From contig CBDETY010000003.1 of the NCBI GenBank assembly GCA_965243025.1, forward strand, positions 4,800,001 through 4,864,000: a DNA stretch of 64,000 nt. The letters are read 5' to 3'. Positions 1 through 64,000 of this stretch are shown piece after piece. Numbering within the stretch: the first letter of the stretch is position 1; each line of letters starts with the position of its first letter. The position numbers were made by a program, and so were the translations under genes. This DNA is from Candidatus Latescibacterota bacterium (GTDB taxonomy: Bacteria > Latescibacterota > UBA2968 > UBA8231). The notes beneath the pieces were generated by a model. That model was not told where the DNA came from and did no database searches. It saw only the letters and a program-made list of their open reading frames with translations.

Positions 1-843
1 CCTGTGGCCCGTGGGGTAGATCAGGTTCGGCCGCCCCTCCTGCGCGAGGCGGTAGCCCTCGCGGTAGGCTTCGTACAGCCTGGCGCTGTCGTGCAGCGCC
101 GGTATCTCGATGATGCTGATCCCCAGCGCCTCGATGATCGGACGCGGGTCCTTGTCCATGATGCTGTGCGTCGCCCCGGAAAGCTGGATGCCGTTGCGGT
201 GCATCACGAAGGTGATGGGGGCCCCGGCTACGTCGGCGCCGTTGAACCCGTTGAGGGCCTGCCCCGACACCCAGCCGGCGTCGCCGCAGTGGGTGATGAC
301 CCAGGCGCGGCCGTGGCGGGCGCGCTTGCCGAGGGCCTGCCCGACGGCGACGGGGATCATCACCCCGAGGCGTCCGCCGTTGAGCTGGGTCCCCCCGGGC
401 AGCCAGGAGACGTGGCCGGGAAAATCCAGGCCGCGGCGGAAGCCCTCGACTACCGCCTCTTCGCCGACGAACCCGAAGGCGGCGAGGCCGGCGTAGTAGC
501 CGATGCTGGTGTGGGCGTGCTCGATGGTGTACTCGACGCGCTCGTAGTCGGTGCAGCTCAGGGTCAGCAGCAGGCCGGGAATCAGCTCGAGGCCGCCGCC
601 GAGGTGATCGAGCTCGCCGATGGCCGCCAGGGAGGCGAGGGAGCGGATCGCGGTGCGGGCGGACTGGATCTGCAGCGCCTCGAGAAGGTCGGCCTGGGCC
701 CGGGTCAGCCTCTCCTGGGAGTCGACGTCGATCTGCAGCGGCAGCACCTCGGAGGCAACTTCCGCTCCGAGGTAGCTGACGGACCTGAGCAGCTTCCGGT
801 TGCGCCGCTCCTGACCCTGGATTCCCGCTCGCAACCCGTTCAT
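1..843 (-). CDS. Transketolase-like ThDP-dependent enzyme, N-terminal part (runs off the window edge)
   Basis: Not in the ORF track because there is no stop in the window. Manual translation from ATG at 843 gives MNGLRAG...DHLGGGL...EHAHTSIGYY...FRRGLDFPGHVSWLPGG..NGGRLG...HCGDAGWVSG...MHRNGIQLSG, colinear with the transketolase GHxG, LxGHP, GPLG and GDG...N motifs. Confidence 0.75.
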   Translation of the reverse strand, partial: MNGLRAGIQGQERRNRKLLRSVSYLGAEVASEVLPLQIDVDSQERLTRAQADLLEALQIQSARTAIRSLASLAAIGELDHLGGGLELIPGLLLTLSCTDYERVEYTIEHAHTSIGYYAGLAAFGFVGEEAVVEGFRRGLDFPGHVSWLPGGTQLNGGRLGVMIPVAVGQALGKRARHGRAWVITHCGDAGWVSGQALNGFNGADVAGAPITFVMHRNGIQLSGATHSIMDKDPRPIIEALGISIIEIPALHDSARLYEAYREGYRLAQEGRPNLIYPTGHR

Positions 844-1216
844 GGACCCTGAATCGAACCGCCGGCGGTCATGCCGGGAACTGCTGGCACGCCGGCCGGT
901 ATGGCCGGCGAGTTGTGGGTGAACATATGATGTAACTCGTTGTTTTTCCGCGCTTTGAAATACTCGGATCGCAGCGGTCAGGCACCCCCCGCGCGAACGG
1001 GAAGTTCGCCGATGCACCTCCTGTTTGCAAGCAGCCGACCGACCCTGTGCATGCCGGTGGCGACCTTCATGGAGCTTGTGCAGGATTGAAAGACGGGAAA
1101 GAGTTGATAAACCTGCGCGCTTCCCGGCGCCGGTTGACTCGACCTGGTAGGAGCCGGCCGCCTGGAACTCGTCGAGGATGGTCGGAACGGTCAAGGTTTT
1201 ATCCCGGGGTGATTCC

Positions 1217-2242
1217 TCATCGATCCCGGGGCTGAAACTGATCCGCCAGGTGCTCCGCCCAGGAGCGGTTGGCGTCGGCGGTGCGCCCGGCGATATGGGG
1301 CGTGTGCACGACGTTGTGCCTGCCGATCAGCGGGTCGTCCGGCGGCAGCGGCTCGCTGTCGAAGACGTCGGCGGCGAGGCTCAGCTCGTCGGCGAGCACC
1401 CGGCGCCGCAGCGCCGCCATGTCGCAGATCCCCGCCCGGGTCACCAAGACTACCAGGCAGCCGGAAGGCAGGGCGTCGATGTGGTCAACGGTTACCAACC
1501 CCCTGGTCGAACCGGTGAGGGGAACCATCGGCGCGAACACCTCGGCATCCTCCACCAGGCGCGCCAGGTGGTGCTCGCGGCGGGCGCCGGCGCGGTGAAA
1601 GGCCGGTTCGGCGGCAAACGGATCCCAGGCTGCGACCTCGGCCCCCAGGGCGCTCGCGAAGCCGGCGTAGCGGCTGCCGATGTTGCCGGCGCCGACCACC
1701 CGCACCCGCTTGCCGGCGAGGGTCCCGTTGGTGAAGGCGGAATCGTCGCTGTACTGCGCCCCCCGCTGCCCCGGGGCGCCGATGCCTCCGGGCGGGCGCC
1801 AGTCCCAGTCGGGTGCGCCGGTGGCGATCCCGGTGTGCAGCTGCGGAATGCGGCGCAGCGCGCACAGGGTGAGGGCCAGCCCGCACTCGGCGACCGACTG
1901 TCCCCAGAACCCCTCGGACAGCGGCCTGTACAAGACCACACCCCTGTCGGCGAGCGCCGCCTCGCAATCGCCGCCAAGCCGGTTGGGCGGCCCCTGGAAG
2001 GTCGCCTCCCGCAGCGACGGAAACGCCTCGAGGCAGTCGAGGGTGACGCGGACCCCGAGGCAGGCGAGCCTGCGCACCGGGGCTGCCTGTTCGCCGGCCA
2101 CCTCCCCCAGGGGGCGGTCGTCCCCGTGGGCCAAGCGCCGGAATCCGACCGCTCCCTGCCGTTGCCACAGGTCGCGGAAGTGGTCGGCCGCCCAGGGCCA
2201 ACCGCCGTCGAAACCGCTGTGCACGGCGATGAAGCTGTCCAT
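1217..2242 (-). CDS. D-isomer-specific 2-hydroxyacid dehydrogenase family protein
   Basis: GAGNIG Rossmann motif, 'LVTRAG', 'AADVFDSEP' and 'TPHIAG' signatures. Confidence 0.9.
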   Translation of the reverse strand: MDSFIAVHSGFDGGWPWAADHFRDLWQRQGAVGFRRLAHGDDRPLGEVAGEQAAPVRRLACLGVRVTLDCLEAFPSLREATFQGPPNRLGGDCEAALADRGVVLYRPLSEGFWGQSVAECGLALTLCALRRIPQLHTGIATGAPDWDWRPPGGIGAPGQRGAQYSDDSAFTNGTLAGKRVRVVGAGNIGSRYAGFASALGAEVAAWDPFAAEPAFHRAGARREHHLARLVEDAEVFAPMVPLTGSTRGLVTVDHIDALPSGCLVVLVTRAGICDMAALRRRVLADELSLAADVFDSEPLPPDDPLIGRHNVVHTPHIAGRTADANRSWAEHLADQFQPRDR

Positions 2243-3304
2243 CTACTCTCCCTCCCAGTAATCGACGGCGTCCCGCTTCCGGAAGATGCGGGAGCCGGGC
2301 CCACCGACGAAGTTGATCTTGTCCGAGTCGGGGTACTCGGCGACGTCCCCCTGCCGGCGGTCGCCGAGAGCGAGCAGCTCGCAGGGCTCGTCCCCTTCGT
2401 TCGTGAACTTGTGGGCGCCGCCCGGTCCCGGCGGAAAGGCGATGAAATCCCCTTTCCGAACCGGCCGCTTGCCCCGCGGCGTGACCAGGGTGCACTCACC
2501 CTCGACGGCGAAGAACAGCTCTTCGGCGCGGTGGTGGAAATGAAGGGGAAAGGTCGACTGTCCCGGCGGCAGGCGGATCAACCGGTAGCCGAGGTTGCGG
2601 GCGCCGACGAGGGCGTCGATCTCCCTGGCGTCCCACGCGTACCCTTCGCGGCGCGAACAAGGAGTCCAGTCCACCTCCCCGCTGTTGATCTGGTTGATGT
2701 AGATGTCCGTTCGCCTTTCGAGGCACTCGAGCAGCCGCTCCCTGGCGTCCCGCATGACCGAGTGGCCGTCGCCGACGACGATGGCGTCGAAATCGAGCGC
2801 CAGCAGCTTGCGCACTTCCAGGGCCGCCGCCGGAGGGTCTTCCAGGACGTCGTCCATCAACAGCGAGAACCGCCCCACCGGCGCTCCCACCACGAGGTCG
2901 CTGGCGAGGATGGTCCGCTTCTCAGGCCAGTACAGGGCGATCTCCCCGGCGCTCTTCCCGAAGCGGAGGTGCACCGCCCGCAGCCCGGGCAGGATCTCCT
3001 CGCCGTCGCCGACGGTGCGGTCGACCTGCGCTTCGATACCCTCCACGTCTTCGGGGTGAGCGACGACCTGGGCCCCGCAGCGCTCGCGGAATGCGGCGGC
3101 TTCCCGCTGGTGGTCCCTGTTGGTCACGACGATCCACTTCGCGCCCCCGAGATCGTCGAGCTGCCGCAGGTCCGACTCGATCATCGGCACCGGATCGATC
3201 AGGACGTTGCCTCCCTCCCGGACCCAGAGGTGGCCGTTGAAATCGATCTGCCGGCGCTCGCTGAACTCCGACCAGCAGAACAGGTCGTCGAATACCGCTT
3301 TCAT
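2243..3304 (-). CDS. MBL-fold domain + cupin fusion protein
   Basis: N-terminal MBL-like segments (VLIDP, TNRDH, ILASD, VGDG) and a C-terminal cupin (PLHFHHRAEE...GAHKFTN). Start placed at the ATG at 3304, after a GAGGAGG SD. Confidence 0.8.
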   Translation of the reverse strand: MKAVFDDLFCWSEFSERRQIDFNGHLWVREGGNVLIDPVPMIESDLRQLDDLGGAKWIVVTNRDHQREAAAFRERCGAQVVAHPEDVEGIEAQVDRTVGDGEEILPGLRAVHLRFGKSAGEIALYWPEKRTILASDLVVGAPVGRFSLLMDDVLEDPPAAALEVRKLLALDFDAIVVGDGHSVMRDARERLLECLERRTDIYINQINSGEVDWTPCSRREGYAWDAREIDALVGARNLGYRLIRLPPGQSTFPLHFHHRAEELFFAVEGECTLVTPRGKRPVRKGDFIAFPPGPGGAHKFTNEGDEPCELLALGDRRQGDVAEYPDSDKINFVGGPGSRIFRKRDAVDYWEGE

Positions 3305-3664
3305 GCTTCGCCTCCTCAACCGGGTGTATGCCGGGAAACCTTCGTTGAATTCTGTCACCGGAGGGCATCGTGCCTTCGAAGTTCCGTGGCGCGGATGTCC
3401 GGGTGTGGCTGATCATGCGGCACCGGCAGGCGGCGATTTCCCGCCCCGGAACATTCGCGATACCGGTTCGTTGACCCTGCCATGCCCCCGGTTATCTTCC
3501 GGCCCTTCCTGGACCGGGAGGTGAAAATAGCGGATACGGGCGCCCCGGGTCTGCCGGCCCTCCGACCCACGATGCAGGCAAGACGCCACCCGGCCATGGC
3601 CGGCCGCAGCCAAAAACCAGCCCCTTCCTCCCAATCCGCCCTCCGAAAAACCCGAAAGAGACGA

Positions 3665-6145
3665 ATGACCTCCACCGCTGAAGCGACGCGCCCCCGGATC
3701 GCCGCCATCGTCACCGAGTACCGCAAGTACTCCCACGGCCAGCACATCTGCGACCGCTTCCTCGAAGGGTACGGGTGGGGCGGCCGCCACCACCGCCCGG
3801 CGATGGACCTGGTGTCGCTCTACGTCGACCAGTTCCCCGAGAACGACCTCAGCCGCGAGCGCGAGTCCCGCTTCGAGCACCTGACCATTTACCCGACCGT
3901 GGCCGACGCCCTGACCCTGGGCGGCGGCGGCCTCGCCGTCGACGGCGTCCTCCTCATCGGCGAGCACGGCTCCTACGGCACCAACGAGAAGGGGCAGCGG
4001 CTCTACCCCCGCTACGAGCTCTTCCGGCAGATCGTCTCCGTCTACCGCACCACCGGCAGAACCGCCCCCGTCTTCAACGACAAGCACCTCTCGTGGAACT
4101 GGGAGTGGGCGCGCGAGATGTACGACACCTCCCGGGAAATGGGATTCCCCTTCATGGCCGGCTCCTCCCTGCCGGTCACCTGGCGCACACCGGCGGTCGA
4201 CCTGCCCCTGGGCGCCCGGGTCGGCGAGGCGGTCTGCGTCGCCGTCGGCGGGGTCGACAGCTACGACTTCCACGCCCTCGAAACCCTGCAGTGCATGGTC
4301 GAGCGCAGGCAGGGGGGCGAGACCGGGGTGCGCTGGCTCGAGGCGTTCCGCGGCGACCGCTTCTGGCAGGCGCACAGCGACCGGCTCTGGTCCCGCGACC
4401 TGTTCGAGGCTGCCCTGTGCCGCAGCCATACCCTGACCCCGGCGCGCAGCGGCTTCAACAACCCGTTCCCGACCATCGACGAGATGAAACGCCTGGTCGA
4501 GGACCCGGTCGCCTACCACTACGAGCACCTCGACGGCCTCAGGTGCACGATGACCCTGTTCAACGGCCTGGTGCAGGACTTCAACTTCGCGGCGCGGCTC
4601 GAGGGAAGCGGGCGCCCGTTCTCCACCCAGATGTACCTGCCGATGCCGCCGGTGCGCACGACCCTGGCCAACTTCTTCAGTCCCCAGTGCTACCAGGTCG
4701 AGCGCATGTTCCTCAGCGGCAAGCCGTCGTACCCCGTCGAGCGCACCCTGCTGACCACCGGTCTCGTCGCTGCCGGCGTCGACAGCCTGCACCGGGAGCA
4801 GGCCAGAATCGACACTCCCCACCTCGCCATCGCGTACCGGGCGGAAGAGGAATCGACTTTCCAGGGGGCGCCCGGCAGTGAGCCCGGGCAGCCGGCAGTT
4901 CCCGCCGCGCCCGGCGATCAGCCCCTCCACGCCGACATCGTCAGCGGCCGCCGCACCGCCGCGAAACCCCCAATACGGGTAGCCATCATCGCCACCATCT
5001 ACCGGTACCTGTCCCACGGCCAGCACTTCGGCGACCGCTTCATGGTCGGCTATGCCTACGAGGGATCCTGGCACCGGCCCGACATGCAGGTGGTGTCCAT
5101 GTACGTCGACCAGCGGCCCGAAGGGGACCAGAGCGAGGACCGCGCCCGCGAGTTCGGGTTCAGCGTCCATCCGACCATAGCGGAAGCGCTCAGGTGCGGG
5201 GGAGAGCGGCTCGCAGTCGACGCCGCCGTCATCATCGGCGAGCACGGCGAGTACCCCGACAACGAGCTCGGGCAGAAGCAGTACCCGCGCTACGAGTTCT
5301 TCAAGCAGTGCGTCGAGGTGTTCGAGGAGGACGGAAGGGCGGTGCCGGTATACAACGACAAGCACCTGTCGTACAGCTTCGAGAAGGCAAGCGAGATGGT
5401 CGCCGACGGACACCGCCTCGGGTTTCCCGTCATAGCGGGATCCTCGCTGCCGGTGACCTGGCGGCTGCCGGACGTCGAGCTGCCCCTCGGCTGCGACATC
5501 GAGGAAGCGCTGATGGTCGGCGTCGGCGGCTCCGACGCCATGGACTACCACGCCCTCGAGGCGATGCAGTGCATGATCGAGCGGCGCCGGGGGGGCGAGA
5601 CCGGGGTCGCCGCGGTGCAGCTGCTCGACGGGGACGCGGTCTGGAAGGCCGGGGACGACGGACTCTGGTCGTGGGAGCTGCTCGAGGCGGCGCTGTCGCG
5701 TTCAGACTCGCCGTGCGGATCGACGCTGGAAGACGGTCGCACCCAGGACCTGACGGGCAGCGGCGAGGTCAAGCGGCTGGCCGGGGAGCCGGCGGCCTAC
5801 CTGATCGAGTTCCGCGACGGCCTGCGGGCGACGCTGCTTATGCTCAACGGCGCGGTCAGGGACTACTGCTTCGCGGCGAGACTGAGCGGTGAGGAGCGTC
5901 CGGTGTCGGCCCAGATCTTCCTGACGCCGACCCCGCCGGTCACCTACTCCGCCTCGCTGGTGGCCAAAATCGTCGAGACGATACTGACGGAAAAGGCGGC
6001 GTTCCCCGCGGAGCGCACGCTGATCGTCAACGGCATCCAGGAGAGCTGCCTGGTGTCGCGGTCGCAGGGAAACGCCCGGCTCGAAACCCCGCACCTGTCG
6101 GTGACCTACCAGGCCCCCGAGGCATCCCACCACGCGCGCCGGTAG
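3665..6145 (+). CDS. Conserved hypothetical protein made of two tandem copies of a ~400-aa Gfo/Idh/MocA-like domain
   Basis: Both halves contain SHGQH..DRF..GY, S.YVDQ, IGEHG.Y..NE.GQ..YPRYE.F, NDKHLS, AGSSLPVTWR.P, HALE..QCM.ERR.GGETGV and P.ERTL. Confidence 0.8.
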   Translation: MTSTAEATRPRIAAIVTEYRKYSHGQHICDRFLEGYGWGGRHHRPAMDLVSLYVDQFPENDLSRERESRFEHLTIYPTVADALTLGGGGLAVDGVLLIGEHGSYGTNEKGQRLYPRYELFRQIVSVYRTTGRTAPVFNDKHLSWNWEWAREMYDTSREMGFPFMAGSSLPVTWRTPAVDLPLGARVGEAVCVAVGGVDSYDFHALETLQCMVERRQGGETGVRWLEAFRGDRFWQAHSDRLWSRDLFEAALCRSHTLTPARSGFNNPFPTIDEMKRLVEDPVAYHYEHLDGLRCTMTLFNGLVQDFNFAARLEGSGRPFSTQMYLPMPPVRTTLANFFSPQCYQVERMFLSGKPSYPVERTLLTTGLVAAGVDSLHREQARIDTPHLAIAYRAEEESTFQGAPGSEPGQPAVPAAPGDQPLHADIVSGRRTAAKPPIRVAIIATIYRYLSHGQHFGDRFMVGYAYEGSWHRPDMQVVSMYVDQRPEGDQSEDRAREFGFSVHPTIAEALRCGGERLAVDAAVIIGEHGEYPDNELGQKQYPRYEFFKQCVEVFEEDGRAVPVYNDKHLSYSFEKASEMVADGHRLGFPVIAGSSLPVTWRLPDVELPLGCDIEEALMVGVGGSDAMDYHALEAMQCMIERRRGGETGVAAVQLLDGDAVWKAGDDGLWSWELLEAALSRSDSPCGSTLEDGRTQDLTGSGEVKRLAGEPAAYLIEFRDGLRATLLMLNGAVRDYCFAARLSGEERPVSAQIFLTPTPPVTYSASLVAKIVETILTEKAAFPAERTLIVNGIQESCLVSRSQGNARLETPHLSVTYQAPEASHHARR

Positions 6146-6219
6146 CGGTCCGTGCCGGAGGTGAGAGGTTCCCCGGTTCATGGCCGCGCCAGAATCTCCC
6201 TGCGGGTCAGCCGGGAGGG

Positions 6220-6468
6220 TCAGTCGATCAAGCCGCGTTCCTTCATCCAGCTTTCGACTTCGTCGCTGCCGACGTCGACCAGCATCTCTCCGTCGATCTC
6301 GACGCAGGGAGAGGAGTCCTGCCCGCTTTTTGCGACCATCTCGCGGTAGTCGCCGGGGTTTCCGATGATATCGCGGTATTCGAACTCCAGCTGGTGCTTT
6401 TGGAGAAAGTCAACAACCCCGCGCGCCCACGGGCACCCGGGATTCAGATAGGCGACGATCTTGGGCAT
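6220..6468 (-). CDS. Glutaredoxin-like protein (monothiol CPWA)
   Basis: 82 aa: MPKIVAYLNPGCPWARG...SGQDSSPCVEIDG, consistent with a thioredoxin fold and cis-Pro motif. Confidence 0.8.
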   Translation of the reverse strand: MPKIVAYLNPGCPWARGVVDFLQKHQLEFEYRDIIGNPGDYREMVAKSGQDSSPCVEIDGEMLVDVGSDEVESWMKERGLID

Positions 6469-6538
6469 GGTCCCTGATTTCGCGGTGGGTTTTTTCGAAT
6501 TGGAGGCTGCCGACTGCGCGGCCGGTCTACGATAGACC

Positions 6539-7423
6539 GTGCCCGCTGTTTCGACAAGCGAATGGCTGGCCCTGGGATCCGCCCTGTTGTGGGCGGCCAA
6601 CGGCATCGTCATCCGAACCCAGAGCGCCAAAGCTTCCCCGGCGGCGATAAACGCAATCCGCTGCGGGGCTTCGGCAGTGGTCTTCTGGCTCATCCTTCCT
6701 TTTGAAACCCCGCAATACCCCCTGTGGTCGATCCCCTGGCAGGACGCGGCCTGGCTGGCCGCTTCGGTAATCACCAACATCGTAATCGGCGACACCTTCT
6801 ATCTGGCGTCCCTCAAGGAGCTGGGGGTTTCCCGTTCCCTGGCCCTGTCCGGCACCTTTCCCCTGACCACCCTGCTGTTCGAGTATCTCCTCCTCGATTT
6901 CGCACCGGACCGCACTCTGGCCCTGGGGGCCTTGCTTGTGGTCGCCGGGGTCGCACTGCTTTCGCAGCGCAGCACACAGGTCGACGCTGTGGGCGGGGGG
7001 CGGACCGGGATCGGAATCGCCTTCGCCCTGAGCGCCTCTTTCGTTTGGGGGTTGGGAGTCGTTCTCCTCAAACCGGCTCTCGCCCACGTTACCCTGGTCC
7101 AGGCGAACGCCCTGCGCATGCCGCTGGTCGCCCTGCTCCTCCTCGTCTTCCGCATTCTCCCGGCTCGGGAGGCCAGCATCGGCCGATTGGACCGCCGCGC
7201 CTTCCTCATCATTGCCGGCAGCGGCCTGATCGGCATGGGATTGGGGTCCTGGATGTTTCTGGCCGCGGTGATGGATATCGGCCCGGCGCGCACCGCCACC
7301 CTGACCTCCATCTACCCGGTGTTCGGCCTGATCCTGGCGGTTCTGTTCTTGCGGGAGCGGCTTTCCCTGCCGATGGCGGCCGGAGTAGCCGCCTGCGTCG
7401 CAGGAGTGTGGGTAGTGGTGTAA
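6539..7423 (+). CDS. DMT/EamA family transporter
   Basis: About 10 hydrophobic segments in two EamA repeats; C-terminal 'LAVLFLRERLS'. Confidence 0.9.
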   Translation: MPAVSTSEWLALGSALLWAANGIVIRTQSAKASPAAINAIRCGASAVVFWLILPFETPQYPLWSIPWQDAAWLAASVITNIVIGDTFYLASLKELGVSRSLALSGTFPLTTLLFEYLLLDFAPDRTLALGALLVVAGVALLSQRSTQVDAVGGGRTGIGIAFALSASFVWGLGVVLLKPALAHVTLVQANALRMPLVALLLLVFRILPAREASIGRLDRRAFLIIAGSGLIGMGLGSWMFLAAVMDIGPARTATLTSIYPVFGLILAVLFLRERLSLPMAAGVAACVAGVWVVV

Positions 7424-7481
7424 GACTGACCGCCGCCCCGGTGCCGCCAAACCGGAGGCGGGATTCCGGCAGGGCTTCCGC

Positions 7482-8177
7482 CTATTCGAACTGGCGCTTG
7501 AACTCCTCGAACCCCGAGCGCAGCGAGGCGATTTCCGCGCCCATTTCGGCAACGGCGGCTTCGAGGCGGTCGAGCCGTTCGTCTTCGGCGGCCGCGGCCT
7601 GGCGGGCGGCTTCCGGCCTGGCCCCGCCCGGCTCTCCGGGGCCGGCCGGGCCCTCGCCCGGGGGCTCATCGATCTCGGGGGGACCCCCGAGCAGATGGGC
7701 GAAGCGGGACTCCTTGAACCCGTGCTGACGGGGCAGCCTGACGACCGCGGCCCCGGCCTCCCGGTTCGCCAGCGCTTCGAGCGCGGCCTCCACCGCGGCG
7801 AGGTCCTCGAAGGGGTGCATGCGGCTGCCGCGGCTGCGCAGCTCGCCCGGCGTCTGCGGCCCGCGCAGCATCAGCTCGCAGAGCACCGCCACCTCCGGTT
7901 CGGGAAACCCCCTGACGTCGGTGAACCGGTGGTAGTACTTCGGGACCCGGGCGTCGTGCCCGCTGACGACGCGCACCAGCTCCTTGTCCCGCAGCGAATC
8001 GAGGGTCCGCACCACCGCCTTCTCGCTGTACTGAACCACCGGGGCGCGGTTGGACTTCTGGTTGCAGGCCGCGGTCAGGGCGTTCAGGGTCATCGGGTAG
8101 TAGTCCGGTGTCGTGATCCCCTTCTCGATCAGGCAGCCGAGAACGCGCAGCTCCTCGGGGGTGAGCAAAGGTTCCAT
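7482..8177 (-). CDS. YceH/DUF480 (UPF0502) family protein
   Basis: RVLGCLIEK..TTPDYYPMTLNAL..ACNQKSNR.P and LMLRGPQTPGELRSR signatures. Confidence 0.92.
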   Translation of the reverse strand: MEPLLTPEELRVLGCLIEKGITTPDYYPMTLNALTAACNQKSNRAPVVQYSEKAVVRTLDSLRDKELVRVVSGHDARVPKYYHRFTDVRGFPEPEVAVLCELMLRGPQTPGELRSRGSRMHPFEDLAAVEAALEALANREAGAAVVRLPRQHGFKESRFAHLLGGPPEIDEPPGEGPAGPGEPGGARPEAARQAAAAEDERLDRLEAAVAEMGAEIASLRSGFEEFKRQFE

Positions 8178-8212
8178 CGCCGTGTCGTGGGTGGATTCGA
8201 GGCCGAACCGCC

Positions 8213-9406
8213 TCAGCTGCGCGGCCAGTTGTCCCAGAAGCGGCGCGCGACCTCCACGTGCATGCGCACCCCGTGCGGAATCGCCCCGTCGGAAAAATCG
8301 TAGTTCGGCTGGTGCAGGTGGGGGTACTGGTCCACGCCGGCCGGACAGACGCCGAGGGCGTAGAAGGCGGCGGGGATCCGCTGCGCGTAGAAGGCGAAGT
8401 CCTCGCCCCCCATCACCGGGTCCATCGACTGAAAGGAGATGCCGGCACCGGCCTCGGCTACAGTTCGCTCGACGAAGTCGGTGGCAACCGGATCGTTCTC
8501 CAGCACCGGGTAGCCGTCGAAGATCTCAACCTCCGCGGCGCCCCCCAGGGCGGATGCCGTGCCCTCGGCGACCTCGGCAATGCGGCGGTGTATCATCTGG
8601 CGCGTCTCCGAATTCAGGGTGCGCACGGTCCCTGCCAGCTCCACCTGCGGCGGGATGATGTTGTAGCCCGAGCCGCCGCCGACGCGGGCGACGGTGACGA
8701 CCGCGGAGTCGAGGGGATCCGTGGTCCGCGAGACGATGGTCTGCAGGGCGACGATCACGTGCGAGGCGATGACGATGGGGTCGACTCCCTGGTGCGGGAA
8801 GGCGGCGTGCGCGCCCCGGCCGCGGACGGTGATCTCCATCTTGTCCGAGCTCGCCAGGACGGGGCCGGGGCGCAGGGCGATCTCGCCGATCTTCAGGGAC
8901 GGCCACCCGTGAAGGCCGAAGATCGCCGTCACCTCGGGGTCGGCGAGGACTCCCTCCTCACACATGCGGCGGCCGCCGGCGCCCCCCTCCTCGGCCGGCT
9001 GGAAGACGAACTTCACCGGACCTGGCAGATCGTCGGCGAGCGCCGTCAGCACCCGCGCCGCTCCCACCAGGCAGGTCACGTGGCCGTCGTGGCCGCAGGC
9101 GTGCATCTTGCCCGGCACCTTGGAGGCGTAGCTCCTGTCCGACTGCTCCTGTATCGGCAGGGCGTCCATGTCGGCCCGCAGGGCGACGCACGGCCCCGGC
9201 TTGTCCGCCCCGAGGGTGGCGACCACGCCGGTCTCCGCCACGCCGGTGCGGATGCTCAGACCGGGAAGCTCCTGCAGCTCGCTGAGAATGCGCGCGGAGG
9301 TGCGCTCCTCCTCGTAGCCGAGCTCCGGGTGTTCGTGAAGGTCGTGGCGCAGCTGCGTCAGCCCGGGAAGGGCCGCCTCAATCAGTTGTTCAATCCTGTC
9401 GCTCAT
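8213..9406 (-). CDS. M20D family amidohydrolase
   Basis: HEHPELGYEE, ALRADMDALP, MHACGHDGH, FQPAEE and GGEDF motifs. Confidence 0.95.
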   Translation of the reverse strand: MSDRIEQLIEAALPGLTQLRHDLHEHPELGYEEERTSARILSELQELPGLSIRTGVAETGVVATLGADKPGPCVALRADMDALPIQEQSDRSYASKVPGKMHACGHDGHVTCLVGAARVLTALADDLPGPVKFVFQPAEEGGAGGRRMCEEGVLADPEVTAIFGLHGWPSLKIGEIALRPGPVLASSDKMEITVRGRGAHAAFPHQGVDPIVIASHVIVALQTIVSRTTDPLDSAVVTVARVGGGSGYNIIPPQVELAGTVRTLNSETRQMIHRRIAEVAEGTASALGGAAEVEIFDGYPVLENDPVATDFVERTVAEAGAGISFQSMDPVMGGEDFAFYAQRIPAAFYALGVCPAGVDQYPHLHQPNYDFSDGAIPHGVRMHVEVARRFWDNWPRS

Positions 9407-9537
9407 CTCTCCGAAGCCTGGGAAAGGGGTCTGCGGATTTCTGGGATTTTCCGGCGGAACAAGCTAAACCGGGCCCGTTGCGCCTGCCAAACGGGAGGCC
9501 CTTTCCCCGCCCGGGCCCCCGTACCTTCAAACCCCGC

Positions 9538-9849
9538 CTATTCCCGCTTCAGCTGCACCAGGGTGGCTCCCCAGCCGCCGCCGCCCGCACCCGCCAGCCG
9601 GAACGACTCGACGCCGGGGTGGCGCTCGAGAATCCTGTGCACGCTCTCGCGAAGGATCCCCTTGCCTTTCCCGTGCACGATGCGGACCTGAAAGATCCCC
9701 TTCTCGCGGCAGGCCTCGAGGTAGTCGGGCACGAGCGTCCCCACGTCCCTCGGGAGAAAGGTGTGGAGGTCGAGGGTGCCGTCGATCGGGTGCTCGATCG
9801 GTTCGTCGCTCAAAATGCTGATTCCAGGGGGGCGGCGTCCGTCAGACAT
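9538..9849 (-). CDS. Smr (small MutS-related) domain protein
   Basis: [16 protein letters not shown] and GGWGATLV motifs; overlaps the sthA stop. Confidence 0.9.
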
Positions 9850-11296
9850 CCAGGGCGGCGGCAGCCGCCGTCTCCTGGGTCATCACGGCGCTGCGCACGA
9901 GGGCGAGCTTGTTGGCGGCGTTGAAGGCGGCAACCTTGTAGCACTCCGCCAGGGTGGGATAGTTGAACACCGTGCGGATGAAGTAGTCGAGGCCGCCTCC
10001 CAGACCCAGAACCGCCTGCCCCACGTGCACCAGCTCGGTGGCCCCCGAACCGATGCAGTGGGCGCCGAGAAGGCGCCCGTCCTCGCGGTGGAAGATCAGC
10101 TTCACCATCCCCGAGTCGTCGCCGAGAATCTGCCCGCGCGCGATTTCCTTGTAATGGGCGATTCCGGTCTCGTACGGCACGCGGTCCCCGGTGAGCTCCT
10201 CCTCGGTCGCTCCCACCATGGAGATTTCCGGGATGGCGTAGATCCCGACCGGGAAGTGGCGGCCCATCGGCTTCGCCTCGACTCCGAACATGTGGCAGGC
10301 AGCGAGGCGTCCCTGCTCGCTTGAAGTGGCGGCCAGCGCCGGGAAACCGATGACGTCGCCGGCGGCGTAGATATTCTCCGTCGCCGTGCAGAGATGCTCG
10401 TCGACCTTCAGGCGGCCCCGCTCGTCCGCCCGCAGGCCGACCGATTCGAGATTGAGATCCTCGGTCGAGCCGATGCGGCCGGCCGAGAACAGCACCACGT
10501 CGGCGACGATATGCTTGCCGGACTCGAGCTCGATGAGACCCTTGCGCTGGGGCACCTCGACCACTTCGAGACGCTCGACCGCCTCGCCGCAGCGGAAGGT
10601 TACGTCCGCCTTCCGCATCTGGTGGATGAGCTCGTCGACGATCTCGTGGTCGAGGAACTCCAGCGGCCGGGGACGCCGGTCGATCACCGTCACCTGCACC
10701 CCGAGGGCGGCGAACATCGAAGCGTACTCGATGCCGATGACCCCGGCGCCGACCACGGCGATGCTGCGCGGCAGGTTCTCCAGGTCGAGGAGGCAGTCCG
10801 GAGTCATGATTGTCCGGTCGTCCGCCTGGATGCCGGGGGGATCGCTGGGACGCGTGCCCACGGCGATCAGCACCTTGTCCGTCGACAGCCGGCGGCGCCC
10901 CTGGGCGCCCTCCACCTGCAAGGTGTGCCCGTCGATGAAGGAAGCCGTGCCGCGCACGACCTCGATGTCGTTGCGCCCCAGGTTTTCCTGGACGACGAAG
11001 AGCTCGCGCTCGATGACGCGCTCCACGTGGTCGACCAACTGCTGCATGGTGGGCCTGGACCGGGGCCGGAACTGCTCGGATGCCTCCAGGCCCGGACGGG
11101 AATAGGCGCGCTGCACGGCCTCGCGAAAGGTCTTTGAAGGGATGGTCCCCGACTCGATGCAGACGCCGCCGATCATCTGCTGCTTTTCGACGACCGCCAC
11201 CTTCCTGCCCAGCTTGGAGGCCTGGATGGCGGCGCGCTGGCCGGCCGGTCCGCTGCCGATGCAGACGAGGTCATAGGTGTAGCTGTTCGTGCTCAT
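9842..11296 (-). CDS. sthA: Soluble pyridine nucleotide transhydrogenase
   Basis: [20 protein letters not shown] (single Cys, as in SthA), GAGVIG.EYAS and '[18 protein letters not shown]'. Confidence 0.9.
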
Positions 11297-11348
11297 ACTT
11301 CCCCTCCCGAGGTGGGGAGTTCCGGAGCGCCGGGCGGGTGCCGGGCGG

Positions 11349-11367
11349 GTGAATATTCAATATTCAC
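11349..11367. promoter_or_regulatory. AT-rich inverted repeat, probable operator in the divergent sthA intergenic region
   Basis: GTGAATATT-C-AATATTCAC is a perfect 9-bp inverted repeat, with TTGACA at 11375-11380 just downstream. Confidence 0.45.
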
Positions 11368-11583
11368 AAAGGAGTTGACAATTCCGCGATGCCGAGGCGG
11401 CCTTGAAAACTCGGGATGGAGGAGGACCAACCCCGGGGAATTCCCCTGCCCGGCTGCTGTTGCGGCCCCGGACGGGACATGCCCGCTTTACAAGGAACCT
11501 CTTCTGTCGCGAAAGTACGGCGAGCCGGCTTGCCGTTGAGAAATCACGGTGTTTCGTATTTCCAGGTGAGGAGCACGAGTAAA

Positions 11584-12924
11584 ATGAACGCCATGCTGTC
11601 AACCGGGGTTTTCGCCCTGCTCGCCGCCGCGCTGGCGCGGCCCCTCGACGCCCACAACGGCAGCGTCGCCATCGCCGTGCCGCTGCAGGGAATCGCCGTG
11701 GACGGCGACCTGTCCGACTGGCCCCCCGGGCTCGTGGAATACCCGATCGCCTTCCCGGAATGGGGGGATGCCCCCGTCAGCGAGGAGGATTTCCAGGGGG
11801 TCTTCCGGGTCGGATACAGCGTCGAACAGAACTCCCTGTACGTCGCCGTGGAAGTTTCCGACGAATCGGTCGTGCTCGACTCGACCGTTGTCGCTCACTG
11901 GAACACCCAGGAGGGCAGCGGCCTGCCCGTGGCATTGCACGGGGACTCGTCGGTCGAGGTGATAGGGATCTCCGGCTACGAGATGAAGTACAACACCCTC
12001 ACAGCTCCCAGCGCCCTGGCGACGATGACGACACCCGGGGGGCGGAACTACGAGTACGCCGTGGATGCCGGTTCTCTCGGCGACGGACTGGTCCGTCTCG
12101 AGCCCGGCATGATGCTCGCTTTCGACGTCGTCGTCCACGACAAGGACGAAGACGGCTCCTTTTCCTGGATCGCCTGGGGAAGAGGCATAAACAAGTCAGG
12201 CCATCCCGATTCGTACGAGAGGCTGGGCGACCTCGTGCTGGTAACGGAAGGGGCCATGGCGCCGGTGGCCTCCCCCGACCCCCGCCCGGAGGTGGTGGTC
12301 GCCGGGGCGGACCGGCTTGCCGAGGCCATGGAAAGGGGGGACGCCGACCGCGTCCGACAACTGGTCGGGGAAGGCGGGTGGTACACCCTGCGCGGCAAGA
12401 GCGGCGAGCTCTTCAACGGCTTCAGCCTGGGGAACTGGTGGCCCCTGTCCGACCTGTGGCGCGTCGAGGACGGACAGATCGTCTGCCCCACCTCCGACCG
12501 CATCCATTTCCTGATCTCGGAGTACGTCGTCGGAGAGCCGTTTCAGCTCCGCTGCGAAGTCGCCGCCCTGGACCGGTCCCCCGGTGACGGAAAGATGGTC
12601 GGGTTCGTCGATGCGGCCGGCGACAACGTGCTGGTCGCCCTCGACGACGACGAGCCGCACACCATTCAGATAGACAGCGGGCGCAAGGTGTTCGACGCTT
12701 CCGGGGTCAGGGGCCCCTGGAAAATGGAGACGTCCGCCGGCCTCCAGATGCAGATCGGGAAGTGGTACGAAGTGGTCTGCACGGTGGACGGCACGAACTT
12801 CACCGTCTCGACTGGAGACGTGGAGCTGCAGCATCCCTTCGAGCCGCAGTTTCCGGTGTTCATCTGGCTAGAGGTGCAGCGCACCGGGGCCAGGTTCCGG
12901 GGTCTGCGGATATCGAAGCTTTAG
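11584..12924 (+). CDS. Secreted protein with an N-terminal CBM9/DOMON-like domain and a C-terminal lectin/DUF1080-like domain
   Basis: Signal peptide (...ARPLDA/HNG), 'IAVDGDLSDW', 'LYVAVEVSDE', 'AFDVVVHDKD'; C-terminal 'WRVEDGQI...ARFRGLRI'. Confidence 0.65.
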   Translation: MNAMLSTGVFALLAAALARPLDAHNGSVAIAVPLQGIAVDGDLSDWPPGLVEYPIAFPEWGDAPVSEEDFQGVFRVGYSVEQNSLYVAVEVSDESVVLDSTVVAHWNTQEGSGLPVALHGDSSVEVIGISGYEMKYNTLTAPSALATMTTPGGRNYEYAVDAGSLGDGLVRLEPGMMLAFDVVVHDKDEDGSFSWIAWGRGINKSGHPDSYERLGDLVLVTEGAMAPVASPDPRPEVVVAGADRLAEAMERGDADRVRQLVGEGGWYTLRGKSGELFNGFSLGNWWPLSDLWRVEDGQIVCPTSDRIHFLISEYVVGEPFQLRCEVAALDRSPGDGKMVGFVDAAGDNVLVALDDDEPHTIQIDSGRKVFDASGVRGPWKMETSAGLQMQIGKWYEVVCTVDGTNFTVSTGDVELQHPFEPQFPVFIWLEVQRTGARFRGLRISKL

Positions 12925-13046
12925 GGGCAGTCGCGGCCGGAGCGGACCCGGACGCCGCGCGCGCAGCGGCAGGGCGCACAACCGCGTTCTACACAGGTGA
13001 ATCGACCGAGCCCGCCTGAACCAGGAGAGGCAGCGACACCAGCTGC

Positions 13047-14408
13047 TCAACCCTTCGCTTTCCCGACCGCCTCGTAAACCCTGGCCGGATGGGGGTAGTC
13101 CTCGACCTCCCTGAACAGCGCCCTGGCCTTTTCCGCCATCCCCGCCCGGCCGTAGAAGTAGATGAGGTTCCCGGCCTCGTTCGGTCTCCCGGTCAGGTCC
13201 CACACCTTTTCCTGAACTTTCACCGCGCCGCTCCAATCGCCCCGGTGAAACCCCAGGCAGGTTCCCATCTGCCGGAGCGCAACGTAGGCCCATACAGTCT
13301 TTCGGTCTAACTCGTAAATCTTTCCATACACCGGGTATGCCTCATCCCACCGGTCCTGCCGCGCCAGGGACAGGGCGAGGTAGTTCAGGCACCGCTGGTC
13401 TTCGGGAGCCGCGGCGGCCGCATGGCGGGAAACTTCCTCCATCTCCTCGAAGTCGCCCTTCCACAGGAGCATCTGCGCCGTGGCGGTCAGAGCAACGAGG
13501 TTGTCGGGATCCCTCTCGAGCCGGCGGCCGCACAGGTCCAGGCATTTCTCGATTGCCGCGGCCTGCCTTTCCCGTTCGCCCGACCACATGGCGGTGAACT
13601 CCAGAGCGACCTCTATCGATTCCGGGGCAGCCTGCGCGGCTCGTCGAAGGGTCGCTTCTTCTTCCCGGGACGGCCCCTCTATCGGGTCGTAGGTCCGTCC
13701 CAGCTCCATCAATGCCTCGGGATGGTCCGGGCACACCTCCAGTGCTTCCCTGAAGCGCGCGCGCGCGTGGTTCATTCTCATGTACAACCGATCCTTCCTG
13801 CCCTGTTCCAACAGGCGGGCAATGGTCCGCGCTGCGAATCCCTCGGGCAGATCCTGCCTGCTGCCGGCGTCTCTTGCCATGCGGGTTACCTCCTCCTGAA
13901 GCTGTCTGCGCGCCCTGTACAGCCGCTGTTTCACCCCCGCGGGGGTTGTTCCCGTCCGCAGAGCCACGTCCTGAATCGAACGGCCCTCCAGATAGTGCAG
14001 TGTAAACGCCCGGACGCTTTTCTCGGGGAGCCTGGAGAACAGCTCCTGAAACGCTGCCCGGCGGATTACCGCCGGCTCCGGATGCTCTTGGAGATCCGTC
14101 TGCGCGGCCGCCGACTCCGACGCGGCTCGACGGCGGCGGTCCTCCCTCAACCTGTTGAGGCAGACGTTGCGGAGTATCTGCCCGACCCAGGCCGGGAATC
14201 GGGAAGGCTCCTTCAGAGTCTCGAGCTGGCGGAACGCCTTCAGGAATGCGTCCTGGAGAGCATCCTGTGATTCCTCCCGGACACGCAGGTAACTCAGCGC
14301 CTGCAGGTAGAGGCGGTCCTGGTGGCGGACCACCAGCGCTTCGAAGGCGGAAAGGCGGCCGGAAAGGGCGGCAGCTATCAGCTGGGCATCTGTGGATGGG
14401 CTTTCCAT
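13047..14408 (-). CDS. ECF sigma-70 factor fused to a C-terminal TPR region
   Basis: D..LI...AFEALV.RHQ, DALQDAFLKAF..L.TL.EP.RFPAW, VKQRLYRARRQL, followed by TPR-like helices (ARFREALEVCPDHPEAL). Start at the ATG at 14408. Confidence 0.85.
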   Translation of the reverse strand: MESPSTDAQLIAAALSGRLSAFEALVVRHQDRLYLQALSYLRVREESQDALQDAFLKAFRQLETLKEPSRFPAWVGQILRNVCLNRLREDRRRRAASESAAAQTDLQEHPEPAVIRRAAFQELFSRLPEKSVRAFTLHYLEGRSIQDVALRTGTTPAGVKQRLYRARRQLQEEVTRMARDAGSRQDLPEGFAARTIARLLEQGRKDRLYMRMNHARARFREALEVCPDHPEALMELGRTYDPIEGPSREEEATLRRAAQAAPESIEVALEFTAMWSGERERQAAAIEKCLDLCGRRLERDPDNLVALTATAQMLLWKGDFEEMEEVSRHAAAAAPEDQRCLNYLALSLARQDRWDEAYPVYGKIYELDRKTVWAYVALRQMGTCLGFHRGDWSGAVKVQEKVWDLTGRPNEAGNLIYFYGRAGMAEKARALFREVEDYPHPARVYEAVGKAKG

Positions 14409-14769
14409 CGCTTTATTCCAAGACCCCTGACGAGGCGGGGAGGTAACGCGGAGATCCGACTTGCTCGGGATTTCCTGGTTTTCAGGGCTGTCTGATGGGT
14501 TTTCCAGCGCCAGTACATGGTCCCCCCTGCCTGGGAATGACCGGAGTACGTTCCTTGCCCCACCCTCGCAACGCGGCCTTATTTCCGAAGCTTGCAGCAG
14601 CAGTCCTCGCTGATTTTTTCCTTTGAACGGGGGCGTCCGGGATCTCAAACTCCTGCCAGCCCATCGGACGTCACCGCCAACCTGCTGACATCTTGAACGC
14701 CTCTTCGACGCAACGTTCCACCGCCTCAACCGATATGCGGGACGAGCGTTGGCAATCGGAATTCCCCGA

Positions 14770-15531
14770 ATGAGATTCAGCGCCGTCATTCCCGCCCGCA
14801 ACGCCCCGAACCTCCCGGCGGCGATCGACAGCTGCCTGAACCAGAGACTGAAGCCGCACGAGATCATCGTCATCGACGACGCCAGCCGCGAGCATCCCGT
14901 CGAATCGCTGCGAGAGCGATTTGCCGCCGAGTGCGACAGCGGTCTGCTGAAGATCATTACCCTCTCGACAAACCGCGGGCCCTCGGCAGCGAGAAACACC
15001 GGATGGGATGCGGCCACCGGGGACTTCGTCGCCTTCCTCGACGCCGACGACCGCTGGAATGAAGAAAAGCTGGCCGTTGTCGCTTCGTGGCTCACCGACA
15101 ATCCGGACATCGACTGGCTTGCCCACGGCTACGCGGTCGGTCCGACGGAGCCGGAGAATGGTGAGCCGGCTCCCGCCAGGCTTTCCCTGCGCCGGCTCCT
15201 GGTCTCGAATCCGGGCCAGACCTCCTCGGTTCTGCTGCGCCGCTCGATTTCCCAGCGGTTCGACGAGCGCATGCGGCACAGCGAGGATTACGATCTCTGG
15301 CTGCGGATCGCCGCGGCCGGCAATGGCTGCTACTTCTCACCTGCAAAGCTGACCGCGCTGGGCCGTCCCCAGCTTACGGCCGGCGGCCTCAGCGAGAATC
15401 GCCGGGCGATGCGAAAGGGGGAGATGCGAGCCTTCCTTCACCTGATCGCCGCCCGCCCGATTCTGGCCCCCTTGCTTCCCCTTCTCACTGCCTGGTCCCT
15501 GCTCAAACATTTCCGCAAGGCGATCTCCTGA
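14770..15531 (+). CDS. Glycosyltransferase family 2
   Basis: SAVIPARN, EIIVIDDAS, NRGPSAARNTG, AFLDADD and EDYDLWLR motifs. Confidence 0.92.
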   Translation: MRFSAVIPARNAPNLPAAIDSCLNQRLKPHEIIVIDDASREHPVESLRERFAAECDSGLLKIITLSTNRGPSAARNTGWDAATGDFVAFLDADDRWNEEKLAVVASWLTDNPDIDWLAHGYAVGPTEPENGEPAPARLSLRRLLVSNPGQTSSVLLRRSISQRFDERMRHSEDYDLWLRIAAAGNGCYFSPAKLTALGRPQLTAGGLSENRRAMRKGEMRAFLHLIAARPILAPLLPLLTAWSLLKHFRKAIS

Positions 15532-15593
15532 AGGGGCCGGGCAGGAAATCCGGCAAAGTCGTGGCCTGCTCGGCGGCTTAACCGCAATGCAGG

Positions 15594-16535
15594 TTACAGT
15601 TCGTTCCTCCCTCCTTCCCTTTCCTTTTCTATCAGCGCTTTGATGTCCAGGCCGTCGATGGTCAAGCCTTCTATGGAACAGTTTTCCAATTTTACATTGC
15701 TCAGATTTACACGCCGAAAATGAGAATCCGACAGATCCATATGAATAAAGTGGCTATCCTGCATGGTGCAGTGTTCGAAGGTGATGTTTCTGGCCGGGGT
15801 ATGATCTCCTCCTCCCGTATTTCGAAAACTGACCCGGTTGATGTTGACATAGTCGAAATTGGCACCGGTCAAATCGATGTGGCGAAATACTGCCTCGCTC
15901 ATGTCCACGAACTCGAGGGTGGCCCCAGGAATTCCCTTGTTCCTGATCTCCATGACGATCTCCTTTTCCAAGTGGATGTCAAAGCCGGAAAGCTGCAGAA
16001 ATGGGTTTTTCTTCAATTGTTTGCGGGCCTCATGCAACCGCCGTTTTACCGTGCCTGTTGGAATATCCATCCATGCCGAAATGTCTTCTACTGAAAACGC
16101 GAAGAAATAGTGAAGAAGCACAGGCTCTCGAAAAATGGGTGAAAGATTGGCCAAGGCCTTCCACAAATTTTCCCCGGCTTCTCGTTGTTCGAGGCTACTG
16201 TGAGGATTTGGGTTGTCATCCTCAGCTCGCTCGGAGAGGATCCTTTCCCGACCTCTCTTCTCCAAGGTCTTCAGGCAGGTGTTGTAGAGTATGGTCCTTA
16301 CCCATGCTCCAAACCGATCCCTTTTTTTCAGGGAGTTCAGCGACAGGTACGCATTGACAAAGGCATCGTGGACACTTTCTCCAGCCTGTCTGTGATCTCG
16401 GAGCCTCGAACAGGCCATTGCCCACAAGACCTGCTGATAGCGCTGGACAAGCAGGCCATACTGGTCCACATCTCCGTTCAATACCGCACGTACGATATCC
16501 TCGTCTCGTTTCTCGCTGCCGACATGTTGGACCAT
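15594..16535 (-). CDS. ECF sigma-70 factor fused to a pentapeptide-repeat domain
   Basis: Sigma regions 2 and 4 (LVQRYQ, HDAFVNAY, GTVKRRLHEARKQL) plus C-terminal xDL/S repeats (VDMSE AVFRH IDLTG ANFDY). Confidence 0.85.
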   Translation of the reverse strand: MVQHVGSEKRDEDIVRAVLNGDVDQYGLLVQRYQQVLWAMACSRLRDHRQAGESVHDAFVNAYLSLNSLKKRDRFGAWVRTILYNTCLKTLEKRGRERILSERAEDDNPNPHSSLEQREAGENLWKALANLSPIFREPVLLHYFFAFSVEDISAWMDIPTGTVKRRLHEARKQLKKNPFLQLSGFDIHLEKEIVMEIRNKGIPGATLEFVDMSEAVFRHIDLTGANFDYVNINRVSFRNTGGGDHTPARNITFEHCTMQDSHFIHMDLSDSHFRRVNLSNVKLENCSIEGLTIDGLDIKALIEKEREGGRNEL

Positions 16536-16628
16536 GGGTAGTGTTCCCTCAGGGGTTACCAGTTAGATCCTGAAGTCGGAGATTGGTTCGCCAGAAATGG
16601 ATTTCATACCTCACGCCGTGAATACACC

Positions 16629-18395
16629 GTGCCCGGAATAGTCGGATTCACCGCGCCCGCGGGCTGGAGCGATGAGGATGCCGGCGCCGCCCTGCTCAAG
16701 ATGCGGGACGCACTCCAGTACTGCGAAAAGCACCAGGCCGGCCCCTGCCTCTCCTTCCCCGGGGTGCGGGGGTCCTGTGTTTCCACCAACCCGCACCAGG
16801 AACAGGTCTTCAGCACTCCCGACCTCACCGTCTGGATGGACGGCGAATGCTGGACCGGGGACGAGAGCGCCCCCATTCCCGGGGCCGGGGCCGCGTCCTG
16901 CCCGGCGCTCCTCCACGCTCTGTTCCGAACCGACGACCCCCTTTCCGCGCTCGCCGCCCTGGACGGCACCTTCGCCGCGGCGGTGTATGACGCCCGCGCC
17001 CGGAAGGTCCACCTCGTCTCCGACCGCTGCGGGCTGCGCCAGCTCTGCTGGACCCGCCGCGGAGACTTTTTCGCCTGGGGGACGGAGTCCAAGGCCCTGC
17101 TGCACCTGCCCGGGTTCAGCCCCGTCCTCGACCCCCTGTCCCTGGAGGCCTTCCTCGGCATCGGCTACCTCGTGGGAAACCGCACCTGGCTGGAAAACGT
17201 CGAGCGGCTGGCGCCTGCCACCTGCCTGACCTGGGACCTCCGCGAGCGGACGATACAGGAACGGCGCTACTGGGATTGGGGGAGGGTTTCTCCCGACATC
17301 GGCAAGGCCTCCCCCCGGGAGCTGGCCGAAGAGCTGGGCCGGCGGTTCGCGCGGGGGGTCGAACGGCGCTGCGGATCGGGAGAGCGCGTCGGCCTTGCCC
17401 TCAGCGGCGGCCTCGACTCCCGGGCGATCCTGGCCGCCATGCCGCAGGGCAGGGAGCCGGTCCCTGTCCTGACCTTCGGCTCCGGGAACAGCAGCGAGGT
17501 CCGCATCGCCGCCATGGCCGCGGCGCGCAAGGGGGCCAGGCACCACACCTTCGAGATCGGTCCCGGGAACTGGTTTCTCCCCCGCATCGGCGGAGTCTGG
17601 GCAACCGACGGCGAGCTCGACCTCTACCACATGCACGGCGTCGAGTACCCCGGCCTGGGGGACCTGTTCGCAACCGCCCTGTCGGGGGCGGGCGGAGACG
17701 GAATCGTCGGGGGCGGCCACCTGTTCGAAGCAGCCGGCTTTTCCGATTACGCCCGCAACGTGCTCTATCTCGACCCGGAGCGTTCCCCCGCCCTCGCCGC
17801 GGTCCTCGAGGAGGAGTTTTCCCGCGCCGGCTCGGCGCACGCCCTTTACATCACCCACCGCATGCGCTGCTTCACCCTCCACGGCCTGCGGCTGTGGATC
17901 GCCAGGGGCGCCGACTACCGACTCCCCTTTCTCGACAACCGGTTTCAGGAGCTGCTCTTCGCCACCCCCACCGCCCTGAAACGGCACAACCGGCTCTACC
18001 GGACCATGCTTCTGGCCGCCTTCCCCGACTACTTCAAGGACATCCCCTGGCAGGCCACCGGGCTGCCTCTTTCCTGGCCGATGTGGGCAGTCCGGACGCG
18101 CGCAAAGCTCCGCGGGCTGGGGAGACGGCTGGGTTTGCGGGGACGGGGCGAGCGCACCGGCCTTTTCGATTACCCCGGATGGATCCGCACGGAACCGGCC
18201 CGCGGCACCTTCTCCGGGCTGCTGGCAAATCCCGGCGCCCTGTATCGTGACTACATTTCAGGGAACCAAGTGACCGCCGCGCTCGAGGAGCACCTGAACG
18301 GGAGCGACCACAGCCGGCAGCTCTGCCGCTACCTGACGCTCGAGCTCTGGCTCCAGCAGGTTTTCGAGGGCCGCTGGCGGCAGGGACCTGAGTGA
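16629..18395 (+). CDS. Asparagine synthetase-related (AsnB-like) ATP-dependent amide ligase
   Basis: Ntn-like N-domain (DGTFAAAVYD, SDRCGLRQL), LSGGLDSR PP-loop and RLPFLD; the N-terminus is MPGIVG, without the catalytic Cys. Confidence 0.85.
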   Translation: MPGIVGFTAPAGWSDEDAGAALLKMRDALQYCEKHQAGPCLSFPGVRGSCVSTNPHQEQVFSTPDLTVWMDGECWTGDESAPIPGAGAASCPALLHALFRTDDPLSALAALDGTFAAAVYDARARKVHLVSDRCGLRQLCWTRRGDFFAWGTESKALLHLPGFSPVLDPLSLEAFLGIGYLVGNRTWLENVERLAPATCLTWDLRERTIQERRYWDWGRVSPDIGKASPRELAEELGRRFARGVERRCGSGERVGLALSGGLDSRAILAAMPQGREPVPVLTFGSGNSSEVRIAAMAAARKGARHHTFEIGPGNWFLPRIGGVWATDGELDLYHMHGVEYPGLGDLFATALSGAGGDGIVGGGHLFEAAGFSDYARNVLYLDPERSPALAAVLEEEFSRAGSAHALYITHRMRCFTLHGLRLWIARGADYRLPFLDNRFQELLFATPTALKRHNRLYRTMLLAAFPDYFKDIPWQATGLPLSWPMWAVRTRAKLRGLGRRLGLRGRGERTGLFDYPGWIRTEPARGTFSGLLANPGALYRDYISGNQVTAALEEHLNGSDHSRQLCRYLTLELWLQQVFEGRWRQGPE

Positions 18396-18432
18396 GCTTC
18401 CAACCAGATCGACTACAAGGGAACGATTCCCC

Positions 18433-19245
18433 ATGACGAGAAACGACGAGGAAACGCTGCATCCCCCGGCCATCAGCGAGAGCGAGCTGTCGTACTGGCG
18501 GGAGAACGGCTACGTCCGCCTCGGCCGGGCGGCGCCCCTTGCCCGGATCGAGGCGCTGTGCGAACGCATCGACGAGATCATGCTGGGAAAGGTGAGTTAC
18601 CCGGACATGCTGATGCAGCTCTGTCCGTCGGTCGGCAACCCCGAGAAGGCGAAGCAGACCAAGGTGTTCAAGGGCTCCACTCTCAAGTACCGCAAGATCC
18701 AGGACCTCGAGCAGGATCCGCTGTTTCTCGCCTACATCCGGCAGCCCCTGTTCCGCGACATAACCCGCAGGATCATCGGCGAAAGGGTCTCGTCGTTCCG
18801 CTCGATGTTCATGAACAAGCCTTCTGGACGAGGGACCTTGCTCAACTGGCACCAGGACGGGACCGGCAGCTGGGGCTTGAGCATCTCACCGGTGGTCACC
18901 ATCTGGACGGCGCTCGACGCGACCTCGGTGGCCAACGGCTGCCTGCAGATAGTCCCGGGGTCCCACAAGTCGATGATCAACGCCAATCACGACCAGCTCT
19001 ACCCGGAACAGATTCCCGTGCACGCTTCGGACGACAAGCGGCTGCACCTCGAACTGGAAAAGGGAGAGGTGGTGCTCCTGCACAACTGGACCCTGCACCG
19101 CTCCGAGCCCAACACCACGGACCGGCCGCGCCGTGCTTTCAGCGTCTGCTACGTAGACGCCGACACCGTCCACAACGAAACAGGGAAAACCTGGCCCCAG
19201 GTGTTTCCGGAGTTTGTTCCCGTAGCCGCGGAGGTGGCGGCCTGA
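18433..19245 (+). CDS. Phytanoyl-CoA dioxygenase (PhyH) family Fe(II)/2OG oxygenase
   Basis: WHQD, WTALD...NGCLQIVPGSH and LHRSEPNTTDRPRR motifs. Confidence 0.92.
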   Translation: MTRNDEETLHPPAISESELSYWRENGYVRLGRAAPLARIEALCERIDEIMLGKVSYPDMLMQLCPSVGNPEKAKQTKVFKGSTLKYRKIQDLEQDPLFLAYIRQPLFRDITRRIIGERVSSFRSMFMNKPSGRGTLLNWHQDGTGSWGLSISPVVTIWTALDATSVANGCLQIVPGSHKSMINANHDQLYPEQIPVHASDDKRLHLELEKGEVVLLHNWTLHRSEPNTTDRPRRAFSVCYVDADTVHNETGKTWPQVFPEFVPVAAEVAA

Positions 19246-19396
19246 CTTACCCTGTCGAGAACCGGACGGCAGCGGTTTTCCGGGTTGGTTCCCGGCATTT
19301 TCGGATGCCGGCGCGCGCATCTTCGACCTCGAGGCTGGTGACACGGACGGAGCGCCCGTTGCCGCCCCCGATTTGGACCCCTCTTCAATAGACCCC

Positions 19397-20182
19397 TCAA
19401 GCCGAGGCGCCGGAATAGTGGCGCACCCCGATCTTCCAGAACAGCCGCGAGACCACGAGCAGGACCAGGGCCAGCACCGCGGTACCGATCAGGAAATCCG
19501 CGGTGAGCCGCCCCACCAACGCCTGCGCCGGCACGGTAACCGCGAAGGTCACCGGGACGAGGAACGTAAGCGCCGCCCGCAGCCACCCCGGGTAGATGGT
19601 GACCGGCCAGCGCGCCGCCTCGTACATGCCGTGGAAGACCATCAGGATGTTCTCGATGCGGATGAACCAGAACGAGATGGTCGCCAGTATCAGCCAGAAG
19701 CTGTACATGATCACGCTCCCGGCTGACAGCGCGATACCGAACTTCACCGCCGCCTCCGGGCCGGCGCCCCGCCCCAGGTAGTACAGCGCCGCGGCGATGA
19801 TGACGGGGCCGGCGGCGACGTCGAGGAGGCGCCAGACCCGCACCTGGCCGACGCTGACCAGCAACTGCGCCTCCTCCGGCTTGGTCAGGGTGAAGTCGAG
19901 GGTCCCTTCCCGCACGTCTTCGATGAACCTCTCCATGCTCGGCTGAATCACCACGCCGATCAGCCCCCCCATCAGCACGAACACTCCCAGCAGCGCCACT
20001 ATTTCGGCGGGCTGCCAGCCGTTGAGATCGTCCGTATGGCCGAAAACGACGGCGACCGCCCCTATCGACCAGGCGAAGTTGAAGCCGGTCTTGAACAGCT
20101 GAAGCAGGAAGTTCGCCCGGTACTGCAGCTCGTTGAGCAGACCGATGCGAAAGAAGACGCAGAGCAGCCGCAGGATGCTCAT
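19397..20182 (-). CDS. ABC-2 type permease (DUF990-like)
   Basis: QYRANF, V.EGTLDF.LTKP, ARWP.TIYP motifs; ATGA overlap with the upstream permease. Confidence 0.85.
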   Translation of the reverse strand: MSILRLLCVFFRIGLLNELQYRANFLLQLFKTGFNFAWSIGAVAVVFGHTDDLNGWQPAEIVALLGVFVLMGGLIGVVIQPSMERFIEDVREGTLDFTLTKPEEAQLLVSVGQVRVWRLLDVAAGPVIIAAALYYLGRGAGPEAAVKFGIALSAGSVIMYSFWLILATISFWFIRIENILMVFHGMYEAARWPVTIYPGWLRAALTFLVPVTFAVTVPAQALVGRLTADFLIGTAVLALVLLVVSRLFWKIGVRHYSGASA

Positions 20183-20982
20183 GCTCCCACCGCCGAGTAT
20201 CTCTTCACGGCGCGGTTCCAGGACAGGCTCAGCACGGCCAGCGCCAGGACCAGCCACGCCCCCTGGGCGATGAAGCCGTCGACCGCTTCCCGCGGGGTCA
20301 GGCGCCCGAGAAGGAGCTCGACGGGAAACGCCACCATCCACTTGAAAGGCAGCACCCCCGCGGCTTTCTGCACCCACTCCGGCATCAGCGACAGCGGCGC
20401 CATCCTGCCGGCCAGGAAGGTCACCGCGATGAAGTAGACCTGGTTCAGACCGGAAGTGTCGGTGATCCAGAAGGCGAGAAGGGCAACCGTCCACTCGACG
20501 AGAAAGCGGACGAGAAAGGCGAGCACGAGGGCGGGCAGAAAAGCGCCCCATGCCCAGGCCGAAGACGGGAACGACGGTTCGAAGAACCAGACGAGGAAGG
20601 CGGCGACCGGAAGCATGACCGACAGGGTCAGCAGCTTGTACGACACGTTCTCGGACAGGTCGCGGTGCAGCGGGTGCAGGGGCTGCAGCAGAATTGGGGA
20701 AAAGGAGCCGCTGCGGACGCGCCATCCCATCTCGAACATGTGCCAGTCGAAGGTCACGTGACTGACCAGCATGAAGGCGATGTAGTAGGCGGCCAGCGCG
20801 CCCTTGTCGAAGTCGCCGACGGTGCCCCCCCGGGCCTCGGCGACCGTCAGCCAGACCACGAGGTAGACGACCGGTTGCAGCACCCCGAAGATGAGGTAGA
20901 TCAGCATCGCCGCCCGGTACTGCATCATCACCGCCAGGTCGGTCTTCACCAGGACGCCGTAGATGCGGCCCAGGGCGGTCAT
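20179..20982 (-). CDS. ABC-2 type permease (DUF990-like)
   Basis: MQYRAA, VRSG.FS..LLQP, AGRMAPL..MP motifs; ATGA overlap with the ATPase. Confidence 0.85.
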   Translation of the reverse strand: MTALGRIYGVLVKTDLAVMMQYRAAMLIYLIFGVLQPVVYLVVWLTVAEARGGTVGDFDKGALAAYYIAFMLVSHVTFDWHMFEMGWRVRSGSFSPILLQPLHPLHRDLSENVSYKLLTLSVMLPVAAFLVWFFEPSFPSSAWAWGAFLPALVLAFLVRFLVEWTVALLAFWITDTSGLNQVYFIAVTFLAGRMAPLSLMPEWVQKAAGVLPFKWMVAFPVELLLGRLTPREAVDGFIAQGAWLVLALAVLSLSWNRAVKRYSAVGA

Positions 20983-21968
20983 GGCGCCTCCTGCGCGAAC
21001 ACCTGTTCGATCACTCCCTCGATCGGCGGATCCTCGACCGTGAGGTCGGCCACCGGCAGCTCCGCCAGCAGCTCTCCGGTGACGCGCGCGGTCTCCTCCT
21101 TGGGCACCAGCAGGGTATGCCGCAGCCCTTCGCTGGCGACCATCTCCCCGAACCGGGTGACGTCGATTCCTTCCCTTTCCAACTCGACGACAATCGTCTT
21201 GTGGGGAGCGAAACCCGCCACGAGGTCGGCGAGATCGCCGTCGAACAGCAGCTGCCCGTGGTGGATGACGACGACGCGCTGGCAGAGGGCTTCGACGTCG
21301 GCCATGTAGTGGCTCGTCAACAGGACGGTGGCGTTGAAGATCCGGTTGTACTCGGCGATGAAGGCGCGAATGCGGCGCTGCATGGTGACGTCGAGTCCGA
21401 TGGTCGGTTCGTCGAGAAAGAGGATCTTGGGCCGGTGCAGCAGCGCCGCGGCGATTTCGCACTTCATCCGCTCCCCGAGGGAGAGGTTGCGCACCGGTTT
21501 GTCGAGCAGCTCTCCGAGCTCGAGCAGGTCGGTCAGGCCTGCCACCGTCTCCCGGAACGACGCGGACGGCAGCCGGTAGATGGCGCGGTTGCGCTCGAAG
21601 GAATCGGAAACGGGAATGTCCCAGATCAGCTGGTTGCGATTTCCCATGACCAGGGTGATCTGCCTGAGGAAATCGCGCTCGCGGCGGTACGGCTCGTGGC
21701 CGAGAACGGATGCCTTCCCGGCGTCGGGATTGAGCAGGCCGGACAGCATCTTGAGAGTCGTCGTCTTGCCGGCCCCGTTGGGCCCCAGGAAGCCGACCAC
21801 CTCTCCGGCGGCGACGGAGAAGGAGATCTCCCTTACCGCCTCGACGTCGCGGGTCTCGCGTCTGAAGATGCTCCTGAAGGCGTTGGCCAGGCCCGGTTGG
21901 CGGACCGGAACCCGGTAGGTCTTCGACATACCGTCGACGGCGATCATGGGCGCGTGGTTTTCAGTCAC
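20979..21968 (-). CDS. ABC transporter ATP-binding protein
   Basis: GPNGAGKTT, LSLGERMK, LFLDEPTIGLD and LLTSHYM motifs. Confidence 0.95.
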   Translation of the reverse strand: MTENHAPMIAVDGMSKTYRVPVRQPGLANAFRSIFRRETRDVEAVREISFSVAAGEVVGFLGPNGAGKTTTLKMLSGLLNPDAGKASVLGHEPYRRERDFLRQITLVMGNRNQLIWDIPVSDSFERNRAIYRLPSASFRETVAGLTDLLELGELLDKPVRNLSLGERMKCEIAAALLHRPKILFLDEPTIGLDVTMQRRIRAFIAEYNRIFNATVLLTSHYMADVEALCQRVVVIHHGQLLFDGDLADLVAGFAPHKTIVVELEREGIDVTRFGEMVASEGLRHTLLVPKEETARVTGELLAELPVADLTVEDPPIEGVIEQVFAQEAP

Positions 21969-22022
21969 TGCATTCTTCTCCCGGTTCGAGCCGCTTGCTT
22001 CCCGCGGCGGCCGGTTTCGAGG

Positions 22023-25000
22023 CTACTCCCTTTTCAGGGCCGGCAGCAGCCGCTGGCGCAGGGCAAACCCCGAAGCGGCCGCTCCCGCTGCAACCCCGAA
22101 CGCCAGCACCGCCGCCAGGGTCACGGCCAGCGATCCCCAGGGCACTCCGCCCAGGTGCCCTGCGAGGTGGGGGGCGACGGCGACGAGGGCGGCAACGGTT
22201 CCGATGGCGCCCCCGGCCAGCAGCAGGAACGCATTCTCCAGCACCAGGATGCTGCGCAGGCGGGCGCGGCTGAACCCGCAGGCGCGCCAGGCCGCCAGCT
22301 CGCCGCTGCGCTCGATGGCGTTGCGCAGCAGCACCAGGGCCAGCCCGACCGTTCCCAGCAACAGCCCGAGCCCCCCCAGGGTCTGGAAGGTCGAAAGGTA
22401 GGTGTTCTCCACCGCCCCGAAGCGCGCCAGCAGGGACGCGGTGCCCGTCGCCTCGAGGCCGTACGCCTGCAACCGCCGCTCGAGGAGGGCGGCGGTCTCG
22501 TCCGGCTCCTGCTGTCCCCCCTCGACGAGGAAGTACCGGTAGCCTTCGGCGCCCGGAAAACGGCGCTTGAACTGCTCCTCCGATACCAGGATCTCGCTCT
22601 GGAAGATGCTGCCCTGGAGCAGCCCGACCAGGCGCAGGCTCAGCTCGCCTCCGGCCTCGTCGGCGAGGAGGATCTCCTCCCCGAGGCCGGAGTGGAGGAT
22701 CCAGCGCACGGAGTTGTAGTCGCCGATCGCCGGCACCACCCCGGGCTCTAGCTCTTCGTTGAGCAGCTCCCAGGGGTTGGACCCGGCTTCCGGGGCAACC
22801 TGCGCGAAGCGGAAACCGCCGCGCTCGATGAAGTCCGCCGGCAGGCCGAGCAGGGTGGGCCGCGCCGGTTTGTAGAGGTTGAGGCAGCTCGCGTCCTCTC
22901 CGGGAGAGCCGCGCAGGCGGAAGATCCGGGAGCCGTCGAGCCGGGCCCGCTCCTCCGGCGTGAACCCCTCCTCGATCAGCGCGTCGCCGCTGTCGAGATC
23001 GGCGAACACCGGGATGTCGGATTTCGCCCTCACCGCGTAGCCGCCGGTTCCCGAGTCCTTGGCGAGCGCGTCCGGCCCCGGCAGGCCGGCGCGGCGGTTG
23101 GCCGCCACCGCAACGATCGCGAAGCAGGCGCAGGCCACCAGGCCGGCGGCGAGCAGGCTGCGCCCCGGCTGGCGCCGCGTCGATGTGACCGCCAGCCCGA
23201 GGGTCGACAATGGCGGCCCGGAGGCGGGGCTTCCTCCTGCTCTCAGCCAGCTCGCAAACCCGGCCACCCCGGCGGCGAGGAGCAGCGCCCCGCTGGCGAA
23301 GAAGAGGCCGCTGGCTGCCGTGACCGAGGCAAGCGATCCGGCTGCGGACAGGGCGAGCGCCGCGGCCGCAGCCCCGGCGGCGAACAGGAACGCCCCCCTT
23401 CCGCGGCCGGCGAACGAACGGGAGGTTTCCCCGGCGAGCAGGGCGCGGGGCGCCAGGCGGCCGAGGCTCCTCACCGTCCAGGCGACGAGCGCGGCGGCGA
23501 CGATCAGCGAGGCGGCACAGCCGATGGCGAGGGTAGCCGGGGTGACGGTCAGGGACAGGTGCGAAGTGCCGACGGCATCGCGCCACAAGGTGCGCAGCCC
23601 GGCCATCATCAGCCCGGCGTATGCGGCGGCGCCCGCCGTTCCGACCAGGCCGCCGAGGGCGGCGACCGCCAGACCTTCCCCGAGGAACCGCCGGCGCACG
23701 CGGGCCAACGGCATTCCCACGGCGCGGAGAAGCCCCATCTCGCGGGCCCGCTGCTCGACCCCGAGACGGAACAGGAGCCCCGTCAGCATCGCCGCGGCGG
23801 CGATCAGGAACAGGCTGAAGCCGATGAAGAGCCCGCCGAAATCCGTTGCCCCCTCGGCTGCCTTCAGGCTGCGCTCGCGCACCGGAATGAAGCTCATCCC
23901 CAGGCGTTGCGGCTGCACGGCGGCGAGAAAGGCGCGCTCGAATTCCGCGGCCGCGGCGGCCGGCTCCTCCCCCGGCCTGGCGCCGAGTCGAAGGGAGGTG
24001 AGGCTGCCGTGGCGGCTGCCCCACAGCTTTTTCCCGGTGGCCTCGGAAACGAACGCTTTCGGCGCCGCCCCGTGCTCGTCCCAGTACGCCTCGTCCCTGG
24101 GCCGGATGCGGCCGAAATCGAGCGGGAACGGCGGCGACCAGGCGGACATGTCGCCGGCTTCCTGAATGCCGGGATAGCGGGGGGTCAGCTCGCGGTCGGC
24201 GGCGAGGCCGCGCATCTGCAGAACGGCGGCGACCCGCAGGCGGACGGAGTTTTCCGACAGCCGCTCCCCTTCGTCGACGACGAAGTACTCCAGGCGCAGG
24301 GAGTCCCCCGCGGCGACGGCGAGGTCCGCAGCCGCCCACCCGTCGAGGGCGATCTCACCTTCCCGCAAGGGCGGCAACGGCCCGCCGCCGGACAGCAGCA
24401 GCTCACCGAAACCGCCGCCGAAGGCGCTCTCCCCGAGAGCGGAGACCGTCGAGTACGGCAGCGAGCGCCCGCCCGCCGACAGGCTGTTGGCGAGGTAGGT
24501 GAAGACGGTCAGTTGCGGAATGCCCAGCTCGGAGGCGACCGCTTTTGCCAGATCGGCGGTCCCGTCATCGATGATGAACTGCTCGCTCTCGAGGGCGAAG
24601 ACGCCGCCCCCCGGCAGCTCCCGCAGCACCAGTCCGAGGTCGGTGAAAGCGAAGGCGGCTTTCAGGTCCCTTTGCAGGGCGTCGGAGGCGGCGGGGCCAG
24701 AGACCCCCGGATACCTGGCCAGCAGCCCGTTAGCCCTGCCCGGGAGTCCCAGCTCCCGCTGCAGGTCCCCCAGGTCGAGGTAGACGTTGTAGGGGGCGGC
24801 CTGGTGGGGATGCAGCCCGAAGCCGCCGGCCCCGCGGTCCGGCACGACCGCGGCGACGACCGCCCGCAGGGTCTGCACCACGTCCTCGGAGGAGCGGCGC
24901 CCGAACACGGTCGCGCGCGGCACCTCGGCGCGGCGGGGCAGCGCCAGCAGCACCGCGTCCCCGGGGCCGGCGCCGAGCTCTGCGGCCAGCCCGTTCAGAA

Positions 25001-25397
25001 TCGCGGACGGAAACGGTCCCTGTCCGTGGAACGCGGGAAGTCCCGCTTCTCCGAAAAAGGCGTTGAAGCGGCCGTCGACCCCGAGGACCTGCACCGAGGC
25101 GCGGGCCCCGGAGCCCGCGTGGGTCGCGGCCCCCTCGAGGAGGATGACCGGCGCCACTCCGGCGCCGGCGCCGCTCTGGTCGTCGATGGAAAGGTCCGCG
25201 GCGAGACCGTCCCGGAAAAAGCGGGGGGCCACGAGGGCGCAGTCGACGGACCCGAGGCGGTCGAGGACGAGGGAGCGGAGGCTGGCGCGCACCGAATCGC
25301 CGACCAGCAGGGCCCCGGTCAGCACCGCCGCGGCCACCGCGGCCCCGAGGGCGACCGCGGCGTTGATTTTCCAGTAGTGCGTCAGCGTCCGGCGCAT
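22023..25397 (-). CDS. Large FtsX/MacB-like ABC permease with duplicated permease domains
   Basis: 1124 aa; two FtsX-type motifs (VEQRAREMGLLRAVG; IERSGELAAWRACG) with large periplasmic loops. Confidence 0.88.
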   Translation of the reverse strand: MRRTLTHYWKINAAVALGAAVAAAVLTGALLVGDSVRASLRSLVLDRLGSVDCALVAPRFFRDGLAADLSIDDQSGAGAGVAPVILLEGAATHAGSGARASVQVLGVDGRFNAFFGEAGLPAFHGQGPFPSAILNGLAAELGAGPGDAVLLALPRRAEVPRATVFGRRSSEDVVQTLRAVVAAVVPDRGAGGFGLHPHQAAPYNVYLDLGDLQRELGLPGRANGLLARYPGVSGPAASDALQRDLKAAFAFTDLGLVLRELPGGGVFALESEQFIIDDGTADLAKAVASELGIPQLTVFTYLANSLSAGGRSLPYSTVSALGESAFGGGFGELLLSGGGPLPPLREGEIALDGWAAADLAVAAGDSLRLEYFVVDEGERLSENSVRLRVAAVLQMRGLAADRELTPRYPGIQEAGDMSAWSPPFPLDFGRIRPRDEAYWDEHGAAPKAFVSEATGKKLWGSRHGSLTSLRLGARPGEEPAAAAAEFERAFLAAVQPQRLGMSFIPVRERSLKAAEGATDFGGLFIGFSLFLIAAAAMLTGLLFRLGVEQRAREMGLLRAVGMPLARVRRRFLGEGLAVAALGGLVGTAGAAAYAGLMMAGLRTLWRDAVGTSHLSLTVTPATLAIGCAASLIVAAALVAWTVRSLGRLAPRALLAGETSRSFAGRGRGAFLFAAGAAAAALALSAAGSLASVTAASGLFFASGALLLAAGVAGFASWLRAGGSPASGPPLSTLGLAVTSTRRQPGRSLLAAGLVACACFAIVAVAANRRAGLPGPDALAKDSGTGGYAVRAKSDIPVFADLDSGDALIEEGFTPEERARLDGSRIFRLRGSPGEDASCLNLYKPARPTLLGLPADFIERGGFRFAQVAPEAGSNPWELLNEELEPGVVPAIGDYNSVRWILHSGLGEEILLADEAGGELSLRLVGLLQGSIFQSEILVSEEQFKRRFPGAEGYRYFLVEGGQQEPDETAALLERRLQAYGLEATGTASLLARFGAVENTYLSTFQTLGGLGLLLGTVGLALVLLRNAIERSGELAAWRACGFSRARLRSILVLENAFLLLAGGAIGTVAALVAVAPHLAGHLGGVPWGSLAVTLAAVLAFGVAAGAAASGFALRQRLLPALKRE

Positions 25398-26098
25398 CGC
25401 CCCTGGGTCAGCTCGATGCGCCGTTCACAGCGGGCGGCCAGCTCTTCGCTGTGGGTGACGACCACCAGGATGTTCCCCTCCTCCCGGTGCAGGGCGAACA
25501 GCAGTCCGGCAACCGACTCGGCGGTGGCCCGGTCGAGGTTGCCCGTCGGCTCGTCGCACAGCAGCAGGCGCGGGGAGTTGATCAGCGCCCTGGCGACGGC
25601 CACCCGCTGGCACTCCCCGCCCGACAGGGCGGCGCGGCGGTGATCAGCGCGGTCGCCGAGGCCGACGCGCTCCAGCAGTTCCCGCGCCCGCCGCTGCCTG
25701 GCGGCGTCCGGCCTGCCGAAGGCGAGCGCCGGGATCAGCACGTTCTCGAGGGCGGAGTACTGCGGCAGCAGGTGGTGGTCCTGGAAGACGAAGCCGATCG
25801 CCTCGTTGCGGAAGCGCGCCAGCTCCGGTTCGGCCAGGGCGAAGGGGTCGCGGCCGCCGATCTCCACGGCGCCGCCGGTCGGCTCGTCGAGGGTGCCCAG
25901 AATGTGCAGGAGAGTGCTCTTGCCCGATCCGGAGGGTCCGGTGACCGCCAGCGACTGGCCCGCCTCCAGGTCGAGGTCGATCCCGTCGAGAACGCGCAGC
26001 GGCTGCCCGCCCTGCTCGAACTGCTTGCGCAGCCCGCGGACCGCGAGCCGGAAGGTCTCGCCCCGGGAATCGCCGTCGGAACCGCGGTCTCCGCTCAC
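25382..26098 (-). CDS. ABC ATP-binding protein (LolD/MacB-like)
   Basis: GPSGSGKST, GFVFQDHHLL, LSGGECQRVAVARAL and DEPTGNLD motifs. Confidence 0.95.
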   Translation of the reverse strand: MSGDRGSDGDSRGETFRLAVRGLRKQFEQGGQPLRVLDGIDLDLEAGQSLAVTGPSGSGKSTLLHILGTLDEPTGGAVEIGGRDPFALAEPELARFRNEAIGFVFQDHHLLPQYSALENVLIPALAFGRPDAARQRRARELLERVGLGDRADHRRAALSGGECQRVAVARALINSPRLLLCDEPTGNLDRATAESVAGLLFALHREEGNILVVVTHSEELAARCERRIELTQGRCAGR

Positions 26099-26517
26099 GG
26101 CGGCGGCGCTTCCTCGAGCTGCGCGGCGACGATGGCGGGAATCTCGACCGACCGCATCGGCTCCCCCGGGTTGCAGATGCAGCAGGCCGACGAGATCTCG
26201 CCGCTGGCCAGCTTCTCCTCCCCCCTCCAGAAAGCGCAGGCGTAGGTCACCGACCGGGCGCTCAGGCGCGCCACCCGCAGGTGGATGTCGATTTCCTCCT
26301 CGAACCTCGCGGCGGCGTAGAACTCGCAGGAGGAGGCCATTCGCGGCCAGCTCACCCGGTCGCCCTCGAAATCCATGTGCACGCTGAGGCCGAGGGAGCG
26401 CAGGAAGGCGTGCTCGGCCTGCTCCATGAACACGTGGAAGCGGGAAAAGTGGACTATGCCGGCCGCGTCGGTGTCCTCGAACTCGACGCGGCGCCGGGTG
26501 CGGTACTCCGAGGCCAT
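26095..26517 (-). CDS. Hot-dog fold acyl-CoA thioesterase (4HBT/YbgC-like)
   Basis: RVEFEDTDAAGIVHF signature. Confidence 0.9.
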   Translation of the reverse strand: MASEYRTRRRVEFEDTDAAGIVHFSRFHVFMEQAEHAFLRSLGLSVHMDFEGDRVSWPRMASSCEFYAAARFEEEIDIHLRVARLSARSVTYACAFWRGEEKLASGEISSACCICNPGEPMRSVEIPAIVAAQLEEAPPP

Positions 26518-26523
26518 GGCTGC

Positions 26524-26994
26524 TTACGACCCCGGCCTGAAGAGGGTGACCAGGCAGCCGCCCCCCGCGGCCATGGCGATCCCGAGCAGGAACGGCCAGC
26601 TGAGGGCGCCGAGGCCGCCGGCGGGCGGGTGCAGGATCATCGCCGCGACGGCGTTGACGACCGGGGCGCCTGCGAACACGATCGCCATCACCACGGCCGG
26701 CGACCCCTTGGCGCCGAAGGCGAGCAGCACCCCGAAGGCCCCCAGCGCCCCGGCGGTTCCGGCTACAGTCGACAGGACGACCCCTTTGGCCGGGAAGTCC
26801 CAGTCGACGCCGTTGATCTTGAGCACCAGCAGCGAACCGAGGACGGCGGTCAGGAGATAGGCGACGCCGACGAACAGGAACGCCTTGTAACGGCCGTTGA
26901 CGGTATCGGCCATCGCCGTTTGTCCGCTGTGCAGCAGGACCCCGTACAGTCCCCAGGAAGCCACGGTGATGAAGGCGAACAGCAACCAGGTCAT
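26524..26994 (-). CDS. Conserved membrane protein (half EamA-like)
   Basis: MTWLLFAFITVASWGLYG..., about 5 hydrophobic helices, VMAIVFAGAPVVN; ATGA overlap with the GT4 gene. Confidence 0.75.
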   Translation of the reverse strand: MTWLLFAFITVASWGLYGVLLHSGQTAMADTVNGRYKAFLFVGVAYLLTAVLGSLLVLKINGVDWDFPAKGVVLSTVAGTAGALGAFGVLLAFGAKGSPAVVMAIVFAGAPVVNAVAAMILHPPAGGLGALSWPFLLGIAMAAGGGCLVTLFRPGS

Positions 26995-28322
26995 GCGATC
27001 TCCTCTCTGTGGACGGACCGGCGGGAAGGAACGAAGCGCTCGAACAGGGCGTGGGTGCCGGCGGCCATGACGTCGTCGCTGAAGCGCTCGCGAACCGCCT
27101 CGCTGCCGCTGGCGGCGAGCCGCTGGCGCAGAGCCTCGTCGTCGATCAGCCGCCCGATACCGGCCGCCACCGCTTCCGCCCTGGCACCCTCGGCGAGGAG
27201 GCCGCCCCCTGTCGCTTCGATCAGCTCGGGGAATGCCCCGTGGTCGGGCTGGACCACCGGCACGCCGTTGGCGAGCGCCTCGAGGACGTAGAGCCCCTTC
27301 GGCTCCCTGAACGGGGCCGGCACCGAGAGCACGTGAAGCTCCCGCAGGAAACGGATCTTCTGCGTCCGGTCCAGCACCCCCCGGTACTCGAAGCGCCCTG
27401 CGAGTCCGGCGCGCCGCAGCGTTTCTTCGACCTCCCTGAGATAGGGGCGGTCGCCGTCGCCGAGCCACCCGGCAGCGAGCAGTCTCACCGTTTCCGCACC
27501 GCGTTCTTCCGCGAGGTGTGCGAACGCCTCGGCGAGCACGTGCAGCCCCTTGTCCGGGCAGATCCGCGCCAGGAACCCGATAGTGAACGGCGTCTCCGAG
27601 GCAGGGGGAGCCGCTGCCTCCCCTTCGCCGTGTCCGCCGAGATGCAGGCCGAGCGGCACCACGTGGAAGCGGCCGCGCTCCACCTCGAGGTACCGCGACA
27701 TGAAGTCGGCGGCGTACCGGCAGGGGGCTACGAACCCGTCGGCGTCGGCGGCGCGCTCACGCAGCAGGTTCAGGGCTTCCGTCCGGAACGGCTCGACGAG
27801 CCCCTCGAGGAAGATCTCCTCCCCCTGCACCGCGCACACCACCGGCACTCCGAGGACGCTCTTCAGCCTCCCCGCCAGGCCGAGGAAGAGGCTGTTGGTC
27901 AGCAGCACGATATCCGGTCTGAAATCGGCGCGCAGCCACTCGACGAGCCGTTCGAGCTCGCGCCGCTGGTGGCCCTCCGGGCCGCGGAGCACCGACACGG
28001 TGAGGGCCCCGAGGTCGCCGGGCTGGGTCGCTCCCGAGAAGCGCGACACCCCTTTCAGCAGGGCGGGGCGCCTCAGGGCCCAGTCGACGAACCGGGGCAT
28101 GCGCCGGAAGGGCGGCAGCTTCTGCTCGAGAAAGACCCCGATGCCGCCGTAGAACACCTGTTTCATGCTGACGTCGGTTTCGTCGGTGCGCAGCGGGGTG
28201 TAGGTAGGCACCAGGGCGACGTCGACCCCGCGGCGCATCAGCGCCGCGGCGAGGGTGTTGTCGTGGATGCAGGCGCCGCAGTACATGCCCGCGGCCCCCG
28301 CGGTGATGTGGGCTACGCGCAT
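26991..28322 (-). CDS. Glycosyltransferase family 4 with an N-terminal Cys motif
   Basis: GFLARICPDKG, EPKGLYVLEALANGVPVV (ExxxxxxxE); N-terminal GAAGMYCGACIHD. Confidence 0.9.
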   Translation of the reverse strand: MRVAHITAGAAGMYCGACIHDNTLAAALMRRGVDVALVPTYTPLRTDETDVSMKQVFYGGIGVFLEQKLPPFRRMPRFVDWALRRPALLKGVSRFSGATQPGDLGALTVSVLRGPEGHQRRELERLVEWLRADFRPDIVLLTNSLFLGLAGRLKSVLGVPVVCAVQGEEIFLEGLVEPFRTEALNLLRERAADADGFVAPCRYAADFMSRYLEVERGRFHVVPLGLHLGGHGEGEAAAPPASETPFTIGFLARICPDKGLHVLAEAFAHLAEERGAETVRLLAAGWLGDGDRPYLREVEETLRRAGLAGRFEYRGVLDRTQKIRFLRELHVLSVPAPFREPKGLYVLEALANGVPVVQPDHGAFPELIEATGGGLLAEGARAEAVAAGIGRLIDDEALRQRLAASGSEAVRERFSDDVMAAGTHALFERFVPSRRSVHREEIA

Positions 28323-28355
28323 GGGGGAAAGAGAACTGCCATGCGGCGGACTTCT

Positions 28356-29828
28356 CTACGAACCGCCGCCATCCGGAAAGAAGCGCCGCAGCACCTCGGG
28401 CGCGGGCGGCTTCGTCAGCAGCGACCCGGCGACCATGGCGGCCGCCGACACCGCGAGGATGACGGCCACCGGCATGACCCCGCTGCCGCCGACGGTGTAC
28501 CCCGGGGTCTCCCATCCGAGGGAGAAGAACCAGGTCCAGAGCAGGACGACGCTGACGATCGAGGCGAAGGCGCCGGCTTTGGTGCTCCGCCGCCAGAACA
28601 GCGCCGCCAGGACCACCGGGAAGAGCGAGGCGAAACCGGTGAAGGACCAGACCGCGAGCTTGAAGATGCTGCGGTCGGCCACCTGCGCGAGGAGGAAGGT
28701 GACCACCAGGACCGCGGCGACGAAAAGGCGGCCGTACAGCACCTGCCGGCGCTCGCTCATGCTTTCTTCCCCGCCGTAGTGGCGGACGATGTCCTGGGTG
28801 AACATGGTCCCGATCGACAGCACCTGCGAGTCGAGGGAGGACATGACCGCGGCGAAGACCCCGGCCGCCAGCAGCCCCGCCAGCAGCTCGGGGGCGTGCA
28901 GGTCGATCATCTTCACCAGCACCGAGTTGGCCGCCGGCCCGGCGAGATCGGGGAAGTCGAGGCGCCCGGCGATGCCGAGGGTCACGCTCGGGATCCAGAC
29001 CGCGGCGATGCACAGGGGGTAGAACATCAGCGGGTAGCGGAAGGTGCGGGCGCTGCGCGCGGTCAGCCAGTGCATGAACATGTGCGGGAACATGCCGACC
29101 GACAGCGGAATGCAGGTGTAGGAAAGCCACTTGGCCGGCTCGATGTGCTCCGACCTGACCATCAGGTCGGGGTGGGCGGCGGCCACCGCGGACATCGCCG
29201 CCTCGAGGCCGCCCAGCTCCCCGAGGATGACGGCGAAGGCGACGCCGCCGAGCACCATGAAGACGAGAGTCTGGAAGGCGTTGGCCCAGGCGGTCCCGCG
29301 CAGCCCGCCGTAGCAGACGTAGGTCATCACCACCACGCAGACCAGAAGCCCGCCGACCCACTCGGGGACCTGCCCCTTGGTGATCTGGTGCAGGGTCAGG
29401 CCGCCTCCCATCACGCCGATCAGCAGGTAGGGGACGACGAGGGCGATCAGCACCGCGAACAGCAGCAGCCCCAGCCCGTCTGAGTCCCAGCGCCGGCGGA
29501 AGTACTGCACCTGGGTCAGGAAGCCGTGGCGCTTGCCGATCGCCCACAGCCGCGTGCCGACGAAGAAGAAGACGCAGGGAATCACCAGGGCGGAGGCGGA
29601 GGCCATCAGGCCGAACACCCCGATCCCCTCGTGGTAGGCTTCGCCCGAGGCCCCGAGGATGGCGAAGGCGGTCATGTTGGTGCCGAACAGCGACATCAGC
29701 AGCAGGAACGGACCGACGGTGCGGCTGGCGACGAAGTAATCCTCGCCGGTCCCCCTGAAGAGGCGGTGGCTCAGCCCCCCGACGAGGAGGACGAGCAGCA
29801 GGTAGACGAGGATGACGCCCAGGGTCAT
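28356..29828 (-). CDS. Sodium:solute symporter (SSS) family protein
   Basis: EDYFVASR, YGGLRGTAW, AAVMSSLDSQ motifs; about 13 TM segments. Confidence 0.92.
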   Translation of the reverse strand: MTLGVILVYLLLVLLVGGLSHRLFRGTGEDYFVASRTVGPFLLLMSLFGTNMTAFAILGASGEAYHEGIGVFGLMASASALVIPCVFFFVGTRLWAIGKRHGFLTQVQYFRRRWDSDGLGLLLFAVLIALVVPYLLIGVMGGGLTLHQITKGQVPEWVGGLLVCVVVMTYVCYGGLRGTAWANAFQTLVFMVLGGVAFAVILGELGGLEAAMSAVAAAHPDLMVRSEHIEPAKWLSYTCIPLSVGMFPHMFMHWLTARSARTFRYPLMFYPLCIAAVWIPSVTLGIAGRLDFPDLAGPAANSVLVKMIDLHAPELLAGLLAAGVFAAVMSSLDSQVLSIGTMFTQDIVRHYGGEESMSERRQVLYGRLFVAAVLVVTFLLAQVADRSIFKLAVWSFTGFASLFPVVLAALFWRRSTKAGAFASIVSVVLLWTWFFSLGWETPGYTVGGSGVMPVAVILAVSAAAMVAGSLLTKPPAPEVLRRFFPDGGGS

Positions 29829-30052
29829 GGCCGCGAGTCCTCCTGCTCTTCCTCCCCCTCGGATTCGGCCAGGTGCCGCGGCCAGGCGAAGTTGACCAGC
29901 AGCACGAGGAGGGCGGACGCGGCCACGCAGTAGCCGATGTGATAGAGGAACCCTGCGGGCAGGCCGAGCACCAGGGTGCCGTCGTCCCACAGCCACAGGT
30001 CGTTGTGCAGGGCGTAGAGGATCAGCAGCAGGATGTAGAGGCTCGGGCGCAT
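29825..30052 (-). CDS. DUF3311-like small membrane partner of the SSS transporter
   Basis: 75 aa, two TM helices, LHNDLWLW...LGLP; ATGA overlap with the symporter. Confidence 0.8.
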   Translation of the reverse strand: MRPSLYILLLILYALHNDLWLWDDGTLVLGLPAGFLYHIGYCVAASALLVLLVNFAWPRHLAESEGEEEQEDSRP

Positions 30053-30301
30053 GGGATTTCCCTAAAACTAAGAGAAAACCGGGAATGGCTTGTTCCAGCC
30101 GGCCGCGGCGACACGCCGAAGGCCGGCTTCAAGAGTAACCCTGCCGCAGGCGGCAGCCCCGATCAAGGGTTGCGGGGGCAATCGACGCCGCAGGCGAGGC
30201 TTTGCAGATTCTCCCCGGGATCGACGGCGCGGATGTCCGAACCGGGTCGTCAACTTCCGTGTGAGCAAGTTGCCACATCCTACCGAAAGAGCGAACAAAG
30301 T

Positions 30302-31018
30302 ATGAGCGTTACGCGAGCCGACATCTCCGGCAGCCTTGCGGCCATGGCCCTGAAACCCGGGAACCGGGTGATGGTCCACAGCTCCCTGTCGAGCATGGGC
30401 CACGTCGAGGGCGGAGCCGCAACAGTGGTACAGGCGTTCCTGGACGTTCTGGGGCCGGAAGGCACCCTGATGGTGCCGACCTTCACCCATAGCGACTGCG
30501 AGTACTTCGATCCGCTGAAGTCCCCCTCGCTCAACGGGGCCGTCACCGAAGCGGCCCGGCGGTTCCCCGGAGCGGTCCGGAGCCTCCACCCGACCCACGC
30601 GGTAACGGCCATCGGTCCGGATGCCGAAAGCCTGGTCGACGACGACCTGAACCGCGGCCCCCTCGGCAGGGACTGCGCCCTGGACCGCCTGATCAGAAAC
30701 GGGGGTTACGTCTTCCTCCTCGGGGTGGATCACACCTCGAACTCGGCGATCCACATCGGCGAGGACTACGCCGGGGCGGACCGCCACGGGATGTTCTCAC
30801 CGGAGAACCCGAAGGTCGTGGCCCTGAACCATCCCGAGCTTGGCGAAATGGAGATAACCCTGACGGAGATGATGGGCTCCACGGTCGCCTTCAAACGCAT
30901 GGAAGAGGTGTTGCGCGGACGCGGCCAGATCGTCGACGGAACGATCGGCAAGGCAAACTGCCAGCTGATGAAAGGAGCGGATATCCTGGGGGCGACTTCG
31001 GATATCCTGCTGCACTGA
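30302..31018 (+). CDS. AAC(3)/YokD family N-acetyltransferase
   Basis: VMVHSSLSSMG.V.GG, GTLMVPTFT, RSLHPTHA and LLGV...NSAIH..E motifs. Confidence 0.9.
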   Translation: MSVTRADISGSLAAMALKPGNRVMVHSSLSSMGHVEGGAATVVQAFLDVLGPEGTLMVPTFTHSDCEYFDPLKSPSLNGAVTEAARRFPGAVRSLHPTHAVTAIGPDAESLVDDDLNRGPLGRDCALDRLIRNGGYVFLLGVDHTSNSAIHIGEDYAGADRHGMFSPENPKVVALNHPELGEMEITLTEMMGSTVAFKRMEEVLRGRGQIVDGTIGKANCQLMKGADILGATSDILLH

Positions 31019-31060
31019 CGCTTCGAAAGAAGCCCTTTGGCGGTTGCCCGGGACGGGCCG

Positions 31061-32314
31061 TCAGGGCTGTGACAGGACCTTGTCCGCCGGCAGGTCGACC
31101 ATCTCCGACATCGGCCCGAACAGGTCGAGCACACCCTCCTTGTAGACGTCGCCGCTGAGGATGTCGACGATGCCCTGCTTGCACTCCGGGTAGCGTTTCA
31201 GGAACTCGGCGAAACTGAATTCCCTGGTGTAGAACGCGTAGACCAGCTTGCGCACCGCCTCCATTCCGGAAACGAACCGGGGCCCGAACCTGCCGAGCTG
31301 CCGCGCCGACAGGTCGCCCCGGTCCAGCCCCTCGCAGATGGCGTCGGCCGCCATCTCCCCGGATTTCAGGGCAAAGAAGAGCCCGGAGGAGTAGATCGGG
31401 TCGATGAAGCCGAAGGCGTCCCCGACCAGCACCCAGCCGTCTCCTGAGATGCGGTCGGCGCGGTAGGAAAAGTCCCTGGTGACCTTTACGGGGAACACTT
31501 GGCGGGCAGGACGCAGCCGTTCCCGCAGCGGCTCGCAGAGCGCCAGCTCGGCGTCGAAAACCCGCTGCGCCCCGCCGCCGGCGCGGTCCCGCATCAGGTA
31601 GTCGAGCGATCCGACCACTCCGACGCTGACGCGGTCATCCGGCAGCGGGATGTACCAGAACCAGGAGTCCTGGTTGCTGGTGTGCAGGATCAGGGTGGCC
31701 CCTTCGTCGATCCCGCCGTCGCGGACGCCCCCCTCGAAATGGGTGAAGATCGAGGCTTTCTTCAGTTCGGGCTCGTCGCTTTTGAGCTCGAGCCGGCGCG
31801 CGATCAGGGCGCTCTGGCCGGTGGCGTCGACGATGACGCGCCCGCGGATCTGCTTTCGGGTTCCGTCCGGCATTCCGGCGACGACGCCGGCGGCGCGCCG
31901 ACCCTCGAAGACCACCTCACGCACCGGCACCCCTTCCTCCACCACGGCCCCTTTTTCGCGCGCGTTCTCCAGCATCAGCCGGTCGAACTCGCTGCGCAGC
32001 ACCTGCCAGGTGACGGCGCTCTCGTGGTCGTTGCTCTCGAAGAAGTAGAAAGGGGCGGAGGAGCGGCCGGAGCGGCTGTAGAACTGGACGCTGTACTTCC
32101 GTGGGAAGGCGCTCTCCCTGAGCCTGTCGAGCATGCCGAGACGGGCGAAGGTCTGCCAGGTTCCCGGCATCAGCGACTCGCCGACCTGGAACTGCGAGGA
32201 GGCCTCGCGCTCGAGCAGGAGCACGCGGTGGCCCTTTTCCGCCACCAGGGCCGCAGCAGTGGTCCCGGCCGGCCCCCCTCCGATGACGACGACGTCGTAG
32301 ACCGGGTCAGCCAT
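31061..32314 (-). CDS. Flavin-dependent halogenase-like oxidoreductase
   Basis: GGGPAG, VGESL, FPRK (candidate catalytic Lys), WFWYIP (WxWxIP) and GDAFGFIDPIYSSG motifs. Confidence 0.8.
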   Translation of the reverse strand: MADPVYDVVVIGGGPAGTTAAALVAEKGHRVLLLEREASSQFQVGESLMPGTWQTFARLGMLDRLRESAFPRKYSVQFYSRSGRSSAPFYFFESNDHESAVTWQVLRSEFDRLMLENAREKGAVVEEGVPVREVVFEGRRAAGVVAGMPDGTRKQIRGRVIVDATGQSALIARRLELKSDEPELKKASIFTHFEGGVRDGGIDEGATLILHTSNQDSWFWYIPLPDDRVSVGVVGSLDYLMRDRAGGGAQRVFDAELALCEPLRERLRPARQVFPVKVTRDFSYRADRISGDGWVLVGDAFGFIDPIYSSGLFFALKSGEMAADAICEGLDRGDLSARQLGRFGPRFVSGMEAVRKLVYAFYTREFSFAEFLKRYPECKQGIVDILSGDVYKEGVLDLFGPMSEMVDLPADKVLSQP

Positions 32315-33617
32315 CGGTCGCGCGGTGATCGGTGACGCGCCGCGCCTTGAGCTCGAAGCGCGGCAGGGTGCCGGCGGGAACCGCGGCGACCGCCGCCCGC
32401 AGGCCGAGGCCGGTGTGCAGGGCCTGCGTCAGCTCCGATTCGAGGCGGTCAGGGTCCGCGGCGTCCAGCTCCACCCGGACCTCGAGCTCGTCGAGGGCGC
32501 CCCGGCGGCGCACGTCGACGGCGAACTCCGCCACCTGCGGAAAGCGGCGCACGACGTTCTCGACGGCGCTGGGATAGACGTTGGTGCCGCGAATCAGCAG
32601 GGCGTCGTCGAGGCGGCCGATCACCCCCCCCTGAAGCCGCCTGCCCGGCCGCCCGCACCGGCAGGGGCCGTCCCCGGCGAGGCGCACCAGGTCCCCGGTG
32701 CGGTAGCGGATCACCGGCATCCCGGCGCGGCCGAGGTTGGTGACGACCAGCTCCCCTTCGGTGGCCGGCTCGCTGCCGCCGGGGGTCAGCACCTCGAAGA
32801 TGAACTCCTCCTCGTTGAGGTGCATCCCGCTCCGTTCGCCGCACTCGAAGCCCCAGGCGCCTACCTCGGTGGCCCCGGCGTGGTCGAAACAGCGCGCGCC
32901 CCAGGCCGCCTCGATGCGGGCGCGGGTTGCCGGCAGTCCGGCCCCCGGTTCCCCGGCGTGGATGGTGGTCGCCACGCTGCCCGAGGGCAGGTCGACCCCG
33001 AGATCCCCCGCCACCTCGGCCAGGTGCAGGGCGTAGGTCGGAGTGCATACCAGCACCGTCGCCTCGTTGGCGGCGATCGCCCGGACCCGCTGCTGGGAGC
33101 TCATGCCGCCCCCGGGAATGATCAGCGCCCCGAGGCGGCGCGCCCCTTCGCAGGCGCTCCAGAAGCCGATGAAGGGACCGAACGAGAAGGCGAAGAAGAT
33201 GCGGTCGCCGGGCCCCACCCCGGCGCCGGCGTACACCTCCCCCCAGCAGCGTCCCCACCAGTCCCAGCTCTCTGCGGTATCGAGCCAGCGCAGGCGCTCG
33301 CCGGTGGTGCCCGAGGTCAGGTGCAGGCGGGTGTACCGGTCGCGGCCGAAGGTGAGGTTGGTGCCGTACGGCGGGTGGCCGGCCTGATCGAGGGAGAGCT
33401 CCTCCTTGGTCGTGAAGGGAAGCCTCGCGTAGTCGGAGGCGGTGCTCACTTCGGCGGCGTCGCTGAGGCCCGCGGCGCCCAGCTTGCCCCGGTAGAACAG
33501 GTTCCCTTCCAGGACCGTTGCGAGCACTTCCCGCAGCCTGGCCAGCTGGCCGGCGCCGATTGCGCATTCTGCCGCCGGTGCCGGCGGGGCGGGTGCCGCT
33601 CTCACTGGATGGCCCAC
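32307..33617 (-). CDS. Phenylacetate-CoA ligase (PaaK)-like aryl-CoA ligase
   Basis: LPFTTKEEL, TSGTTG, CTPTYAL, AGEPG, IRYRTGD, GRLDD..IRGTNVYPS motifs. Confidence 0.9.
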   Translation of the reverse strand: MGHPVRAAPAPPAPAAECAIGAGQLARLREVLATVLEGNLFYRGKLGAAGLSDAAEVSTASDYARLPFTTKEELSLDQAGHPPYGTNLTFGRDRYTRLHLTSGTTGERLRWLDTAESWDWWGRCWGEVYAGAGVGPGDRIFFAFSFGPFIGFWSACEGARRLGALIIPGGGMSSQQRVRAIAANEATVLVCTPTYALHLAEVAGDLGVDLPSGSVATTIHAGEPGAGLPATRARIEAAWGARCFDHAGATEVGAWGFECGERSGMHLNEEEFIFEVLTPGGSEPATEGELVVTNLGRAGMPVIRYRTGDLVRLAGDGPCRCGRPGRRLQGGVIGRLDDALLIRGTNVYPSAVENVVRRFPQVAEFAVDVRRRGALDELEVRVELDAADPDRLESELTQALHTGLGLRAAVAAVPAGTLPRFELKARRVTDHRATDG

Positions 33618-35698
33618 TCCAGGCTCGAATGGAAGGATGCCGGATCCCCAGGAATGACGGCGGTGCCGCCGAAACCGCGGGTCTCGTACTCGTCACCGGT
33701 CAGATTTCGTACGTGCAGGCGGATGCGGGCGCCCCCGACACGATACCCCAGGGCGGCGTCGACGGTGAATGCGGGGTCGATCCGGTAGCCGTTGTCGGGG
33801 GCGATGTACTGGCCGCTGACGTAGCGCGCCCCGAGGGCGGCCTCGAGGCCGAGTACTGTGCGAACAGAACTCCAGAGGTTGAGGATATGAGCCGGGGCGA
33901 AAGCGGGAACGTTGCCGGCCCGGTCGGCGAATTCGTACTCGCCGGTGAGTGTCGGCACGAACTCGGTGAACGCCGTCAGCTCGGGGTCGGCAAAGGCGTA
34001 GGCTGCGAGGAAATACCAGCGCCGGGACGGCTGTCCCGCGATTTCGAACTCCAGCCCCCGGGAGCGCTGGGCCCCGTTCTCCTTGACGATCCCGGTCCCG
34101 TCGGGAATGGCGATGTTCTCCTTCTCGAGCAGGTAGGCGGCGGCCGAAGCGCGCACCCTGCCCTGCAGCCACTGGCGGCGGACGCCCGTTTCGAGCTGTC
34201 TGCTCTCCTCGGCCTCGCGCTCGCCGGTTACCTGGGTGGAAGGAGGAGCGAAGGCCCTGCCGGCGCTGGCGTACAGCCGCAGGTCGTCCGTCGCCGACCA
34301 CGTTGCGCCGAGGAAGGGACTGAGCTTGCCGTAACTGCGCTCGCTCTCCGAGATCTCCTCATCGTAGAGGATGCGGTCGAAGCGGAGACCGGCAATCGAT
34401 TCGAGATTCCCGGTGATTGGCGACTGGGCGGCGACGTACGGGGCGAGGACGGTGGACCGGGCTTCGGCGGTCTGCGACTGGACCGGGAAGCCGCTCCCCC
34501 CCGGTTCGACCGGATCGTGGAGATCGATCATTGGCAGCAGCACCGCATCGAGAGTGAAGTCGTCCGTCAGCAGCGCGACCTCCAGGCCGGCAAGCAACCG
34601 GTGCCTGCCCGCGGCCATGACCGCCTCGAGCTGGTTGCCGGTGAAGCGCTGGCGGTCGTCGAGCGACAGCCGGGTGCGCATCACGCCGAGGGAGCCGTCC
34701 TCGCCCGGCAGGACGCCGTTGAGCAGGGTGCCGGCCGACGGCCACTCGAAGTTGGTGAAGTAGAGCTTGTCCCGCAGGGTCAGGCGGTCCGACAGCTTCA
34801 TCTCGCCGTCGAGCCTGAGACGCAGGATCGCCTGCTCGGAGAAGTCGCCGGGTGCCTGGTACGAGCGCGTCCGCGGCACCGGCGCAAGGGCATCTCCCAG
34901 AAGCGGCAGCCCGGAGTCCGGACTGTAGTCGTTGGCGATGTACTCGGCGCTCGCCTCGATGAAGGCGACGTCGCCGAAGCGGACCGCCAAAGCCGGGTTG
35001 ACCGCCCATTCGGAGTATTCCTTGTCGTCGCGGTAGTTGTCCGAGCCGCGCGTCATGGCGTTCAGCCGCAGCGCCACCCGCTCTCCCCGCCTCCAGCCGG
35101 CGTCCGCTGTCGCCCGGTAGCTGCCGTAGCTGCCATAGCTGCCCCCGAGAACCGCGAACGGGCGGCCGGCGAATACCGGTTTCCTGCGGACGACGTTCAC
35201 GGCGCCTGACATCGGCTTGCCGCCGTACAGGAAAGCCCCCGGGCCTTTGAGAACCTCGATGCGGGCGACGTTGTACATCGGGTAGAAGCTGACCTCGGGC
35301 TCGCCGGCGCCGTCGTAGAGGACCATGCCGCTCGACAGCGAGTCGAAGCCGCGCACGACGAAGTAGTCGGAGACTCCAAAGCCGGTCTGCACGTTGACGC
35401 CGCTGACGTTGGCCAGCGCGTCGCCGAGGATCCCGCCGTGCTGGGCCTGGACCAGAGCAGCCGGAACCACCGCGACGGAAGCCGGGGTGTCGCGCAGCGC
35501 CAGAGGCCACCTCGTCACCATCCCGCTCCGCTCCGGAAGGGTGAAGCGCGACCCGGTTACGACCACCTCGCCGGCGGTGTAAGCCGGCGGGTCCGCGGCG
35601 CTTTCGGTTTCGTCGGCGGGGGCCGCCGCCGCGGGGGCAAGCGCGGCCAGGAGCAGGAGCCGGCGCCCCAGGCCCCGGCCTTCAGGTGTAGCGCGCAT
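33602..35698 (-). CDS. TonB-dependent outer-membrane receptor
   Basis: Signal peptide, EVVVTG TonB box, plug motifs (DTPASV, VRGF, RIEVLKGP...LYG...GAVN), C-terminal RNLTGDEY. Confidence 0.92.
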   Translation of the reverse strand: MRATPEGRGLGRRLLLLAALAPAAAAPADETESAADPPAYTAGEVVVTGSRFTLPERSGMVTRWPLALRDTPASVAVVPAALVQAQHGGILGDALANVSGVNVQTGFGVSDYFVVRGFDSLSSGMVLYDGAGEPEVSFYPMYNVARIEVLKGPGAFLYGGKPMSGAVNVVRRKPVFAGRPFAVLGGSYGSYGSYRATADAGWRRGERVALRLNAMTRGSDNYRDDKEYSEWAVNPALAVRFGDVAFIEASAEYIANDYSPDSGLPLLGDALAPVPRTRSYQAPGDFSEQAILRLRLDGEMKLSDRLTLRDKLYFTNFEWPSAGTLLNGVLPGEDGSLGVMRTRLSLDDRQRFTGNQLEAVMAAGRHRLLAGLEVALLTDDFTLDAVLLPMIDLHDPVEPGGSGFPVQSQTAEARSTVLAPYVAAQSPITGNLESIAGLRFDRILYDEEISESERSYGKLSPFLGATWSATDDLRLYASAGRAFAPPSTQVTGEREAEESRQLETGVRRQWLQGRVRASAAAYLLEKENIAIPDGTGIVKENGAQRSRGLEFEIAGQPSRRWYFLAAYAFADPELTAFTEFVPTLTGEYEFADRAGNVPAFAPAHILNLWSSVRTVLGLEAALGARYVSGQYIAPDNGYRIDPAFTVDAALGYRVGGARIRLHVRNLTGDEYETRGFGGTAVIPGDPASFHSSLEWAIQ

Positions 35699-37031
35699 TG
35701 CGGTACCTCGGGTCGTAGAACGCCGGCAGCAGCTGGTCGACGCGCAGCAGGCCGGTGGGGGTGAGGGCGACGGTCGCGTCGTCCCAGGTCAGCATCCCCT
35801 CGTCGCGCAGGACCTCGAGGGGAGCGGCGAAGCGGTCGAGTATGTCGACTCCGTGCTTGTCGGCGAAGTATCCGGTGCTGACCTGTCCCAGCTTCAACTG
35901 CAGGATCAGCTCCCGGGTCAGCCGCTCGCCGGCGTTGGTCGCGAAGGCCCGCGCCAGCGGCAGCCGGTCGTCGGCCAGGTCGCCGAGGTACTGCTCCCAG
36001 GAGGAGGCGTTCTGGTAATGGACGCCCCCCATGTGGGAGAAGGAGGCGACCCCGGCGCCGATCATGTCGCTGCCGCGCCAGAGCGCGTCGCGGTAGACGA
36101 ACGACTGCTCCGTCCCCTTCCTGACGACGGTGTAGGCGCTCGCGCGCTCGTACCCTGCCCGCTCGAAACGGTCGAAGGCGAAGGCGTGCCACTCCCGCTT
36201 GGTCCGCCAGTCGGCGAGGACCATCTCCTCGCGTCCTCCCCCGGCGATCGACTGCGAGTACACGGTGTTGAACGGCAGCTCCATCTGGTAGACGGTGATG
36301 CTGTCGGCCCCGAGGTCGACGGTGCGCTCGACGGTCTCCCTCCAGGACTCCCAGGTCTCGCCGACCATGCCGGCGATCAGGTCGACGTTGATTTGGGCGA
36401 ACCCCTGCGCCGCGATCCAGGGCTGCACGCGGAACACCTCCCGGGTGGTGTGGGCGCGGCCGTTCTCGCGCAGGATGTCGTCGTTCATGTTCTCGACGCC
36501 GAGGCTGAGGCGGGTCACCCCGATCTGCCGGATCGCCCGCAGCTTGGCCTCTGTCAGCGTTCCCGGCTCGCACTCGAAGGCGATCTCGGTTGCCGCGTCC
36601 CAGGGCAGCGCCGCCTTCAGCCGCGCCGCCAGCGCCTCGAGGTGGCGGGCGCTTATGTAGGAAGGGGTGCCACCGCCGAAATAGACGAACCTCAGCTCGC
36701 GGCCGGCGACCCGGGGGGAGCCGGCGTACAGCTCCACCTCGCGCGCCATCGAGTCGAGATACTGCCGGATCTGCGCGGCGTTCTTGTCGACGTAGACGCG
36801 GAAGTAGCAGAACTTGCAGCGCTTGCGGCAGAACGGCACGTGCAAATAGAGGCCGAGGTCGGGAACCTCCGGCGCGGGCCGGGTATCGAGAAGGGCGCGC
36901 GCCGCGGCGACGTCGCTCTCGTTCCAGAACGAGTACGGCGGGTAGTTGGAGACGAAGACGCTGCCTACCTCGGTGTCGGTCAGCAGGTCGTCGAGGCGGG
37001 TGGTCGCCGGTTCCGGGAGGTGGGTGGTCAT
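35682..37031 (-). CDS. HemN-like (class C-type) radical SAM enzyme
   Basis: LYLHVPFCRKRCKFC (CxxxCxxC), YFGGGTPS, ECEPG, RLSLGVE and NVDLIAG motifs. Start at the ATG at 37031 with an ATGA overlap. Confidence 0.9.
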   Translation of the reverse strand: MTTHLPEPATTRLDDLLTDTEVGSVFVSNYPPYSFWNESDVAAARALLDTRPAPEVPDLGLYLHVPFCRKRCKFCYFRVYVDKNAAQIRQYLDSMAREVELYAGSPRVAGRELRFVYFGGGTPSYISARHLEALAARLKAALPWDAATEIAFECEPGTLTEAKLRAIRQIGVTRLSLGVENMNDDILRENGRAHTTREVFRVQPWIAAQGFAQINVDLIAGMVGETWESWRETVERTVDLGADSITVYQMELPFNTVYSQSIAGGGREEMVLADWRTKREWHAFAFDRFERAGYERASAYTVVRKGTEQSFVYRDALWRGSDMIGAGVASFSHMGGVHYQNASSWEQYLGDLADDRLPLARAFATNAGERLTRELILQLKLGQVSTGYFADKHGVDILDRFAAPLEVLRDEGMLTWDDATVALTPTGLLRVDQLLPAFYDPRYRNARYT

Positions 37032-38167
37032 CCTGGGTTTCCGAAGCAGTAGAGCATGCCGTCTTCCGAGCCGATCACCAGTCTGCCCGCGGCCACCGCG
37101 GGAGAGGCGGTGAACGATTCCCCGGTCTCGAACCGCCAGCTCTCGCCGCCGCCGGCGAGGTCGAGGGCGGCCAGCCTGCCGGCGGTGGTGGCGACGAAGA
37201 CGCGCTCGCCGGCGATGACGGGAGAGGAATCGACGCGGGCCCCCGCCGCGTAAGTCCAGCGCACGGTTCCGTCGGCCGCGTCGAGGGCGTGCACCTGCTT
37301 GTCGCGGCCCCCGACGACTACGGTCTCCCCGCTCACCGCCGCCGAGGAGTAGAAGGGGAACTGGCGTTCCGGCGCGTAGCGCCAGGCGAACCGGGCTTCT
37401 TCCAGGTCGACGGCGACCACCTCGTTGTCGAAGGTGCCGGCGACGGCGGTCCCGCCCTCCAGGACCGCGGCGCTTGCAGCAATGTACTGGCCTGCGTGAA
37501 GGCTCGCAGTCTCGACCCCGGAGCGGAGGCCGATGAGTCGCAGCTGTCCGTCGCAGCCGCCGGCGACGGCGAGGGTGCCGGCCACTGCCGGCGAGGCGTG
37601 CACGTAACCCCCGGTCTCGAACTTCCACAGCAGCTCGCCGTCGTCGAGCCCCAGGCAGTACAGGCGGTGGTCGTAGCTGCCGAAAAGGACGCGGCCTTCC
37701 GACAGGTTCGGGGAAGAGGTGACCGCCCCTTCCGCCGCGAAGGTCCAGAGGGCGGCGCCGCTGGTCCGGTCGACGGCGTGGAAGGTTCCGGACTCGTCGC
37801 CGAAGAGCACGGCGTTCCCGTGGACCGCGGGTGAGGATTTCACCTCGCCTGCGGCCTTGTAGGCCCACTCGATGCGGCCGTCGGCGAGGGCGGCGGCGAG
37901 CAGTCGGCCGCCGAGGGTGCCGACGTAAACGGTGCCGCCGCTGATCGCCGCGGTCGACTCGATCCCCCCGCTCCCTCCCCGGGCGGCGCTGTCTCCGTAC
38001 GCCGCGGTATCCAGGGCCCACAGCAGCTCCAGGTCGCCGTCGACGGGGGAAGCGGCGACGCCGGTCAGGCCGGGGCCGCCGCGGAAACTCGGCCAATCGG
38101 ACGAAGCGGCCGCAACCGCGGCGCACGCAGCCAGGACCTGGACCGCCAGGCGCTGAGGAGCCCGCAT
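37028..38167 (-). CDS. Exported PQQ-like beta-propeller repeat protein
   Basis: Signal peptide, WPSFRG, repeated SSP...G..L.A.D...G...W blades. Confidence 0.88.
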   Translation of the reverse strand: MRAPQRLAVQVLAACAAVAAASSDWPSFRGGPGLTGVAASPVDGDLELLWALDTAAYGDSAARGGSGGIESTAAISGGTVYVGTLGGRLLAAALADGRIEWAYKAAGEVKSSPAVHGNAVLFGDESGTFHAVDRTSGAALWTFAAEGAVTSSPNLSEGRVLFGSYDHRLYCLGLDDGELLWKFETGGYVHASPAVAGTLAVAGGCDGQLRLIGLRSGVETASLHAGQYIAASAAVLEGGTAVAGTFDNEVVAVDLEEARFAWRYAPERQFPFYSSAAVSGETVVVGGRDKQVHALDAADGTVRWTYAAGARVDSSPVIAGERVFVATTAGRLAALDLAGGGESWRFETGESFTASPAVAAGRLVIGSEDGMLYCFGNPG

Positions 38168-39303
38168 CAGAAGGCCGCCTCGTACAGGCCCGCGAGCTCC
38201 CGCTCCCCCGCGGGCCGGGGGTTGAAGCCCGCCGTTCTCTGGGACGCGGCCTGGCGCGCGAGATCCGGCAGGGCTGCCGCCTCGACGTCGAGATCGCGCA
38301 GTCGTTCGGGCAGGTCGGCCGCGGCGTTCCAGCCGCGCACGCACTCGGCCAGGGCATCCGCCCCCGCTTTCTCCAGGCCGGCGGCCATGGCCAGCTCGGC
38401 GTAGCGTCCGTCGACCGCGGCGCCGTTGAAGCGGATCACGTGCGGCAGCATCACCCCGACCGCCACTCCGTGGGTGATCCCGTAGCGTGCGGTCAGCGGG
38501 TTGGCGCAGGCGTGGGCGGCCCCCAGCATCGAGTTCTCGATGGCGGCGCCGGCCCAGTGGGCCCCGAGCAGCATGCCGGCGCGCGCCTCGACGGAGCCGC
38601 CGCGCAGGCTTTCGCGCAGGTTGGCCGCCAGCAGCTGCAGCGCGCGGGCGGCGAACATCCGCGAGACCTCGTTGCCGTTGGCGCTGACGAAGCTCTCCAC
38701 GGCGTGCGAAACCGCGTCGACCGCCGCGGCGGCGGCCACCTCCCGCGGCGCCGTCGCGGTCAGCTCGGGATCGAGCAGGGCGGCGCGGAAGCGGGCGCTG
38801 CGGTCGCCGCAGGCCATCTTCATGCCGCTTTCCCCTGCCCCGATCAGGGCGAAGCGCTGCGCCTCGCTGCCGGTCCCCGCGGTGGTGGGGACGCCGATGG
38901 CGGGAAGCAGCGGCTTCTTCGCCTTGCCGTCGCCGCGGTAATCCTCGATGCGGCCGCCGTTGGTCAGCAGGAAGTTGATCCCCTTGGCGCAGTCCATGGC
39001 GCTGCCGCCCCCGAGGGCGACAACGAAGTCCGGAGGCCGCGGCAGCTCCCCGGCGAAGCGGCTTCCGGCCTCGACGTTGCGGCTGCGGGGGTTCTTCTCT
39101 ACCCCGTCGAAGACGGCGTGCTCCAGTCCGGCGGCGGCGAGGGATTCGACGGCCCTGGCGAGGATGCCGGCGGCGGCGATCCCCGGGTCGGTGACCACCA
39201 GAACCCGGCCGGCCCCCAGCTCGGCGGCCAGGCCGCCGAGCCGGACCAGGGCGCCGGCGCCGAACACCAGGCGCGTGCCGCTCTCGTACTCGAACCCCCG
39301 CAT
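38167..39303 (-). CDS. Iron-containing alcohol dehydrogenase
   Basis: LVVTDPG, GGGSAMD, PTTAGTGSE, D..SH, GAAHA and HG metal ligands. Confidence 0.93.
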   Translation of the reverse strand: MRGFEYESGTRLVFGAGALVRLGGLAAELGAGRVLVVTDPGIAAAGILARAVESLAAAGLEHAVFDGVEKNPRSRNVEAGSRFAGELPRPPDFVVALGGGSAMDCAKGINFLLTNGGRIEDYRGDGKAKKPLLPAIGVPTTAGTGSEAQRFALIGAGESGMKMACGDRSARFRAALLDPELTATAPREVAAAAAVDAVSHAVESFVSANGNEVSRMFAARALQLLAANLRESLRGGSVEARAGMLLGAHWAGAAIENSMLGAAHACANPLTARYGITHGVAVGVMLPHVIRFNGAAVDGRYAELAMAAGLEKAGADALAECVRGWNAAADLPERLRDLDVEAAALPDLARQAASQRTAGFNPRPAGERELAGLYEAAF

Positions 39304-40739
39304 CAGGCGCGCTTTCTCATGGTGAACGCCCGCTGCCGGTACAGCAGCTCGAACAGGTTCCCCTCGTGCGGCTGGTCCCAGGCGATCTCGTTCGTCGCCA
39401 CCTCGCCGAAGTTGAGGCGGTCGATCCCGGCGGAGCTCATCAGCTGCGCCCGCAGCTCAGGATCTTCCGTCAGGGCGGTGACCACGAGGGAAGGGCCGAT
39501 CCTTTCCGCCATCTCCTCCGCGGGGGCCTCGACCACGGCGACGAACGGGAACAGGAACTCGGTGTCGGCGAGCGGGTGACCGGGGTCCTCGCACCAGATC
39601 ACCGTCGGACGCAGGAAGGTGCATCCCCCGGCGGTGGCGACGCGGCCGCTGCCCCTGACCGCGGCGGTGAGGTCGACGGCCCCGGGGGTTTCCAGCTCGC
39701 GGTCGATGAAGTCGGAAATCCGCCGCGCCCCCTCCGGGTCGGGGAAGGCGGCGAGGGCAGCGTCGGGATGGTCGAGGGGGAGCGGCTCGATCCCGGCCAA
39801 GTGCCTGGCAAGGGCCTCGGCGATCTCGCGACCGCTGCGGGGAACCCAGACGCCGGAGGCGTTGATGCAGGAACGGCCGCTGTTGTCGGCGACCGAGGAG
39901 AGCAGCAGCGGCAGCGCCTTTTCCCAGTCGCCGGCCGCGTCGCTGCCGATCAGGACCTTGCTGCGTCCAGGGCCGTGAATCTCGACGCGCGGGTCGCCGC
40001 GCCAGGGAGCGACCGTCTCCTCCCCCCCGAACAGCAGCGAGCGGCCGCAGCGGAGCAGCAGCTCCCCGGCGGCGTCGTGTCCTCCCGGGTAGAGGCTGAA
40101 GGCGGCCGGCGGACAGCCGGCGGCGATGAAGGCCTGGGAGATTCGAAAAGGGGTCCACGGCTCCCGGCTGCCCGGCTTGAGCGCCAGCGGAACCTTCAGG
40201 GCCAGGGCCGGCAGCCACAGGGTGTGCACACCCGGGGAGTTGTTGGGCAGCACCGCTCCGAGAACGTCGGAAAGTCGCCGGTAGCTGAGGGTGCGCCCCC
40301 CCTGCTCCCCCCAGCCGCTGTCGATGACCTCGAGGCCGGCGCCGCGCGTCAGCCCGCCGACGATCCGGTCCATCTGCTCGAGGGCGGAGGATATCTTCGC
40401 GGCGTTGCCGCGGCACAGGGTACGGGGCAGCCCGGTGGTGGCCGACAGCTGCGCGACGTACTCCTCGAACGGCTGCACCCGCTCCCCGAGCGGCAGGTCG
40501 GCGCCCGCGAACAGCCCGCCGGCGCGGCGGCAGATGCGCAGCAGCTCTTCCGCCGGCAGGGCAGCCAGCTCCCGCTGCGCGAGGCGGGCCCGGGACAGGT
40601 CGCGGGCGATGAGCCCGGCGTTTGCCTGGGAAACCTCGGCCACCGGCTCGCCGCCGGCCGCGTGCGAGAGGGTTTCCAGCCGCAGGCTGCGGTAGGGCTC
40701 CCCCTGCCTGAGAACGGGTATGTGCACCGGAGCGGTCAC
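39303..40739 (-). CDS. ALDH-fold acyl-adenylate/aryl-carboxylate reductase (EhpG/GriD-like)
   Basis: LPNNSPGVH.LW, LKPGSREPWT, LFGG, HGPGRSK, NSGRSCINAS (catalytic Cys), EFLFP and PHEGNL motifs. GTG start at 40739, just after the EhpF-like stop. Confidence 0.8.
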   Translation of the reverse strand: MTAPVHIPVLRQGEPYRSLRLETLSHAAGGEPVAEVSQANAGLIARDLSRARLAQRELAALPAEELLRICRRAGGLFAGADLPLGERVQPFEEYVAQLSATTGLPRTLCRGNAAKISSALEQMDRIVGGLTRGAGLEVIDSGWGEQGGRTLSYRRLSDVLGAVLPNNSPGVHTLWLPALALKVPLALKPGSREPWTPFRISQAFIAAGCPPAAFSLYPGGHDAAGELLLRCGRSLLFGGEETVAPWRGDPRVEIHGPGRSKVLIGSDAAGDWEKALPLLLSSVADNSGRSCINASGVWVPRSGREIAEALARHLAGIEPLPLDHPDAALAAFPDPEGARRISDFIDRELETPGAVDLTAAVRGSGRVATAGGCTFLRPTVIWCEDPGHPLADTEFLFPFVAVVEAPAEEMAERIGPSLVVTALTEDPELRAQLMSSAGIDRLNFGEVATNEIAWDQPHEGNLFELLYRQRAFTMRKRA

Positions 40740-40744
40740 GGCGG

Positions 40745-41848
40745 TCAGTACACCCCGACGGTCACCGACTCCTGCAGCGACGACAGCAGGCGCACGTTGG
40801 CGACCCCGTCCCAGGGGTATTCGTCGATCGGCCCGGCGCGCTCCCCCTCGTCGCGCTCGAGAAAGCGGGGCATGAAGAACTCCCGGGTGAGGGTGGTCAG
40901 CATGACGCGCCCGGTCTCCCCGCAGGCGACGGTCCGGCTGTGGTCCTCCCGGTCCACGAGCTCGATGACGGCGCGCGGATGCGAGGGGTGGTAGACGATG
41001 TCGTACCCCTGTTCCGGGTCGAAGGGACGGCAGTGCGCCAGGCCCATCAGGGTGTTGCCGTAGGTCGGTACGAAATCGATGCCGGGGACCAGCTCCTCGC
41101 GGGCGAAGCGGTGGAACTGGGCGTCCATCTCGGTGCCGCCGCAGAAGATCCCGGTGATGCCCGCCCTGGGGAGCGAGACCTTCTCGCACAGCGCCTCGAG
41201 CAGCCTCGGGGTCGTGAACAGGCAGCGGACGCTGTCGTGGGCGCGCAGGATCTTCAGCCCCTGATCGACGACGTGGCTCTTGTAGGCCTCGAGCTCCTGG
41301 TGGGCCCGGCGGCGGATCAGGTTGTTGACCCAGCGCGGGTCGAGGTCTACGAAGAAGCAGATCCCTCCGCGCATCTGGGCCAGGCGCTCGACCGCCAGCC
41401 GCAGGCGCCGCGGTCCGGTCGGTCCCAGCATCAGCCAGTCGCCGCCGCTTGGGAACCCCTCCTCGGAAAGCCGCTCGCCGAACTGCCGGTAGTCGATCTC
41501 GAAGTCGCGGATGTTGATGCGGTTCTTGGGAAGGCCGGTCGACCCGCCGGTCTCGAACACGAACACCGGATCGTTGGCGTACGCCCCCGGCACCCACCTG
41601 CGCACCGGCCCGCCGCGCAGCCACTCGTCGCGGAAATGCCCGAGCAGCTTCAGGTCCCCGTAGCCGCCGATCTCGGCCCGGGGGTCGAAGTCGAGGTTTC
41701 CGGCGAACTCGAGCCAGAACGGGCACCCGGTGTCGGGGCCGAAATGCCAGGCCACCATCTCGCGCACGTGGGCGTCGAGCCGCTCCCGGGCCGCCGCTGC
41801 TTTTCTGGCCAGGGAGGCGGGCTGGTCTCCTGCGGGGGCCGCGCTCAT
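40745..41848 (-). CDS. EhpF/GriC-like adenylate-forming enzyme (aryl-carboxylate reductase component)
   Basis: WHF.P.TG.PFWL, FDP, FETGGSTG.PK, PTGP, GG..F.VDLDPRWV, Y..HVVDQ, TTP, GGTE, YG.T, ERD and C-terminal GVY, colinear with my recollection of Pantoea EhpF. Confidence 0.8.
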   Translation of the reverse strand: MSAAPAGDQPASLARKAAAARERLDAHVREMVAWHFGPDTGCPFWLEFAGNLDFDPRAEIGGYGDLKLLGHFRDEWLRGGPVRRWVPGAYANDPVFVFETGGSTGLPKNRINIRDFEIDYRQFGERLSEEGFPSGGDWLMLGPTGPRRLRLAVERLAQMRGGICFFVDLDPRWVNNLIRRRAHQELEAYKSHVVDQGLKILRAHDSVRCLFTTPRLLEALCEKVSLPRAGITGIFCGGTEMDAQFHRFAREELVPGIDFVPTYGNTLMGLAHCRPFDPEQGYDIVYHPSHPRAVIELVDREDHSRTVACGETGRVMLTTLTREFFMPRFLERDEGERAGPIDEYPWDGVANVRLLSSLQESVTVGVY

Positions 41849-42005
41849 CCTTCCCCGAGGCGTCCAGTGCCTGCGCGCGCAAGCAGTACGAAAGAGACCG
41901 CCGAAGCGCCCGGCTCGCGCGGCGTCCAGGTGGGTCGTACCGGGGATGTACGGCCAGCAAAGGCAACGCCGCGGCCGGATTCAGACACAATGACGCCGGC
42001 AGGCA

Positions 42006-43457
42006 CTAGGGCCCTCCGATGGCGAACAGGCGGTTGCGGCTGGCTATGTAGAGGATGCCGCCGGCGGCGACCGGGGTGGTGTACACGGAGCTGCCCATGT
42101 TGATCTCGGCGAGCACCTCGAGCTCGCGCCCCGCCTCGAGGATCGCCACGTCGCCGTCCTCGTCGCCGATGTAGACCTTGCCGTCGGCGACCAGGGCCGA
42201 ACCCCAGATCGCCGCGAAGGCGTCGTACTTCCACTGCACCTCGCCGGTCTCGGCGTCGATGCAGTAGACGAAGCCGCTGAGGTCGGCGAGGTACACCAGG
42301 CCGCCGTGGATGGCCGCGGTCGAAAGGGTGCGGTGAAAGTTCCTGCCCCCGAGGTGCCAGACCGCGGCGGTGGCGGTGACGTCGCCGTTCCCGGTGGCGT
42401 CGATGCACCACAGGTTGCCCACCCCTTCCCCGTGCTCGGGATCCTGGCCGACGCCGATGTAGACGCGGTCCCGGTAAATGACGGGTGTGGAGATGATGGC
42501 GTTGCGGGTCCCTCTGCCCCCCAGCTCCCAGACCGAGTCCTCGGGGTTGCCGTCGAACTTCCACAACAGCCTGCCGGTCGCCGGATCGAGAGCGTAGACC
42601 CAGCCGTCGCCGCCGGGAAAGATCACCTGGGGCCGGCCGGCGATGACCCCGTAGGCCGGGTTCGACCACTGGCCGTGGAGGATGTTCTCCCCCGGAGAGG
42701 CGTCCTCCCACGCCACCTCGCCCGTCCTCTTGTCGACGGCGATGAAGCTCGGGGCGAACGGCGACGGGATGTGGACGTGGCCTTCGTCGACGCCGTTGCC
42801 GGTGATCACGAACAGCAGGTCGCCGGCGGCCACCGGAGAGCAGACCGCGAGGTTGTGGGGGAAGACGTTGAGCTCCTCGATCATGTCGAGCTTCCAGACG
42901 ATGTCGCCGTCGATGCCGCTGGTGTCGGCCTCGTCCCGGTAGGGGCCGTCGTTCTCGCCGTCGCGGAACCCCTCGGTGTCGGCGGCGACGACCTCGCAGC
43001 GGTTGGAGATGTAGTACAGGCGCTCTCCCTCGACGTACGGGGTCGAGCAGACTCCCTGCTGCGGCCAGTCGTTGACCCGCCCCGAGGGCAGCTTGGTGTG
43101 CGTCGACTGCCAAAGGAAGCTGCCGTCGCCGAGGGCGAAGGCGGCGATGACGCCGCGGTCCCCGGTGAGCTTTCCGTTGTACAGCGCCTGGTTGTTGGTG
43201 CCGATGAACACCTTGCCCCCGTGAACGAGGGGGCCGGCGTAGGTCTGGGACCCGAGCTGCGCCGTCCACAGGATCCCCTCCCCGGTTTCCGTGTTCCACG
43301 CTGCAGGCAGGGGACCGGCTTCCACCGTCATGTTGCGGTCCGGGGTGAAGCCGAACATCGCCGTTTCCCCCGCCCCCGCGGGGACGACCGCGGAAGCGAT
43401 CGCCGCCGCGGCCAGGACCGCGCCGGGGAACCGCCGATTTGCGAAGAATCCTGTCAT
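42006..43457 (-). CDS. Exported PQQ-like beta-propeller protein
   Basis: Signal peptide, LW.AQLGSQTY..P, repeated G.V.W blades, QWSNPAY, IGVGQDPEHG. Confidence 0.85.
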   Translation of the reverse strand: MTGFFANRRFPGAVLAAAAIASAVVPAGAGETAMFGFTPDRNMTVEAGPLPAAWNTETGEGILWTAQLGSQTYAGPLVHGGKVFIGTNNQALYNGKLTGDRGVIAAFALGDGSFLWQSTHTKLPSGRVNDWPQQGVCSTPYVEGERLYYISNRCEVVAADTEGFRDGENDGPYRDEADTSGIDGDIVWKLDMIEELNVFPHNLAVCSPVAAGDLLFVITGNGVDEGHVHIPSPFAPSFIAVDKRTGEVAWEDASPGENILHGQWSNPAYGVIAGRPQVIFPGGDGWVYALDPATGRLLWKFDGNPEDSVWELGGRGTRNAIISTPVIYRDRVYIGVGQDPEHGEGVGNLWCIDATGNGDVTATAAVWHLGGRNFHRTLSTAAIHGGLVYLADLSGFVYCIDAETGEVQWKYDAFAAIWGSALVADGKVYIGDEDGDVAILEAGRELEVLAEINMGSSVYTTPVAAGGILYIASRNRLFAIGGP

Positions 43458-43477
43458 CCCTGTTTCCCCCGTGCCCG

Positions 43478-45733
43478 CTACCAGACGCGGACGTTGTCGT
43501 AGAAGATCTCGGCCGCCGAGTACCCGTAGAGCCCCGGACTGCCGCTGCGGTTCGGCAGCGGGTCCTCCGCTTCGATCGTCCAGTCCCGGGGCTCCTCCTC
43601 GCCGCGGCGCCAGACCTTGCCTTTGACGACCGCCCTGTCCGCTTCGACGTCGACCGTCATCCTGACGGTGTACCAGACTTCGGGTTCCCAAGCGAAGTCG
43701 ATGGTCTTCGCCATGCGCAGGTCGGACGCCCAGGAGCGGATCTGCAGGCGCTGGTGATTGCCCATCATGTCGAGGGTGTAGCGGTTGGCGATCAGCCCCA
43801 TGTCTGGGCGGTTGCGCTTCCCCCGGGCGGCCATCATGTCCGCCTGGACGGTGTACCCCGACATCTGCGGCGGACCGAGGTAGACGTTGGAGCGCTGCAG
43901 TCCGCGTTTGGCCAGCGGTTTCGCCAGGACCTTGTTGCCGTCGAGCTCGCGGACGAAGAACTTGCGCGCCGCCCCGATCCAGTGGGAGGGAGCCGCGTTC
44001 TCACCCTCGGCCGCGCTCAGGGACTCGAAGTCCTCGCTCCAGCCGCGTTCGGGGACGACCCGCACGCGGGCGTGCGCGGCCAGCGGCTCGCTCTCATTCC
44101 CGCCGAAACGGATGCTCGCGGTTACGCGGCCGGTCCGGGAAACCTCCGGGGCCGCAGTGAAAAGGGCGGTCTCCACGCCCGCTCCTGTTTCCTCCTCAGC
44201 CTCGATTTCTCCCGCCAGTCCTTCGAGCCGCCAGTCCACCCCCTGCTGGAGGAGGGACTCTTCCGCCAGCGCCCGGCCCGCGTCATCGAAAAGACGGACC
44301 CTGAAGCGCACCGAGTCTCCCGGAGCGAGCAGCACCTCGGCGGGCACGAGCTGAACCGATGCCGGGGGTTTATCCGAAACAGGTACGTCCGTCGAGGCCG
44401 GAGAACCGGACGGGCCGGAGGCCGAAGGACCGCGGAAGGAGTCGCCGAGGCAGAACAGCCCGTCTTCGGTCGTGAAGTAGACGCAGCCCCAGGCGGCCGC
44501 CGGGGAGCCGTATATCTCGAGCGGCCGGCCTTCTTCGGCGGTCAAAAGCTCCTCGTCGAGGAGCAGGCACTCCCCCTCTCCAGGCTGCAGGATCTGGAAC
44601 CTGCCGTTGACGGTGGCGGCGTAGATCCTGCCGTCGGCGGCCACCGGCGAGCCCCTGCCGACAGTGCCGATGTTGCGCTCCCAGAGCAGGGTGCCGTCGC
44701 CGGCGTCGAGGCAGAGCAGGTTGGCGGAGTTGTCGACGACGTACAGCCTGCCGTCGTCGAGCGCCGGCGAGGCGTAGCCGGCCAGGCAGGCGTCGCGGCG
44801 CCAGATCTCCCCGGTGCCGGTCACGTCCCCCGTGCCGGTGGCGTCGATGCAGACGACGCGGCCCATCTCGGTGTTGTCGACGTTCTCCTCGCTGTGGGAT
44901 ACGTAGACCCGGCCGTCTCCGGCGACGACGGAGACGTTGATGCCGCGCTTGCTGAGCCGGAAGCCCCACACCTTCTCTCCGGTGGCGGCGCACAGGGCGT
45001 ATACGGCGCCGTCGGCGTTGCCGGCGATCATCAGCCGCTGACCGCCGATATCGGCGGCCACCGGGGTCGAGTAGGTGGTGTCGAGGGGTCGTCCGCCCGG
45101 AGTCGACACCCAGACAACCTCGCCGCTGTTCTTGTCGAAGGCGAAATACCGGTGCCGGGGCACCGCCTGGTCGCCCCAGCTCGAGTTGAGGAAGGAGATC
45201 ACCACGAGGCCGCCGTCGACGAACGGCGTGTGGGTGCGGCCCCCGTACCCGGAGATGCGGCCGAACTCCTCGGTCAGCGACCGCGACCACAGCAGCTCGC
45301 CGTCGCCGGAGTAGCAGTTGAAGATCCCCTGCACCCCGTGGGCGTAGACGTTGCCGGTTTCGGGATCGCCTGCGAGGCTGGCCCAGCCGACGCGGTTGAA
45401 CGGGATCGTCGTGTGGAAGACGTTGAGGCGGTCCTCCCAGAGCAGGGCGCCGGTGGCGGCGTCGAAGCAGGCGATGCGCTCCTGCTCGGTGATCCCCTCC
45501 CCGACCCGGCCGATGACGTAGACGCGCCCGTTCATGAGGATGGGTGTCGAGCGGCCGACGAACTCCGCGCGCCACAACAGGCCGCTGCCGGACCGGGACC
45601 AGGCCGAAACCAGGCCGGTCTCTGCGGATGCCCCGGTCTGACCGGGGCCCCTCCAGTGGGGCCAGCCGGCGGCCGCCGGCTCCGGACCGGGTCCGGAAAC
45701 GAGGGTGAGTGCTAGGAGAAGGAGAAGAACCAT
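43478..45733 (-). CDS. Exported PQQ-like beta-propeller protein with C-terminal Ig-like and lectin-like domains
   Basis: Signal peptide, WPHWRGP, propeller blades, then VQLVPAEV..PG (Ig-like) and a C-terminal 'GSPGLYG...YDNVRV' domain. Confidence 0.85.
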   Translation of the reverse strand: MVLLLLLALTLVSGPGPEPAAAGWPHWRGPGQTGASAETGLVSAWSRSGSGLLWRAEFVGRSTPILMNGRVYVIGRVGEGITEQERIACFDAATGALLWEDRLNVFHTTIPFNRVGWASLAGDPETGNVYAHGVQGIFNCYSGDGELLWSRSLTEEFGRISGYGGRTHTPFVDGGLVVISFLNSSWGDQAVPRHRYFAFDKNSGEVVWVSTPGGRPLDTTYSTPVAADIGGQRLMIAGNADGAVYALCAATGEKVWGFRLSKRGINVSVVAGDGRVYVSHSEENVDNTEMGRVVCIDATGTGDVTGTGEIWRRDACLAGYASPALDDGRLYVVDNSANLLCLDAGDGTLLWERNIGTVGRGSPVAADGRIYAATVNGRFQILQPGEGECLLLDEELLTAEEGRPLEIYGSPAAAWGCVYFTTEDGLFCLGDSFRGPSASGPSGSPASTDVPVSDKPPASVQLVPAEVLLAPGDSVRFRVRLFDDAGRALAEESLLQQGVDWRLEGLAGEIEAEEETGAGVETALFTAAPEVSRTGRVTASIRFGGNESEPLAAHARVRVVPERGWSEDFESLSAAEGENAAPSHWIGAARKFFVRELDGNKVLAKPLAKRGLQRSNVYLGPPQMSGYTVQADMMAARGKRNRPDMGLIANRYTLDMMGNHQRLQIRSWASDLRMAKTIDFAWEPEVWYTVRMTVDVEADRAVVKGKVWRRGEEEPRDWTIEAEDPLPNRSGSPGLYGYSAAEIFYDNVRVW

Positions 45734-45811
45734 GAGGCGTCCCTGACGAAACTCAGAAAATACAGGCTGGTTCCGGGAACCGGAACCCGCCGCGGGGCTT
45801 CCGCGCTCCCC

Positions 45812-46960
45812 TTACCAGTTGGTGTAGGAGCCGTCCAGGCGGCGATACCCCCAGACCGGGCCGTCGTTCTCGACGGGGGGATTGGCCGCAGCGGCCTCTT
45901 CGTCGATCTCCACCCCGAGCCCCGGCCCCTCGGGAACCAGCAGGTGGCCGTCGGCGAAGCCGACCTGGACGGGGAAGACGTCGTTCAGGGCGGTCCCCGG
46001 CTCGCGCGACAGCTCCTGCACCCCGACCAGCGGCGAGGCGAGGCAGAAGTGCAGGCTGGCAGCGGTGCATACAGGTCCGAGGGGATTGTGGGGCACCAGG
46101 GCGACGTAATGGGTCTCGCACCAGCCGGCGACCTTCCTGCCTTCGGTGAGCCCGCCGACGATGCACAGGTCGAGGCGGCAGTAGTCGAGCAGGTCCTCCT
46201 CAAGGACCTCGCGGAACTGCCACTTGCTGGCGAACTGCTCGCCGACCGCAAGCGGAACGCTGGTCTGCTGACGCACCAGGCGCAGGCTGGCGGCGTTCTC
46301 GCTGCGCAGCGGATCCTCGATGAAGAAGGGGCGGTACGGCTCCACCTGGCGGCAGAAGTGGATGGCGTCCGGCGGGTCGAGGCGGGTGTGCACGTCGACG
46401 CAGATCTCGAGCTCCTCACCCAGCTCCTCGCGGACGGCGCGCACCCCTTCGACGGTCCGGCGCACGGCGCGCCCCGGCTCGAACAGCCGCTCTCCCCCCT
46501 CGATGTCGTCGACGGAGAAGCGCACGAACTTCCACCCCGCCTCGGCGCGCGCGCGGCAGCCGGCGACCAGGCTGTCGGTGTCGGCGCCGACGACGTGGGG
46601 ATAGCAGACCACCTTGTCCCTGACGCGGCCGCCCAGGAGCTCGTAGACCGGGACGTTCAGCGCCTTCGCCTTGATGTCCCACAGTGCGATGTCGACGGCG
46701 CTCAGGGCCGCGGTCTGCACCACTCCTCCCGGGAAGAAGCCGCCGCGAAACATCACCTGCCAGAGGTGCTCGATGCGGAACGGATCGGCTCCTGCGAGGT
46801 CGCGCTCGAACGACTTCCAGACCTCGGCCACGGCGGTGACGCGTCGGCCTATGCCGGCCTCGCCGAGACCGTGGATGCCCTCGTCGGTTTCGACCTTGAC
46901 GAAGGAGTAGTTGCGCCCCCCCTCGCTGACCAGGACCGGTTTTATCGCGGTGATCTTCAT
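45812..46960 (-). CDS. Mandelate racemase / galactonate dehydratase-like enolase superfamily enzyme
   Basis: MKITAIK, VKVETDEG..G.GE, DIALWDIKAK...PVYELLGG, DVH, FIEDP, GE and PHNP.GP motifs. Confidence 0.9.
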   Translation of the reverse strand: MKITAIKPVLVSEGGRNYSFVKVETDEGIHGLGEAGIGRRVTAVAEVWKSFERDLAGADPFRIEHLWQVMFRGGFFPGGVVQTAALSAVDIALWDIKAKALNVPVYELLGGRVRDKVVCYPHVVGADTDSLVAGCRARAEAGWKFVRFSVDDIEGGERLFEPGRAVRRTVEGVRAVREELGEELEICVDVHTRLDPPDAIHFCRQVEPYRPFFIEDPLRSENAASLRLVRQQTSVPLAVGEQFASKWQFREVLEEDLLDYCRLDLCIVGGLTEGRKVAGWCETHYVALVPHNPLGPVCTAASLHFCLASPLVGVQELSREPGTALNDVFPVQVGFADGHLLVPEGPGLGVEIDEEAAAANPPVENDGPVWGYRRLDGSYTNW

Positions 46961-47003
46961 CCGTCTCCTCCCCTTCCTGTGGTTTTTCTTGCGGCTTTCC
47001 GTG

Positions 47004-47657
47004 TCAGGAGGCCGTTCGAGTCGGCGCCCCGCGGCCTTTCGCCAGTCCATCCGTCCCCGTCCCGCCCAGCAGCCGCGTCCTCATTTCGTCGAGGGGAAAG
47101 GCGGGGCCCGGGTCGACCTTGCGGTCCGGCGCGATCTCCTCGTGGCCGACGATTTCGACGATTCCGTACTCCGCAATCAGCAGACGACAAAGCTGCCCGA
47201 CGATGTTCAGCTGCGATTCGGGATAGGCCTGCCAGTAAGCCGCCCCGGTCTCGTTGCGGTGCACGGCGCGCACCGTCTCCGCGGCCGGGTAGCTGTCTCC
47301 GAAGTGGGCGAGGTAGCGCCCGTCCCGCGCTTCGAGGCGACCGGCGTTGTCGACCTCGATGCCGAGGGAAAACCGGTTGAGGGCGGTGCGGCCCTTCCAG
47401 GCGCTGACCCCGGCGTGCCAGGCGACCGTATCGAACGGGACCAGCTGCGCGACGGCTCCGTTCCGGGCGACCACGAGGTGTGCGGATACCTTCCGCGCCG
47501 GGTTGGTCAGGGTGGCGATGGCCGCGCCGGCGTCGCGGCACGCGGTGTAGTGAATGACGATGGTGTCGGGGTACCCGGGCTCGAAGGGATCCCCGATGTT
47601 CGGCGATTCGGTGAACTCCACTCCATCCCCCCGCAGCAGGTGGTTTTCTATGTGCAT
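47004..47657 (-). CDS. N-acetylmuramoyl-L-alanine amidase (Amidase_2, AmpD-like)
   Basis: IVIHYTA, VSAH, AWHAG.S.W, N..SLGIE, GHEEIAP.RK.DPGPAF motifs. Confidence 0.93.
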   Translation of the reverse strand: MHIENHLLRGDGVEFTESPNIGDPFEPGYPDTIVIHYTACRDAGAAIATLTNPARKVSAHLVVARNGAVAQLVPFDTVAWHAGVSAWKGRTALNRFSLGIEVDNAGRLEARDGRYLAHFGDSYPAAETVRAVHRNETGAAYWQAYPESQLNIVGQLCRLLIAEYGIVEIVGHEEIAPDRKVDPGPAFPLDEMRTRLLGGTGTDGLAKGRGAPTRTAS

Positions 47658-47752
47658 CGAATCAGCTCACCGCCTCCCGACCGCATCGCCTTCTGGGGAT
47701 CCAGGGGGAGTGGGGACCGGAGCGGACCCTCCAGTGGCAAAGAGAGGACCTG

Positions 47753-48400
47753 CTACCAAGGACGCCGGAAACGTTCGATGCGTTGCTGGAGCTCTGCGGT
47801 GATCCGGCGCACCTCCCCCAGGTCGGCCGGGCTGAGCTGGGAACCGAGGGCCGCAAAAAGTGGTTCGAGGTCCGGCTGATAGGTGTGCATCAGGGTGGCG
47901 AGGTCATTTTCGTAGAGACCGACGCGGGCGAAGTTTCCTTGGCGGTAGAGGGAAGGAAGGGCATACAGTTTGAGCAGGATGAGACCTTCGACCGTAGCGC
48001 AGGGAATCCGGCGCTCCCGAAACGTGTGTCGGGTGGCGTATCCCTCCTGCACCATGGCGAAGAGAGGGTTCGTGGTCAGCAGGAAATCGACGCGCAAGTC
48101 CTCGAATCTGCCCCGGAAAAAGTGGCCGTCCCGGTGTTCGATGGTGATTTCGGGAAGCGCCTTCAGCGAACCGACGCTTACGATCAGATCGATGTCTTCG
48201 GTATTCCGCCCCTCAACGTATTGGAGCAGGGCCACACCGCCGACCAGCAGGTACTCGATTTCCCTTTCCTCCAACAGTGAAAAAAAACGGGATACGGTCT
48301 GCAGCAGGGCATCGGCATTCATAGGGGATTGCTCGTACCGGCGGAAGTTGAAGAGGCAGGCGTTTCGGATGGTCTGGCCGATGTGGACGGGGGTGGGCAT
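47753..48400 (-). CDS. Nucleotidyltransferase-like hypothetical protein
   Basis: YLLVGGVAL...GRNTEDIDLI (GG...DxD) and LILLKL motifs. The start could also be 48322. Confidence 0.6.
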   Translation of the reverse strand: MPTPVHIGQTIRNACLFNFRRYEQSPMNADALLQTVSRFFSLLEEREIEYLLVGGVALLQYVEGRNTEDIDLIVSVGSLKALPEITIEHRDGHFFRGRFEDLRVDFLLTTNPLFAMVQEGYATRHTFRERRIPCATVEGLILLKLYALPSLYRQGNFARVGLYENDLATLMHTYQPDLEPLFAALGSQLSPADLGEVRRITAELQQRIERFRRPW

Positions 48401-48426
48401 ATATCCAACAGGAATGCGGGAGGGCG

Positions 48427-49728
48427 CTATGAACCGGATCCCGGTTCGTACCAGTCGTTGCGCAGCAGGGGAAAACCGCTGAGACCGTTGCGGCGCTTGA
48501 CCAGCAGGGTCTGATACACACCGCTGTGGCCCGCGGCGAACCAGTGGGCGCATCCGGCCATGTAGAGCCGCCACACCCGGTAGGTCGTCTCCCCGACCTC
48601 CTTCTTCGCCTCCTCCTGCCGCGCCTCGAGACGCCGCACCCAGTGTCTGAGGGTCATGGCGTAGTGCTCGCGCAGGCTCTCGACGTCGCGCGGCTCGAAG
48701 CGGCAGTCCTCCGCGGCGGTGACGACCGACGAGATGGAGGGCAGGTCGCTGTCGGGGAAGACGTAGGTGCGCACGAAGCCGGGCTTGCGGTTGCGCGGCC
48801 GGCCCGGGAGCTCGCCGATCCCGTGGTTGAGGAACACCCCGCCCGGCTTCAGCAGCTCGTAAGCGGCGCCGAAGTACTCGTGCAGCCGTTCCTCGCCGAC
48901 GTGCTCCACCATGCCGATGCTGGCGAGCTTGTCGAACCCGGACTCCTTCAGCTCCCGGTAATCGACCACCTCGGCGCGGCAGCGGTCCTGCAGGCCAGCC
49001 CCGCGGATGCGCTCGTTGGCGAGATCGGCCTGCGGCCGGCTCAGGGTGATGCCGAGGGCCTCGGCTCCGTACTCGCGGGCGGCGTGCATGATCAGCCCGC
49101 CCCACCCGCAGCCGATGTCGAGGAAGCGCTCCCCCGGCTGCAGCCGCAGCTTGCGGCAGATGTAGTCGAGCTTGCGCTCCTGGGCGGCGTCCAGCGACTC
49201 CTCCTGCGAGCCGAAAAGCGCGCAGGAGTAGACCAAGTTGCGGTCGAGCCAGAGGGCGTAGAAGTCGTTGGAAACATTGTAATGGTGGGTGACCGCGGCG
49301 CTGTCGCGCTCGACGGAATGCTCCGAGCCGGACAGCCGCGCCCGCCCGAAGCCGTTCCCGGAGCGCCGGCGGCCCCCGGGCAGACTGAGCAGCCGGCGCC
49401 CGATACGCAGCTTTTCCCAGAAGCTGCGGGGCTGCTCGACCAGCTGTTCCCCGACCGGCATGAGAGCTTCGGCGTCTCCCTCGATATCGTAGTCGTCGTG
49501 GAGATAGCACTCCGCCAGGTTGAGCTCGGTCTGTGTGAGGAACATCTTGCGCAGGGCCCCGGGATGCTTCAGCACGACAGTGCACTTCGCCTCCGTGCCC
49601 GGGTCCGGCTCCCAGGTGGTGCCGTCCCAGAGCCGCATGGCGATGCTGGGCTGGTCGAGCCCGCCGAAGATCTGCCGGATCAGGTCCAGCGTGGTCTCGA
49701 CCGCGGAATCAGCGGCGGCGACAGTCAT
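48427..49728 (-). CDS. cfa: Cyclopropane-fatty-acyl-phospholipid synthase family methyltransferase
   Basis: HHYNVSNDFY, YSCA, LDIGCGWG, GITLS..Q, SIGM.EHVG, YVFP, HYA.TL..W and RVWRLYM motifs. Confidence 0.9.
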   Translation of the reverse strand: MTVAAADSAVETTLDLIRQIFGGLDQPSIAMRLWDGTTWEPDPGTEAKCTVVLKHPGALRKMFLTQTELNLAECYLHDDYDIEGDAEALMPVGEQLVEQPRSFWEKLRIGRRLLSLPGGRRRSGNGFGRARLSGSEHSVERDSAAVTHHYNVSNDFYALWLDRNLVYSCALFGSQEESLDAAQERKLDYICRKLRLQPGERFLDIGCGWGGLIMHAAREYGAEALGITLSRPQADLANERIRGAGLQDRCRAEVVDYRELKESGFDKLASIGMVEHVGEERLHEYFGAAYELLKPGGVFLNHGIGELPGRPRNRKPGFVRTYVFPDSDLPSISSVVTAAEDCRFEPRDVESLREHYAMTLRHWVRRLEARQEEAKKEVGETTYRVWRLYMAGCAHWFAAGHSGVYQTLLVKRRNGLSGFPLLRNDWYEPGSGS

Positions 49729-49747
49729 GACCGCCCATACTCCTTCC

Positions 49748-50305
49748 TCATGGATCTATCAGAACGATTTCGACCTGGGTGAGCATGTCGGAGACCTCGT
49801 CGAACAGGGCGACGAACATCGAGCCTCCGAGCATCGCGAGGTCTACGGAACTACCGGATCGGGAGTCCCCGTCCTCATCGTCCCCGGCGGACAGGCAGCG
49901 CGACGCGAAGGCCATGCCGACCTGCTCCGTCAATCCCGCGGCGCCGATGTGGGAGGTGTTGATGACTTCGGTGTAGAAGTTGAGGCGCTCTTCCAGGCCC
50001 TCGATCGTGCCGTGGCCCGTTCCCTCCGCCACCATCTCCCAGTGCCGGTAGTACTGCTCTGCTATCGCCCAGCGCGCCGGACCGTCCCCCAGCGACATGT
50101 TGAGGGCGAAATCGACGGCGAAGGCGCGCAGAAACAGCAGCTCGGACTGCATCCGCCCCAGGGGGGTGCCGAGGTACTCGGCCAGCTCCTCGAGGGCCGG
50201 CTGCTCGGAGGCCCCCGAAACGCACACTGTCTCCATCAGGAGGGCGCCGATCTCGATCGGCGTCGCGTTCTTTTTCCGGGGTGCTTTGCGGGTCTTTGCG
50301 ATCAC
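49748..50305 (-). CDS. Hypothetical protein
   Basis: 185-aa ORF with protein-like composition, co-oriented and closely spaced upstream of cfa. Confidence 0.6.
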   Translation of the reverse strand: MIAKTRKAPRKKNATPIEIGALLMETVCVSGASEQPALEELAEYLGTPLGRMQSELLFLRAFAVDFALNMSLGDGPARWAIAEQYYRHWEMVAEGTGHGTIEGLEERLNFYTEVINTSHIGAAGLTEQVGMAFASRCLSAGDDEDGDSRSGSSVDLAMLGGSMFVALFDEVSDMLTQVEIVLIDP

Positions 50306-50396
50306 GGTGAAAGGGCCTGCCTGGGGTCGGCGCGAACAGATTCAAGAAGCGGAATTTACCTGTCCCGGGCAACGGCTGGAGCCCGCGTTCCCACGC

Positions 50397-51356
50397 TCAT
50401 TTTGCCGCCCCCTCGATCTTCAGGGCAGCCTTGATTCGACCCCAGGTGGCCTGCCCGACAGCCGTGCCTCCAGCGGGGTCGGCAGGCAGCAGGATACCGT
50501 CCAGAAATGAATCCGCTCGACTGGTAAGCATATCCAGGGTCAGAGAGTCGAACTCGTTACCTGGCTCTATTCCTCTCGGCACCCAGATCTCCGGTTCGGA
50601 ATGGTCCTGGTCGACTGCCGCTACCGCAAACCCGACGGTCTGTCCCGCAGCCAGATCGCTTACCACGTTGTCTACCCCGTTTTCCAGGAAATCGGAGTCC
50701 CACCGGTCAAATGGGGTCACGTACAACTCGATCACACTGATCGTGGGTGCTTCTCCGGCTACGCCTCCGCCACTGTCTCCATAAGGCGGAAGCACGGTCC
50801 AGGGAAATTCCTCTATCGTATTTCGGGTGCGCGGGTCATCCAAGGTGGGCCCGCTGACTGTACTGGCAATGGCCTCGTAATGCTGGGCGTTCCCTCGATG
50901 GTTCAACCAATCATCCGGCGTGCCTGCAAAACCCGCACCCCCACTGTGGTCTCCATCGATCGTCAGCATCATCATGTCATTTTCGAACATGAGATCCTGG
51001 AATCCATCCCCACTGAAGTCGTGAGTGTTGATGTACACGTCGTCGCTGGCCACGAACGCCACGTAGAAGCGAGCCGGATCGTCGTGCCAGGCCAGCCAGA
51101 TGCGGAAGTCCAGGTCGGAAGGATCGAGCGGCAGGTCTCCTCTTTCCTCTTCGAAATCCAGCAGGGTCATGCCAGGCTCGCCGATCAGGTCGAACCACTC
51201 CTCTATCAGGCCGTCATCAAGCCGAATCTCCGCCAACATTTCGTCGGTGAGACAGGTAATCGGAAACACTCGCTCCCCGCTATGGGCGTTGGCTGAAACC
51301 ACTATCCAGAAAAGCACCCCGATCGCAGCGCACCATTTTTTCCGGTCAAGGCCCAT
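50397..51356 (-). CDS. Secreted CBM9/DOMON-like protein with a C-terminal TWGxIK motif
   Basis: Signal peptide (SANA/HSG), 'FRIWLAW', 'FYVAFVASDD', 'TIDGDHSG', 'VGFAVAAVDQD'; ends TAVGQATWGRIKA. Confidence 0.7.
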   Translation of the reverse strand: MGLDRKKWCAAIGVLFWIVVSANAHSGERVFPITCLTDEMLAEIRLDDGLIEEWFDLIGEPGMTLLDFEEERGDLPLDPSDLDFRIWLAWHDDPARFYVAFVASDDVYINTHDFSGDGFQDLMFENDMMMLTIDGDHSGGAGFAGTPDDWLNHRGNAQHYEAIASTVSGPTLDDPRTRNTIEEFPWTVLPPYGDSGGGVAGEAPTISVIELYVTPFDRWDSDFLENGVDNVVSDLAAGQTVGFAVAAVDQDHSEPEIWVPRGIEPGNEFDSLTLDMLTSRADSFLDGILLPADPAGGTAVGQATWGRIKAALKIEGAAK

Positions 51357-51534
51357 GAAATTCCGTCACTTCAAGCCACGGAGGGGGCAACAGACAGGAC
51401 ACTTGAGAGCAAACCCCGAGTGTGCGACCGACCCCGGCCCCAATGGCGAGACCATCCGCGTTGCCTTCCCCTGGCAGGTCCGCGCAACTGGTTTCTCCAA
51501 GAAAACCGATGCTGACGTGGAAAGCGGATCAGCC

Positions 51535-51948
51535 CTACTCCGAAGTGTCCGGCGGCACCTCGATTTCCAGCTCCTCGTCGAGGTCGGGAACACCGATGCG
51601 CTCCCCCATGCGCTCCAGCCAGCTGTTCTCCAGCCGCTGGAGGTACCTGGTCGCGGCCGTCAGCTCCTGGCCCTTCTGGGTGATCATGCGCTCGTACAGA
51701 GTCTCGCCGATCACCCCCTCACGGCGCGCTTCTTTCAGCTCCTCCGCTTCCTCTTTCAGCTGATACAGGAGCGTGACGTGCTGCATCACCTCCTGTTCGA
51801 GGCGATTCAGGGTGGCGTCGACATCGATACCGGAGGCGATCTTCCTCGCTTTCTGAAGGCTGTAATCGTGCTCGAAACGCAGGTGCCCGTTCAGTCCCCG
51901 CAGGGAGACCCTTTTTCCACATTCAGGACATATTACCTGGATTTCCAC
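51535..51948 (-). CDS. Hypothetical protein with an N-terminal C2H2-like zinc finger and a coiled coil
   Basis: Probable GTG start at 51948; CPECGKRVSLRGLNGHLRFEH followed by Glu/Leu-rich helices. Confidence 0.6.
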   Translation of the reverse strand: MEIQVICPECGKRVSLRGLNGHLRFEHDYSLQKARKIASGIDVDATLNRLEQEVMQHVTLLYQLKEEAEELKEARREGVIGETLYERMITQKGQELTAATRYLQRLENSWLERMGERIGVPDLDEELEIEVPPDTSE

Positions 51949-52189
51949 GGTTTGTCCGCTTCCCTTCGGTTGGCCGCGAGAGCCCCCGGGGGGTTGCCCG
52001 AATGAGTGCCGTGCCCCGCGCCGGAATGCCTTCGTGAATATACGGTACAGGGGCGCGCCGGTACGGGGACGGGTAGCCGCATCCCCTTCCAGCGCTTGTG
52101 CTTCCGATCCCCGACGCCTTGACCACCGCGAGCCTCGCCGGTAGGTTGGTGCCTCGCTTTCGAAAAACTCCACCTCGCCCTTCAGACCT

Positions 52190-53191
52190 GTGCAGCCCCT
52201 CAAAAAACCTTACCTGCTGTTCCTCGGAGACGCGGCCGACCAGCTGGCAGCCAAGACCGCCGGCGGCATAGCCTACTGGCGGCCCGACTGGTGCGTCGGC
52301 CAGCTGCGGCTCGACGGCTGCCGCGCCGACCTCGGCCTGCAGGATCTCACCCTGGAAGAAGGGCGCGCCGCCGGGGCGCGCACCCTGATCGTCGGGGTCG
52401 CCAACCGCGGGGGCGTCATCTCCGACGAGTGGATGACCTCCCTTTCCGGGGCCCTCGATCTGGGGTACGCCATCGCCAGCGGGCTGCACACCAGGCTGTC
52501 GCAGATCCCCGCGCTCGCCGAAGCGGCTGCCGCCAGGGGCCTCGACCTCGTCGACGCGCGCTACCCGGAGGTCGATCTACCGATCGGGAACGGCGTCCGC
52601 CGCAGCGGAAAGCGGCTGCTCACCGTCGGAACCGACGTCTCCTGCGGCAAGATGTTCACCGCCCTGGCGATCGAGAAGGAAATGCGCGCCCGCCGAATCC
52701 CTGCCGACTTCCGGGCCACCGGACAGACGGGAATCTTCATAGCCGGAAGCGGCATCTCCGTCGACGCCGTGATCGCCGACTTCATTTCCGGAGCCGCGGA
52801 ACTGCTGAGCCCGGACGCCGCTCCCGATCACTGGGACCTCGTGGAGGGCCAGGGATCGCTGTTTCACGCCTCCTACGCCGGCGTCACCCTGGGGCTCATC
52901 CACGGCTCGCAGCCGGACCGGCTGGTGCTCTGCCACGACCCGGGCCGGGAGCACATGCGGGGGCTGCCAGGCTACCCGCTCCCCTCCCTGGCGGCCTGCG
53001 TCGACCTCAACGAACGCACCGCCCGCCTCACCAACCCCGACTGCCGGGTTGCGGGCATTTCCATCAACACGTCGAAGCTCGACGACAGCGGGGCCGAATC
53101 GCTTCTGGCCGCGATCGAAGGGGAAACCGGACTGCCGACGGTCGACGCCTGCCGCCACGGGGCCGGCCGGCTGGTCGACGCGCTTCAGTAG
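52190..53191 (+). CDS. dgcN: DUF1611 family N-acetyltransferase, DgcN-like
   Basis: KPYLLFLGD, AKTA.G..YWRP, SGLH, RLLTVGTD.SCGKM.T, ATGQTG, DF.SGA.E and EGQGSL.H motifs. Confidence 0.85.
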   Translation: MQPLKKPYLLFLGDAADQLAAKTAGGIAYWRPDWCVGQLRLDGCRADLGLQDLTLEEGRAAGARTLIVGVANRGGVISDEWMTSLSGALDLGYAIASGLHTRLSQIPALAEAAAARGLDLVDARYPEVDLPIGNGVRRSGKRLLTVGTDVSCGKMFTALAIEKEMRARRIPADFRATGQTGIFIAGSGISVDAVIADFISGAAELLSPDAAPDHWDLVEGQGSLFHASYAGVTLGLIHGSQPDRLVLCHDPGREHMRGLPGYPLPSLAACVDLNERTARLTNPDCRVAGISINTSKLDDSGAESLLAAIEGETGLPTVDACRHGAGRLVDALQ

Positions 53192-53198
53192 CGCCGGC

Positions 53199-54191
53199 GT
53201 GGCATCCCTCGAGCTGCGCGTACGCACCGAGAGCTGGCCGATCGCCGGCAGTTTCGCGATCTCCCGGGGCGCCAAGACTTCTGCCGATGTAGTGGTCGTC
53301 GAGCTGTCCGACGGACGCGGGGCCACGGGCCGCGGGGAATGCGTTCCCTACGCGCGATACGGCGAGTCCCTCGAGAGGGTTGTCGCCGCGGTCGAGGGGC
53401 TCCGAGGCGAGCTGGCCTCCGGCCGCACGGGCCGCGCCGAACTGCAGGGCTCCCTGCCCGCGGGAGCGGCGCGCAACGCCCTCGACTGCGCCTTCTGGGA
53501 CTTGGAAGCCCGCCTCCATGACCTGCGCGTGTACGAGCTCGCAGGCCTGCCGCCGCCGAAGCCGGTGGCCACCGCCTACACCCTGAGCCTCGACACCCCC
53601 GAGGCGATGGGACGGGCGGCAGCCTCCCACCGGGAGCGCCCCCTCCTGAAGGTCAAGCTCGGCGGAGAAAGCGATATCGAGCGGGTCGCCGCCATCCGCG
53701 AGAACGCCCCGGAATCCCGGCTGATCGTCGACGCCAACGAAGGGTGGTCGGCTGCCGGGCTGGAAGAATCGGGCAGCCGGCTGGCCGGGCTCGGTGTCGC
53801 CCTCATCGAGCAGCCTCTCCCGGCCGCCGACGATGCCGTCCTCGAGCGGCTCGAGCACCCGGTGCCGCTGTGTGCCGACGAGTCCTGCCACACCAGCGCC
53901 GACGTCGAGCGCCTCGCCGGCCGCTACGAGTTCGTCAACGTCAAGCTCGACAAGACCGGCGGCCTGACCGAGGCCCTGGCCGTCGTCGCGGCCGCCCGGA
54001 ACGCCTCCCTCGGTGTGCTGGTCGGATGCATGGTGGGAACTTCCCTGGCAATGGCCCCGGCGGCGCTGCTGGCCGGGGACGCCGAATTCGTGGACCTCGA
54101 CGGCCCGCTGCTGCTGCGGAGAGACCGCAACCCCGGGCTGCGCTACGAGGGCAGCCTGCTGCATCCTCCCGCCCGGGAACTCTGGGGATGA
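53199..54191 (+). CDS. dgcA: N-acetyl-D-Glu racemase DgcA / L-Ala-D/L-Glu epimerase family
   Basis: F.ISRG.K, GECVPYARYGES, AARNALDCA.WDL, LKVKLG, DANEGW, EQP, ADES, KLDKTGG, GCM and DLDGP motifs; adjacent to dgcN. Confidence 0.82.
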   Translation: MASLELRVRTESWPIAGSFAISRGAKTSADVVVVELSDGRGATGRGECVPYARYGESLERVVAAVEGLRGELASGRTGRAELQGSLPAGAARNALDCAFWDLEARLHDLRVYELAGLPPPKPVATAYTLSLDTPEAMGRAAASHRERPLLKVKLGGESDIERVAAIRENAPESRLIVDANEGWSAAGLEESGSRLAGLGVALIEQPLPAADDAVLERLEHPVPLCADESCHTSADVERLAGRYEFVNVKLDKTGGLTEALAVVAAARNASLGVLVGCMVGTSLAMAPAALLAGDAEFVDLDGPLLLRRDRNPGLRYEGSLLHPPARELWG

Positions 54192-54391
54192 TCCCCCCCT
54201 CGAGAAGCCGGGATCTGAGCTGCCTCTCCCGCCCGAGCCGGGTATACAGTCACCAGGGCAAGCTGCACGCTGCTTGAGGACAGCACAGGCGCGAGTGCAG
54301 CGACGCCTCCCAAGGTGCCTGAGGGAGTTCCCGCGGGGGTTGTACTGCGAAGGAGAACGCAGCGAGATCTTCAGGGGCCGGCGCCAAATCC

Positions 54392-55009
54392 TTACCCGCC
54401 CGCGAGGGCGAGCAGCTGCCGGAGGTGGCCGACCGCGTAGTCGGCGAACTGCGGCCACGGGAACCGCCCGGTGACGTCGAAGTGGACGGTCGTGACCTCG
54501 GCAGCCCTTCCCGCCTGCAGGTCGTACAGGTAGTCCCCGACGACGACCGCGGCGGCGGCGGTCGCCCTCCAGTGCCGCAGCAGGTGGTGCACCCCGGCCG
54601 GGTCCGGTTTCGGGGCGCAGGTTTCGCGCGCGACGATGGCGCCGTCGTTGAAATACGGCATCAGGCCTGCGGCGACCAGGGTTTCCCTGGCGGCCGGGGC
54701 GGTGTTGCGCGTCAGGATGCCGATGTTCCGCCCGCCCTCGCGCAGGTGGGCGAGAAGCTCGGCGGCCCCTTCCTGGGCGACGGCGTTGGCCGCGATTTCA
54801 AGCTCTATTTCGGCGAGCCGTTGGTTGGCCCTTTCCGCTTCCTCCGCCGGCAGGGTCGCCAGCGTCTCCAGCAAGGGCTTCCCCGCGGGCACTCCGAGCT
54901 CGCTGCGGATTGCGTCGAAGTCGTGGGCGGCCACGGTCAGGGTGCCGTCCATGTCGAAAACCCAGTGGCCGCGGCCGGCCAGGGGCGACTGGGGGGAATC
55001 CGGTTTCAT
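54392..55009 (-). CDS. HAD-superfamily hydrolase
   Basis: WVFDMDGTL, LTRN, KPDP and VGDY..D motifs. Confidence 0.9.
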   Translation of the reverse strand: MKPDSPQSPLAGRGHWVFDMDGTLTVAAHDFDAIRSELGVPAGKPLLETLATLPAEEAERANQRLAEIELEIAANAVAQEGAAELLAHLREGGRNIGILTRNTAPAARETLVAAGLMPYFNDGAIVARETCAPKPDPAGVHHLLRHWRATAAAAVVVGDYLYDLQAGRAAEVTTVHFDVTGRFPWPQFADYAVGHLRQLLALAGG

Positions 55010-55223
55010 GAGGTGCCGTGTCGACCCCGCCCGGGGGAACGCCGGCCAACGGCACGGTCGGCGACGGCATAGCCGCGGCCGGCTCCCCGGGAAGTGCAGG
55101 AATCCTGCGTCCGGCGCGGTTGCCGGACGCGCTGCAGAAGAGTATGCCCCCTTCCGAAAGAATGGCAAACCAGGGCGCCGCCCCGTATTCTTTCGCATTC
55201 ACCATTCATTCCAGGAACTGGTC

Positions 55224-56108
55224 ATGGCAAACGAATACGCCGAGTTCGAAGTCGTCGTCGAGAAACCAGCCCGCCTGGGCGAGGGGGCTGTCTGGGACCC
55301 GCAGCGCAAGCTTCTCCTGTGGGTGAGCATCCTCGACCACGAGCTCTATCTCTACGACCCCGAAACGGGCTCCAACCGTGCCATCCCGACATGCCAGGCG
55401 GTCGGAACCGTGGTCCCCCATGCCGGCGCCGGCGTCGTGATCGCCCTCCACAACGGGATCGCCACCCTCGACCTCCAGTCGGAGAAGATCGCACCGATCG
55501 TCGATCCGGAGCGGGACATCCCCGGCAACCGCTTCAACGACGGCAAGTGCGATCCGGCGGGACGCCTGTGGGCGGGAACCATGGCCTTCGACGCCACACC
55601 GGACGCGGGAGCTCTCTACTGTCTGGATACGGACCGTACCCTGACCCGGAAGATTTCACCTGTGACGATCTCGAACGGCATCGTCTGGAACGGGGCTTGC
55701 GACACCATGTTCTACATCGACACCGCCGCCAACAACGTCCGCGCCTACGATTACGACATCGACAGCGGCGAGATCGGCAACGAGCGCGTAGTGGTCGTCA
55801 ACGAGGCTGACGGCGGATTCGACGGCATGGCGATCGACGCCGAGGACAACCTCTGGATCGCCGTGTACCAGGGATCGGGGGTGCGCTGTTACGATCCGGC
55901 GTCGGGCGCAATGATTCGCGAGCTCAGGCTGCCGGTGAGCAACGTGACCTCCTGCGCCTTCGGGGGTGAAGAGCTCGATGATCTCTACGTCACCTGCGCC
56001 CGCGAGGGCCTCGACGAGGAGGCGCTGGGCGGGCAACCCCTGGCCGGCTCTCTGTTCCGCCTGAAGCCCGGGGCAGAGGGCGTCCCTTCCTACTCCTACG
56101 CCGGCTGA
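55224..56108 (+). CDS. SMP-30/gluconolactonase/LRE family protein
   Basis: LGEGAVWD, RFNDGKCDPAGRLWAGTM, ISNG, DGMAID and TSCAFGG motifs. Confidence 0.93.
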   Translation: MANEYAEFEVVVEKPARLGEGAVWDPQRKLLLWVSILDHELYLYDPETGSNRAIPTCQAVGTVVPHAGAGVVIALHNGIATLDLQSEKIAPIVDPERDIPGNRFNDGKCDPAGRLWAGTMAFDATPDAGALYCLDTDRTLTRKISPVTISNGIVWNGACDTMFYIDTAANNVRAYDYDIDSGEIGNERVVVVNEADGGFDGMAIDAEDNLWIAVYQGSGVRCYDPASGAMIRELRLPVSNVTSCAFGGEELDDLYVTCAREGLDEEALGGQPLAGSLFRLKPGAEGVPSYSYAG

Positions 56109-56335
56109 GGGACCGTAAGCCACAGGCTGGCCCTTTGGAGCCGGCGGCCCCATGGAAACCGCGGCCGCCTTCCTGCGGCACACCGACGCGGCAAGCTCCT
56201 GGTTTCCGGACCATTCCACCGGTATCCCCCCCGGGAGAAGCCGGGGCTCGGCCGCCGATGCACCTGACTGGCGGCGGCCCGACGATGGCCACCCCACCGA
56301 ACCGGGAGCTTCCGCCCCTGCCTGTCCGTTGAGCC

Positions 56336-57106
56336 TCAGCTCAGCGCTTCTTCTACGGCCTCCCGGCTTCTCCTCAGGGCATCGGCCGGGTCGGGGAGTT
56401 CGGGGTTCAACTCGAGACTGACCGGACCGTCGTAGCCGACCGACGGCAGGGCTGCCAGGGTGCGGCGCAGCGTTTCCCTGGTCAGCACCCCGTCGAACAG
56501 CCCCAGGTGGGAGTCGTCGACGCCGTTGTTGTCGTCGAGGTGGACGTACCCCAGCCGCGGCCCTGCGGCTTCGATCGCCCCCGCCGGATCCTCCTCCGAC
56601 ATCTGCGCGTGCCCAAGGTCGAACAACAGGTAGAGATTGGGGTGATCGATCTCCACCAGGAGGTCGAGGGTGGCTGCCACGGTCGGGAGGGCGCGGCCGG
56701 GGAAATGCTCCACCGCCAGCCGCAGGCCGCGCTGTTGCGCGAGCCCGGCGGCCTCGCCGAGGGCCGCTGCATACCTTGCGAAGTCCCCCACCGCCTCCCC
56801 GCCGGGCACGATGTAGGCGGTGCCCGCCCGGTGCGAGGCGGCGTACTCGAAGGCGATGTCGAGCTGGCCCAGCGCCGCGCTCACGACGGCTCGGTCGGAC
56901 GACTCGAGGGACAGGTCGTCGTGAACGCCGGCGGAAGCCGCGACGCAGCGGACTTCCAGACCGGCGGAGGCCAGCTGGTTTCTTCCCCTCTCCCCGGCAA
57001 AGGCGAAGGGCCGCAGGTCCACCGATTCGAAGCCGAGGCCGGCGACCTGGCCGGCCACTCCGGAAGGGGTCCCGGACAAAGCCCAGGCACAGCAGGACAG
57101 GTTCAT
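56336..57106 (-). CDS. Sugar phosphate isomerase/epimerase (xylose isomerase-like TIM barrel)
   Basis: LAVEH, LFDLGH, YVHLDDN, H...G and GYDG.VSLE metal-binding motifs. Confidence 0.85.
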   Translation of the reverse strand: MNLSCCAWALSGTPSGVAGQVAGLGFESVDLRPFAFAGERGRNQLASAGLEVRCVAASAGVHDDLSLESSDRAVVSAALGQLDIAFEYAASHRAGTAYIVPGGEAVGDFARYAAALGEAAGLAQQRGLRLAVEHFPGRALPTVAATLDLLVEIDHPNLYLLFDLGHAQMSEEDPAGAIEAAGPRLGYVHLDDNNGVDDSHLGLFDGVLTRETLRRTLAALPSVGYDGPVSLELNPELPDPADALRRSREAVEEALS

Positions 57107-57224
57107 TCTTCCGAGGTCTCCTGGCAGGGGGTGGGACGGACAACAGGCAACCGGGTCCGGAGTTCTCAAGGCCGCCCCCGAAAAAGCCGGGCGGCCCGAT
57201 TCACGTCGATACCGGCCTGCGGCC

Positions 57225-57956
57225 CTACTGAACCACCGGGTCGTGATCCTGCGCCGAGGGGGGCGCGAGCAGCCGCTGCTGCTGTGCCGTAAGCTCTCCG
57301 ACATCGCAACCGCCGTACCAGTCCCTTGCCCACGACGAGTGGCCCGGACTGTACTTGAACAGCAGAGTCCGCCGCTCCGTCGAGGAACGCCAGGGCATCG
57401 TGCCGTGAATCACCGCCTCGGTGAAAATCAGGGCATCCCCCGCTTCAACCGGCGGCTGGACCACGTACTCGACGGGGCGTTCGAAGGAACGCACCTCTTC
57501 CGGGATGTCGCCCGCATCGAAGTTGCTCTTGTGGCTGCCGGGCACGCAGGCGAAGCCGCCGGCGCCCCCGGGGGCAGGGGTCAGGAACCAGGTGACCACG
57601 GTCAGGCCGTTGGACATCCTGCCGTTGCGGTAGCGATACCAGTGGGTGTAACCGGTTCCGCCGTGGAGCCCCCCTCGTTTTTCCCCTTCATCCATGAAGA
57701 GCGCGTAGTCGTGGTCGAGGCGGACGCGGTCGCCGAGAAGCTCCACGAGACAAGGCAGGATCCTCGGGTGATCGATCAGCCGTTTCACCGGCTCGCCCCA
57801 AGGCAGAACCGACCACTCCCCCTTTTCGTTTTGCTCTCCGTAGGGGTACCTCTCGTCGGCGACGCGGTTGATCCCGGCAACCTCCTCCCGGGACAGCGCG
57901 TTCCTGATGACGAGATACCCCTCGAGGTCGAACTGGAAGCGTTCTTCGTCGTTCAT
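57225..57956 (-). CDS. PhyH-family dioxygenase-like protein
   Basis: FDLEGYLVI.NAL, RLDH, LHGG, GGFACVPGSHKSN and FTEA.IHGT.PW motifs. Confidence 0.85.
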   Translation of the reverse strand: MNDEERFQFDLEGYLVIRNALSREEVAGINRVADERYPYGEQNEKGEWSVLPWGEPVKRLIDHPRILPCLVELLGDRVRLDHDYALFMDEGEKRGGLHGGTGYTHWYRYRNGRMSNGLTVVTWFLTPAPGGAGGFACVPGSHKSNFDAGDIPEEVRSFERPVEYVVQPPVEAGDALIFTEAVIHGTMPWRSSTERRTLLFKYSPGHSSWARDWYGGCDVGELTAQQQRLLAPPSAQDHDPVVQ

Positions 57957-57999
57957 TCCATCCGCTTTTCGGTTTTCCGTCCCCTTGACCTTTCCCCGG

Positions 58000-58035
58000 G
58001 AAACCGCTCCTCGGGGTGAAACCGCTCCTCGGGGT
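58000..58035. repeat. Exact 18-bp tandem duplication
   Basis: GAAACCGCTCCTCGGGGT twice, at 58000-58017 and 58018-58035, in an intergenic region. Confidence 0.9.
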
Positions 58036-58061
58036 AAGGAATGGGATTCCCGCCTCGGGGT

Positions 58062-58484
58062 CTACCGGCCGCGCCGGAATCCACCGCCGAAGTCCCGGCG
58101 CTGCGAGCGCAGCTCGACGAGACGGGCGACCTGAGCTTCCGACAGCGTCTCGTTGCGAGCCGCGTCGAGTTCCGCCCGGATACTCCCCATCAGGTCGGGT
58201 ATCCGGGCGCGATCGATCTCCTGGTTGCGGATGCGGGCGAACAGGTCGCTGCGTTGATCCCATGCCTTCTGGTACACAGGTCTCAGCTTCCCGAGAGCGA
58301 CCGGGGAGACGTCGAGCTCGAAGCTGATCAGGGCCCAGTCGCTTTCGAGCGGCATCATTGCGCCGCCCCCGGAGCGCCCAGGACCCCCTCCCCCGCTGAA
58401 TCGCTGCGCAAAGCTGGTTGCCGCGACGACGAGCAGCAGCGCCGCGAGCAGCATGGCCATCCTCTTCCACGCCATCGGATTCAT
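58062..58484 (-). CDS. Small secreted helical protein (Spy/CpxP-like architecture)
   Basis: Signal peptide (TSFA/Q), Gly-rich ends, helical core ending TLSEAQ. Confidence 0.65.
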   Translation of the reverse strand: MNPMAWKRMAMLLAALLLVVAATSFAQRFSGGGGPGRSGGGAMMPLESDWALISFELDVSPVALGKLRPVYQKAWDQRSDLFARIRNQEIDRARIPDLMGSIRAELDAARNETLSEAQVARLVELRSQRRDFGGGFRRGR

Positions 58485-58542
58485 CCTCCTGATAAAGGGT
58501 TGGCTCCCTCGGAAATTGAGACAGCCGTGAGCGTGGCGGCGT

Positions 58543-60084
58543 TTAACCGCTTTCCCGCGATCGGTGGAAGATCTCCCGCACCGCGGCGACGGTGTCGGCC
58601 TCGGCCGCCCGCTTGTCGGGGCGGTAGCGCTTGACGCGTGCGAAGCGGAGCGCCATCCCGGCGGGGTACTGGGGGCTCGCCTGCACGCCGTCGAAGGCGA
58701 CCTCGACCACGAGCTCGGGACGCACGTGCACGACGTGCCCCTCTTCCCCCACTTTCAGCTCCTGCAGCTTTGCAGTCTGCCAGCGCAGCATCTCGTCGGT
58801 CATTCCCTTGAAGGTCTTGCCGAGCATGGCCAACCCGCCGGCCTCATCGCGGGCACCGAGGTGAAGGTTGGAAAGCCAACCCTTGCGCCTGCCGCTTCCC
58901 CACTCGACGGCAAGGACCACGAGGTCGAGGGTGTGCGACGGTTTCAGCTTCATCCAGCCGGCGCCGCGGCGCCCCGCTTCGTACGGGGCTTCCATGTCCT
59001 TGGCCATCACCCCTTCGTGACCGGCCTGGAGGGCGCCGTCGATGAACATTTGCGCCTCCTCGGACGAGGCGGCCACCAGCCCCGGCACCCGGCTCTCCCC
59101 GGGCACCACCCCGTCCAGGGCCGCGGCGCGTTCCCTGCCCGGCAGATCGATGAGGTCCTGCCCGTCGAGGTGAAGGCAGTCGAAGAAGAACGACGACAGC
59201 GGCAGCTCGGCTTTAATCCCGTCGACGTTGAGCCTGCGGCCGAAGCGGCGCATCGTCGTCTGGAACGGGGCCGGCCGGCCCTGGCCGGTCAGGGCGATCG
59301 CCTCGCCGTCGAGGATCAGGCTGGCGGCCGGCAGCGAGCGCACCGCTTCGACGACTTCGGGGACGGCGGCAGTCACGTCGTTCAGCTTGCGAGTGAACAC
59401 GCGGACGTCGCCGCCGAGACGGTGCACCTGCACGCGGGCGCCGTCGAGCTTGTACTCGAGCCCGACGCTCTCGTGGCGGCCGAACACCTCCTCCAGGTTC
59501 CGGGCGGTCTGCGCCAGCATCGGCTGCACCGGCGACAGCAGCTGCAGCCGGAATCCGGCGAGCGCCCCCTCCCCCCCGGTGAGGGCGGCGACGGCGACCT
59601 GGCGCAGGTCTCCCGACAGCATCACCGCTCGCCGGACCGATGCCGCGGGAAGGCCCGTTGCCCGGGCCACCGCCTCGACGACGATCCCCTCCTGCGCCCC
59701 CTGGCGCAGCTCGCCGAACACCAGGCGGGCAAGGAACTCCTGCTCCTCCGCTGTCGCCTCCGACAGCAGCTTTTTCAGTCTCTGCAGTTTTGCCCGCGCC
59801 GAACCGGGACCGCTCATGGAGGCGATCTCGGAAAAAGCGAGATCGACGGCGGCGACCCCGAGCCGGGGCGACGGCGCGGCGCTGCCCGGCATGGCGTCGC
59901 GGACGGCGGCGTACCCGAGCCCGATGCGGCCCTGGCGCAGCTCGCCGGTCAGGAAGGCGACCCCGGCCTCGCGCTCGGCCGGGGCGAGGCCGCGCATGCA
60001 CCCGGCGAGGTGGTCGATCTTCTGCAGCCGGGCCCGGGTTCCAGCCACGGACCGGGAGGTCTGGACTATCTCGGCAAACAGCAT
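58543..60084 (-). CDS. ATP-dependent DNA ligase (LigB-type)
   Basis: PMLAQ, EYKLDGAR.QVH (adenylated Lys), LDGE, FFD, EGVMAK, Y.AGRRG..W.K.K, LRFARV..YR.DK motifs. Confidence 0.95.
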   Translation of the reverse strand: MLFAEIVQTSRSVAGTRARLQKIDHLAGCMRGLAPAEREAGVAFLTGELRQGRIGLGYAAVRDAMPGSAAPSPRLGVAAVDLAFSEIASMSGPGSARAKLQRLKKLLSEATAEEQEFLARLVFGELRQGAQEGIVVEAVARATGLPAASVRRAVMLSGDLRQVAVAALTGGEGALAGFRLQLLSPVQPMLAQTARNLEEVFGRHESVGLEYKLDGARVQVHRLGGDVRVFTRKLNDVTAAVPEVVEAVRSLPAASLILDGEAIALTGQGRPAPFQTTMRRFGRRLNVDGIKAELPLSSFFFDCLHLDGQDLIDLPGRERAAALDGVVPGESRVPGLVAASSEEAQMFIDGALQAGHEGVMAKDMEAPYEAGRRGAGWMKLKPSHTLDLVVLAVEWGSGRRKGWLSNLHLGARDEAGGLAMLGKTFKGMTDEMLRWQTAKLQELKVGEEGHVVHVRPELVVEVAFDGVQASPQYPAGMALRFARVKRYRPDKRAAEADTVAAVREIFHRSRESG

Positions 60085-60206
60085 TTCGCCATTGAAGATC
60101 CGCATCGGCCGGCGCCGGGAAAAGTGGTGCGAGCCCCTGGCCGGGTTCCGTGACAAATCGAGGTACGGCTACTCAGGCCGGGATGCTTTTCGTACCCTTT
60201 TTCGTC

Positions 60207-62000
60207 ATGGAAAGGAACGGACTCGAAGCCCATGCGCCGCTCCTGACGCTCGACAGGCCGGTGCACCCGCCGCGGTGGGCCTTGCTCGAGCGCCAGCTTC
60301 TCGACGCCCAGGCAGAGGCATGCAGGGAGTTCTACGACCGCTACTTCGACGAGCGGGGCTACCTGCTGTGCGTGCCGCGCTGGGGGGGCGACGACGGCCC
60401 GGACGACGCCGCGGAAAACCAGTTGAACTGGACGGTGCTGCACGCCCTCGGGGCGGACGACGACATCCTCGAGCTGTTCCGCCGCGGCTTCGAGGGCCAC
60501 CTGCGGCAGTACACCGAAGCCAAAACCGTCGAGGTGCCCTTCGCGCGGGACGGCATGTACTACAAGGAATTCCCCGTCAGCCTCGACTGGTTCCACCACG
60601 GCGAGGGGTTCAGCGCCTTCTTCCACTACGGCCTGTGCGACCCCCGCGACCGGCGCTACCTGCAGCGCGCCAAGCGCTACGCCGGGTTCTACATGGACGA
60701 GGATCCTCAGGCCCCCAACTACGACCCGCGGCATCGCCTGATCCGCTCGCTGATGAACGGCAGCCGCGGGCCGATGCTGCGCAAGGCCACGGCGCTCGAC
60801 TGGGCCGGCGACCCTATAGAGGTGGAGGGGCGTTTCAGGCTCCTGCACAGCGAGCGCAGCTACGCGGAAATGCTGGCCCATTTCGTGGAGTACACCGACG
60901 TCGCCGGCGACCACCCGAACAACCTCGGGGCGACGCAGCTCGCCCACACCGCCTTCGCCCTCGGCGGCGGCGAGCGCTACCGCGACTGGCTGCTGGAGTA
61001 CGTCGACGCCTGGGTCGAGCGCACCGACGAAAACGACGGCATCATCCCCAGCAACGTCGGCCTCGACGGCAGTATCGGCGGCGAGTGCGGCGGCCGGTGG
61101 TGGGGCGGCTGCTACGGCTGGGGGTTCACCGTCATCGTACCGCAGACCGGGGAGCCGGCGCACCGGTGCTGCGCCTACGCCCGCGCCTTCTACGGGTTCG
61201 CCAACGCCCTGCTGATGACGGGCAAGCAGTCCTACGTCGATCTCTGGAGAGGGGTCATCGACCGCGTCAACGACAACGCCGCCGAGATCGACGGCCGCAC
61301 CATGTACCCGCGCATGCACGGAGACGGGGGTTGGTACGCCCACCAATCGACCCCTTTCGACGCCGGCGCCCTGCAGACCTGGTTCTGGTCCCAGGACGCC
61401 CAGGACGCCGAACGCGTCGGCGGCGACGAGTGGGTGGCTTTCGTGCGTGGAAACGGCGGTGCCTTTCCCGAAAAGGCGCTCGAGTCCGATCTCGAGCGGC
61501 TGCGCGGCCGCGTCGCCGGGATGCGCGACGACACGACCACCCCCGACACCCGCCTGTCGGACGACATGAACGGCCTGAACCCGGCGGTCACCGAGAACCT
61601 GACCCGCCTGATGCTCGGCGGCCTGCCGACGGGACGGGACGGCCACTCGCTGCACTGCCGCCTGCGCTACTTCGACGCCGACCGCCGTCGCGCCGGGTTG
61701 CCGCGGGATGTCGGGGCACTCGTCGAGCGCATGGACGCGGAAAACGTCGACGTGTCGCTGGTCAATCTCAGCCCGGTGCACGAGCGCACCGTCGTCGTCC
61801 AGGGAGGCGCCTATGCCGAGCACCGCAGCGAGGTGGTTTCCTGCGCCGGCCAGTCTGTCGAGATTCAGGGGGGGATCGACTCGCAACGGCGGTCGGCCTT
61901 CGTCGTGCGCCTGGAACCGGGGTGCGGCGGGCAGCTGCGCATCCGCCAGCGGCGCTACGCGCACCCGTCGACGTTCGCCTTTCCCTGGGACCGGGCCTGA
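60207..62000 (+). CDS. Conserved hypothetical enzyme (Trp/Tyr/Asp-rich)
   Basis: Long ORF with strong host-like GC3 codon usage; motifs WGGDDGPDDAAEN, DWFHHGEG, WWGG.YGW, LRYFD...RAGLP.DV.ALV and QGGAYAEH. Confidence 0.75.
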   Translation: MERNGLEAHAPLLTLDRPVHPPRWALLERQLLDAQAEACREFYDRYFDERGYLLCVPRWGGDDGPDDAAENQLNWTVLHALGADDDILELFRRGFEGHLRQYTEAKTVEVPFARDGMYYKEFPVSLDWFHHGEGFSAFFHYGLCDPRDRRYLQRAKRYAGFYMDEDPQAPNYDPRHRLIRSLMNGSRGPMLRKATALDWAGDPIEVEGRFRLLHSERSYAEMLAHFVEYTDVAGDHPNNLGATQLAHTAFALGGGERYRDWLLEYVDAWVERTDENDGIIPSNVGLDGSIGGECGGRWWGGCYGWGFTVIVPQTGEPAHRCCAYARAFYGFANALLMTGKQSYVDLWRGVIDRVNDNAAEIDGRTMYPRMHGDGGWYAHQSTPFDAGALQTWFWSQDAQDAERVGGDEWVAFVRGNGGAFPEKALESDLERLRGRVAGMRDDTTTPDTRLSDDMNGLNPAVTENLTRLMLGGLPTGRDGHSLHCRLRYFDADRRRAGLPRDVGALVERMDAENVDVSLVNLSPVHERTVVVQGGAYAEHRSEVVSCAGQSVEIQGGIDSQRRSAFVVRLEPGCGGQLRIRQRRYAHPSTFAFPWDRA

Positions 62001-62056
62001 CCGCGCCGGCCGGGACGGTGCGTTTCGCCGACGATGCTGAAGAAAGGTCAAATCCT

Positions 62057-63106
62057 ATGAGTGAAGCGCTGAGGAAATTCAGGGTCTCCAACGACGCCCT
62101 CGACGACGGGGAGGAACTGCGGCGCCGCATCGCCGGGGAGGGCTACCTTTTCTTTCGCGGCCTGCAGGACGCCGACCGCATGCTCGCCCTGCGCCGCGAC
62201 ATGCTCTCGGTGATAGCCGAGGCCGGGTGGCTGATCCCCGGCACCGACCCTGCCGACGGCATCGCCGACCCGTCCAGGGCCTGCACCGAGGGCGATCCCG
62301 AGTACACCCCGGTGTACTCTGCTGTCTACAAGCTCGAATCCTTCCACCGCGCCGGTCACTGGCCCGAGGTACTCGACCTCATGGGCAAAGTCATCGGCGA
62401 GCCGGTGTTGCCGCACCCGCAGAAAATCGCCCGCCTCTGGTTCCCGCAGTTCACCGACCACACCACCCCCGTGCACCAGGACTTCGTTCACTTCCAGGGG
62501 AACTTCGAAACCTATACGTGCTGGGCCCCGGTCGGCGACTGCCCGGTCGAGCTGGGACCGCTGGCGATCCAGCCCAGGTCGCACGAGCTGGAGGGCCTGC
62601 TCGACCACCACTTCTCGCTCGGTGCCGGGGGGTTGAAGATCGAACCCGGGGAGCTGGACGGAGAGTGGTTCAGCACCGACTTCGAGATCGGGGACACCCT
62701 GGTCTTCAACGCCCTCATGGTGCACAAGGCGCTGCCCAACCTCACCGCCGACCGGCTGCGGGTTTCGCTCGACAACCGCTACCAGGCCGTCTCCGGCACC
62801 ATAGCCGAACACATGCTGCAGCCTCACCTTCAGCGGCTCAGCGGCCTTGCCTGGGATGAGGTGTACGCGGACTGGAGCGGCTCGCGCGGTCTCCGTTACT
62901 ACTGGGAAGGGCTCGATCTCGAGACCCGGCCCCGCGACTTCAGCTACGCCGAACGCGGATTCGAGGAAGCAGTCGCCCTGGCCCGGCAGGGAGACGAGTG
63001 GGGGCGGATCGCCATGCAGCGGGTGGTTCGCAACAACGTCAGCCCCCCCCAGGTCGAGGTCGCACGCGCAGTGCTGCGCGAGCTGGAAGAGGTCCCCGCC
63101 AAATAG
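62057..63106 (+). CDS. Phytanoyl-CoA dioxygenase (PhyH) family protein
   Basis: EGYLFFRG, TTPVHQD, TCWAP.GDC...GPL, MVHKALPN...R.SLDNRYQ motifs. It is the true C-terminal part of the 59228..63106 ORF. Confidence 0.9.
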   Translation: MSEALRKFRVSNDALDDGEELRRRIAGEGYLFFRGLQDADRMLALRRDMLSVIAEAGWLIPGTDPADGIADPSRACTEGDPEYTPVYSAVYKLESFHRAGHWPEVLDLMGKVIGEPVLPHPQKIARLWFPQFTDHTTPVHQDFVHFQGNFETYTCWAPVGDCPVELGPLAIQPRSHELEGLLDHHFSLGAGGLKIEPGELDGEWFSTDFEIGDTLVFNALMVHKALPNLTADRLRVSLDNRYQAVSGTIAEHMLQPHLQRLSGLAWDEVYADWSGSRGLRYYWEGLDLETRPRDFSYAERGFEEAVALARQGDEWGRIAMQRVVRNNVSPPQVEVARAVLRELEEVPAK

Positions 63107-63146
63107 CGGCCCGAGGTTGGGGCCTTTCCCGGGACGATCCTGGCGG

Positions 63147-64000
63147 TCAGGCGCCCTGGAATTCCCTGAGGAACTTTCGCTCCCCTTCGGCGGTGGCGAT
63201 CAGGATCATCTCTCCGCCCGCGGGCAGCACCTTCCCGGGATCGGGGTTGACGCTGGTCGATCCGTTGAGACTGGTGGCGACGACCGAGCAGCCTGTGCGC
63301 GGCCGGATACCGGAGGCGGCGATGCTCTTTCCCGCAAGGCTGTCCGGCACCGGGAGCCGCACCACCTCCAGGCCCTCGGCGATCATCAAGGTGCTGCTCC
63401 GCTTCAGGAGGTTGACGATCTCCCGGGCGCCCATCGAGGGGTAGGACATCACGAAATCGGTGCCGGCCCGGTGCAGCGTCGGCACGCTGCGCTCGGAGTT
63501 CGCCCTGGCGATGATCTGAATATCCGGCCTCAGCTGCCGGCAGTAGATGGCGAGGTAGACGTTGGTCTCGTCGTCCCGGGTGGTCAGCACCACGGCCGGG
63601 GCCCTGTCGATTCCCGCCTCCTTCATCACCTCTATCTCGGCGGCGGACCCGACCACGGTATTTCCGCCGTCGGGCACCGCACCCGGGTCGCGCTCGACGA
63701 TGCGGTAGTCGACGTTGCGCTCGGCGAGGGCCCTTGCCGTCGCCCGGCCGACGCGCCCGGAGCCGATGATGATCACCGGGTCGGGATTCTGGTTGTAGAT
63801 CGCGAACAGACTGTCGTAGCGGTACAGCTGCTGCCGGTTCGCCGCCAGGACCAGCACGGTGTTCTCTGCGATGAGGGCTTCCGGCCGCGCCGGCTGGAAC
63901 TCCCCCCGTTCCCAGACCCCGACGACGGTAATTCCGACGTTCCGGCGCAGGTCGGCCTGCGCCAGAGTCTTGCCGACCAGCGGGGTTCGGGTGACGGTGG
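63147..64000 (-). CDS. TrkA-N/TrkA-C (RCK) domain potassium-channel/transport protein, 3' part
   Basis: IIIGSGRVG, AGIDRA, D.TN, IIARA and RCK-C (SLAGKSI...IR..TGCSVVA). The frame stays open to the window end. Confidence 0.88.
   Translation of the reverse strand, partial: TVTRTPLVGKTLAQADLRRNVGITVVGVWERGEFQPARPEALIAENTVLVLAANRQQLYRYDSLFAIYNQNPDPVIIIGSGRVGRATARALAERNVDYRIVERDPGAVPDGGNTVVGSAAEIEVMKEAGIDRAPAVVLTTRDDETNVYLAIYCRQLRPDIQIIARANSERSVPTLHRAGTDFVMSYPSMGAREIVNLLKRSSTLMIAEGLEVVRLPVPDSLAGKSIAASGIRPRTGCSVVATSLNGSTSVNPDPGKVLPAGGEMILIATAEGERKFLREFQGA

Follow-up and report, generated by a model that had tools for sequence, protein, structure and literature searches.

A conserved gene set of Latescibacterota and other uncultured bacteria with a predicted role in the halogenation, reduction, glycosylation and export of an aromatic acid

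The EhpF and EhpG proteins of the D-alanylgriseoluteic acid (phenazine) pathway in Pantoea agglomerans and the GriC and GriD proteins of grixazone biosynthesis in Streptomyces griseus are two-protein aryl carboxylic acid reductases that depend on ATP and NAD(P)H. The fatty acid reductase LuxC/LuxE of bioluminescent bacteria follows the same two-step logic: the acid is first converted to an acyl-adenylate, and an ALDH-like protein then reduces the enzyme-bound acyl group to the aldehyde. Carrier-tethered substrates are the usual targets of flavin-dependent halogenases of the PltA/CndH/Bmp2 group, and HemN-like radical SAM enzymes include decarboxylases and haem chaperones. Clusters that combine a flavin-dependent halogenase with an AMP-binding enzyme have been catalogued in sponge microbiomes as Halo_AMP; in the accessible text of that preprint, PQQ-like domains, radical SAM enzymes, TonB-dependent transporters, glycosyltransferases, thioesterases and "AR" genes are frequent among them, their origins include Latescibacterota, Poribacteria and Acidobacteriota, their ligases are BagE/YtkN-like, and no MIBiG match is reported (bioRxiv 10.64898/2026.08.03.742642).

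A similar mix of domains in a similar lineage is found in the window analyzed here, 64,000 nucleotides of a Candidatus Latescibacterota genome (contig CBDETY010000003.1, positions 4,800,001 to 4,864,000), where 17 genes form two operons on the minus strand. All genes named in the original prediction are present on that strand, their labels agree with Pfam and NCBIfam, and the overlapping or abutting stops and starts listed there follow from the gene coordinates. Among the window ORFs scanned with Pfam, a few of which had no match, there was no NRPS, PKS, acyl carrier protein, phz or pqq family. The gap between the operons is filled by a gene that had been missed, on the plus strand at about 30401-31018, which encodes an AAC(3)-like N-acetyltransferase (PF02522, E = 7.6e-43). 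Gene content, family assignments, the motifs of the halogenase and the radical SAM enzyme, synteny and co-occurrence were read directly from the sequences.

The reading that the 17 genes are one functional unit of three modules, dedicated to carrier-protein-independent modification of an aromatic, probably phenolic, carboxylic acid whose product goes to the envelope, has in our judgment about an even chance of being correct; the cluster most likely halogenates, reduces, sugar-tags and exports such an acid. The route set out next is inferred throughout: its substrate class and each of its reactions, as well as the sequence of steps, the transport direction and any part played by the propellers. 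The acid would be taken up by the DUF3311/SSS symporter, in some carriers also by the TonB-dependent receptor, or would come from central metabolism; the PaaK-like ligase would convert it to a CoA thioester, the halogenase would chlorinate or brominate the ring, the 4HBT thioesterase would release the acid, and the radical SAM enzyme may add a C1 unit or perform another radical step. The EhpF-like/ALDH-like pair would then reduce the carboxylate to the aldehyde with ATP and NAD(P)H, the iron-containing alcohol dehydrogenase (Fe-ADH) would yield the alcohol, the GT4 enzyme would glycosylate it, the small EamA-type protein and the ABC/double-FtsX transporter would move the product out of the cytoplasm, and the three strongly conserved, exported beta-propellers may bind it or transform it further in the periplasm. 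The description of this as a complete tailoring route was too strong: no precursor-supply gene was found, a UbiC-type chorismate lyase was detected in none of six cluster-bearing genomes searched, and neither a flavin reductase nor a carrier protein was among the window ORFs scanned. The lack of precursor supply fits a possible but unlikely alternative, in which an exogenous aromatic acid, such as a phenolic acid or aryl sulfate of the host or the environment, is imported through the TonB-dependent receptor and the SSS symporter, halogenated, reduced and glycosylated, and ends up outside the cell or in the envelope, as detoxification or scavenging and not as de novo biosynthesis. This would also suit the presence of related strains in sponge metagenome runs; however, the same enzymatic steps are involved and only the origin of the substrate differs, and no ring-cleavage or dehalogenase genes were seen.

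The arrangement is more than chance: in 80 of 80 related loci encoding an EhpF-like relative, from metagenome-assembled genomes labelled Poribacteria, Latescibacterota, Gemmatimonadota, KSB1 and Acidobacteria, whichever operon-1 genes occur are colinear with the window. (Where genes are counted below as present or skipped in these loci, the remaining loci end too early for judgment.) In three genomes (G001, G002 and the acidobacterial G005) operon 2 comes after operon 1 on one contig and strand, and in a fourth (G003) operon 1 reaches the end of its contig and operon 2 begins another. Among 168 genomes of the phylum of the window, 98 have an EhpF-like gene, in single copy; orthologs of the halogenase and the FtsX permease occur in 94 and 97 of these 98, and a halogenase ortholog (E <= 1e-110) in none of the 70 genomes that lack the EhpF-like gene. 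That two or three unrelated operons are mere neighbors in the window is therefore close to refuted, even though the AAC(3)-like gene separates them here and a long distance separates operon 1 from the transporter module in Poribacteria (G004) as well as in several genomes of the phylum of the window; in several single-contig genomes such as G097, G093, G107, G146 and G135 the modules are 0.3-3 Mb apart yet all are retained. Thus the expectation that the genes would co-occur elsewhere held across five labelled phyla, and the 17 genes are a genuine set, kept linked or at least co-retained in many uncultured marine and sponge-associated bacteria. Such high conservation over five labelled phyla, MAGs recorded as planktonic marine included, argues for an intrinsic function over the use of a scavenged acid. 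The acidobacterial cluster, which has no PaaK-like gene or close SSS gene within it, counts against the reading of the full set as one unit.

The EhpF/GriC-type enzyme (40745-41848, minus strand, 367 aa) is a truncated adenylating enzyme that has only a weak AMP-binding match in Pfam but matches EhpF itself in the PDB (3l2k/3hgu, E = 5.1e-41, residues 24-357), as had been proposed. Like EhpF, it belongs to adenylating enzymes of about 365 aa without the usual C-terminal ANL domain, and the match spans nearly its full length; its relatives in the 80 loci, which range from 42 to 73% G+C, are 70-77% identical. Its stop is overlapped by the start of the gene for its ALDH-superfamily partner, an EhpG/GriD/LuxC-like reductase (39303-40748, minus strand, 481 aa; PF00171, E = 1.5e-16, with only weak ALDH matches in the PDB) that has a conserved cysteine in the motif GRSCINASG and is present in 65 loci and skipped in none. 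This translational coupling to an ALDH-superfamily protein, with an alcohol-forming dehydrogenase next, is again as in EhpF/EhpG. The dehydrogenase is in this case an Fe-ADH (38167-39303, minus strand, 378 aa; PF00465, E = 5.2e-45; PF25137, E = 4.4e-37), present in 34 loci and skipped in one, whereas EhpK of the Ehp pathway is an SDR. Unlike the EhpF and GriC systems, the cluster has no phenazine or 3,4-AHBA genes, and its pair has genes for exported propellers on either side and is 70-77% identical over several phyla. The EhpF-like protein is of the EhpF type and not the LuxE type, and within a two-protein carboxylic acid reductase it would be the component that uses ATP.

The combination of an adenylating enzyme with an ALDH-like reductase and an alcohol dehydrogenase also suits fatty-acid reduction, and it is conceivable, if improbable, that a fatty or other aliphatic acid is reduced in the manner of Lux to an aldehyde and an alcohol, after which the GT4 enzyme adds a sugar, the EamA-type protein flips the product, the Lol/MacB/DevC-like ABC-FtsX transporter extracts it, and the BamB-like propellers aid its placement in the outer membrane as an envelope glycolipid. 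The YbgC-like acyl-CoA thioesterase, the GT4 enzyme, the half-size DMT protein and the double-FtsX permease are parts of an envelope type, and the available part of the preprint reports antiSMASH matches of Halo_AMP clusters to the bartoloside glycolipid-exporter gene BrtI (bioRxiv 10.64898/2026.08.03.742642). However, neither the EhpF-like protein nor its partner has a Pfam match to LuxE or LuxC, respectively, at E <= 1e-3, the nearest solved relative of the former is EhpF, LuxD and luciferase are absent from the cluster, no fatty-acid or polyketide synthase genes were found in the window, the ligase falls in the PaaK family of aryl-acetate ligases, and the halogenase sits among those known from phenols and pyrroles.

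That halogenase (31061-32314, minus strand, 417 aa; PF04820, E = 1.2e-27) belongs to the PltA/CndH/Bmp2/CmlS group. Its best PDB matches are all halogenases (E = 1e-62 to 9e-43), among them 8zop (E = 1e-62), PltA (E = 1.3e-53), 3e1t "Halogenase" (E = 2.3e-53), the flavin-dependent halogenase 5bva and CmlS, and it reaches 178 bits against the CmlS equivalog (NCBIfam cut-off 900). It shares with PltA, CndH, Mpy16, Bmp2 and CmlS the GxGxxG motif, kept in 6 of 6 sequences that cover the region, and the catalytic lysine (FPRKYSVQF) and the WxWxIP motif (WFWYIP), both kept in all seven aligned sequences (the window and six loci), so that what had been called halogenase-like bears the halogenase signature. 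Such a signature is biosynthetic and atypical of detoxification, which weighs against the uptake and transformation of an exogenous acid. The gene is present in ten operon-1 loci and skipped in none, and its start overlaps the stop of the gene for the PaaK-family aryl/acyl-CoA ligase-like enzyme (32307-33617, minus strand, 436 aa; AMP-binding_C_2, E = 2.5e-19), which is present in 18 loci and skipped in one, and which scores 239 and 208 bits against PaaK models, whose cut-offs are far higher (700 and 646), 149 against FlxY and 106 against BagE. In contrast to the halogenases of its group, that of the cluster has no carrier protein, NRPS or PKS partner, and the ligase and a 4HBT thioesterase are found instead; we assume that it acts on a CoA thioester, by the same logic of ligase, ring-modifying enzyme and 4HBT thioesterase as in the 4-chlorobenzoate pathway.

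The HemN-like radical SAM enzyme (35682-37031, minus strand, 449 aa; PF04055 and HemN_C) has in common with HemN and with the class C methyltransferases (NosN/NocN, ChuW/HutW, C10P/YtkT) the radical SAM core, the HemN_C domain and the CxxxCxxC motif, which is kept in 30 of 30 aligned sequences (the window and 29 loci); the gene is present in 29 loci and skipped in none. The PDB matches are HemN (1olt, E = 7.5e-35) and NocN (9p2u, E = 1.6e-29), but the NCBIfam scores for ChuW/HutW (181.8), HemN (171.7) and HemW (150.8) are all below the cut-offs, as is that for HemZ, and the cluster has no tetrapyrrole, thiopeptide or C10Q-type partner gene. Methylation is thus one option only, since HemN-like enzymes also decarboxylate or chaperone haem. 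This enzyme, the PaaK-like ligase, the Fe-ADH, the SSS symporter and the thioesterase all score below every curated equivalog cut-off, so that no specificity is assigned to any of them.

Two candidate importers are encoded. The TonB-dependent receptor (33602-35698, minus strand, 698 aa, with plug and barrel domains) barely reaches the cut-off of the siderophore-receptor subfamily TIGR01783 (224.2 versus 223.5 bits), and it is an optional member of the cluster: of the 20 loci that allow judgment, nine have it and 11 skip it. The SSS symporter (28356-29828, minus strand, 490 aa; PF00474, E = 1.2e-41), which is below the NCBIfam cut-offs of PutP, PanF and MctP, is 79% identical in G001 and G002; its start is overlapped by 4 nt by the stop of the gene for a small DUF3311 membrane protein (29825-30052, minus strand, 75 aa; PF11755, E = 2.6e-08), a pairing that recurs in L073 and G001. 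Having a conserved symporter and a siderophore-type receptor in one cluster would be in keeping with the uptake of an external acid, as would the Poribacterial versions of the cluster, which carry a Vgb-lyase-like propeller and an inserted cytoplasmic sulfatase; the latter, with a CxPxR motif and no signal peptide, separates the gene for the EhpF-like protein from that for the ALDH-like one in 26 of 59 low-GC loci, and weakly suggests phenolic or aryl-sulfate substrates. The receptor could instead be the uptake gate of a small halogenated phenolic chelator that is made and re-imported as a metallophore, which seems very improbable. The KSB1 locus does have two additional proteins of the PF00756 esterase family, one as a fusion with a propeller, and propeller 2 resembles Rv3035, solved with the siderophore-binding FecB (Z = 32.6, a likeness at the level of the fold only), but the Poribacterial loci examined also lack the receptor, the core genes remain conserved in its absence, and neither an NRPS or NIS synthetase nor an evident path to a chelating group was found.

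In the preferred reading, the remainder of operon 2 would serve the release, glycosylation and export of the modified aromatic acid. The GT4-family glycosyltransferase (26991-28322, minus strand, 443 aa; PF00534, E = 1e-21, and PF13439) is 50-63% identical in G001, G002, G003 and G005. A polytopic membrane protein (26524-26994, minus strand, 156 aa), 62-74% identical in four genomes, has about five hydrophobic segments and no match in Pfam or NCBIfam; it is probably a single EamA-type (half-size DMT) domain, as its ESM Atlas neighbors are annotated "putative EamA domain-containing protein" (score 0.97), which is no more than a lead. The 4HBT/YbgC-type hotdog thioesterase (26095-26517, minus strand, 140 aa; PF13279 and PF03061; TIGR00051, 63.1 bits versus a cut-off of 68.7) is conserved in G001 to G005, where the ABC transporter ATPase (25382-26098, minus strand, 238 aa; PF00005, E = 1.6e-33) is 54-69% identical. 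The separate ATPase and a permease with FtsX domains and large extracytoplasmic loops recall transporters of the MacB, LolCDE and DevCA types, but the permease (22023-25397, minus strand; PF02687 in two stretches; no NCBIfam match) is a single protein of 1124 aa with two FtsX domains, about ten transmembrane segments and loops at residues 33-522 and 767-1005 by hydropathy profile, and no membrane-fusion or TolC-like gene was seen next to it in the window.

Operon 1 also encodes three propellers, for which export was read from hydrophobic N-termini and not from a signal-peptide predictor. Propeller 1 (43478-45733, minus strand, 751 aa; PQQ_2, E = 3.7e-30) has a hydrophobic N-terminus, eight BamB-like blades and a C-terminal all-beta domain with no Pfam match; the best Foldseek matches of its AF2 model (pLDDT 84.2) are BamB (E = 5e-18), with tetrathionate hydrolase and PQQ-ADH ranking lower, its median identity is 63% (64 loci), and Poribacteria have separate propeller and lipoprotein genes in its place. 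Propeller 2 (42006-43457, minus strand, 483 aa including the signal peptide; PQQ_2, E = 1.5e-28), whose longest ORF extends to 43691 and whose start was placed at that of the signal peptide (43457), shares the eight-bladed fold (AF2 pLDDT 81; VIA-align Z = 37.4 for YxaL and 35.2 for BamB). Propeller 3 (37028-38167, minus strand, 379 aa from the signal-peptide start, N-terminus MRAPQRLAVQVLAAC...) matches Beta-prop_ACSF4 (181.5 bits, cut-off 133) and PQQ_2 (E = 2.2e-39), and is present in 32 loci and skipped in none. With 159, 73 and 57 bits against the BamB equivalog (cut-off 285), none of the three reaches the NCBIfam cut-offs for BamB or for PQQ dehydrogenases; they are of the BamB/YxaL type, and to call them PQQ-like was an overstatement. 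In contrast to BamB and YxaL, three to five propeller paralogs occur per cluster, and propeller 1 has its additional domain. Propeller 2 is the most conserved of the three, with identities of 63-74% over 28 sequences, a mean column identity of 67% and many invariant His, Asp, Glu, Asn and Arg residues, of which the polar motifs sit in loops that AF2 modelled poorly (124-133, 222-230 and 313-315). This conservation, far above the need of a scaffold, suggests that the propellers are more than scaffolds; to our knowledge, BamB and YxaL are not enzymes, and the likeness of fold counts against a transforming role in the periplasm.

The cluster was described as an orphan, and the literature searched gave no characterized product, only the Halo_AMP catalogue, which in its accessible text reports no MIBiG match for the class; the word needs qualification, as that preprint already lists sponge clusters of such a domain mix (bioRxiv 10.64898/2026.08.03.742642). 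The family that it treats in detail, CC A, has P450s, which the window cluster lacks, and genome-level co-occurrence, the EhpF-type reductase and the conservation of the propellers are not in the part of the catalogue available (bioRxiv 10.64898/2026.08.03.742642). The original prediction therefore stands in its synteny, EhpF assignment, halogenase signature and lack of a characterized product, and not in the terms complete, PQQ-like and unqualified orphan. A sponge metatranscriptome library contains contigs 90-99% alike over parts of both operons, which may reflect DNA carry-over and hints weakly at expression of the cluster in the sponge.

The cluster consists of 17 genes, all on the minus strand, at positions 22023-45733. 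The G+C content of the window is ~69% and long spurious ORFs are frequent; the real genes were chosen by third-position G+C and by family scans (Pfam, NCBIfam). Coordinates and family scans located every gene that the original prediction had named, on the minus strand and in the order claimed: propeller 1, propeller 2, EhpF-like adenylating enzyme, ALDH-like reductase, Fe-ADH, propeller 3, HemN-like radical SAM enzyme, TonB-dependent receptor, PaaK-like ligase and halogenase-like flavoprotein in operon 1, and DUF3311 protein, sodium:solute symporter, GT4 glycosyltransferase, small membrane protein, 4HBT thioesterase, ABC ATPase and double-FtsX permease in operon 2. The overlaps of stops and starts that it had listed are consistent with the gene coordinates, and, as it had stated, no NRPS, PKS, carrier-protein, phenazine or PQQ-synthesis family was matched among the window ORFs scanned. 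Its limits of 22023-45733 are also correct, because the flanking genes (a galactonate-dehydratase-like enolase, an amidase and a cyclopropane-fatty-acid-synthase-like gene upstream of propeller 1; an ABC ATPase and an ABC-2 permease downstream of the FtsX permease) are not next to the cluster in the other genomes that were extended.

Overlooked in the original prediction, a plus-strand gene of the AAC(3)-like aminoglycoside 3-N-acetyltransferase family (30401-31018; PF02522, E 7.6e-43) occupies the 0.9-kb inter-operon gap; it is absent from this position in three other carrier genomes (G001, G002, G005). A promoter and terminator scan of this gap gave nothing over the shuffled expectation. A scan of the entire window against Rfam at gathering thresholds produced no matches, and there is therefore no riboswitch hint of a ligand. 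The enolase-superfamily gene (45812-47050, minus strand) ends 78 bp ahead of propeller 1 and scores above the galactonate dehydratase cut-off (PRK14017, 319 vs 311 bits); it does not accompany the cluster in the loci compared. The second ABC ATPase with its ABC-2 (PF06182) permease (19397-21968, minus strand) begins 55 bp past the stop of the FtsX gene and is not beside the cluster in the other genomes compared. Farther out, positions 13047-19245 have a lower G+C content (0.61-0.65) and encode an ECF-sigma/TPR fusion ORF, a GT2 glycosyltransferase, an asparagine-synthase-like protein and a PhyH dioxygenase, and three plus-strand ORFs of 910, 505 and 634 amino acids (3413-6145, 11407-12924 and 60096-62000) have coding-like third-position G+C and no Pfam match at E<=1e-4.

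The EhpF-like protein matched more than 8000 database proteins, of which the best 120 were each at least 72% identical to it. Scanning one genome per species yielded 80 loci, titled Poribacteria, Latescibacterota, Gemmatimonadota/Gemmatimonadaceae, KSB1 or Acidobacteria and in many cases derived from sponge MAGs, in which the presence of genes was determined by tblastn with the window proteins. The co-occurrence of the genes elsewhere, on which the original prediction had made its claim depend, was borne out: in 80 of 80 loci the operon 1 genes that are present follow the order of the window on one strand. Counting a gene as skipped only where it was missing ahead of a detected gene further along the order (the other loci are cut off before a judgment is possible), the ALDH-like gene was present in 65 loci and skipped in none, propeller 3 in 32 and none, the radical SAM gene in 29 and none, and the halogenase gene in 10 and none; the Fe-ADH gene was present in 34 and skipped in one, the PaaK-like gene present in 18 and skipped in one, and the TonB-dependent receptor gene present in nine and skipped in 11. 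Eight loci lack propellers 1 and 2 upstream and have a divergent propeller after the radical SAM gene instead. Median identity to the window proteins ranges from 49% (propeller 3 and the receptor) to 74% (the EhpF-like enzyme). The loci span 42% to 73% G+C, so the similarity is not due to recent transfer of unameliorated DNA, and core proteins are 60-77% identical between genomes at the two extremes, a degree of conservation that points to strong selection on a function.

Across 168 species genomes of the window's phylum, which are related genomes and not independent samples, the EhpF-like gene is present in single copy in 98, and the cluster is to that extent common. A halogenase orthologue (E<=1e-110) was found in 94 genomes, all of them among the 98 with the EhpF-like gene, and the four carriers without one are fragmented assemblies (about 150 to 430 contigs, 84-95% complete). 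All but one of the 98 carriers (97) have an FtsX orthologue (E<=1e-100), as do six genomes without the EhpF-like gene, there at just 32-40% identity. The sole carrier with the EhpF-like and halogenase genes and no FtsX orthologue at this threshold is G171, a member of the window's family in which the two genes are 9 kb apart on contig 2. The three genes are not always linked: they are located at 0.71, 0.37 and 1.73 Mb in the single contig of G097 and at 1.01, 2.97 and 3.34 Mb in the single contig of G093, and in five further genomes (G107, G090, G146, G147, G135) the halogenase and transporter genes are within about 20 kb of each other and 1.4-3.1 Mb from the EhpF-like gene. Chance adjacency of genes is the less likely explanation: retention of the modules after their separation argues for functional dependence and not mere adjacency. 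This genome-level co-occurrence without linkage is the strongest new evidence for one unit, and the cluster is a genuine functional unit, conserved among MAGs that carry the labels of several phyla.

For operon 2, the FtsX orthologue was located in five carriers (G001 to G005) and longer surrounding stretches were compared. In G001, G002 and G005, the genes for the symporter, GT4 enzyme, small membrane protein, thioesterase, ABC ATPase and FtsX permease follow operon 1 on the same strand, except that G005 is without a close symporter; G005 also has no PaaK-like gene within the locus. In G003, operon 1 is cut off by a contig end and operon 2 stands at the start of a different contig, and in G004 (Poribacteria) the thioesterase, ABC ATPase and FtsX genes are 2.1 Mb distant. 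A further PQQ_2 propeller and a HAD-family hydrolase are encoded between the halogenase and the DUF3311 protein (29825-30052 in the window) in G001 (L094:2674-3963 and L094:4495-5268) and in G002 (L096:2178-3629 and L095:18735-19487), and in G001 the stop of the hydrolase gene overlaps the start of the DUF3311 gene. The clusters of G001 (= G164) and G002 (= G169) are nearly the same and both genomes are placed in the window's own family; the window organism therefore groups with MAGs labelled Latescibacterota. Public phylum labels are inconsistent, G001 being titled 'Gemmatimonadaceae bacterium' and G002 'Candidatus Latescibacterota bacterium'.

Among solved structures, the EhpF-like protein (40745-41848) matches EhpF alone (3l2k/3hgu, E 5.1e-41), in an alignment of residues 24-357 of its 367 amino acids with residues 20-355 of the chain, and it is accordingly a truncated ANL adenylating subunit homologous to EhpF. 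Its only Pfam match at E<=1e-3 is PF00501 (27.7 bits), and a search of the ESM Atlas returned generic AMP-binding clusters only. Its stop is overlapped by the start of the gene for the ALDH-like reductase (39303-40748), which matches PF00171 alone in Pfam at E<=1e-3 (E 1.5e-16) and has, in the motif GRSCINASG, a Cys that is probably the nucleophilic catalytic Cys of aldehyde dehydrogenases. The two proteins are predicted to be a two-protein carboxylic acid reductase of the EhpF/EhpG or GriC/GriD type, both of which we take to be aryl carboxylic acid reductases. Neither the adenylating enzyme nor the reductase matches the Pfam LuxE or LuxC family (fatty acid reductases) at E<=1e-3; a fatty-alcohol glycolipid pathway, which would also employ acid reduction and a glycosyltransferase, is less likely than one that starts from an aryl acid. 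The second acid-activating enzyme, the PaaK-like ligase (32307-33617), does not reach the PaaK cut-offs (239.4 vs 700 and 208.5 vs 646.3 bits) and belongs only to the wider PaaK/F390-synthetase-like family (PF14535, E 2.5e-19), with weaker resemblance to the flexirubin ligase FlxY and to BagE (NCBIfam).

The PaaK-like gene overlaps the gene for the halogenase-like flavoprotein (31061-32314), whose best solved relatives are halogenases without exception (8zop at E 1e-62, followed by PltA, 3e1t, 5buk, 5bva, CmlS and ChlB4; we take 3e1t, 5buk and 5bva to be CndH, Mpy16 and Bmp2, respectively); tryptophan halogenases match weakly. The FAD-binding GxGxxG motif occurs as GGGPAG at residues 12-17 and is kept in all six sequences that cover it (the window and five loci). 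The catalytic lysine of flavin-dependent halogenases carries or positions the hypohalous species, and the Lys of FPRKYSVQF, in what is presumably the column of that residue, is paired in the alignments with a Lys in PltA (FPKKFGAAW) and in 8zop and is invariant in 7/7 sequences (the window and six loci). The WxWxIP motif, which sets halogenases apart from monooxygenases, is present as WFWYIP at residue 218, identical in the same number of aligned sequences (7/7, the window and six loci). By these motifs the flavoprotein is predicted to be a PF04820-group halogenase of the PltA/CndH/Bmp2/CmlS type.

The radical SAM enzyme (35682-37031) has the CxxxCxxC motif as CRKRCKFC, kept in 30 of 30 aligned sequences (the window and 29 loci), a PF04055 domain (E 1.4e-21) and a C-terminal HemN_C domain (PF06969) just above the cut-off (25 vs 24 bits). 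Its relatives in the PDB include HemN (E 7.5e-35) and NocN, a class C methyltransferase (E 1.6e-29), and it falls below the family cut-offs of HutW (181.8 vs 400), HemN (171.7 vs 324.95) and HemW (150.8 vs 205.4). Haem uptake followed by anaerobic haem degradation, by the receptor and a ChuW-like radical SAM enzyme, was considered and rejected because the radical SAM enzyme comes nowhere near the ChuW/HutW cut-off and the cluster can do without the receptor. The TonB-dependent receptor (33602-35698) has plug (PF07715) and barrel (PF00593) domains and reaches the siderophore subfamily TIGR01783 marginally (224.2 vs 223.5 bits), as a metallophore system would have it; given the loci that keep the order of operon 1 and skip the receptor, a metallophore system is less likely than the modification of an aryl acid.

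The pathway proposed from these assignments would begin with the PaaK-like ligase, which would convert an aromatic (probably phenolic) carboxylic acid into a CoA thioester. The flavin-dependent halogenase would then act on the aryl-CoA, and the halogenated acid would be freed by the thioesterase (26095-26517), which is of the 4HBT/YbgC type; the 4-chlorobenzoate pathway follows the same logic of ligase, ring modifier and thioesterase. The HemN-like enzyme may catalyze C-methylation or another radical step, the EhpF-like/ALDH-like pair would reduce the acid to the aldehyde, the Fe-ADH (38167-39303) would reduce the aldehyde to the alcohol, and the GT4 enzyme (26991-28322) would glycosylate the alcohol. 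Transfer to the periplasm, where the propellers would act on the product, may be carried out by the 156-aa membrane protein (26524-26994), which has about five hydrophobic segments and for which neighbors in a protein language model, a lead only, are named EamA-domain proteins, and by the transporter formed from the ABC ATPase (25382-26098) and the 1124-aa double-FtsX permease (22023-25397), for which hydropathy predicts about ten transmembrane segments and two large extracytoplasmic loops. We give this route of aryl-acid halogenation, reduction, glycosylation and export, as a whole, about an even chance of being correct. Much of the remaining probability belongs to the same route with an acid taken from outside the cell. 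A UbiC-type chorismate lyase (PF04345) was found in none of six carriers (the window's own genome, 96% complete, and five others; an E. coli control was positive), and 4-hydroxybenzoate from such a lyase was rejected on this ground as a general precursor route. Uptake of an external carboxylate by the symporter (28356-29828) is a serious possibility because it is the best-conserved protein of operon 2 (79% identity). The animal iodide symporter is in the same superfamily as SSS symporters, and import of halide by the symporter is a far-fetched idea.

The individual families are known, and no characterization of their combination was found in the openly accessible literature searched. In its available text, one bioRxiv preprint (10.64898/2026.08.03.742642) mines sponge metagenomes for clusters of halogenase and AMP-binding genes, termed 'Halo_AMP', that originate from Latescibacterota, Poribacteria and Acidobacteriota, frequently contain genes for PQQ-like domains, radical SAM enzymes, TonB transporters, glycosyltransferases, thioesterases and reductases, and have no MIBiG match. 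By the definition given there the window cluster is of this kind, as the halogenase adjoins the PaaK-like ligase and the EhpF-like enzyme is encoded in the same operon, but the family that the available text details contains P450s (10.64898/2026.08.03.742642) and the window cluster contains none. The planctomycete baaA/baaB locus for dibromo-anisic acid is a different system, comprising a chorismate lyase and a halogenase only in the portion of its preprint available. What the original prediction observed (genes, order and synteny) stands, and its interpretation of an orphan aryl-acid tailoring cluster is plausible, the chemistry being a proposal. The type of cluster is probably that of a carrier-independent halogenase and carboxylate reductase, with conserved periplasmic propellers as the odd feature. 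If the product is a halogenated aromatic glycoside, the cluster would offer a genetic source, open to testing, for some of the halogenated compounds of sponge holobionts, as well as a new example of a halogenase that acts without a carrier protein; with about 17 genes it is a compact target for heterologous expression.

Public sequencing data contain sequence words of the window in 20 runs (12 studies), of which several are labelled sponge metagenome, and some of the carrier lineages, by MAG label, are presumably abundant sponge symbionts. Four of the 20 runs were compared as assembled contigs: one (X1) contains exact contigs, and contigs of a sponge metagenome (X6) and of a sponge metatranscriptome library (X20) are 90-99% alike. 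Those from X20 extend over portions of both operons, a weak hint that the cluster may be transcribed in the sponge.

Propeller 1 (43478-45733), propeller 2 (42006-43457), propeller 3 (37028-38167) and their Poribacterial orthologues have hydrophobic, signal-like N-termini. Export of propeller 2 by the Tat pathway, suggested by an NRRF motif in the window protein, was dropped as the Poribacterial orthologues have plain Sec-type or lipoprotein signals. An AlphaFold model of propeller 1 (pLDDT 84.2, custom alignment) has eight blades and an all-beta C-terminal part, and Foldseek ranks BamB best (E 5e-18) with tetrathionate hydrolase and PQQ alcohol dehydrogenase lower. For the model of propeller 2 (pLDDT 81, custom alignment), the top structural matches are YxaL (Z 37.4, with an rmsd of 2.3 Å across 336 residues) and BamB (Z 35.2), followed by Rv3035, tetrathionate hydrolase and PQQ dehydrogenases (Z 29-33); structural matches to PQQ alcohol dehydrogenase thus rank under BamB and YxaL. 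The three propellers score 159.3, 73.2 and 57.4 bits against BamB (TIGR03300/PRK11138; cut-off 285.2), the fold being common, and 70.3, 44.8 and 26.3 bits against PQQ dehydrogenases (TIGR03075/TIGR03074; cut-off 480). PqqC (TIGR02111) was not matched in the window's own genome, nor did the control match anywhere. Prediction runs for a complex of propellers 1 and 2 scattered, with scores of 0.00, 0.71 and 0.01 (median 0.01; threshold 0.32). Propeller 2 has a mean column identity of 67% over 28 sequences, and its invariant runs of His, Asp, Glu, Asn and Arg are located in low-confidence loops (124-133, 222-230 and 313-315) that may form a ligand or catalytic site. Should the propellers be enzymes, they would be a new family of periplasmic catalysts. 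A bolder and rather improbable reading is that the pathway yields a halogenated aryl alcohol glycoside with a C1 decoration and a periplasmic purpose, which after export by the ABC/double-FtsX transporter would be the substrate or even the prosthetic group of the three propellers; these would be new enzymes, not BamB-like scaffolds, and the whole would be an undescribed envelope system of MAGs labelled Latescibacterota, Poribacteria, Gemmatimonadota, Acidobacteria and KSB1, and a possible bacterial origin of simple halogenated aromatics in sponges.

In the window, propeller 1 forms one protein of 751 amino acids; in most Poribacterial loci it is encoded by two genes (for example, L020:5006-6361 and L033:6803-7756), one for a propeller and the other for a lipoprotein of ~317 amino acids with the lipobox LAAGC, which corresponds to the C-terminal domain of window propeller 1, itself without a Pfam match. 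In 59 low-G+C loci, mostly Poribacterial (L003-L082 range), there are also insertions: in 42 the EhpF-like gene is followed by a gene for a Vgb-lyase-like protein that lacks a signal peptide, in 26 a sulfatase that has a CxPxR motif and likewise lacks a signal peptide is encoded between the EhpF-like and ALDH-like genes (examples of Poribacterial-type insertions between these two genes are L067:11181-11882 and L080:10943-12442), and Laminin_G_3 proteins are encoded upstream in 25. The KSB1 locus includes two PF00756 'putative esterase' proteins within the cluster (L066:8313-9536 and L066:17709-20123), of which one contains TPR repeats and the second is a fusion with a PQQ_2 propeller.

Follow-up and report, generated by a model that had tools for sequence, protein, structure and literature searches.

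Bmp5/Bmp6-type bromophenol pathways and the engineered gastrodin route (chorismate lyase, carboxylate reductase, alcohol dehydrogenase and glycosyltransferase) share a chemical logic in which chorismate is converted to 4-hydroxybenzoate, the phenol is halogenated, and the acid is turned into a benzyl alcohol that is then glycosylated. To our knowledge, none of these pathways includes exported propellers. BamB, a propeller of the envelope, uses its face as a protein–protein interface.

The EhpF/EhpG pair of the D-alanylgriseoluteic acid phenazine pathway of Pantoea agglomerans (3L2K, 3HGU) resembles a truncated ANL enzyme of ~367 aa that adjoins an aldehyde dehydrogenase (ALDH) family gene in the locus described here, and an alcohol-forming step then follows. 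A published gene table (PMC11278526) places ehpF and ehpG next to each other. The locus differs in that phenazine genes are missing from the window, annotated relatives of the EhpF-like enzyme are only 36–38% identical to it, and the operon that contains the pair also encodes exported propellers, a halogenase, a radical SAM enzyme and several transporters.

'Halo_AMP' clusters of sponge microbiomes combine a flavin halogenase with an AMP-binding enzyme (bioRxiv 10.64898/2026.08.03.742642). In the accessible part of that preprint, PQQ-like domains are frequent in such clusters, alongside glycosyltransferase, thioesterase, radical SAM, ABC and TonB transporter genes, and the hosts are Acidobacteriota, Latescibacterota and Poribacteria; our 80 loci around homologues of the propeller PropB came largely from the phyla named there. 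The same part assigns the PQQ-like domain no function and focuses on the CC A cluster type with P450s.

Gene content of the locus

The window is the whole 64,000-nucleotide stretch of a Candidatus Latescibacterota genome that was analysed, and the cluster is encoded on its minus strand. The three ORFs that the sequence-only reading had singled out as exported propellers were all real: PropA (37028–38167), PropB (42006–43457) and PropC (43478–45733), with the frame of third-position GC changing exactly at their borders. Judged by profile matches, all three are PQQ_2/BamB-type propellers (Pfam PQQ_2 137.1, 101.8 and 105.7 bits, respectively; cut-off 27.6 bits), and PropA also matched Beta-prop_ACSF4 (182.5 bits versus a cut-off of 133). 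The signal peptides claimed for them agreed with signal-peptide-like hydrophobic N-termini by Kyte–Doolittle hydropathy: the most hydrophobic 12-residue segment reached 2.35, 2.58 and 3.17, and values for the cytoplasmic enzymes encoded between the propellers stayed between 0.12 and 1.71.

The interleaving with cytoplasmic enzymes was likewise borne out. The EhpF-like truncated ANL adenylating enzyme of arylcarboxylate-reductase type (40745–41848) matched EhpF in the PDB with E 5e-41 over residues 24–357, and relatives on plasmids bear the annotation 'arylcarboxylate reductase' or 'phenazine biosynthesis protein'. Its neighbour, a divergent, EhpG-like member of the ALDH family (39303–40739; Pfam Aldedh 63.3 bits; E 2e-14 at best against ALDHs in the PDB), is proposed to be the reductase of the activated acid. 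An iron-containing alcohol dehydrogenase without a signal peptide (38167–39303; Pfam Fe-ADH 153.5 and ADH_Fe_C 128.1 bits) reached no NCBIfam equivalog (ErcA 271.8 versus 550). The HemN-like (class C type) radical SAM enzyme (35682–37031; Radical_SAM 78.9 bits plus HemN_C) carries a CxxxCxxC motif at residue 68 and fell under all NCBIfam equivalog cut-offs (HutW 181.8 versus 400).

Further enzymes follow on the same strand: a PaaK-like aryl/arylacetate-CoA ligase (32307–33617; AMP-binding_C_2; 239 and 208 bits to the PaaK models, under their cut-offs), a flavin-dependent halogenase (31061–32314; Trp_halogenase 97.3 bits) with GGGPAG and WFWYIP (WxWxIP type) motifs and 178 bits to the CmlS model, under its cut-off, a GT4 glycosyltransferase (26991–28322; Glycos_transf_1 77.7 bits) and a 4HBT/YbgC-type thioesterase (26095–26517; Pfam 4HBT_2 and 4HBT; TIGR00051 63.1 against 68.7). 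The halogenase, EhpF/ALDH carboxylate reductase, Fe-ADH, GT4 enzyme and thioesterase read as a set for tailoring a small aromatic metabolite.

The TonB-dependent receptor (TBDR; 33602–35698; plug and barrel) and the sodium:solute symporter (SSS; 28356–29996; Pfam SSF 143.4 bits), which had been counted as parts of the system, do recur in the cluster. A small DUF3311 membrane protein precedes the symporter (29825–30052; 34.2 bits) and was seen in five loci. A 156-aa multi-pass membrane protein (26524–26994, from its translation) is a candidate translocator; it matched no family in Pfam or NCBIfam and has homologues in L045 (69% identity) and L018 (36%). The set is completed by a LolD/MacB-type ABC ATPase (25382–26098; ABC_tran 116.7 bits; LolD model 247.9 against 307.75) and a 1124-aa FtsX-type permease with two FtsX domains (22023–25397; Pfam FtsX in two stretches). 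FtsX-type (MacB/Lol/FtsEX-like) ABC systems work on the periplasmic side, and thus inner-membrane export is left unassigned. Of the earlier proposal for this ABC system, co-occurrence with the cluster held: of the 97 genomes of the phylum that carry PropB, 96 have the permease. The operon is discontinuous, being split by a plus-strand AAC(3)-type acetyltransferase gene (~30275–31018); an ORF called at 30068–30787 was rejected as spurious.

Synteny and co-inheritance of propellers and enzymes

We compared 80 loci around PropB homologues, many of which stop at contig edges, and counted a match when more than half of the query was covered. The gene order PropC–PropB–EhpF-like–ALDH–FeADH–PropA–rSAM was recurrent in this set, which spans at least six phyla. 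A PropC homologue lay upstream of PropB in 76 loci, and the EhpF-like enzyme (median identity 73%) was found in 64, PropA in 51, ALDH in 47, Fe-ADH in 43, the radical SAM enzyme in 30 and, within the flank examined, the TBDR in eight. Where flanks were long enough, PaaK, halogenase, TBDR, SSS, GT4, thioesterase and ABC/FtsX genes recurred, Planctomycetota included; GT4 was recurrent in loci of that phylum and others.

Profiling of the propellers against the biosynthetic genes, as the sequence-only reading had advised, gave near-identical carrier sets in two phyla, even where the genes were unlinked. In the window's phylum, PropB was present in 97 of 168 genomes and the EhpF-like enzyme in 98, and the carriers were identical except for G068, which has a fragment only. 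Genus g24 retains both genes ~450 kb apart. Among 121 Planctomycetota, 22 carried a PropB-type protein and 21, all within those 22, an EhpF-like enzyme (at least 52% identity). Acidobacteriota carriers without EhpF at the locus had it elsewhere in the genome (5/5). Kinship among the genomes means that these counts overstate the number of independent events. Synteny and shared carriers support a functional tie between propellers and enzymes, and we read the three propeller genes as the extracytoplasmic part of a system of ~17 genes that is conserved in several phyla.

The cofactor-less eight-bladed PQQ_2 propellers BamB (YfgL) and YxaL have the same fold and were the best Foldseek matches listed (BamB TMt 0.72–0.81). 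It is nevertheless extremely improbable that the propellers serve in envelope assembly as generic, BamB-like factors and just happen to lie beside unrelated metabolic genes. BamB structures are the closest solved folds among the matches listed (E 1e-23 to 1e-20), and BamB is the best NCBIfam match of PropA, but the scores of the three propellers (161.7, 74.1 and 57.4 bits) all fell under the BamB cut-off of 285.2. Moreover, the long conserved polar loop inserts of PropB were left unaligned to BamB, and the PDB sequence match covered residues 361–482 only. PropB and EhpF-like carriers nearly coincide in two phyla even with the genes hundreds of kb apart, and PropB is missing from 71 of the 168 phylum genomes, so that it cannot be a housekeeping factor. 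A generic role of that kind is contradicted by the co-occurrence data.

The conserved face of PropB and the predicted propeller complex

Homologues of PropB number more than 8000 across phyla, at 54–76% identity. Conservation around the central pocket, the check suggested along with the first interpretation, revealed a strongly conserved polar top face on this exported eight-bladed propeller (AF2 model pLDDT 87.3). In an alignment of 56 homologues, 80 columns were invariant, with enrichment in BC loops (47%) and DA loops (29%) relative to strands (13%), and the 'pocket' is derived from this loop topology and not from measured distances. The polar and Cys-containing inserts that had been taken for an active site are present, and within them the acidic residues, together with His, Asn and Gln, do not vary among the homologues (D224, E225 and H227; Q338, D339, P340, E341 and E344; H201 and N202). 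The cysteines did not share this pattern: C137 was conserved at a level of at least 90%, and C154 and C206 were variable. From this conservation, PropB is likely the ligand-binding or catalytic core of the module.

Natural fusions join PropB to PropA (P0131), to PropC (P0128) and to the TBDR (P0150), and sensor-type fusions join it to an M56 (BlaR1-like) or kinase protein. The fused forms retain 66 to 78 of the 80 invariant residues, with only 50 in P0138. These are metagenome gene calls, and a lost stop codon could mimic the fusion of the adjacent PropC and PropB. Since a PropB-type outer domain with the same pocket occurs on BlaR1-like and kinase proteins, the pocket fits ligand binding as well as catalysis.

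The propellers had been pictured as apo-enzymes, but three independent apo-enzymes do not match their predicted arrangement. The conserved face of PropA, a BamB-like propeller, is predicted to dock on PropB, serving as a protein–protein interface as in BamB. The PropB–PropA model scored 0.80 (best control 0.01), a mark attained by 116 of 157 solved complexes and two of 215 mismatched pairs; this score is the model's self-rated confidence, obtained with alignments that we built ourselves. Contact agreement between runs was at least 83% and partner pLDDT at least 91. PropC starts as an 8-blade-type PQQ_2 propeller (residues ~24–430) and continues into an Ig-like domain plus a lectin jelly-roll that is ConA/CBM66-like (440–751; AF2 pLDDT 91.5 for the C-terminal model). 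Foldseek matches of this C-terminal model included CBM66 (TMt 0.67), the lectin domain of galactocerebrosidase and sandwich folds of GH16/GH43. The three propellers seem to act as one periplasmic complex handling the compound of the pathway.

We do not read PropA, PropB and PropC as quinoproteins. Like PQQ-dependent alcohol and glucose dehydrogenases, they are built from propeller repeats whose D strands carry a docking Trp; however, as the sequence-only reading had noticed, signatures of those enzymes are missing (26–71 bits to TIGR03075 against a cut-off of 480, and no adjacent Cys–Cys pair), and no PQQ dehydrogenase was among the 48 Foldseek matches listed. The reported absence of pqq genes extends past the window: PqqC and PqqE, the two searched, gave nothing over cut-off genome-wide, with no PqqC match at all in the window's own genome (96% complete), and PqqC was above cut-off in none of the 168 phylum genomes and none of five carriers from other phyla.

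These results bear on the idea that the pathway makes a new redox cofactor, aromatic and of quinone type, which after export would bind to PropB, tightly or covalently, and give a periplasmic holoenzyme in PQQ-less hosts. Heme d1 in the eight-bladed NirS, NirF and NirN is a precedent, as are the CTQ/TTQ systems, in which a radical SAM enzyme works alongside a flavoprotein and an ABC exporter, and mycofactocin, a glycosylated cofactor; quinone methides can also arise from 4-hydroxybenzyl alcohols. The distribution of PqqC, the polar PropB face rich in His and Trp, and the occurrence of PropB and the pathway enzymes in nearly the same genomes regardless of linkage are all in keeping with it. Although these findings fall on the side that the first interpretation expected, they would be the same for a ligand, substrate or product as for a cofactor. 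Nothing indicates a PQQ-like redox cofactor as such, and we regard it as very unlikely: the cluster offers no redox partner, as no cytochrome c, cupredoxin or ferredoxin domain was detected in any gene scanned, halogenation, glycosylation and a TonB receptor typify secreted metabolites and not known cofactor pathways, and BlaR1-like M56 and kinase proteins bear the same pocket. Furthermore, PropA resembles a docking partner and PropC a lectin carrier, neither being like an apo-enzyme, a vicinal Cys pair is missing in all three, and the cysteines are not invariant.

Proposed pathway and other readings of the cluster

On balance, we favour with modest confidence a model in which a single complex of propellers in the periplasm binds or processes what is made by a pathway of aryl-acid halogenation, reduction and glycosylation. 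The co-inherited enzymes probably make a halogenated aromatic alcohol, for which we infer the following order of steps. The starting compound would be an aromatic carboxylic acid, for which the 4-hydroxybenzoate type is most plausible; it would come from a chorismate-lyase-like enzyme where present or be imported via the TonB receptor and the SSS symporter. The PaaK-like ligase would activate it, the WxWxIP flavin halogenase would halogenate it, and the HemN-like radical SAM enzyme might modify a carbon. The EhpF-like/ALDH pair would then reduce the carboxylate to an aldehyde, Fe-ADH the aldehyde to a benzyl-type alcohol, and the GT4 enzyme would glycosylate the latter. In the periplasm, the product would be bound or transformed in the conserved PropB pocket, which has many Asp, Glu, His, Asn and Trp residues, with PropA docked by its own conserved face; the lectin-like domain of PropC could hold the sugar, and both the FtsX-type ABC machine and the TonB receptor would cooperate with the complex.

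The same gene set might instead serve uptake, with the TBDR and propellers capturing and processing an aromatic or glycosidic compound from outside the cell, the SSS importing a fragment, Fe-ADH and ALDH oxidising alcohol to aldehyde to acid, and the ligases forming CoA esters for degradation. A TBDR of the receptor subfamily for small chelates and the lectin-like domain of PropC would suit such a role, and the TBDR, SSS with DUF3311, PaaK-like ligase and 4HBT thioesterase together resemble phenylacetate-type catabolic sets. We consider this unlikely, as the WxWxIP halogenase, GT4, HemN-like radical SAM and EhpF-type enzymes are biosynthetic in character, the characterised relative of the last sits in a biosynthetic pathway, the cluster showed no genes for ring cleavage or beta-oxidation, and some cluster versions embed a chorismate-lyase-like gene. 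As a combination, ALDH, Fe-ADH, CoA ligase, thioesterase and importers are equally readable as a catabolic route.

The receptor also raises the question of a metallophore-like shuttle, in which a secreted product would bind metal, return via the siderophore-type TBDR and be received by the acidic, His-rich PropB complex. The TBDR is barely over the TIGR01783 siderophore-receptor cut-off (224.2 against 223.5 bits), a TBDR is fused to PropB in P0150, import and export genes stand together, and TonB transporters usually mark metallophore clusters according to the accessible part of the preprint (10.64898/2026.08.03.742642). Such a shuttle is quite unlikely, given that the cluster holds no NRPS, NIS synthetase or catechol- or hydroxamate-forming enzyme, that no siderophore-type periplasmic binding protein or ABC importer was seen, and that so few loci showed a TBDR within the flank examined.

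The pathway favoured here follows the chemical logic of the Bmp5/Bmp6 and gastrodin routes. A chorismate-lyase-like gene was found in 35 of the 168 phylum genomes, all of them PropB carriers, and was missing with this query in the other 62 of the 97 carriers. The link does not generalise: among 121 Planctomycetota the gene occurred once, in a genome without PropB, and PF01947 matched none of the five PropB-carrying planctomycetes examined. The cluster itself contains the gene in L027, G162 and G037, and in the window's genome it precedes a PropD-type propeller gene by 13 bp.

Gene content and conservation of the cluster

The cluster has a G+C content of 66–73%, and third-position GC shows clean frame switches wherever one of seven successive minus-strand genes begins or ends (35682–45733). 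These frame-specific borders, together with Pfam PQQ_2 matches well over the cut-off, confirmed that the three propeller genes picked out in the sequence-only reading are real: PropA (37028–38167, minus strand, 379 aa), PropB (42006–43457, minus strand, 483 aa) and PropC (43478–45733, minus strand, 751 aa). Each product begins with a hydrophobic, signal-peptide-like segment; the intervening enzymes have none. The reported interleaving with enzymes was also borne out, as three minus-strand genes stand between PropB and PropA, encoding an EhpF-like adenylating enzyme (40745–41848, 367 aa), a divergent ALDH (39303–40739) and an Fe-ADH (38167–39303). A HemN-like radical SAM (rSAM) enzyme with a CxxxCxxC motif and a HemN_C domain is encoded at 35682–37031 on the same strand. 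Further members of the run are a PaaK-like ligase (32307–33617) adjoining a flavin halogenase (31061–32314), a TonB-dependent receptor, a DUF3311 protein with an SSS symporter, a GT4 transferase, a 4HBT thioesterase, a small membrane protein (26524–26994, 156 aa), and an ABC ATPase with an FtsX permease of 1124 aa.

More than 8000 PropB homologues were scored, and the best 120 were 68–99% identical and, where labelled, came from Latescibacterota, Gemmatimonadota or Poribacteria. Scanning one genome per species yielded 80 loci from Gemmatimonadota, Poribacteria, Latescibacterota, KSB1, Calditrichota, Acidobacteriota, Planctomycetota and one Cytophagia-labelled bin. Counting tblastn hits of the window proteins over more than half of the query, with many loci ending at a contig edge, we detected PropC in 76 of the 80 loci, the EhpF-like enzyme in 64, PropA in 51, the ALDH in 47, the Fe-ADH in 43 and the rSAM enzyme in 30. 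Gene order and strand were constant across these loci. The PaaK-like ligase, halogenase, TonB-dependent receptor, SSS symporter, GT4 transferase, thioesterase and ABC/FtsX genes recurred wherever the flank was long enough, and the set from PaaK to ABC/FtsX was found again in four Planctomycetota loci (L015, L016, L018 and L051).

Several neighbouring genes did not share this conservation. Between the halogenase and the DUF3311/SSS genes the run is broken once, by an AAC(3)-type acetyltransferase gene on the opposite strand (approximately 30275–31018, plus strand; Pfam Antibiotic_NAT, 168.8 bits), which divides the cluster into two transcription units; no counterpart of it was found among the 80 loci. 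An ORF at 30068–30787 proved to be a spurious opposite-frame artefact. Upstream of PropC are genes for an MR/MLE enzyme of the galactonate-dehydratase type (45812–47050, minus strand; 319 bits against a cut-off of 311), an Amidase_2 N-acetylmuramoyl-L-alanine amidase (47004–47657, minus strand) and a CMAS-type cyclopropane-fatty-acid synthase (48427–49728, minus strand), none of which is conserved beside the cluster. The MR/MLE gene was rejected as a cluster member: just seven of the 80 loci gave a match, at 32–35% identity and for the most part in the opposite orientation. Directly after the FtsX permease stands a second ABC ATPase gene, of the DrrA type (20979–22022, minus strand), with nine matches in the 80 loci at a median identity of only 28%; it is probably part of a separate ABC-2 transporter.

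Co-inheritance of PropB and the enzyme set

We assessed co-inheritance in 168 genomes of the window's phylum, calling PropB at E ≤ 1e-60. PropB was present in 97 genomes and the EhpF-like enzyme in 98; the two sets of carriers were identical except for one genome (G068, 84% complete, with an EhpF fragment only), and the same held for the tallies by family and genus. In one genus of this phylum (g24; 15 genomes, G045–G059, closed contigs), both genes were always present even though the cluster is split, with roughly 450 kb to 1.2 Mb between PropB and the EhpF-like gene and the FtsX gene near the EhpF half. The FtsX permease was found in 96 of the 97 PropB carriers (missing in G166), in several of them more than 1 Mb from PropB; outside the carriers it was found in G068 and, at only 32–40% identity, in six other genomes.

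An even sample of 121 Planctomycetota genomes gave a similar picture. PropB-type genes were detected in 22 genomes and EhpF-like genes (at least 52% identity) in 21, all within the 22; the one exception, G260, carries its PropB near a contig end. Three Planctomycetota genomes lacking PropB had distant EhpF-like genes only (35–38% identity). A reduced, EhpF-less cluster in Acidobacteriota was considered and dismissed, as EhpF was found elsewhere in all five such genomes at 61–66% identity. These counts include related genomes and are thus non-independent; even so, the pattern recurs in two phyla and also where the genes are unlinked, which speaks for a functional link of PropB to the enzyme set and against hitch-hiking. 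The sequence-only interpretation is supported in part: the propellers act as clients of the enzyme set, and the co-inheritance of PropB is near-perfect in two phyla.

Enzymes and proposed chemistry

The EhpF-like enzyme matched EhpF in the PDB with an E-value of 5e-41 (residues 24–357 against 20–355 of the 366-residue chain) and is an EhpF homologue of the ANL type without the C-terminal subdomain. EhpF itself, a truncated ANL enzyme, acts in the griseoluteic-acid pathway, and those relatives of the EhpF-like enzyme that carry an annotation are named arylcarboxylate reductase. An ALDH-family gene directly follows the EhpF-like gene, as such genes accompany it in the 47 loci counted for the ALDH, and in a published gene table ehpF likewise adjoins an ALDH gene, ehpG (PMC11278526). 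The likeness to the EhpF/EhpG pair consists of EhpF homology and an adjacent ALDH-family partner common to the cluster, with EhpG resembled by family and position; the literature on EhpF/EhpG yielded gene tables only. Together with the Fe-ADH, the pair suggests conversion of an aryl acid to the aldehyde and then the alcohol.

Flavin-dependent halogenases are marked by GxGxxG and WxWxIP motifs. In the halogenase of the cluster these take the form of GGGPAG (residue 12) and WFWYIP (residue 218), and the protein matched PF04820 (Trp_halogenase) with 97.3 bits against a cut-off of 21. It reached no NCBIfam equivalog, scoring 178 against 900 for CmlS. In relation to protein-derived quinone cofactor systems (CTQ and TTQ, as in QHNDH and MADH), where the cofactor resides on a small subunit bearing Cys and Trp, the halogenase gave sub-threshold scores of 131.6 against 240 for QhpG and 102.6 against 400 for LodB.

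The identity of the acid was approached via a chorismate-pyruvate-lyase-like gene in the window's own genome, G000 (PF01947, 34.5 bits). This family was found in 35 of the 168 phylum genomes, all of them PropB carriers, and within the cluster itself at one locus (L027) and in two genomes (G162 and G037). Its occurrence with the cluster points to 4-hydroxybenzoate as the starting acid, a lead that holds in this phylum only. In Planctomycetota, the gene was detected in one of 121 genomes, which is without PropB, and PF01947 was matched in none of five PropB-carrying planctomycetes by a search that was positive in three of 14 control genomes. With this query, 62 of the 97 phylum carriers also had no such gene; in these carriers the acid may be imported via the TonB-dependent receptor and the SSS symporter, or made by another route.

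The FtsX domain occurs in two stretches of the permease, and the ATPase matched LolD best (247.9 bits, under the equivalog cut-off of 307.75); the two have the make-up of a type VII (MacB/LolCDE/FtsEX-like) ABC system. Such systems work on the periplasmic side, so export of the product across the inner membrane is not readily assigned to the FtsX machine, for which it had been proposed. The 156-aa membrane protein is a candidate for the inner-membrane translocator.

A 2026 preprint reported gene sets of this kind from sponge metagenomes as 'Halo_AMP' clusters, defined by a flavin halogenase and an AMP-binding enzyme and also carrying glycosyltransferase, thioesterase, rSAM, ABC and TonB transporter genes; the available part of that report assigns them neither a product nor a role (10.64898/2026.08.03.742642). 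The window fits this definition, as far as the available part gives it, with the halogenase adjoining the PaaK-like ligase and the EhpF-like enzyme in the same cluster.

Predicted structure, partners and proposed role of the propellers

For PropB, AF2 modelling from a 56-sequence alignment gave eight blades, each of four strands according to DSSP (pLDDT 87.3). Among the nearest solved folds, BamB gave the top Foldseek hits; the others were designed 'Cake' propellers, tetrathionate hydrolase and YxaL. The alignment contains 80 invariant columns, unevenly distributed over the DSSP-defined elements: 47% of residues are invariant in BC loops, 29% in DA loops, 21% in CD loops, 13% in strands and 6% in AB loops. 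By propeller convention, BC and DA loops make up one face. Asp, Glu, His, Asn, Gln, Trp, Lys and Arg make up most of the invariants on this face, which are K122, D130-W131-P132, Q134, H201-N202, D224-E225, H227, H261, W264, Q338-D339-P340-E341, E344, R376, W418 and E433-D434. Blade 2 has a 25-residue insert bearing a DGENDG-type acidic loop. The invariants would presumably line a single cavity. In the polar, cysteine-containing inserts of PropB that had been likened to an active site, acidic, His, Asn and Gln residues are invariant; the cysteines singled out with them are not. At a threshold of 95% of sequences, conserved residues make up 117 of the 483 in PropB, against 52 of 379 for PropA and 74 of 751 for PropC.

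For mature PropB and PropA, complex prediction gave a score of 0.80 (runs 0.79–0.81; best control 0.01). Of 157 solved complexes 116 attain this mark, as do two of 215 mismatched pairs, counts that apply here roughly because the prediction used custom alignments. Contacts agreed by at least 83% across runs, with a partner pLDDT of at least 91. The modelled interface residues of PropA (Y165, Y188, H190, C205, Y228, F270-P271, Y273 and R288) constitute its conserved face, so PropA looks like a docking partner of PropB rather than a second enzyme. In the model of the last 312 residues of PropC (pLDDT 91.5), an Ig-like domain precedes a concanavalin-like jelly-roll resembling CBM66 and glycosidase lectin domains.

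Longer PropB relatives include a PropC+PropB fusion (P0128; clusters P0129 and P0130 match it by length alone, 1243–1252 aa), a PropB+TonB receptor fusion (P0150) and an 874-aa PropB+PropA fusion (P0131). The last is not explicable by read-through, as the two genes are not adjacent in the operon. Many C-terminal PropB-type domains, sometimes with a PropA-type domain behind, are carried by BlaR1-like M56 proteins, WD40-bearing Ser/Thr kinases, HEAT-repeat proteins and a caspase-like peptidase. Fourteen of the 15 fusions aligned keep 66–78 of the 80 PropB invariants, and P0138 keeps 50. A record from the eukaryote collection eukprot (P0127, 1636 aa) combines a photolyase-related PF04244 domain with a pair of PropB-type domains at 41% and 37% identity, of which the one that was aligned retains 66 of the 80 invariants. 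Contamination and a genuine transfer are both conceivable as its origin.

The propellers passed neither the PQQ dehydrogenase nor the BamB cut-offs. Scores for PropA, PropB and PropC were 71.2, 46.1 and 26.3 bits for the PQQ dehydrogenase model TIGR03075 (cut-off 480.05), at most 33 bits for TIGR03074 (cut-off 832.65), and 161.7, 74.1 and 57.4 bits for BamB (TIGR03300, cut-off 285.2). PropB, as modelled, shares the eight-bladed PQQ_2 fold of BamB. NCBIfam had no equivalog for the three propellers, the rSAM enzyme, the ALDH or the Fe-ADH, and the clusters retrieved for a stored PropB homologue were all named PQQ_2, nothing more specific. A vicinal Cys-Cys disulfide over the cofactor is a feature of MDH and type I ADH; the translations of PropA, PropB and PropC contain no adjacent cysteines. 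Judged by sequence, the three are not quinoproteins in the usual sense.

For PqqC and PqqE, the noted absence of pqq genes extended to the whole genome: PqqC had no match in G000 (96% complete), and the best PqqE matches there (57.5 bits against a cut-off of 381) are ordinary radical SAM proteins. PqqC was over the cut-off in none of the 168 phylum genomes, in a search without a positive control (the gene is absent from the 14 control genomes), and in none of five carriers from other phyla. PQQ could conceivably still be supplied by uptake from outside. That the propellers are no usual quinoproteins is to be expected of PQQ_2 repeats generally, as BamB and YxaL bind no PQQ, so missing pqq genes lend no support to a new cofactor. 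This bears on the redox-cofactor part of the sequence-only interpretation, which we regard as improbable; the client relationship stands. Equally improbable is a more specific version, in which PropB-type propellers would be the apo-proteins of an undescribed extracytoplasmic prosthetic group. In that version, the co-inherited EhpF-like enzyme, halogenase, rSAM enzyme and GT4 transferase would produce the group as a halogenated hydroxybenzyl glycoside able to form a quinone methide, its periplasmic loading would be aided by PropA, PropC and the FtsX machine, and the BlaR1-like and kinase fusions with the same pocket would be sensors built on the cofactor or tuned to the molecule. If true, it would describe a PQQ-independent 'quinoprotein-like' system over at least six phyla, and the ligand, as a prosthetic group, would be a new class of cofactor.

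We lean instead towards a periplasmic propeller complex with a secreted halogenated aromatic glycoside as the compound that it binds or processes; the role of the propellers towards the product may be binding, transformation, sensing or carriage of it as a cofactor. CylK-type halide-displacing propellers would be an attractive analogy. A role of the cluster in catabolism seems unlikely to us, and a metallophore shuttle, which would overlap with the glycoside complex, quite unlikely. We found no description of a role for these propellers in the literature. Secreted PQQ_2 propellers are among the commonest unannotatable proteins in Planctomycetota, Acidobacteriota, Latescibacterota, Poribacteria and relatives. 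The PropB family is now linked to a defined enzyme set, with an apparently conserved pocket and a predicted partner, which puts a testable hypothesis, that of the periplasmic complex for a halogenated aromatic glycoside, in the place of a 'BamB-like protein of unknown function' and gives natural-product searches a handle on an orphan cluster abundant in sponge symbionts.

A fourth propeller kind, PropD-type, is encoded after the rSAM gene in many loci and is absent from the window, with three copies elsewhere in G000. At one of these (C3:5915585–5917414; L088:5286–7127), about 1.05 Mb from the cluster, the chorismate-lyase-like gene lies 13 bp upstream of the PropD-type gene. The same locus (L088:7285–9180) and the window (approximately 60222–61988, plus strand) each carry a member of a 631-aa family without a Pfam match, which has at least 15 paralogues in G000 at 32–48% identity. 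Of the other two PropD-type genes (C3:4541466–4542665 and C3:5673498–5674640; L086 and L087), one is divergent from a CarboxypepD_reg TonB receptor gene, and the other adjoins genes for an LTXXQ/Spy-like periplasmic protein and an ankyrin-repeat protein.
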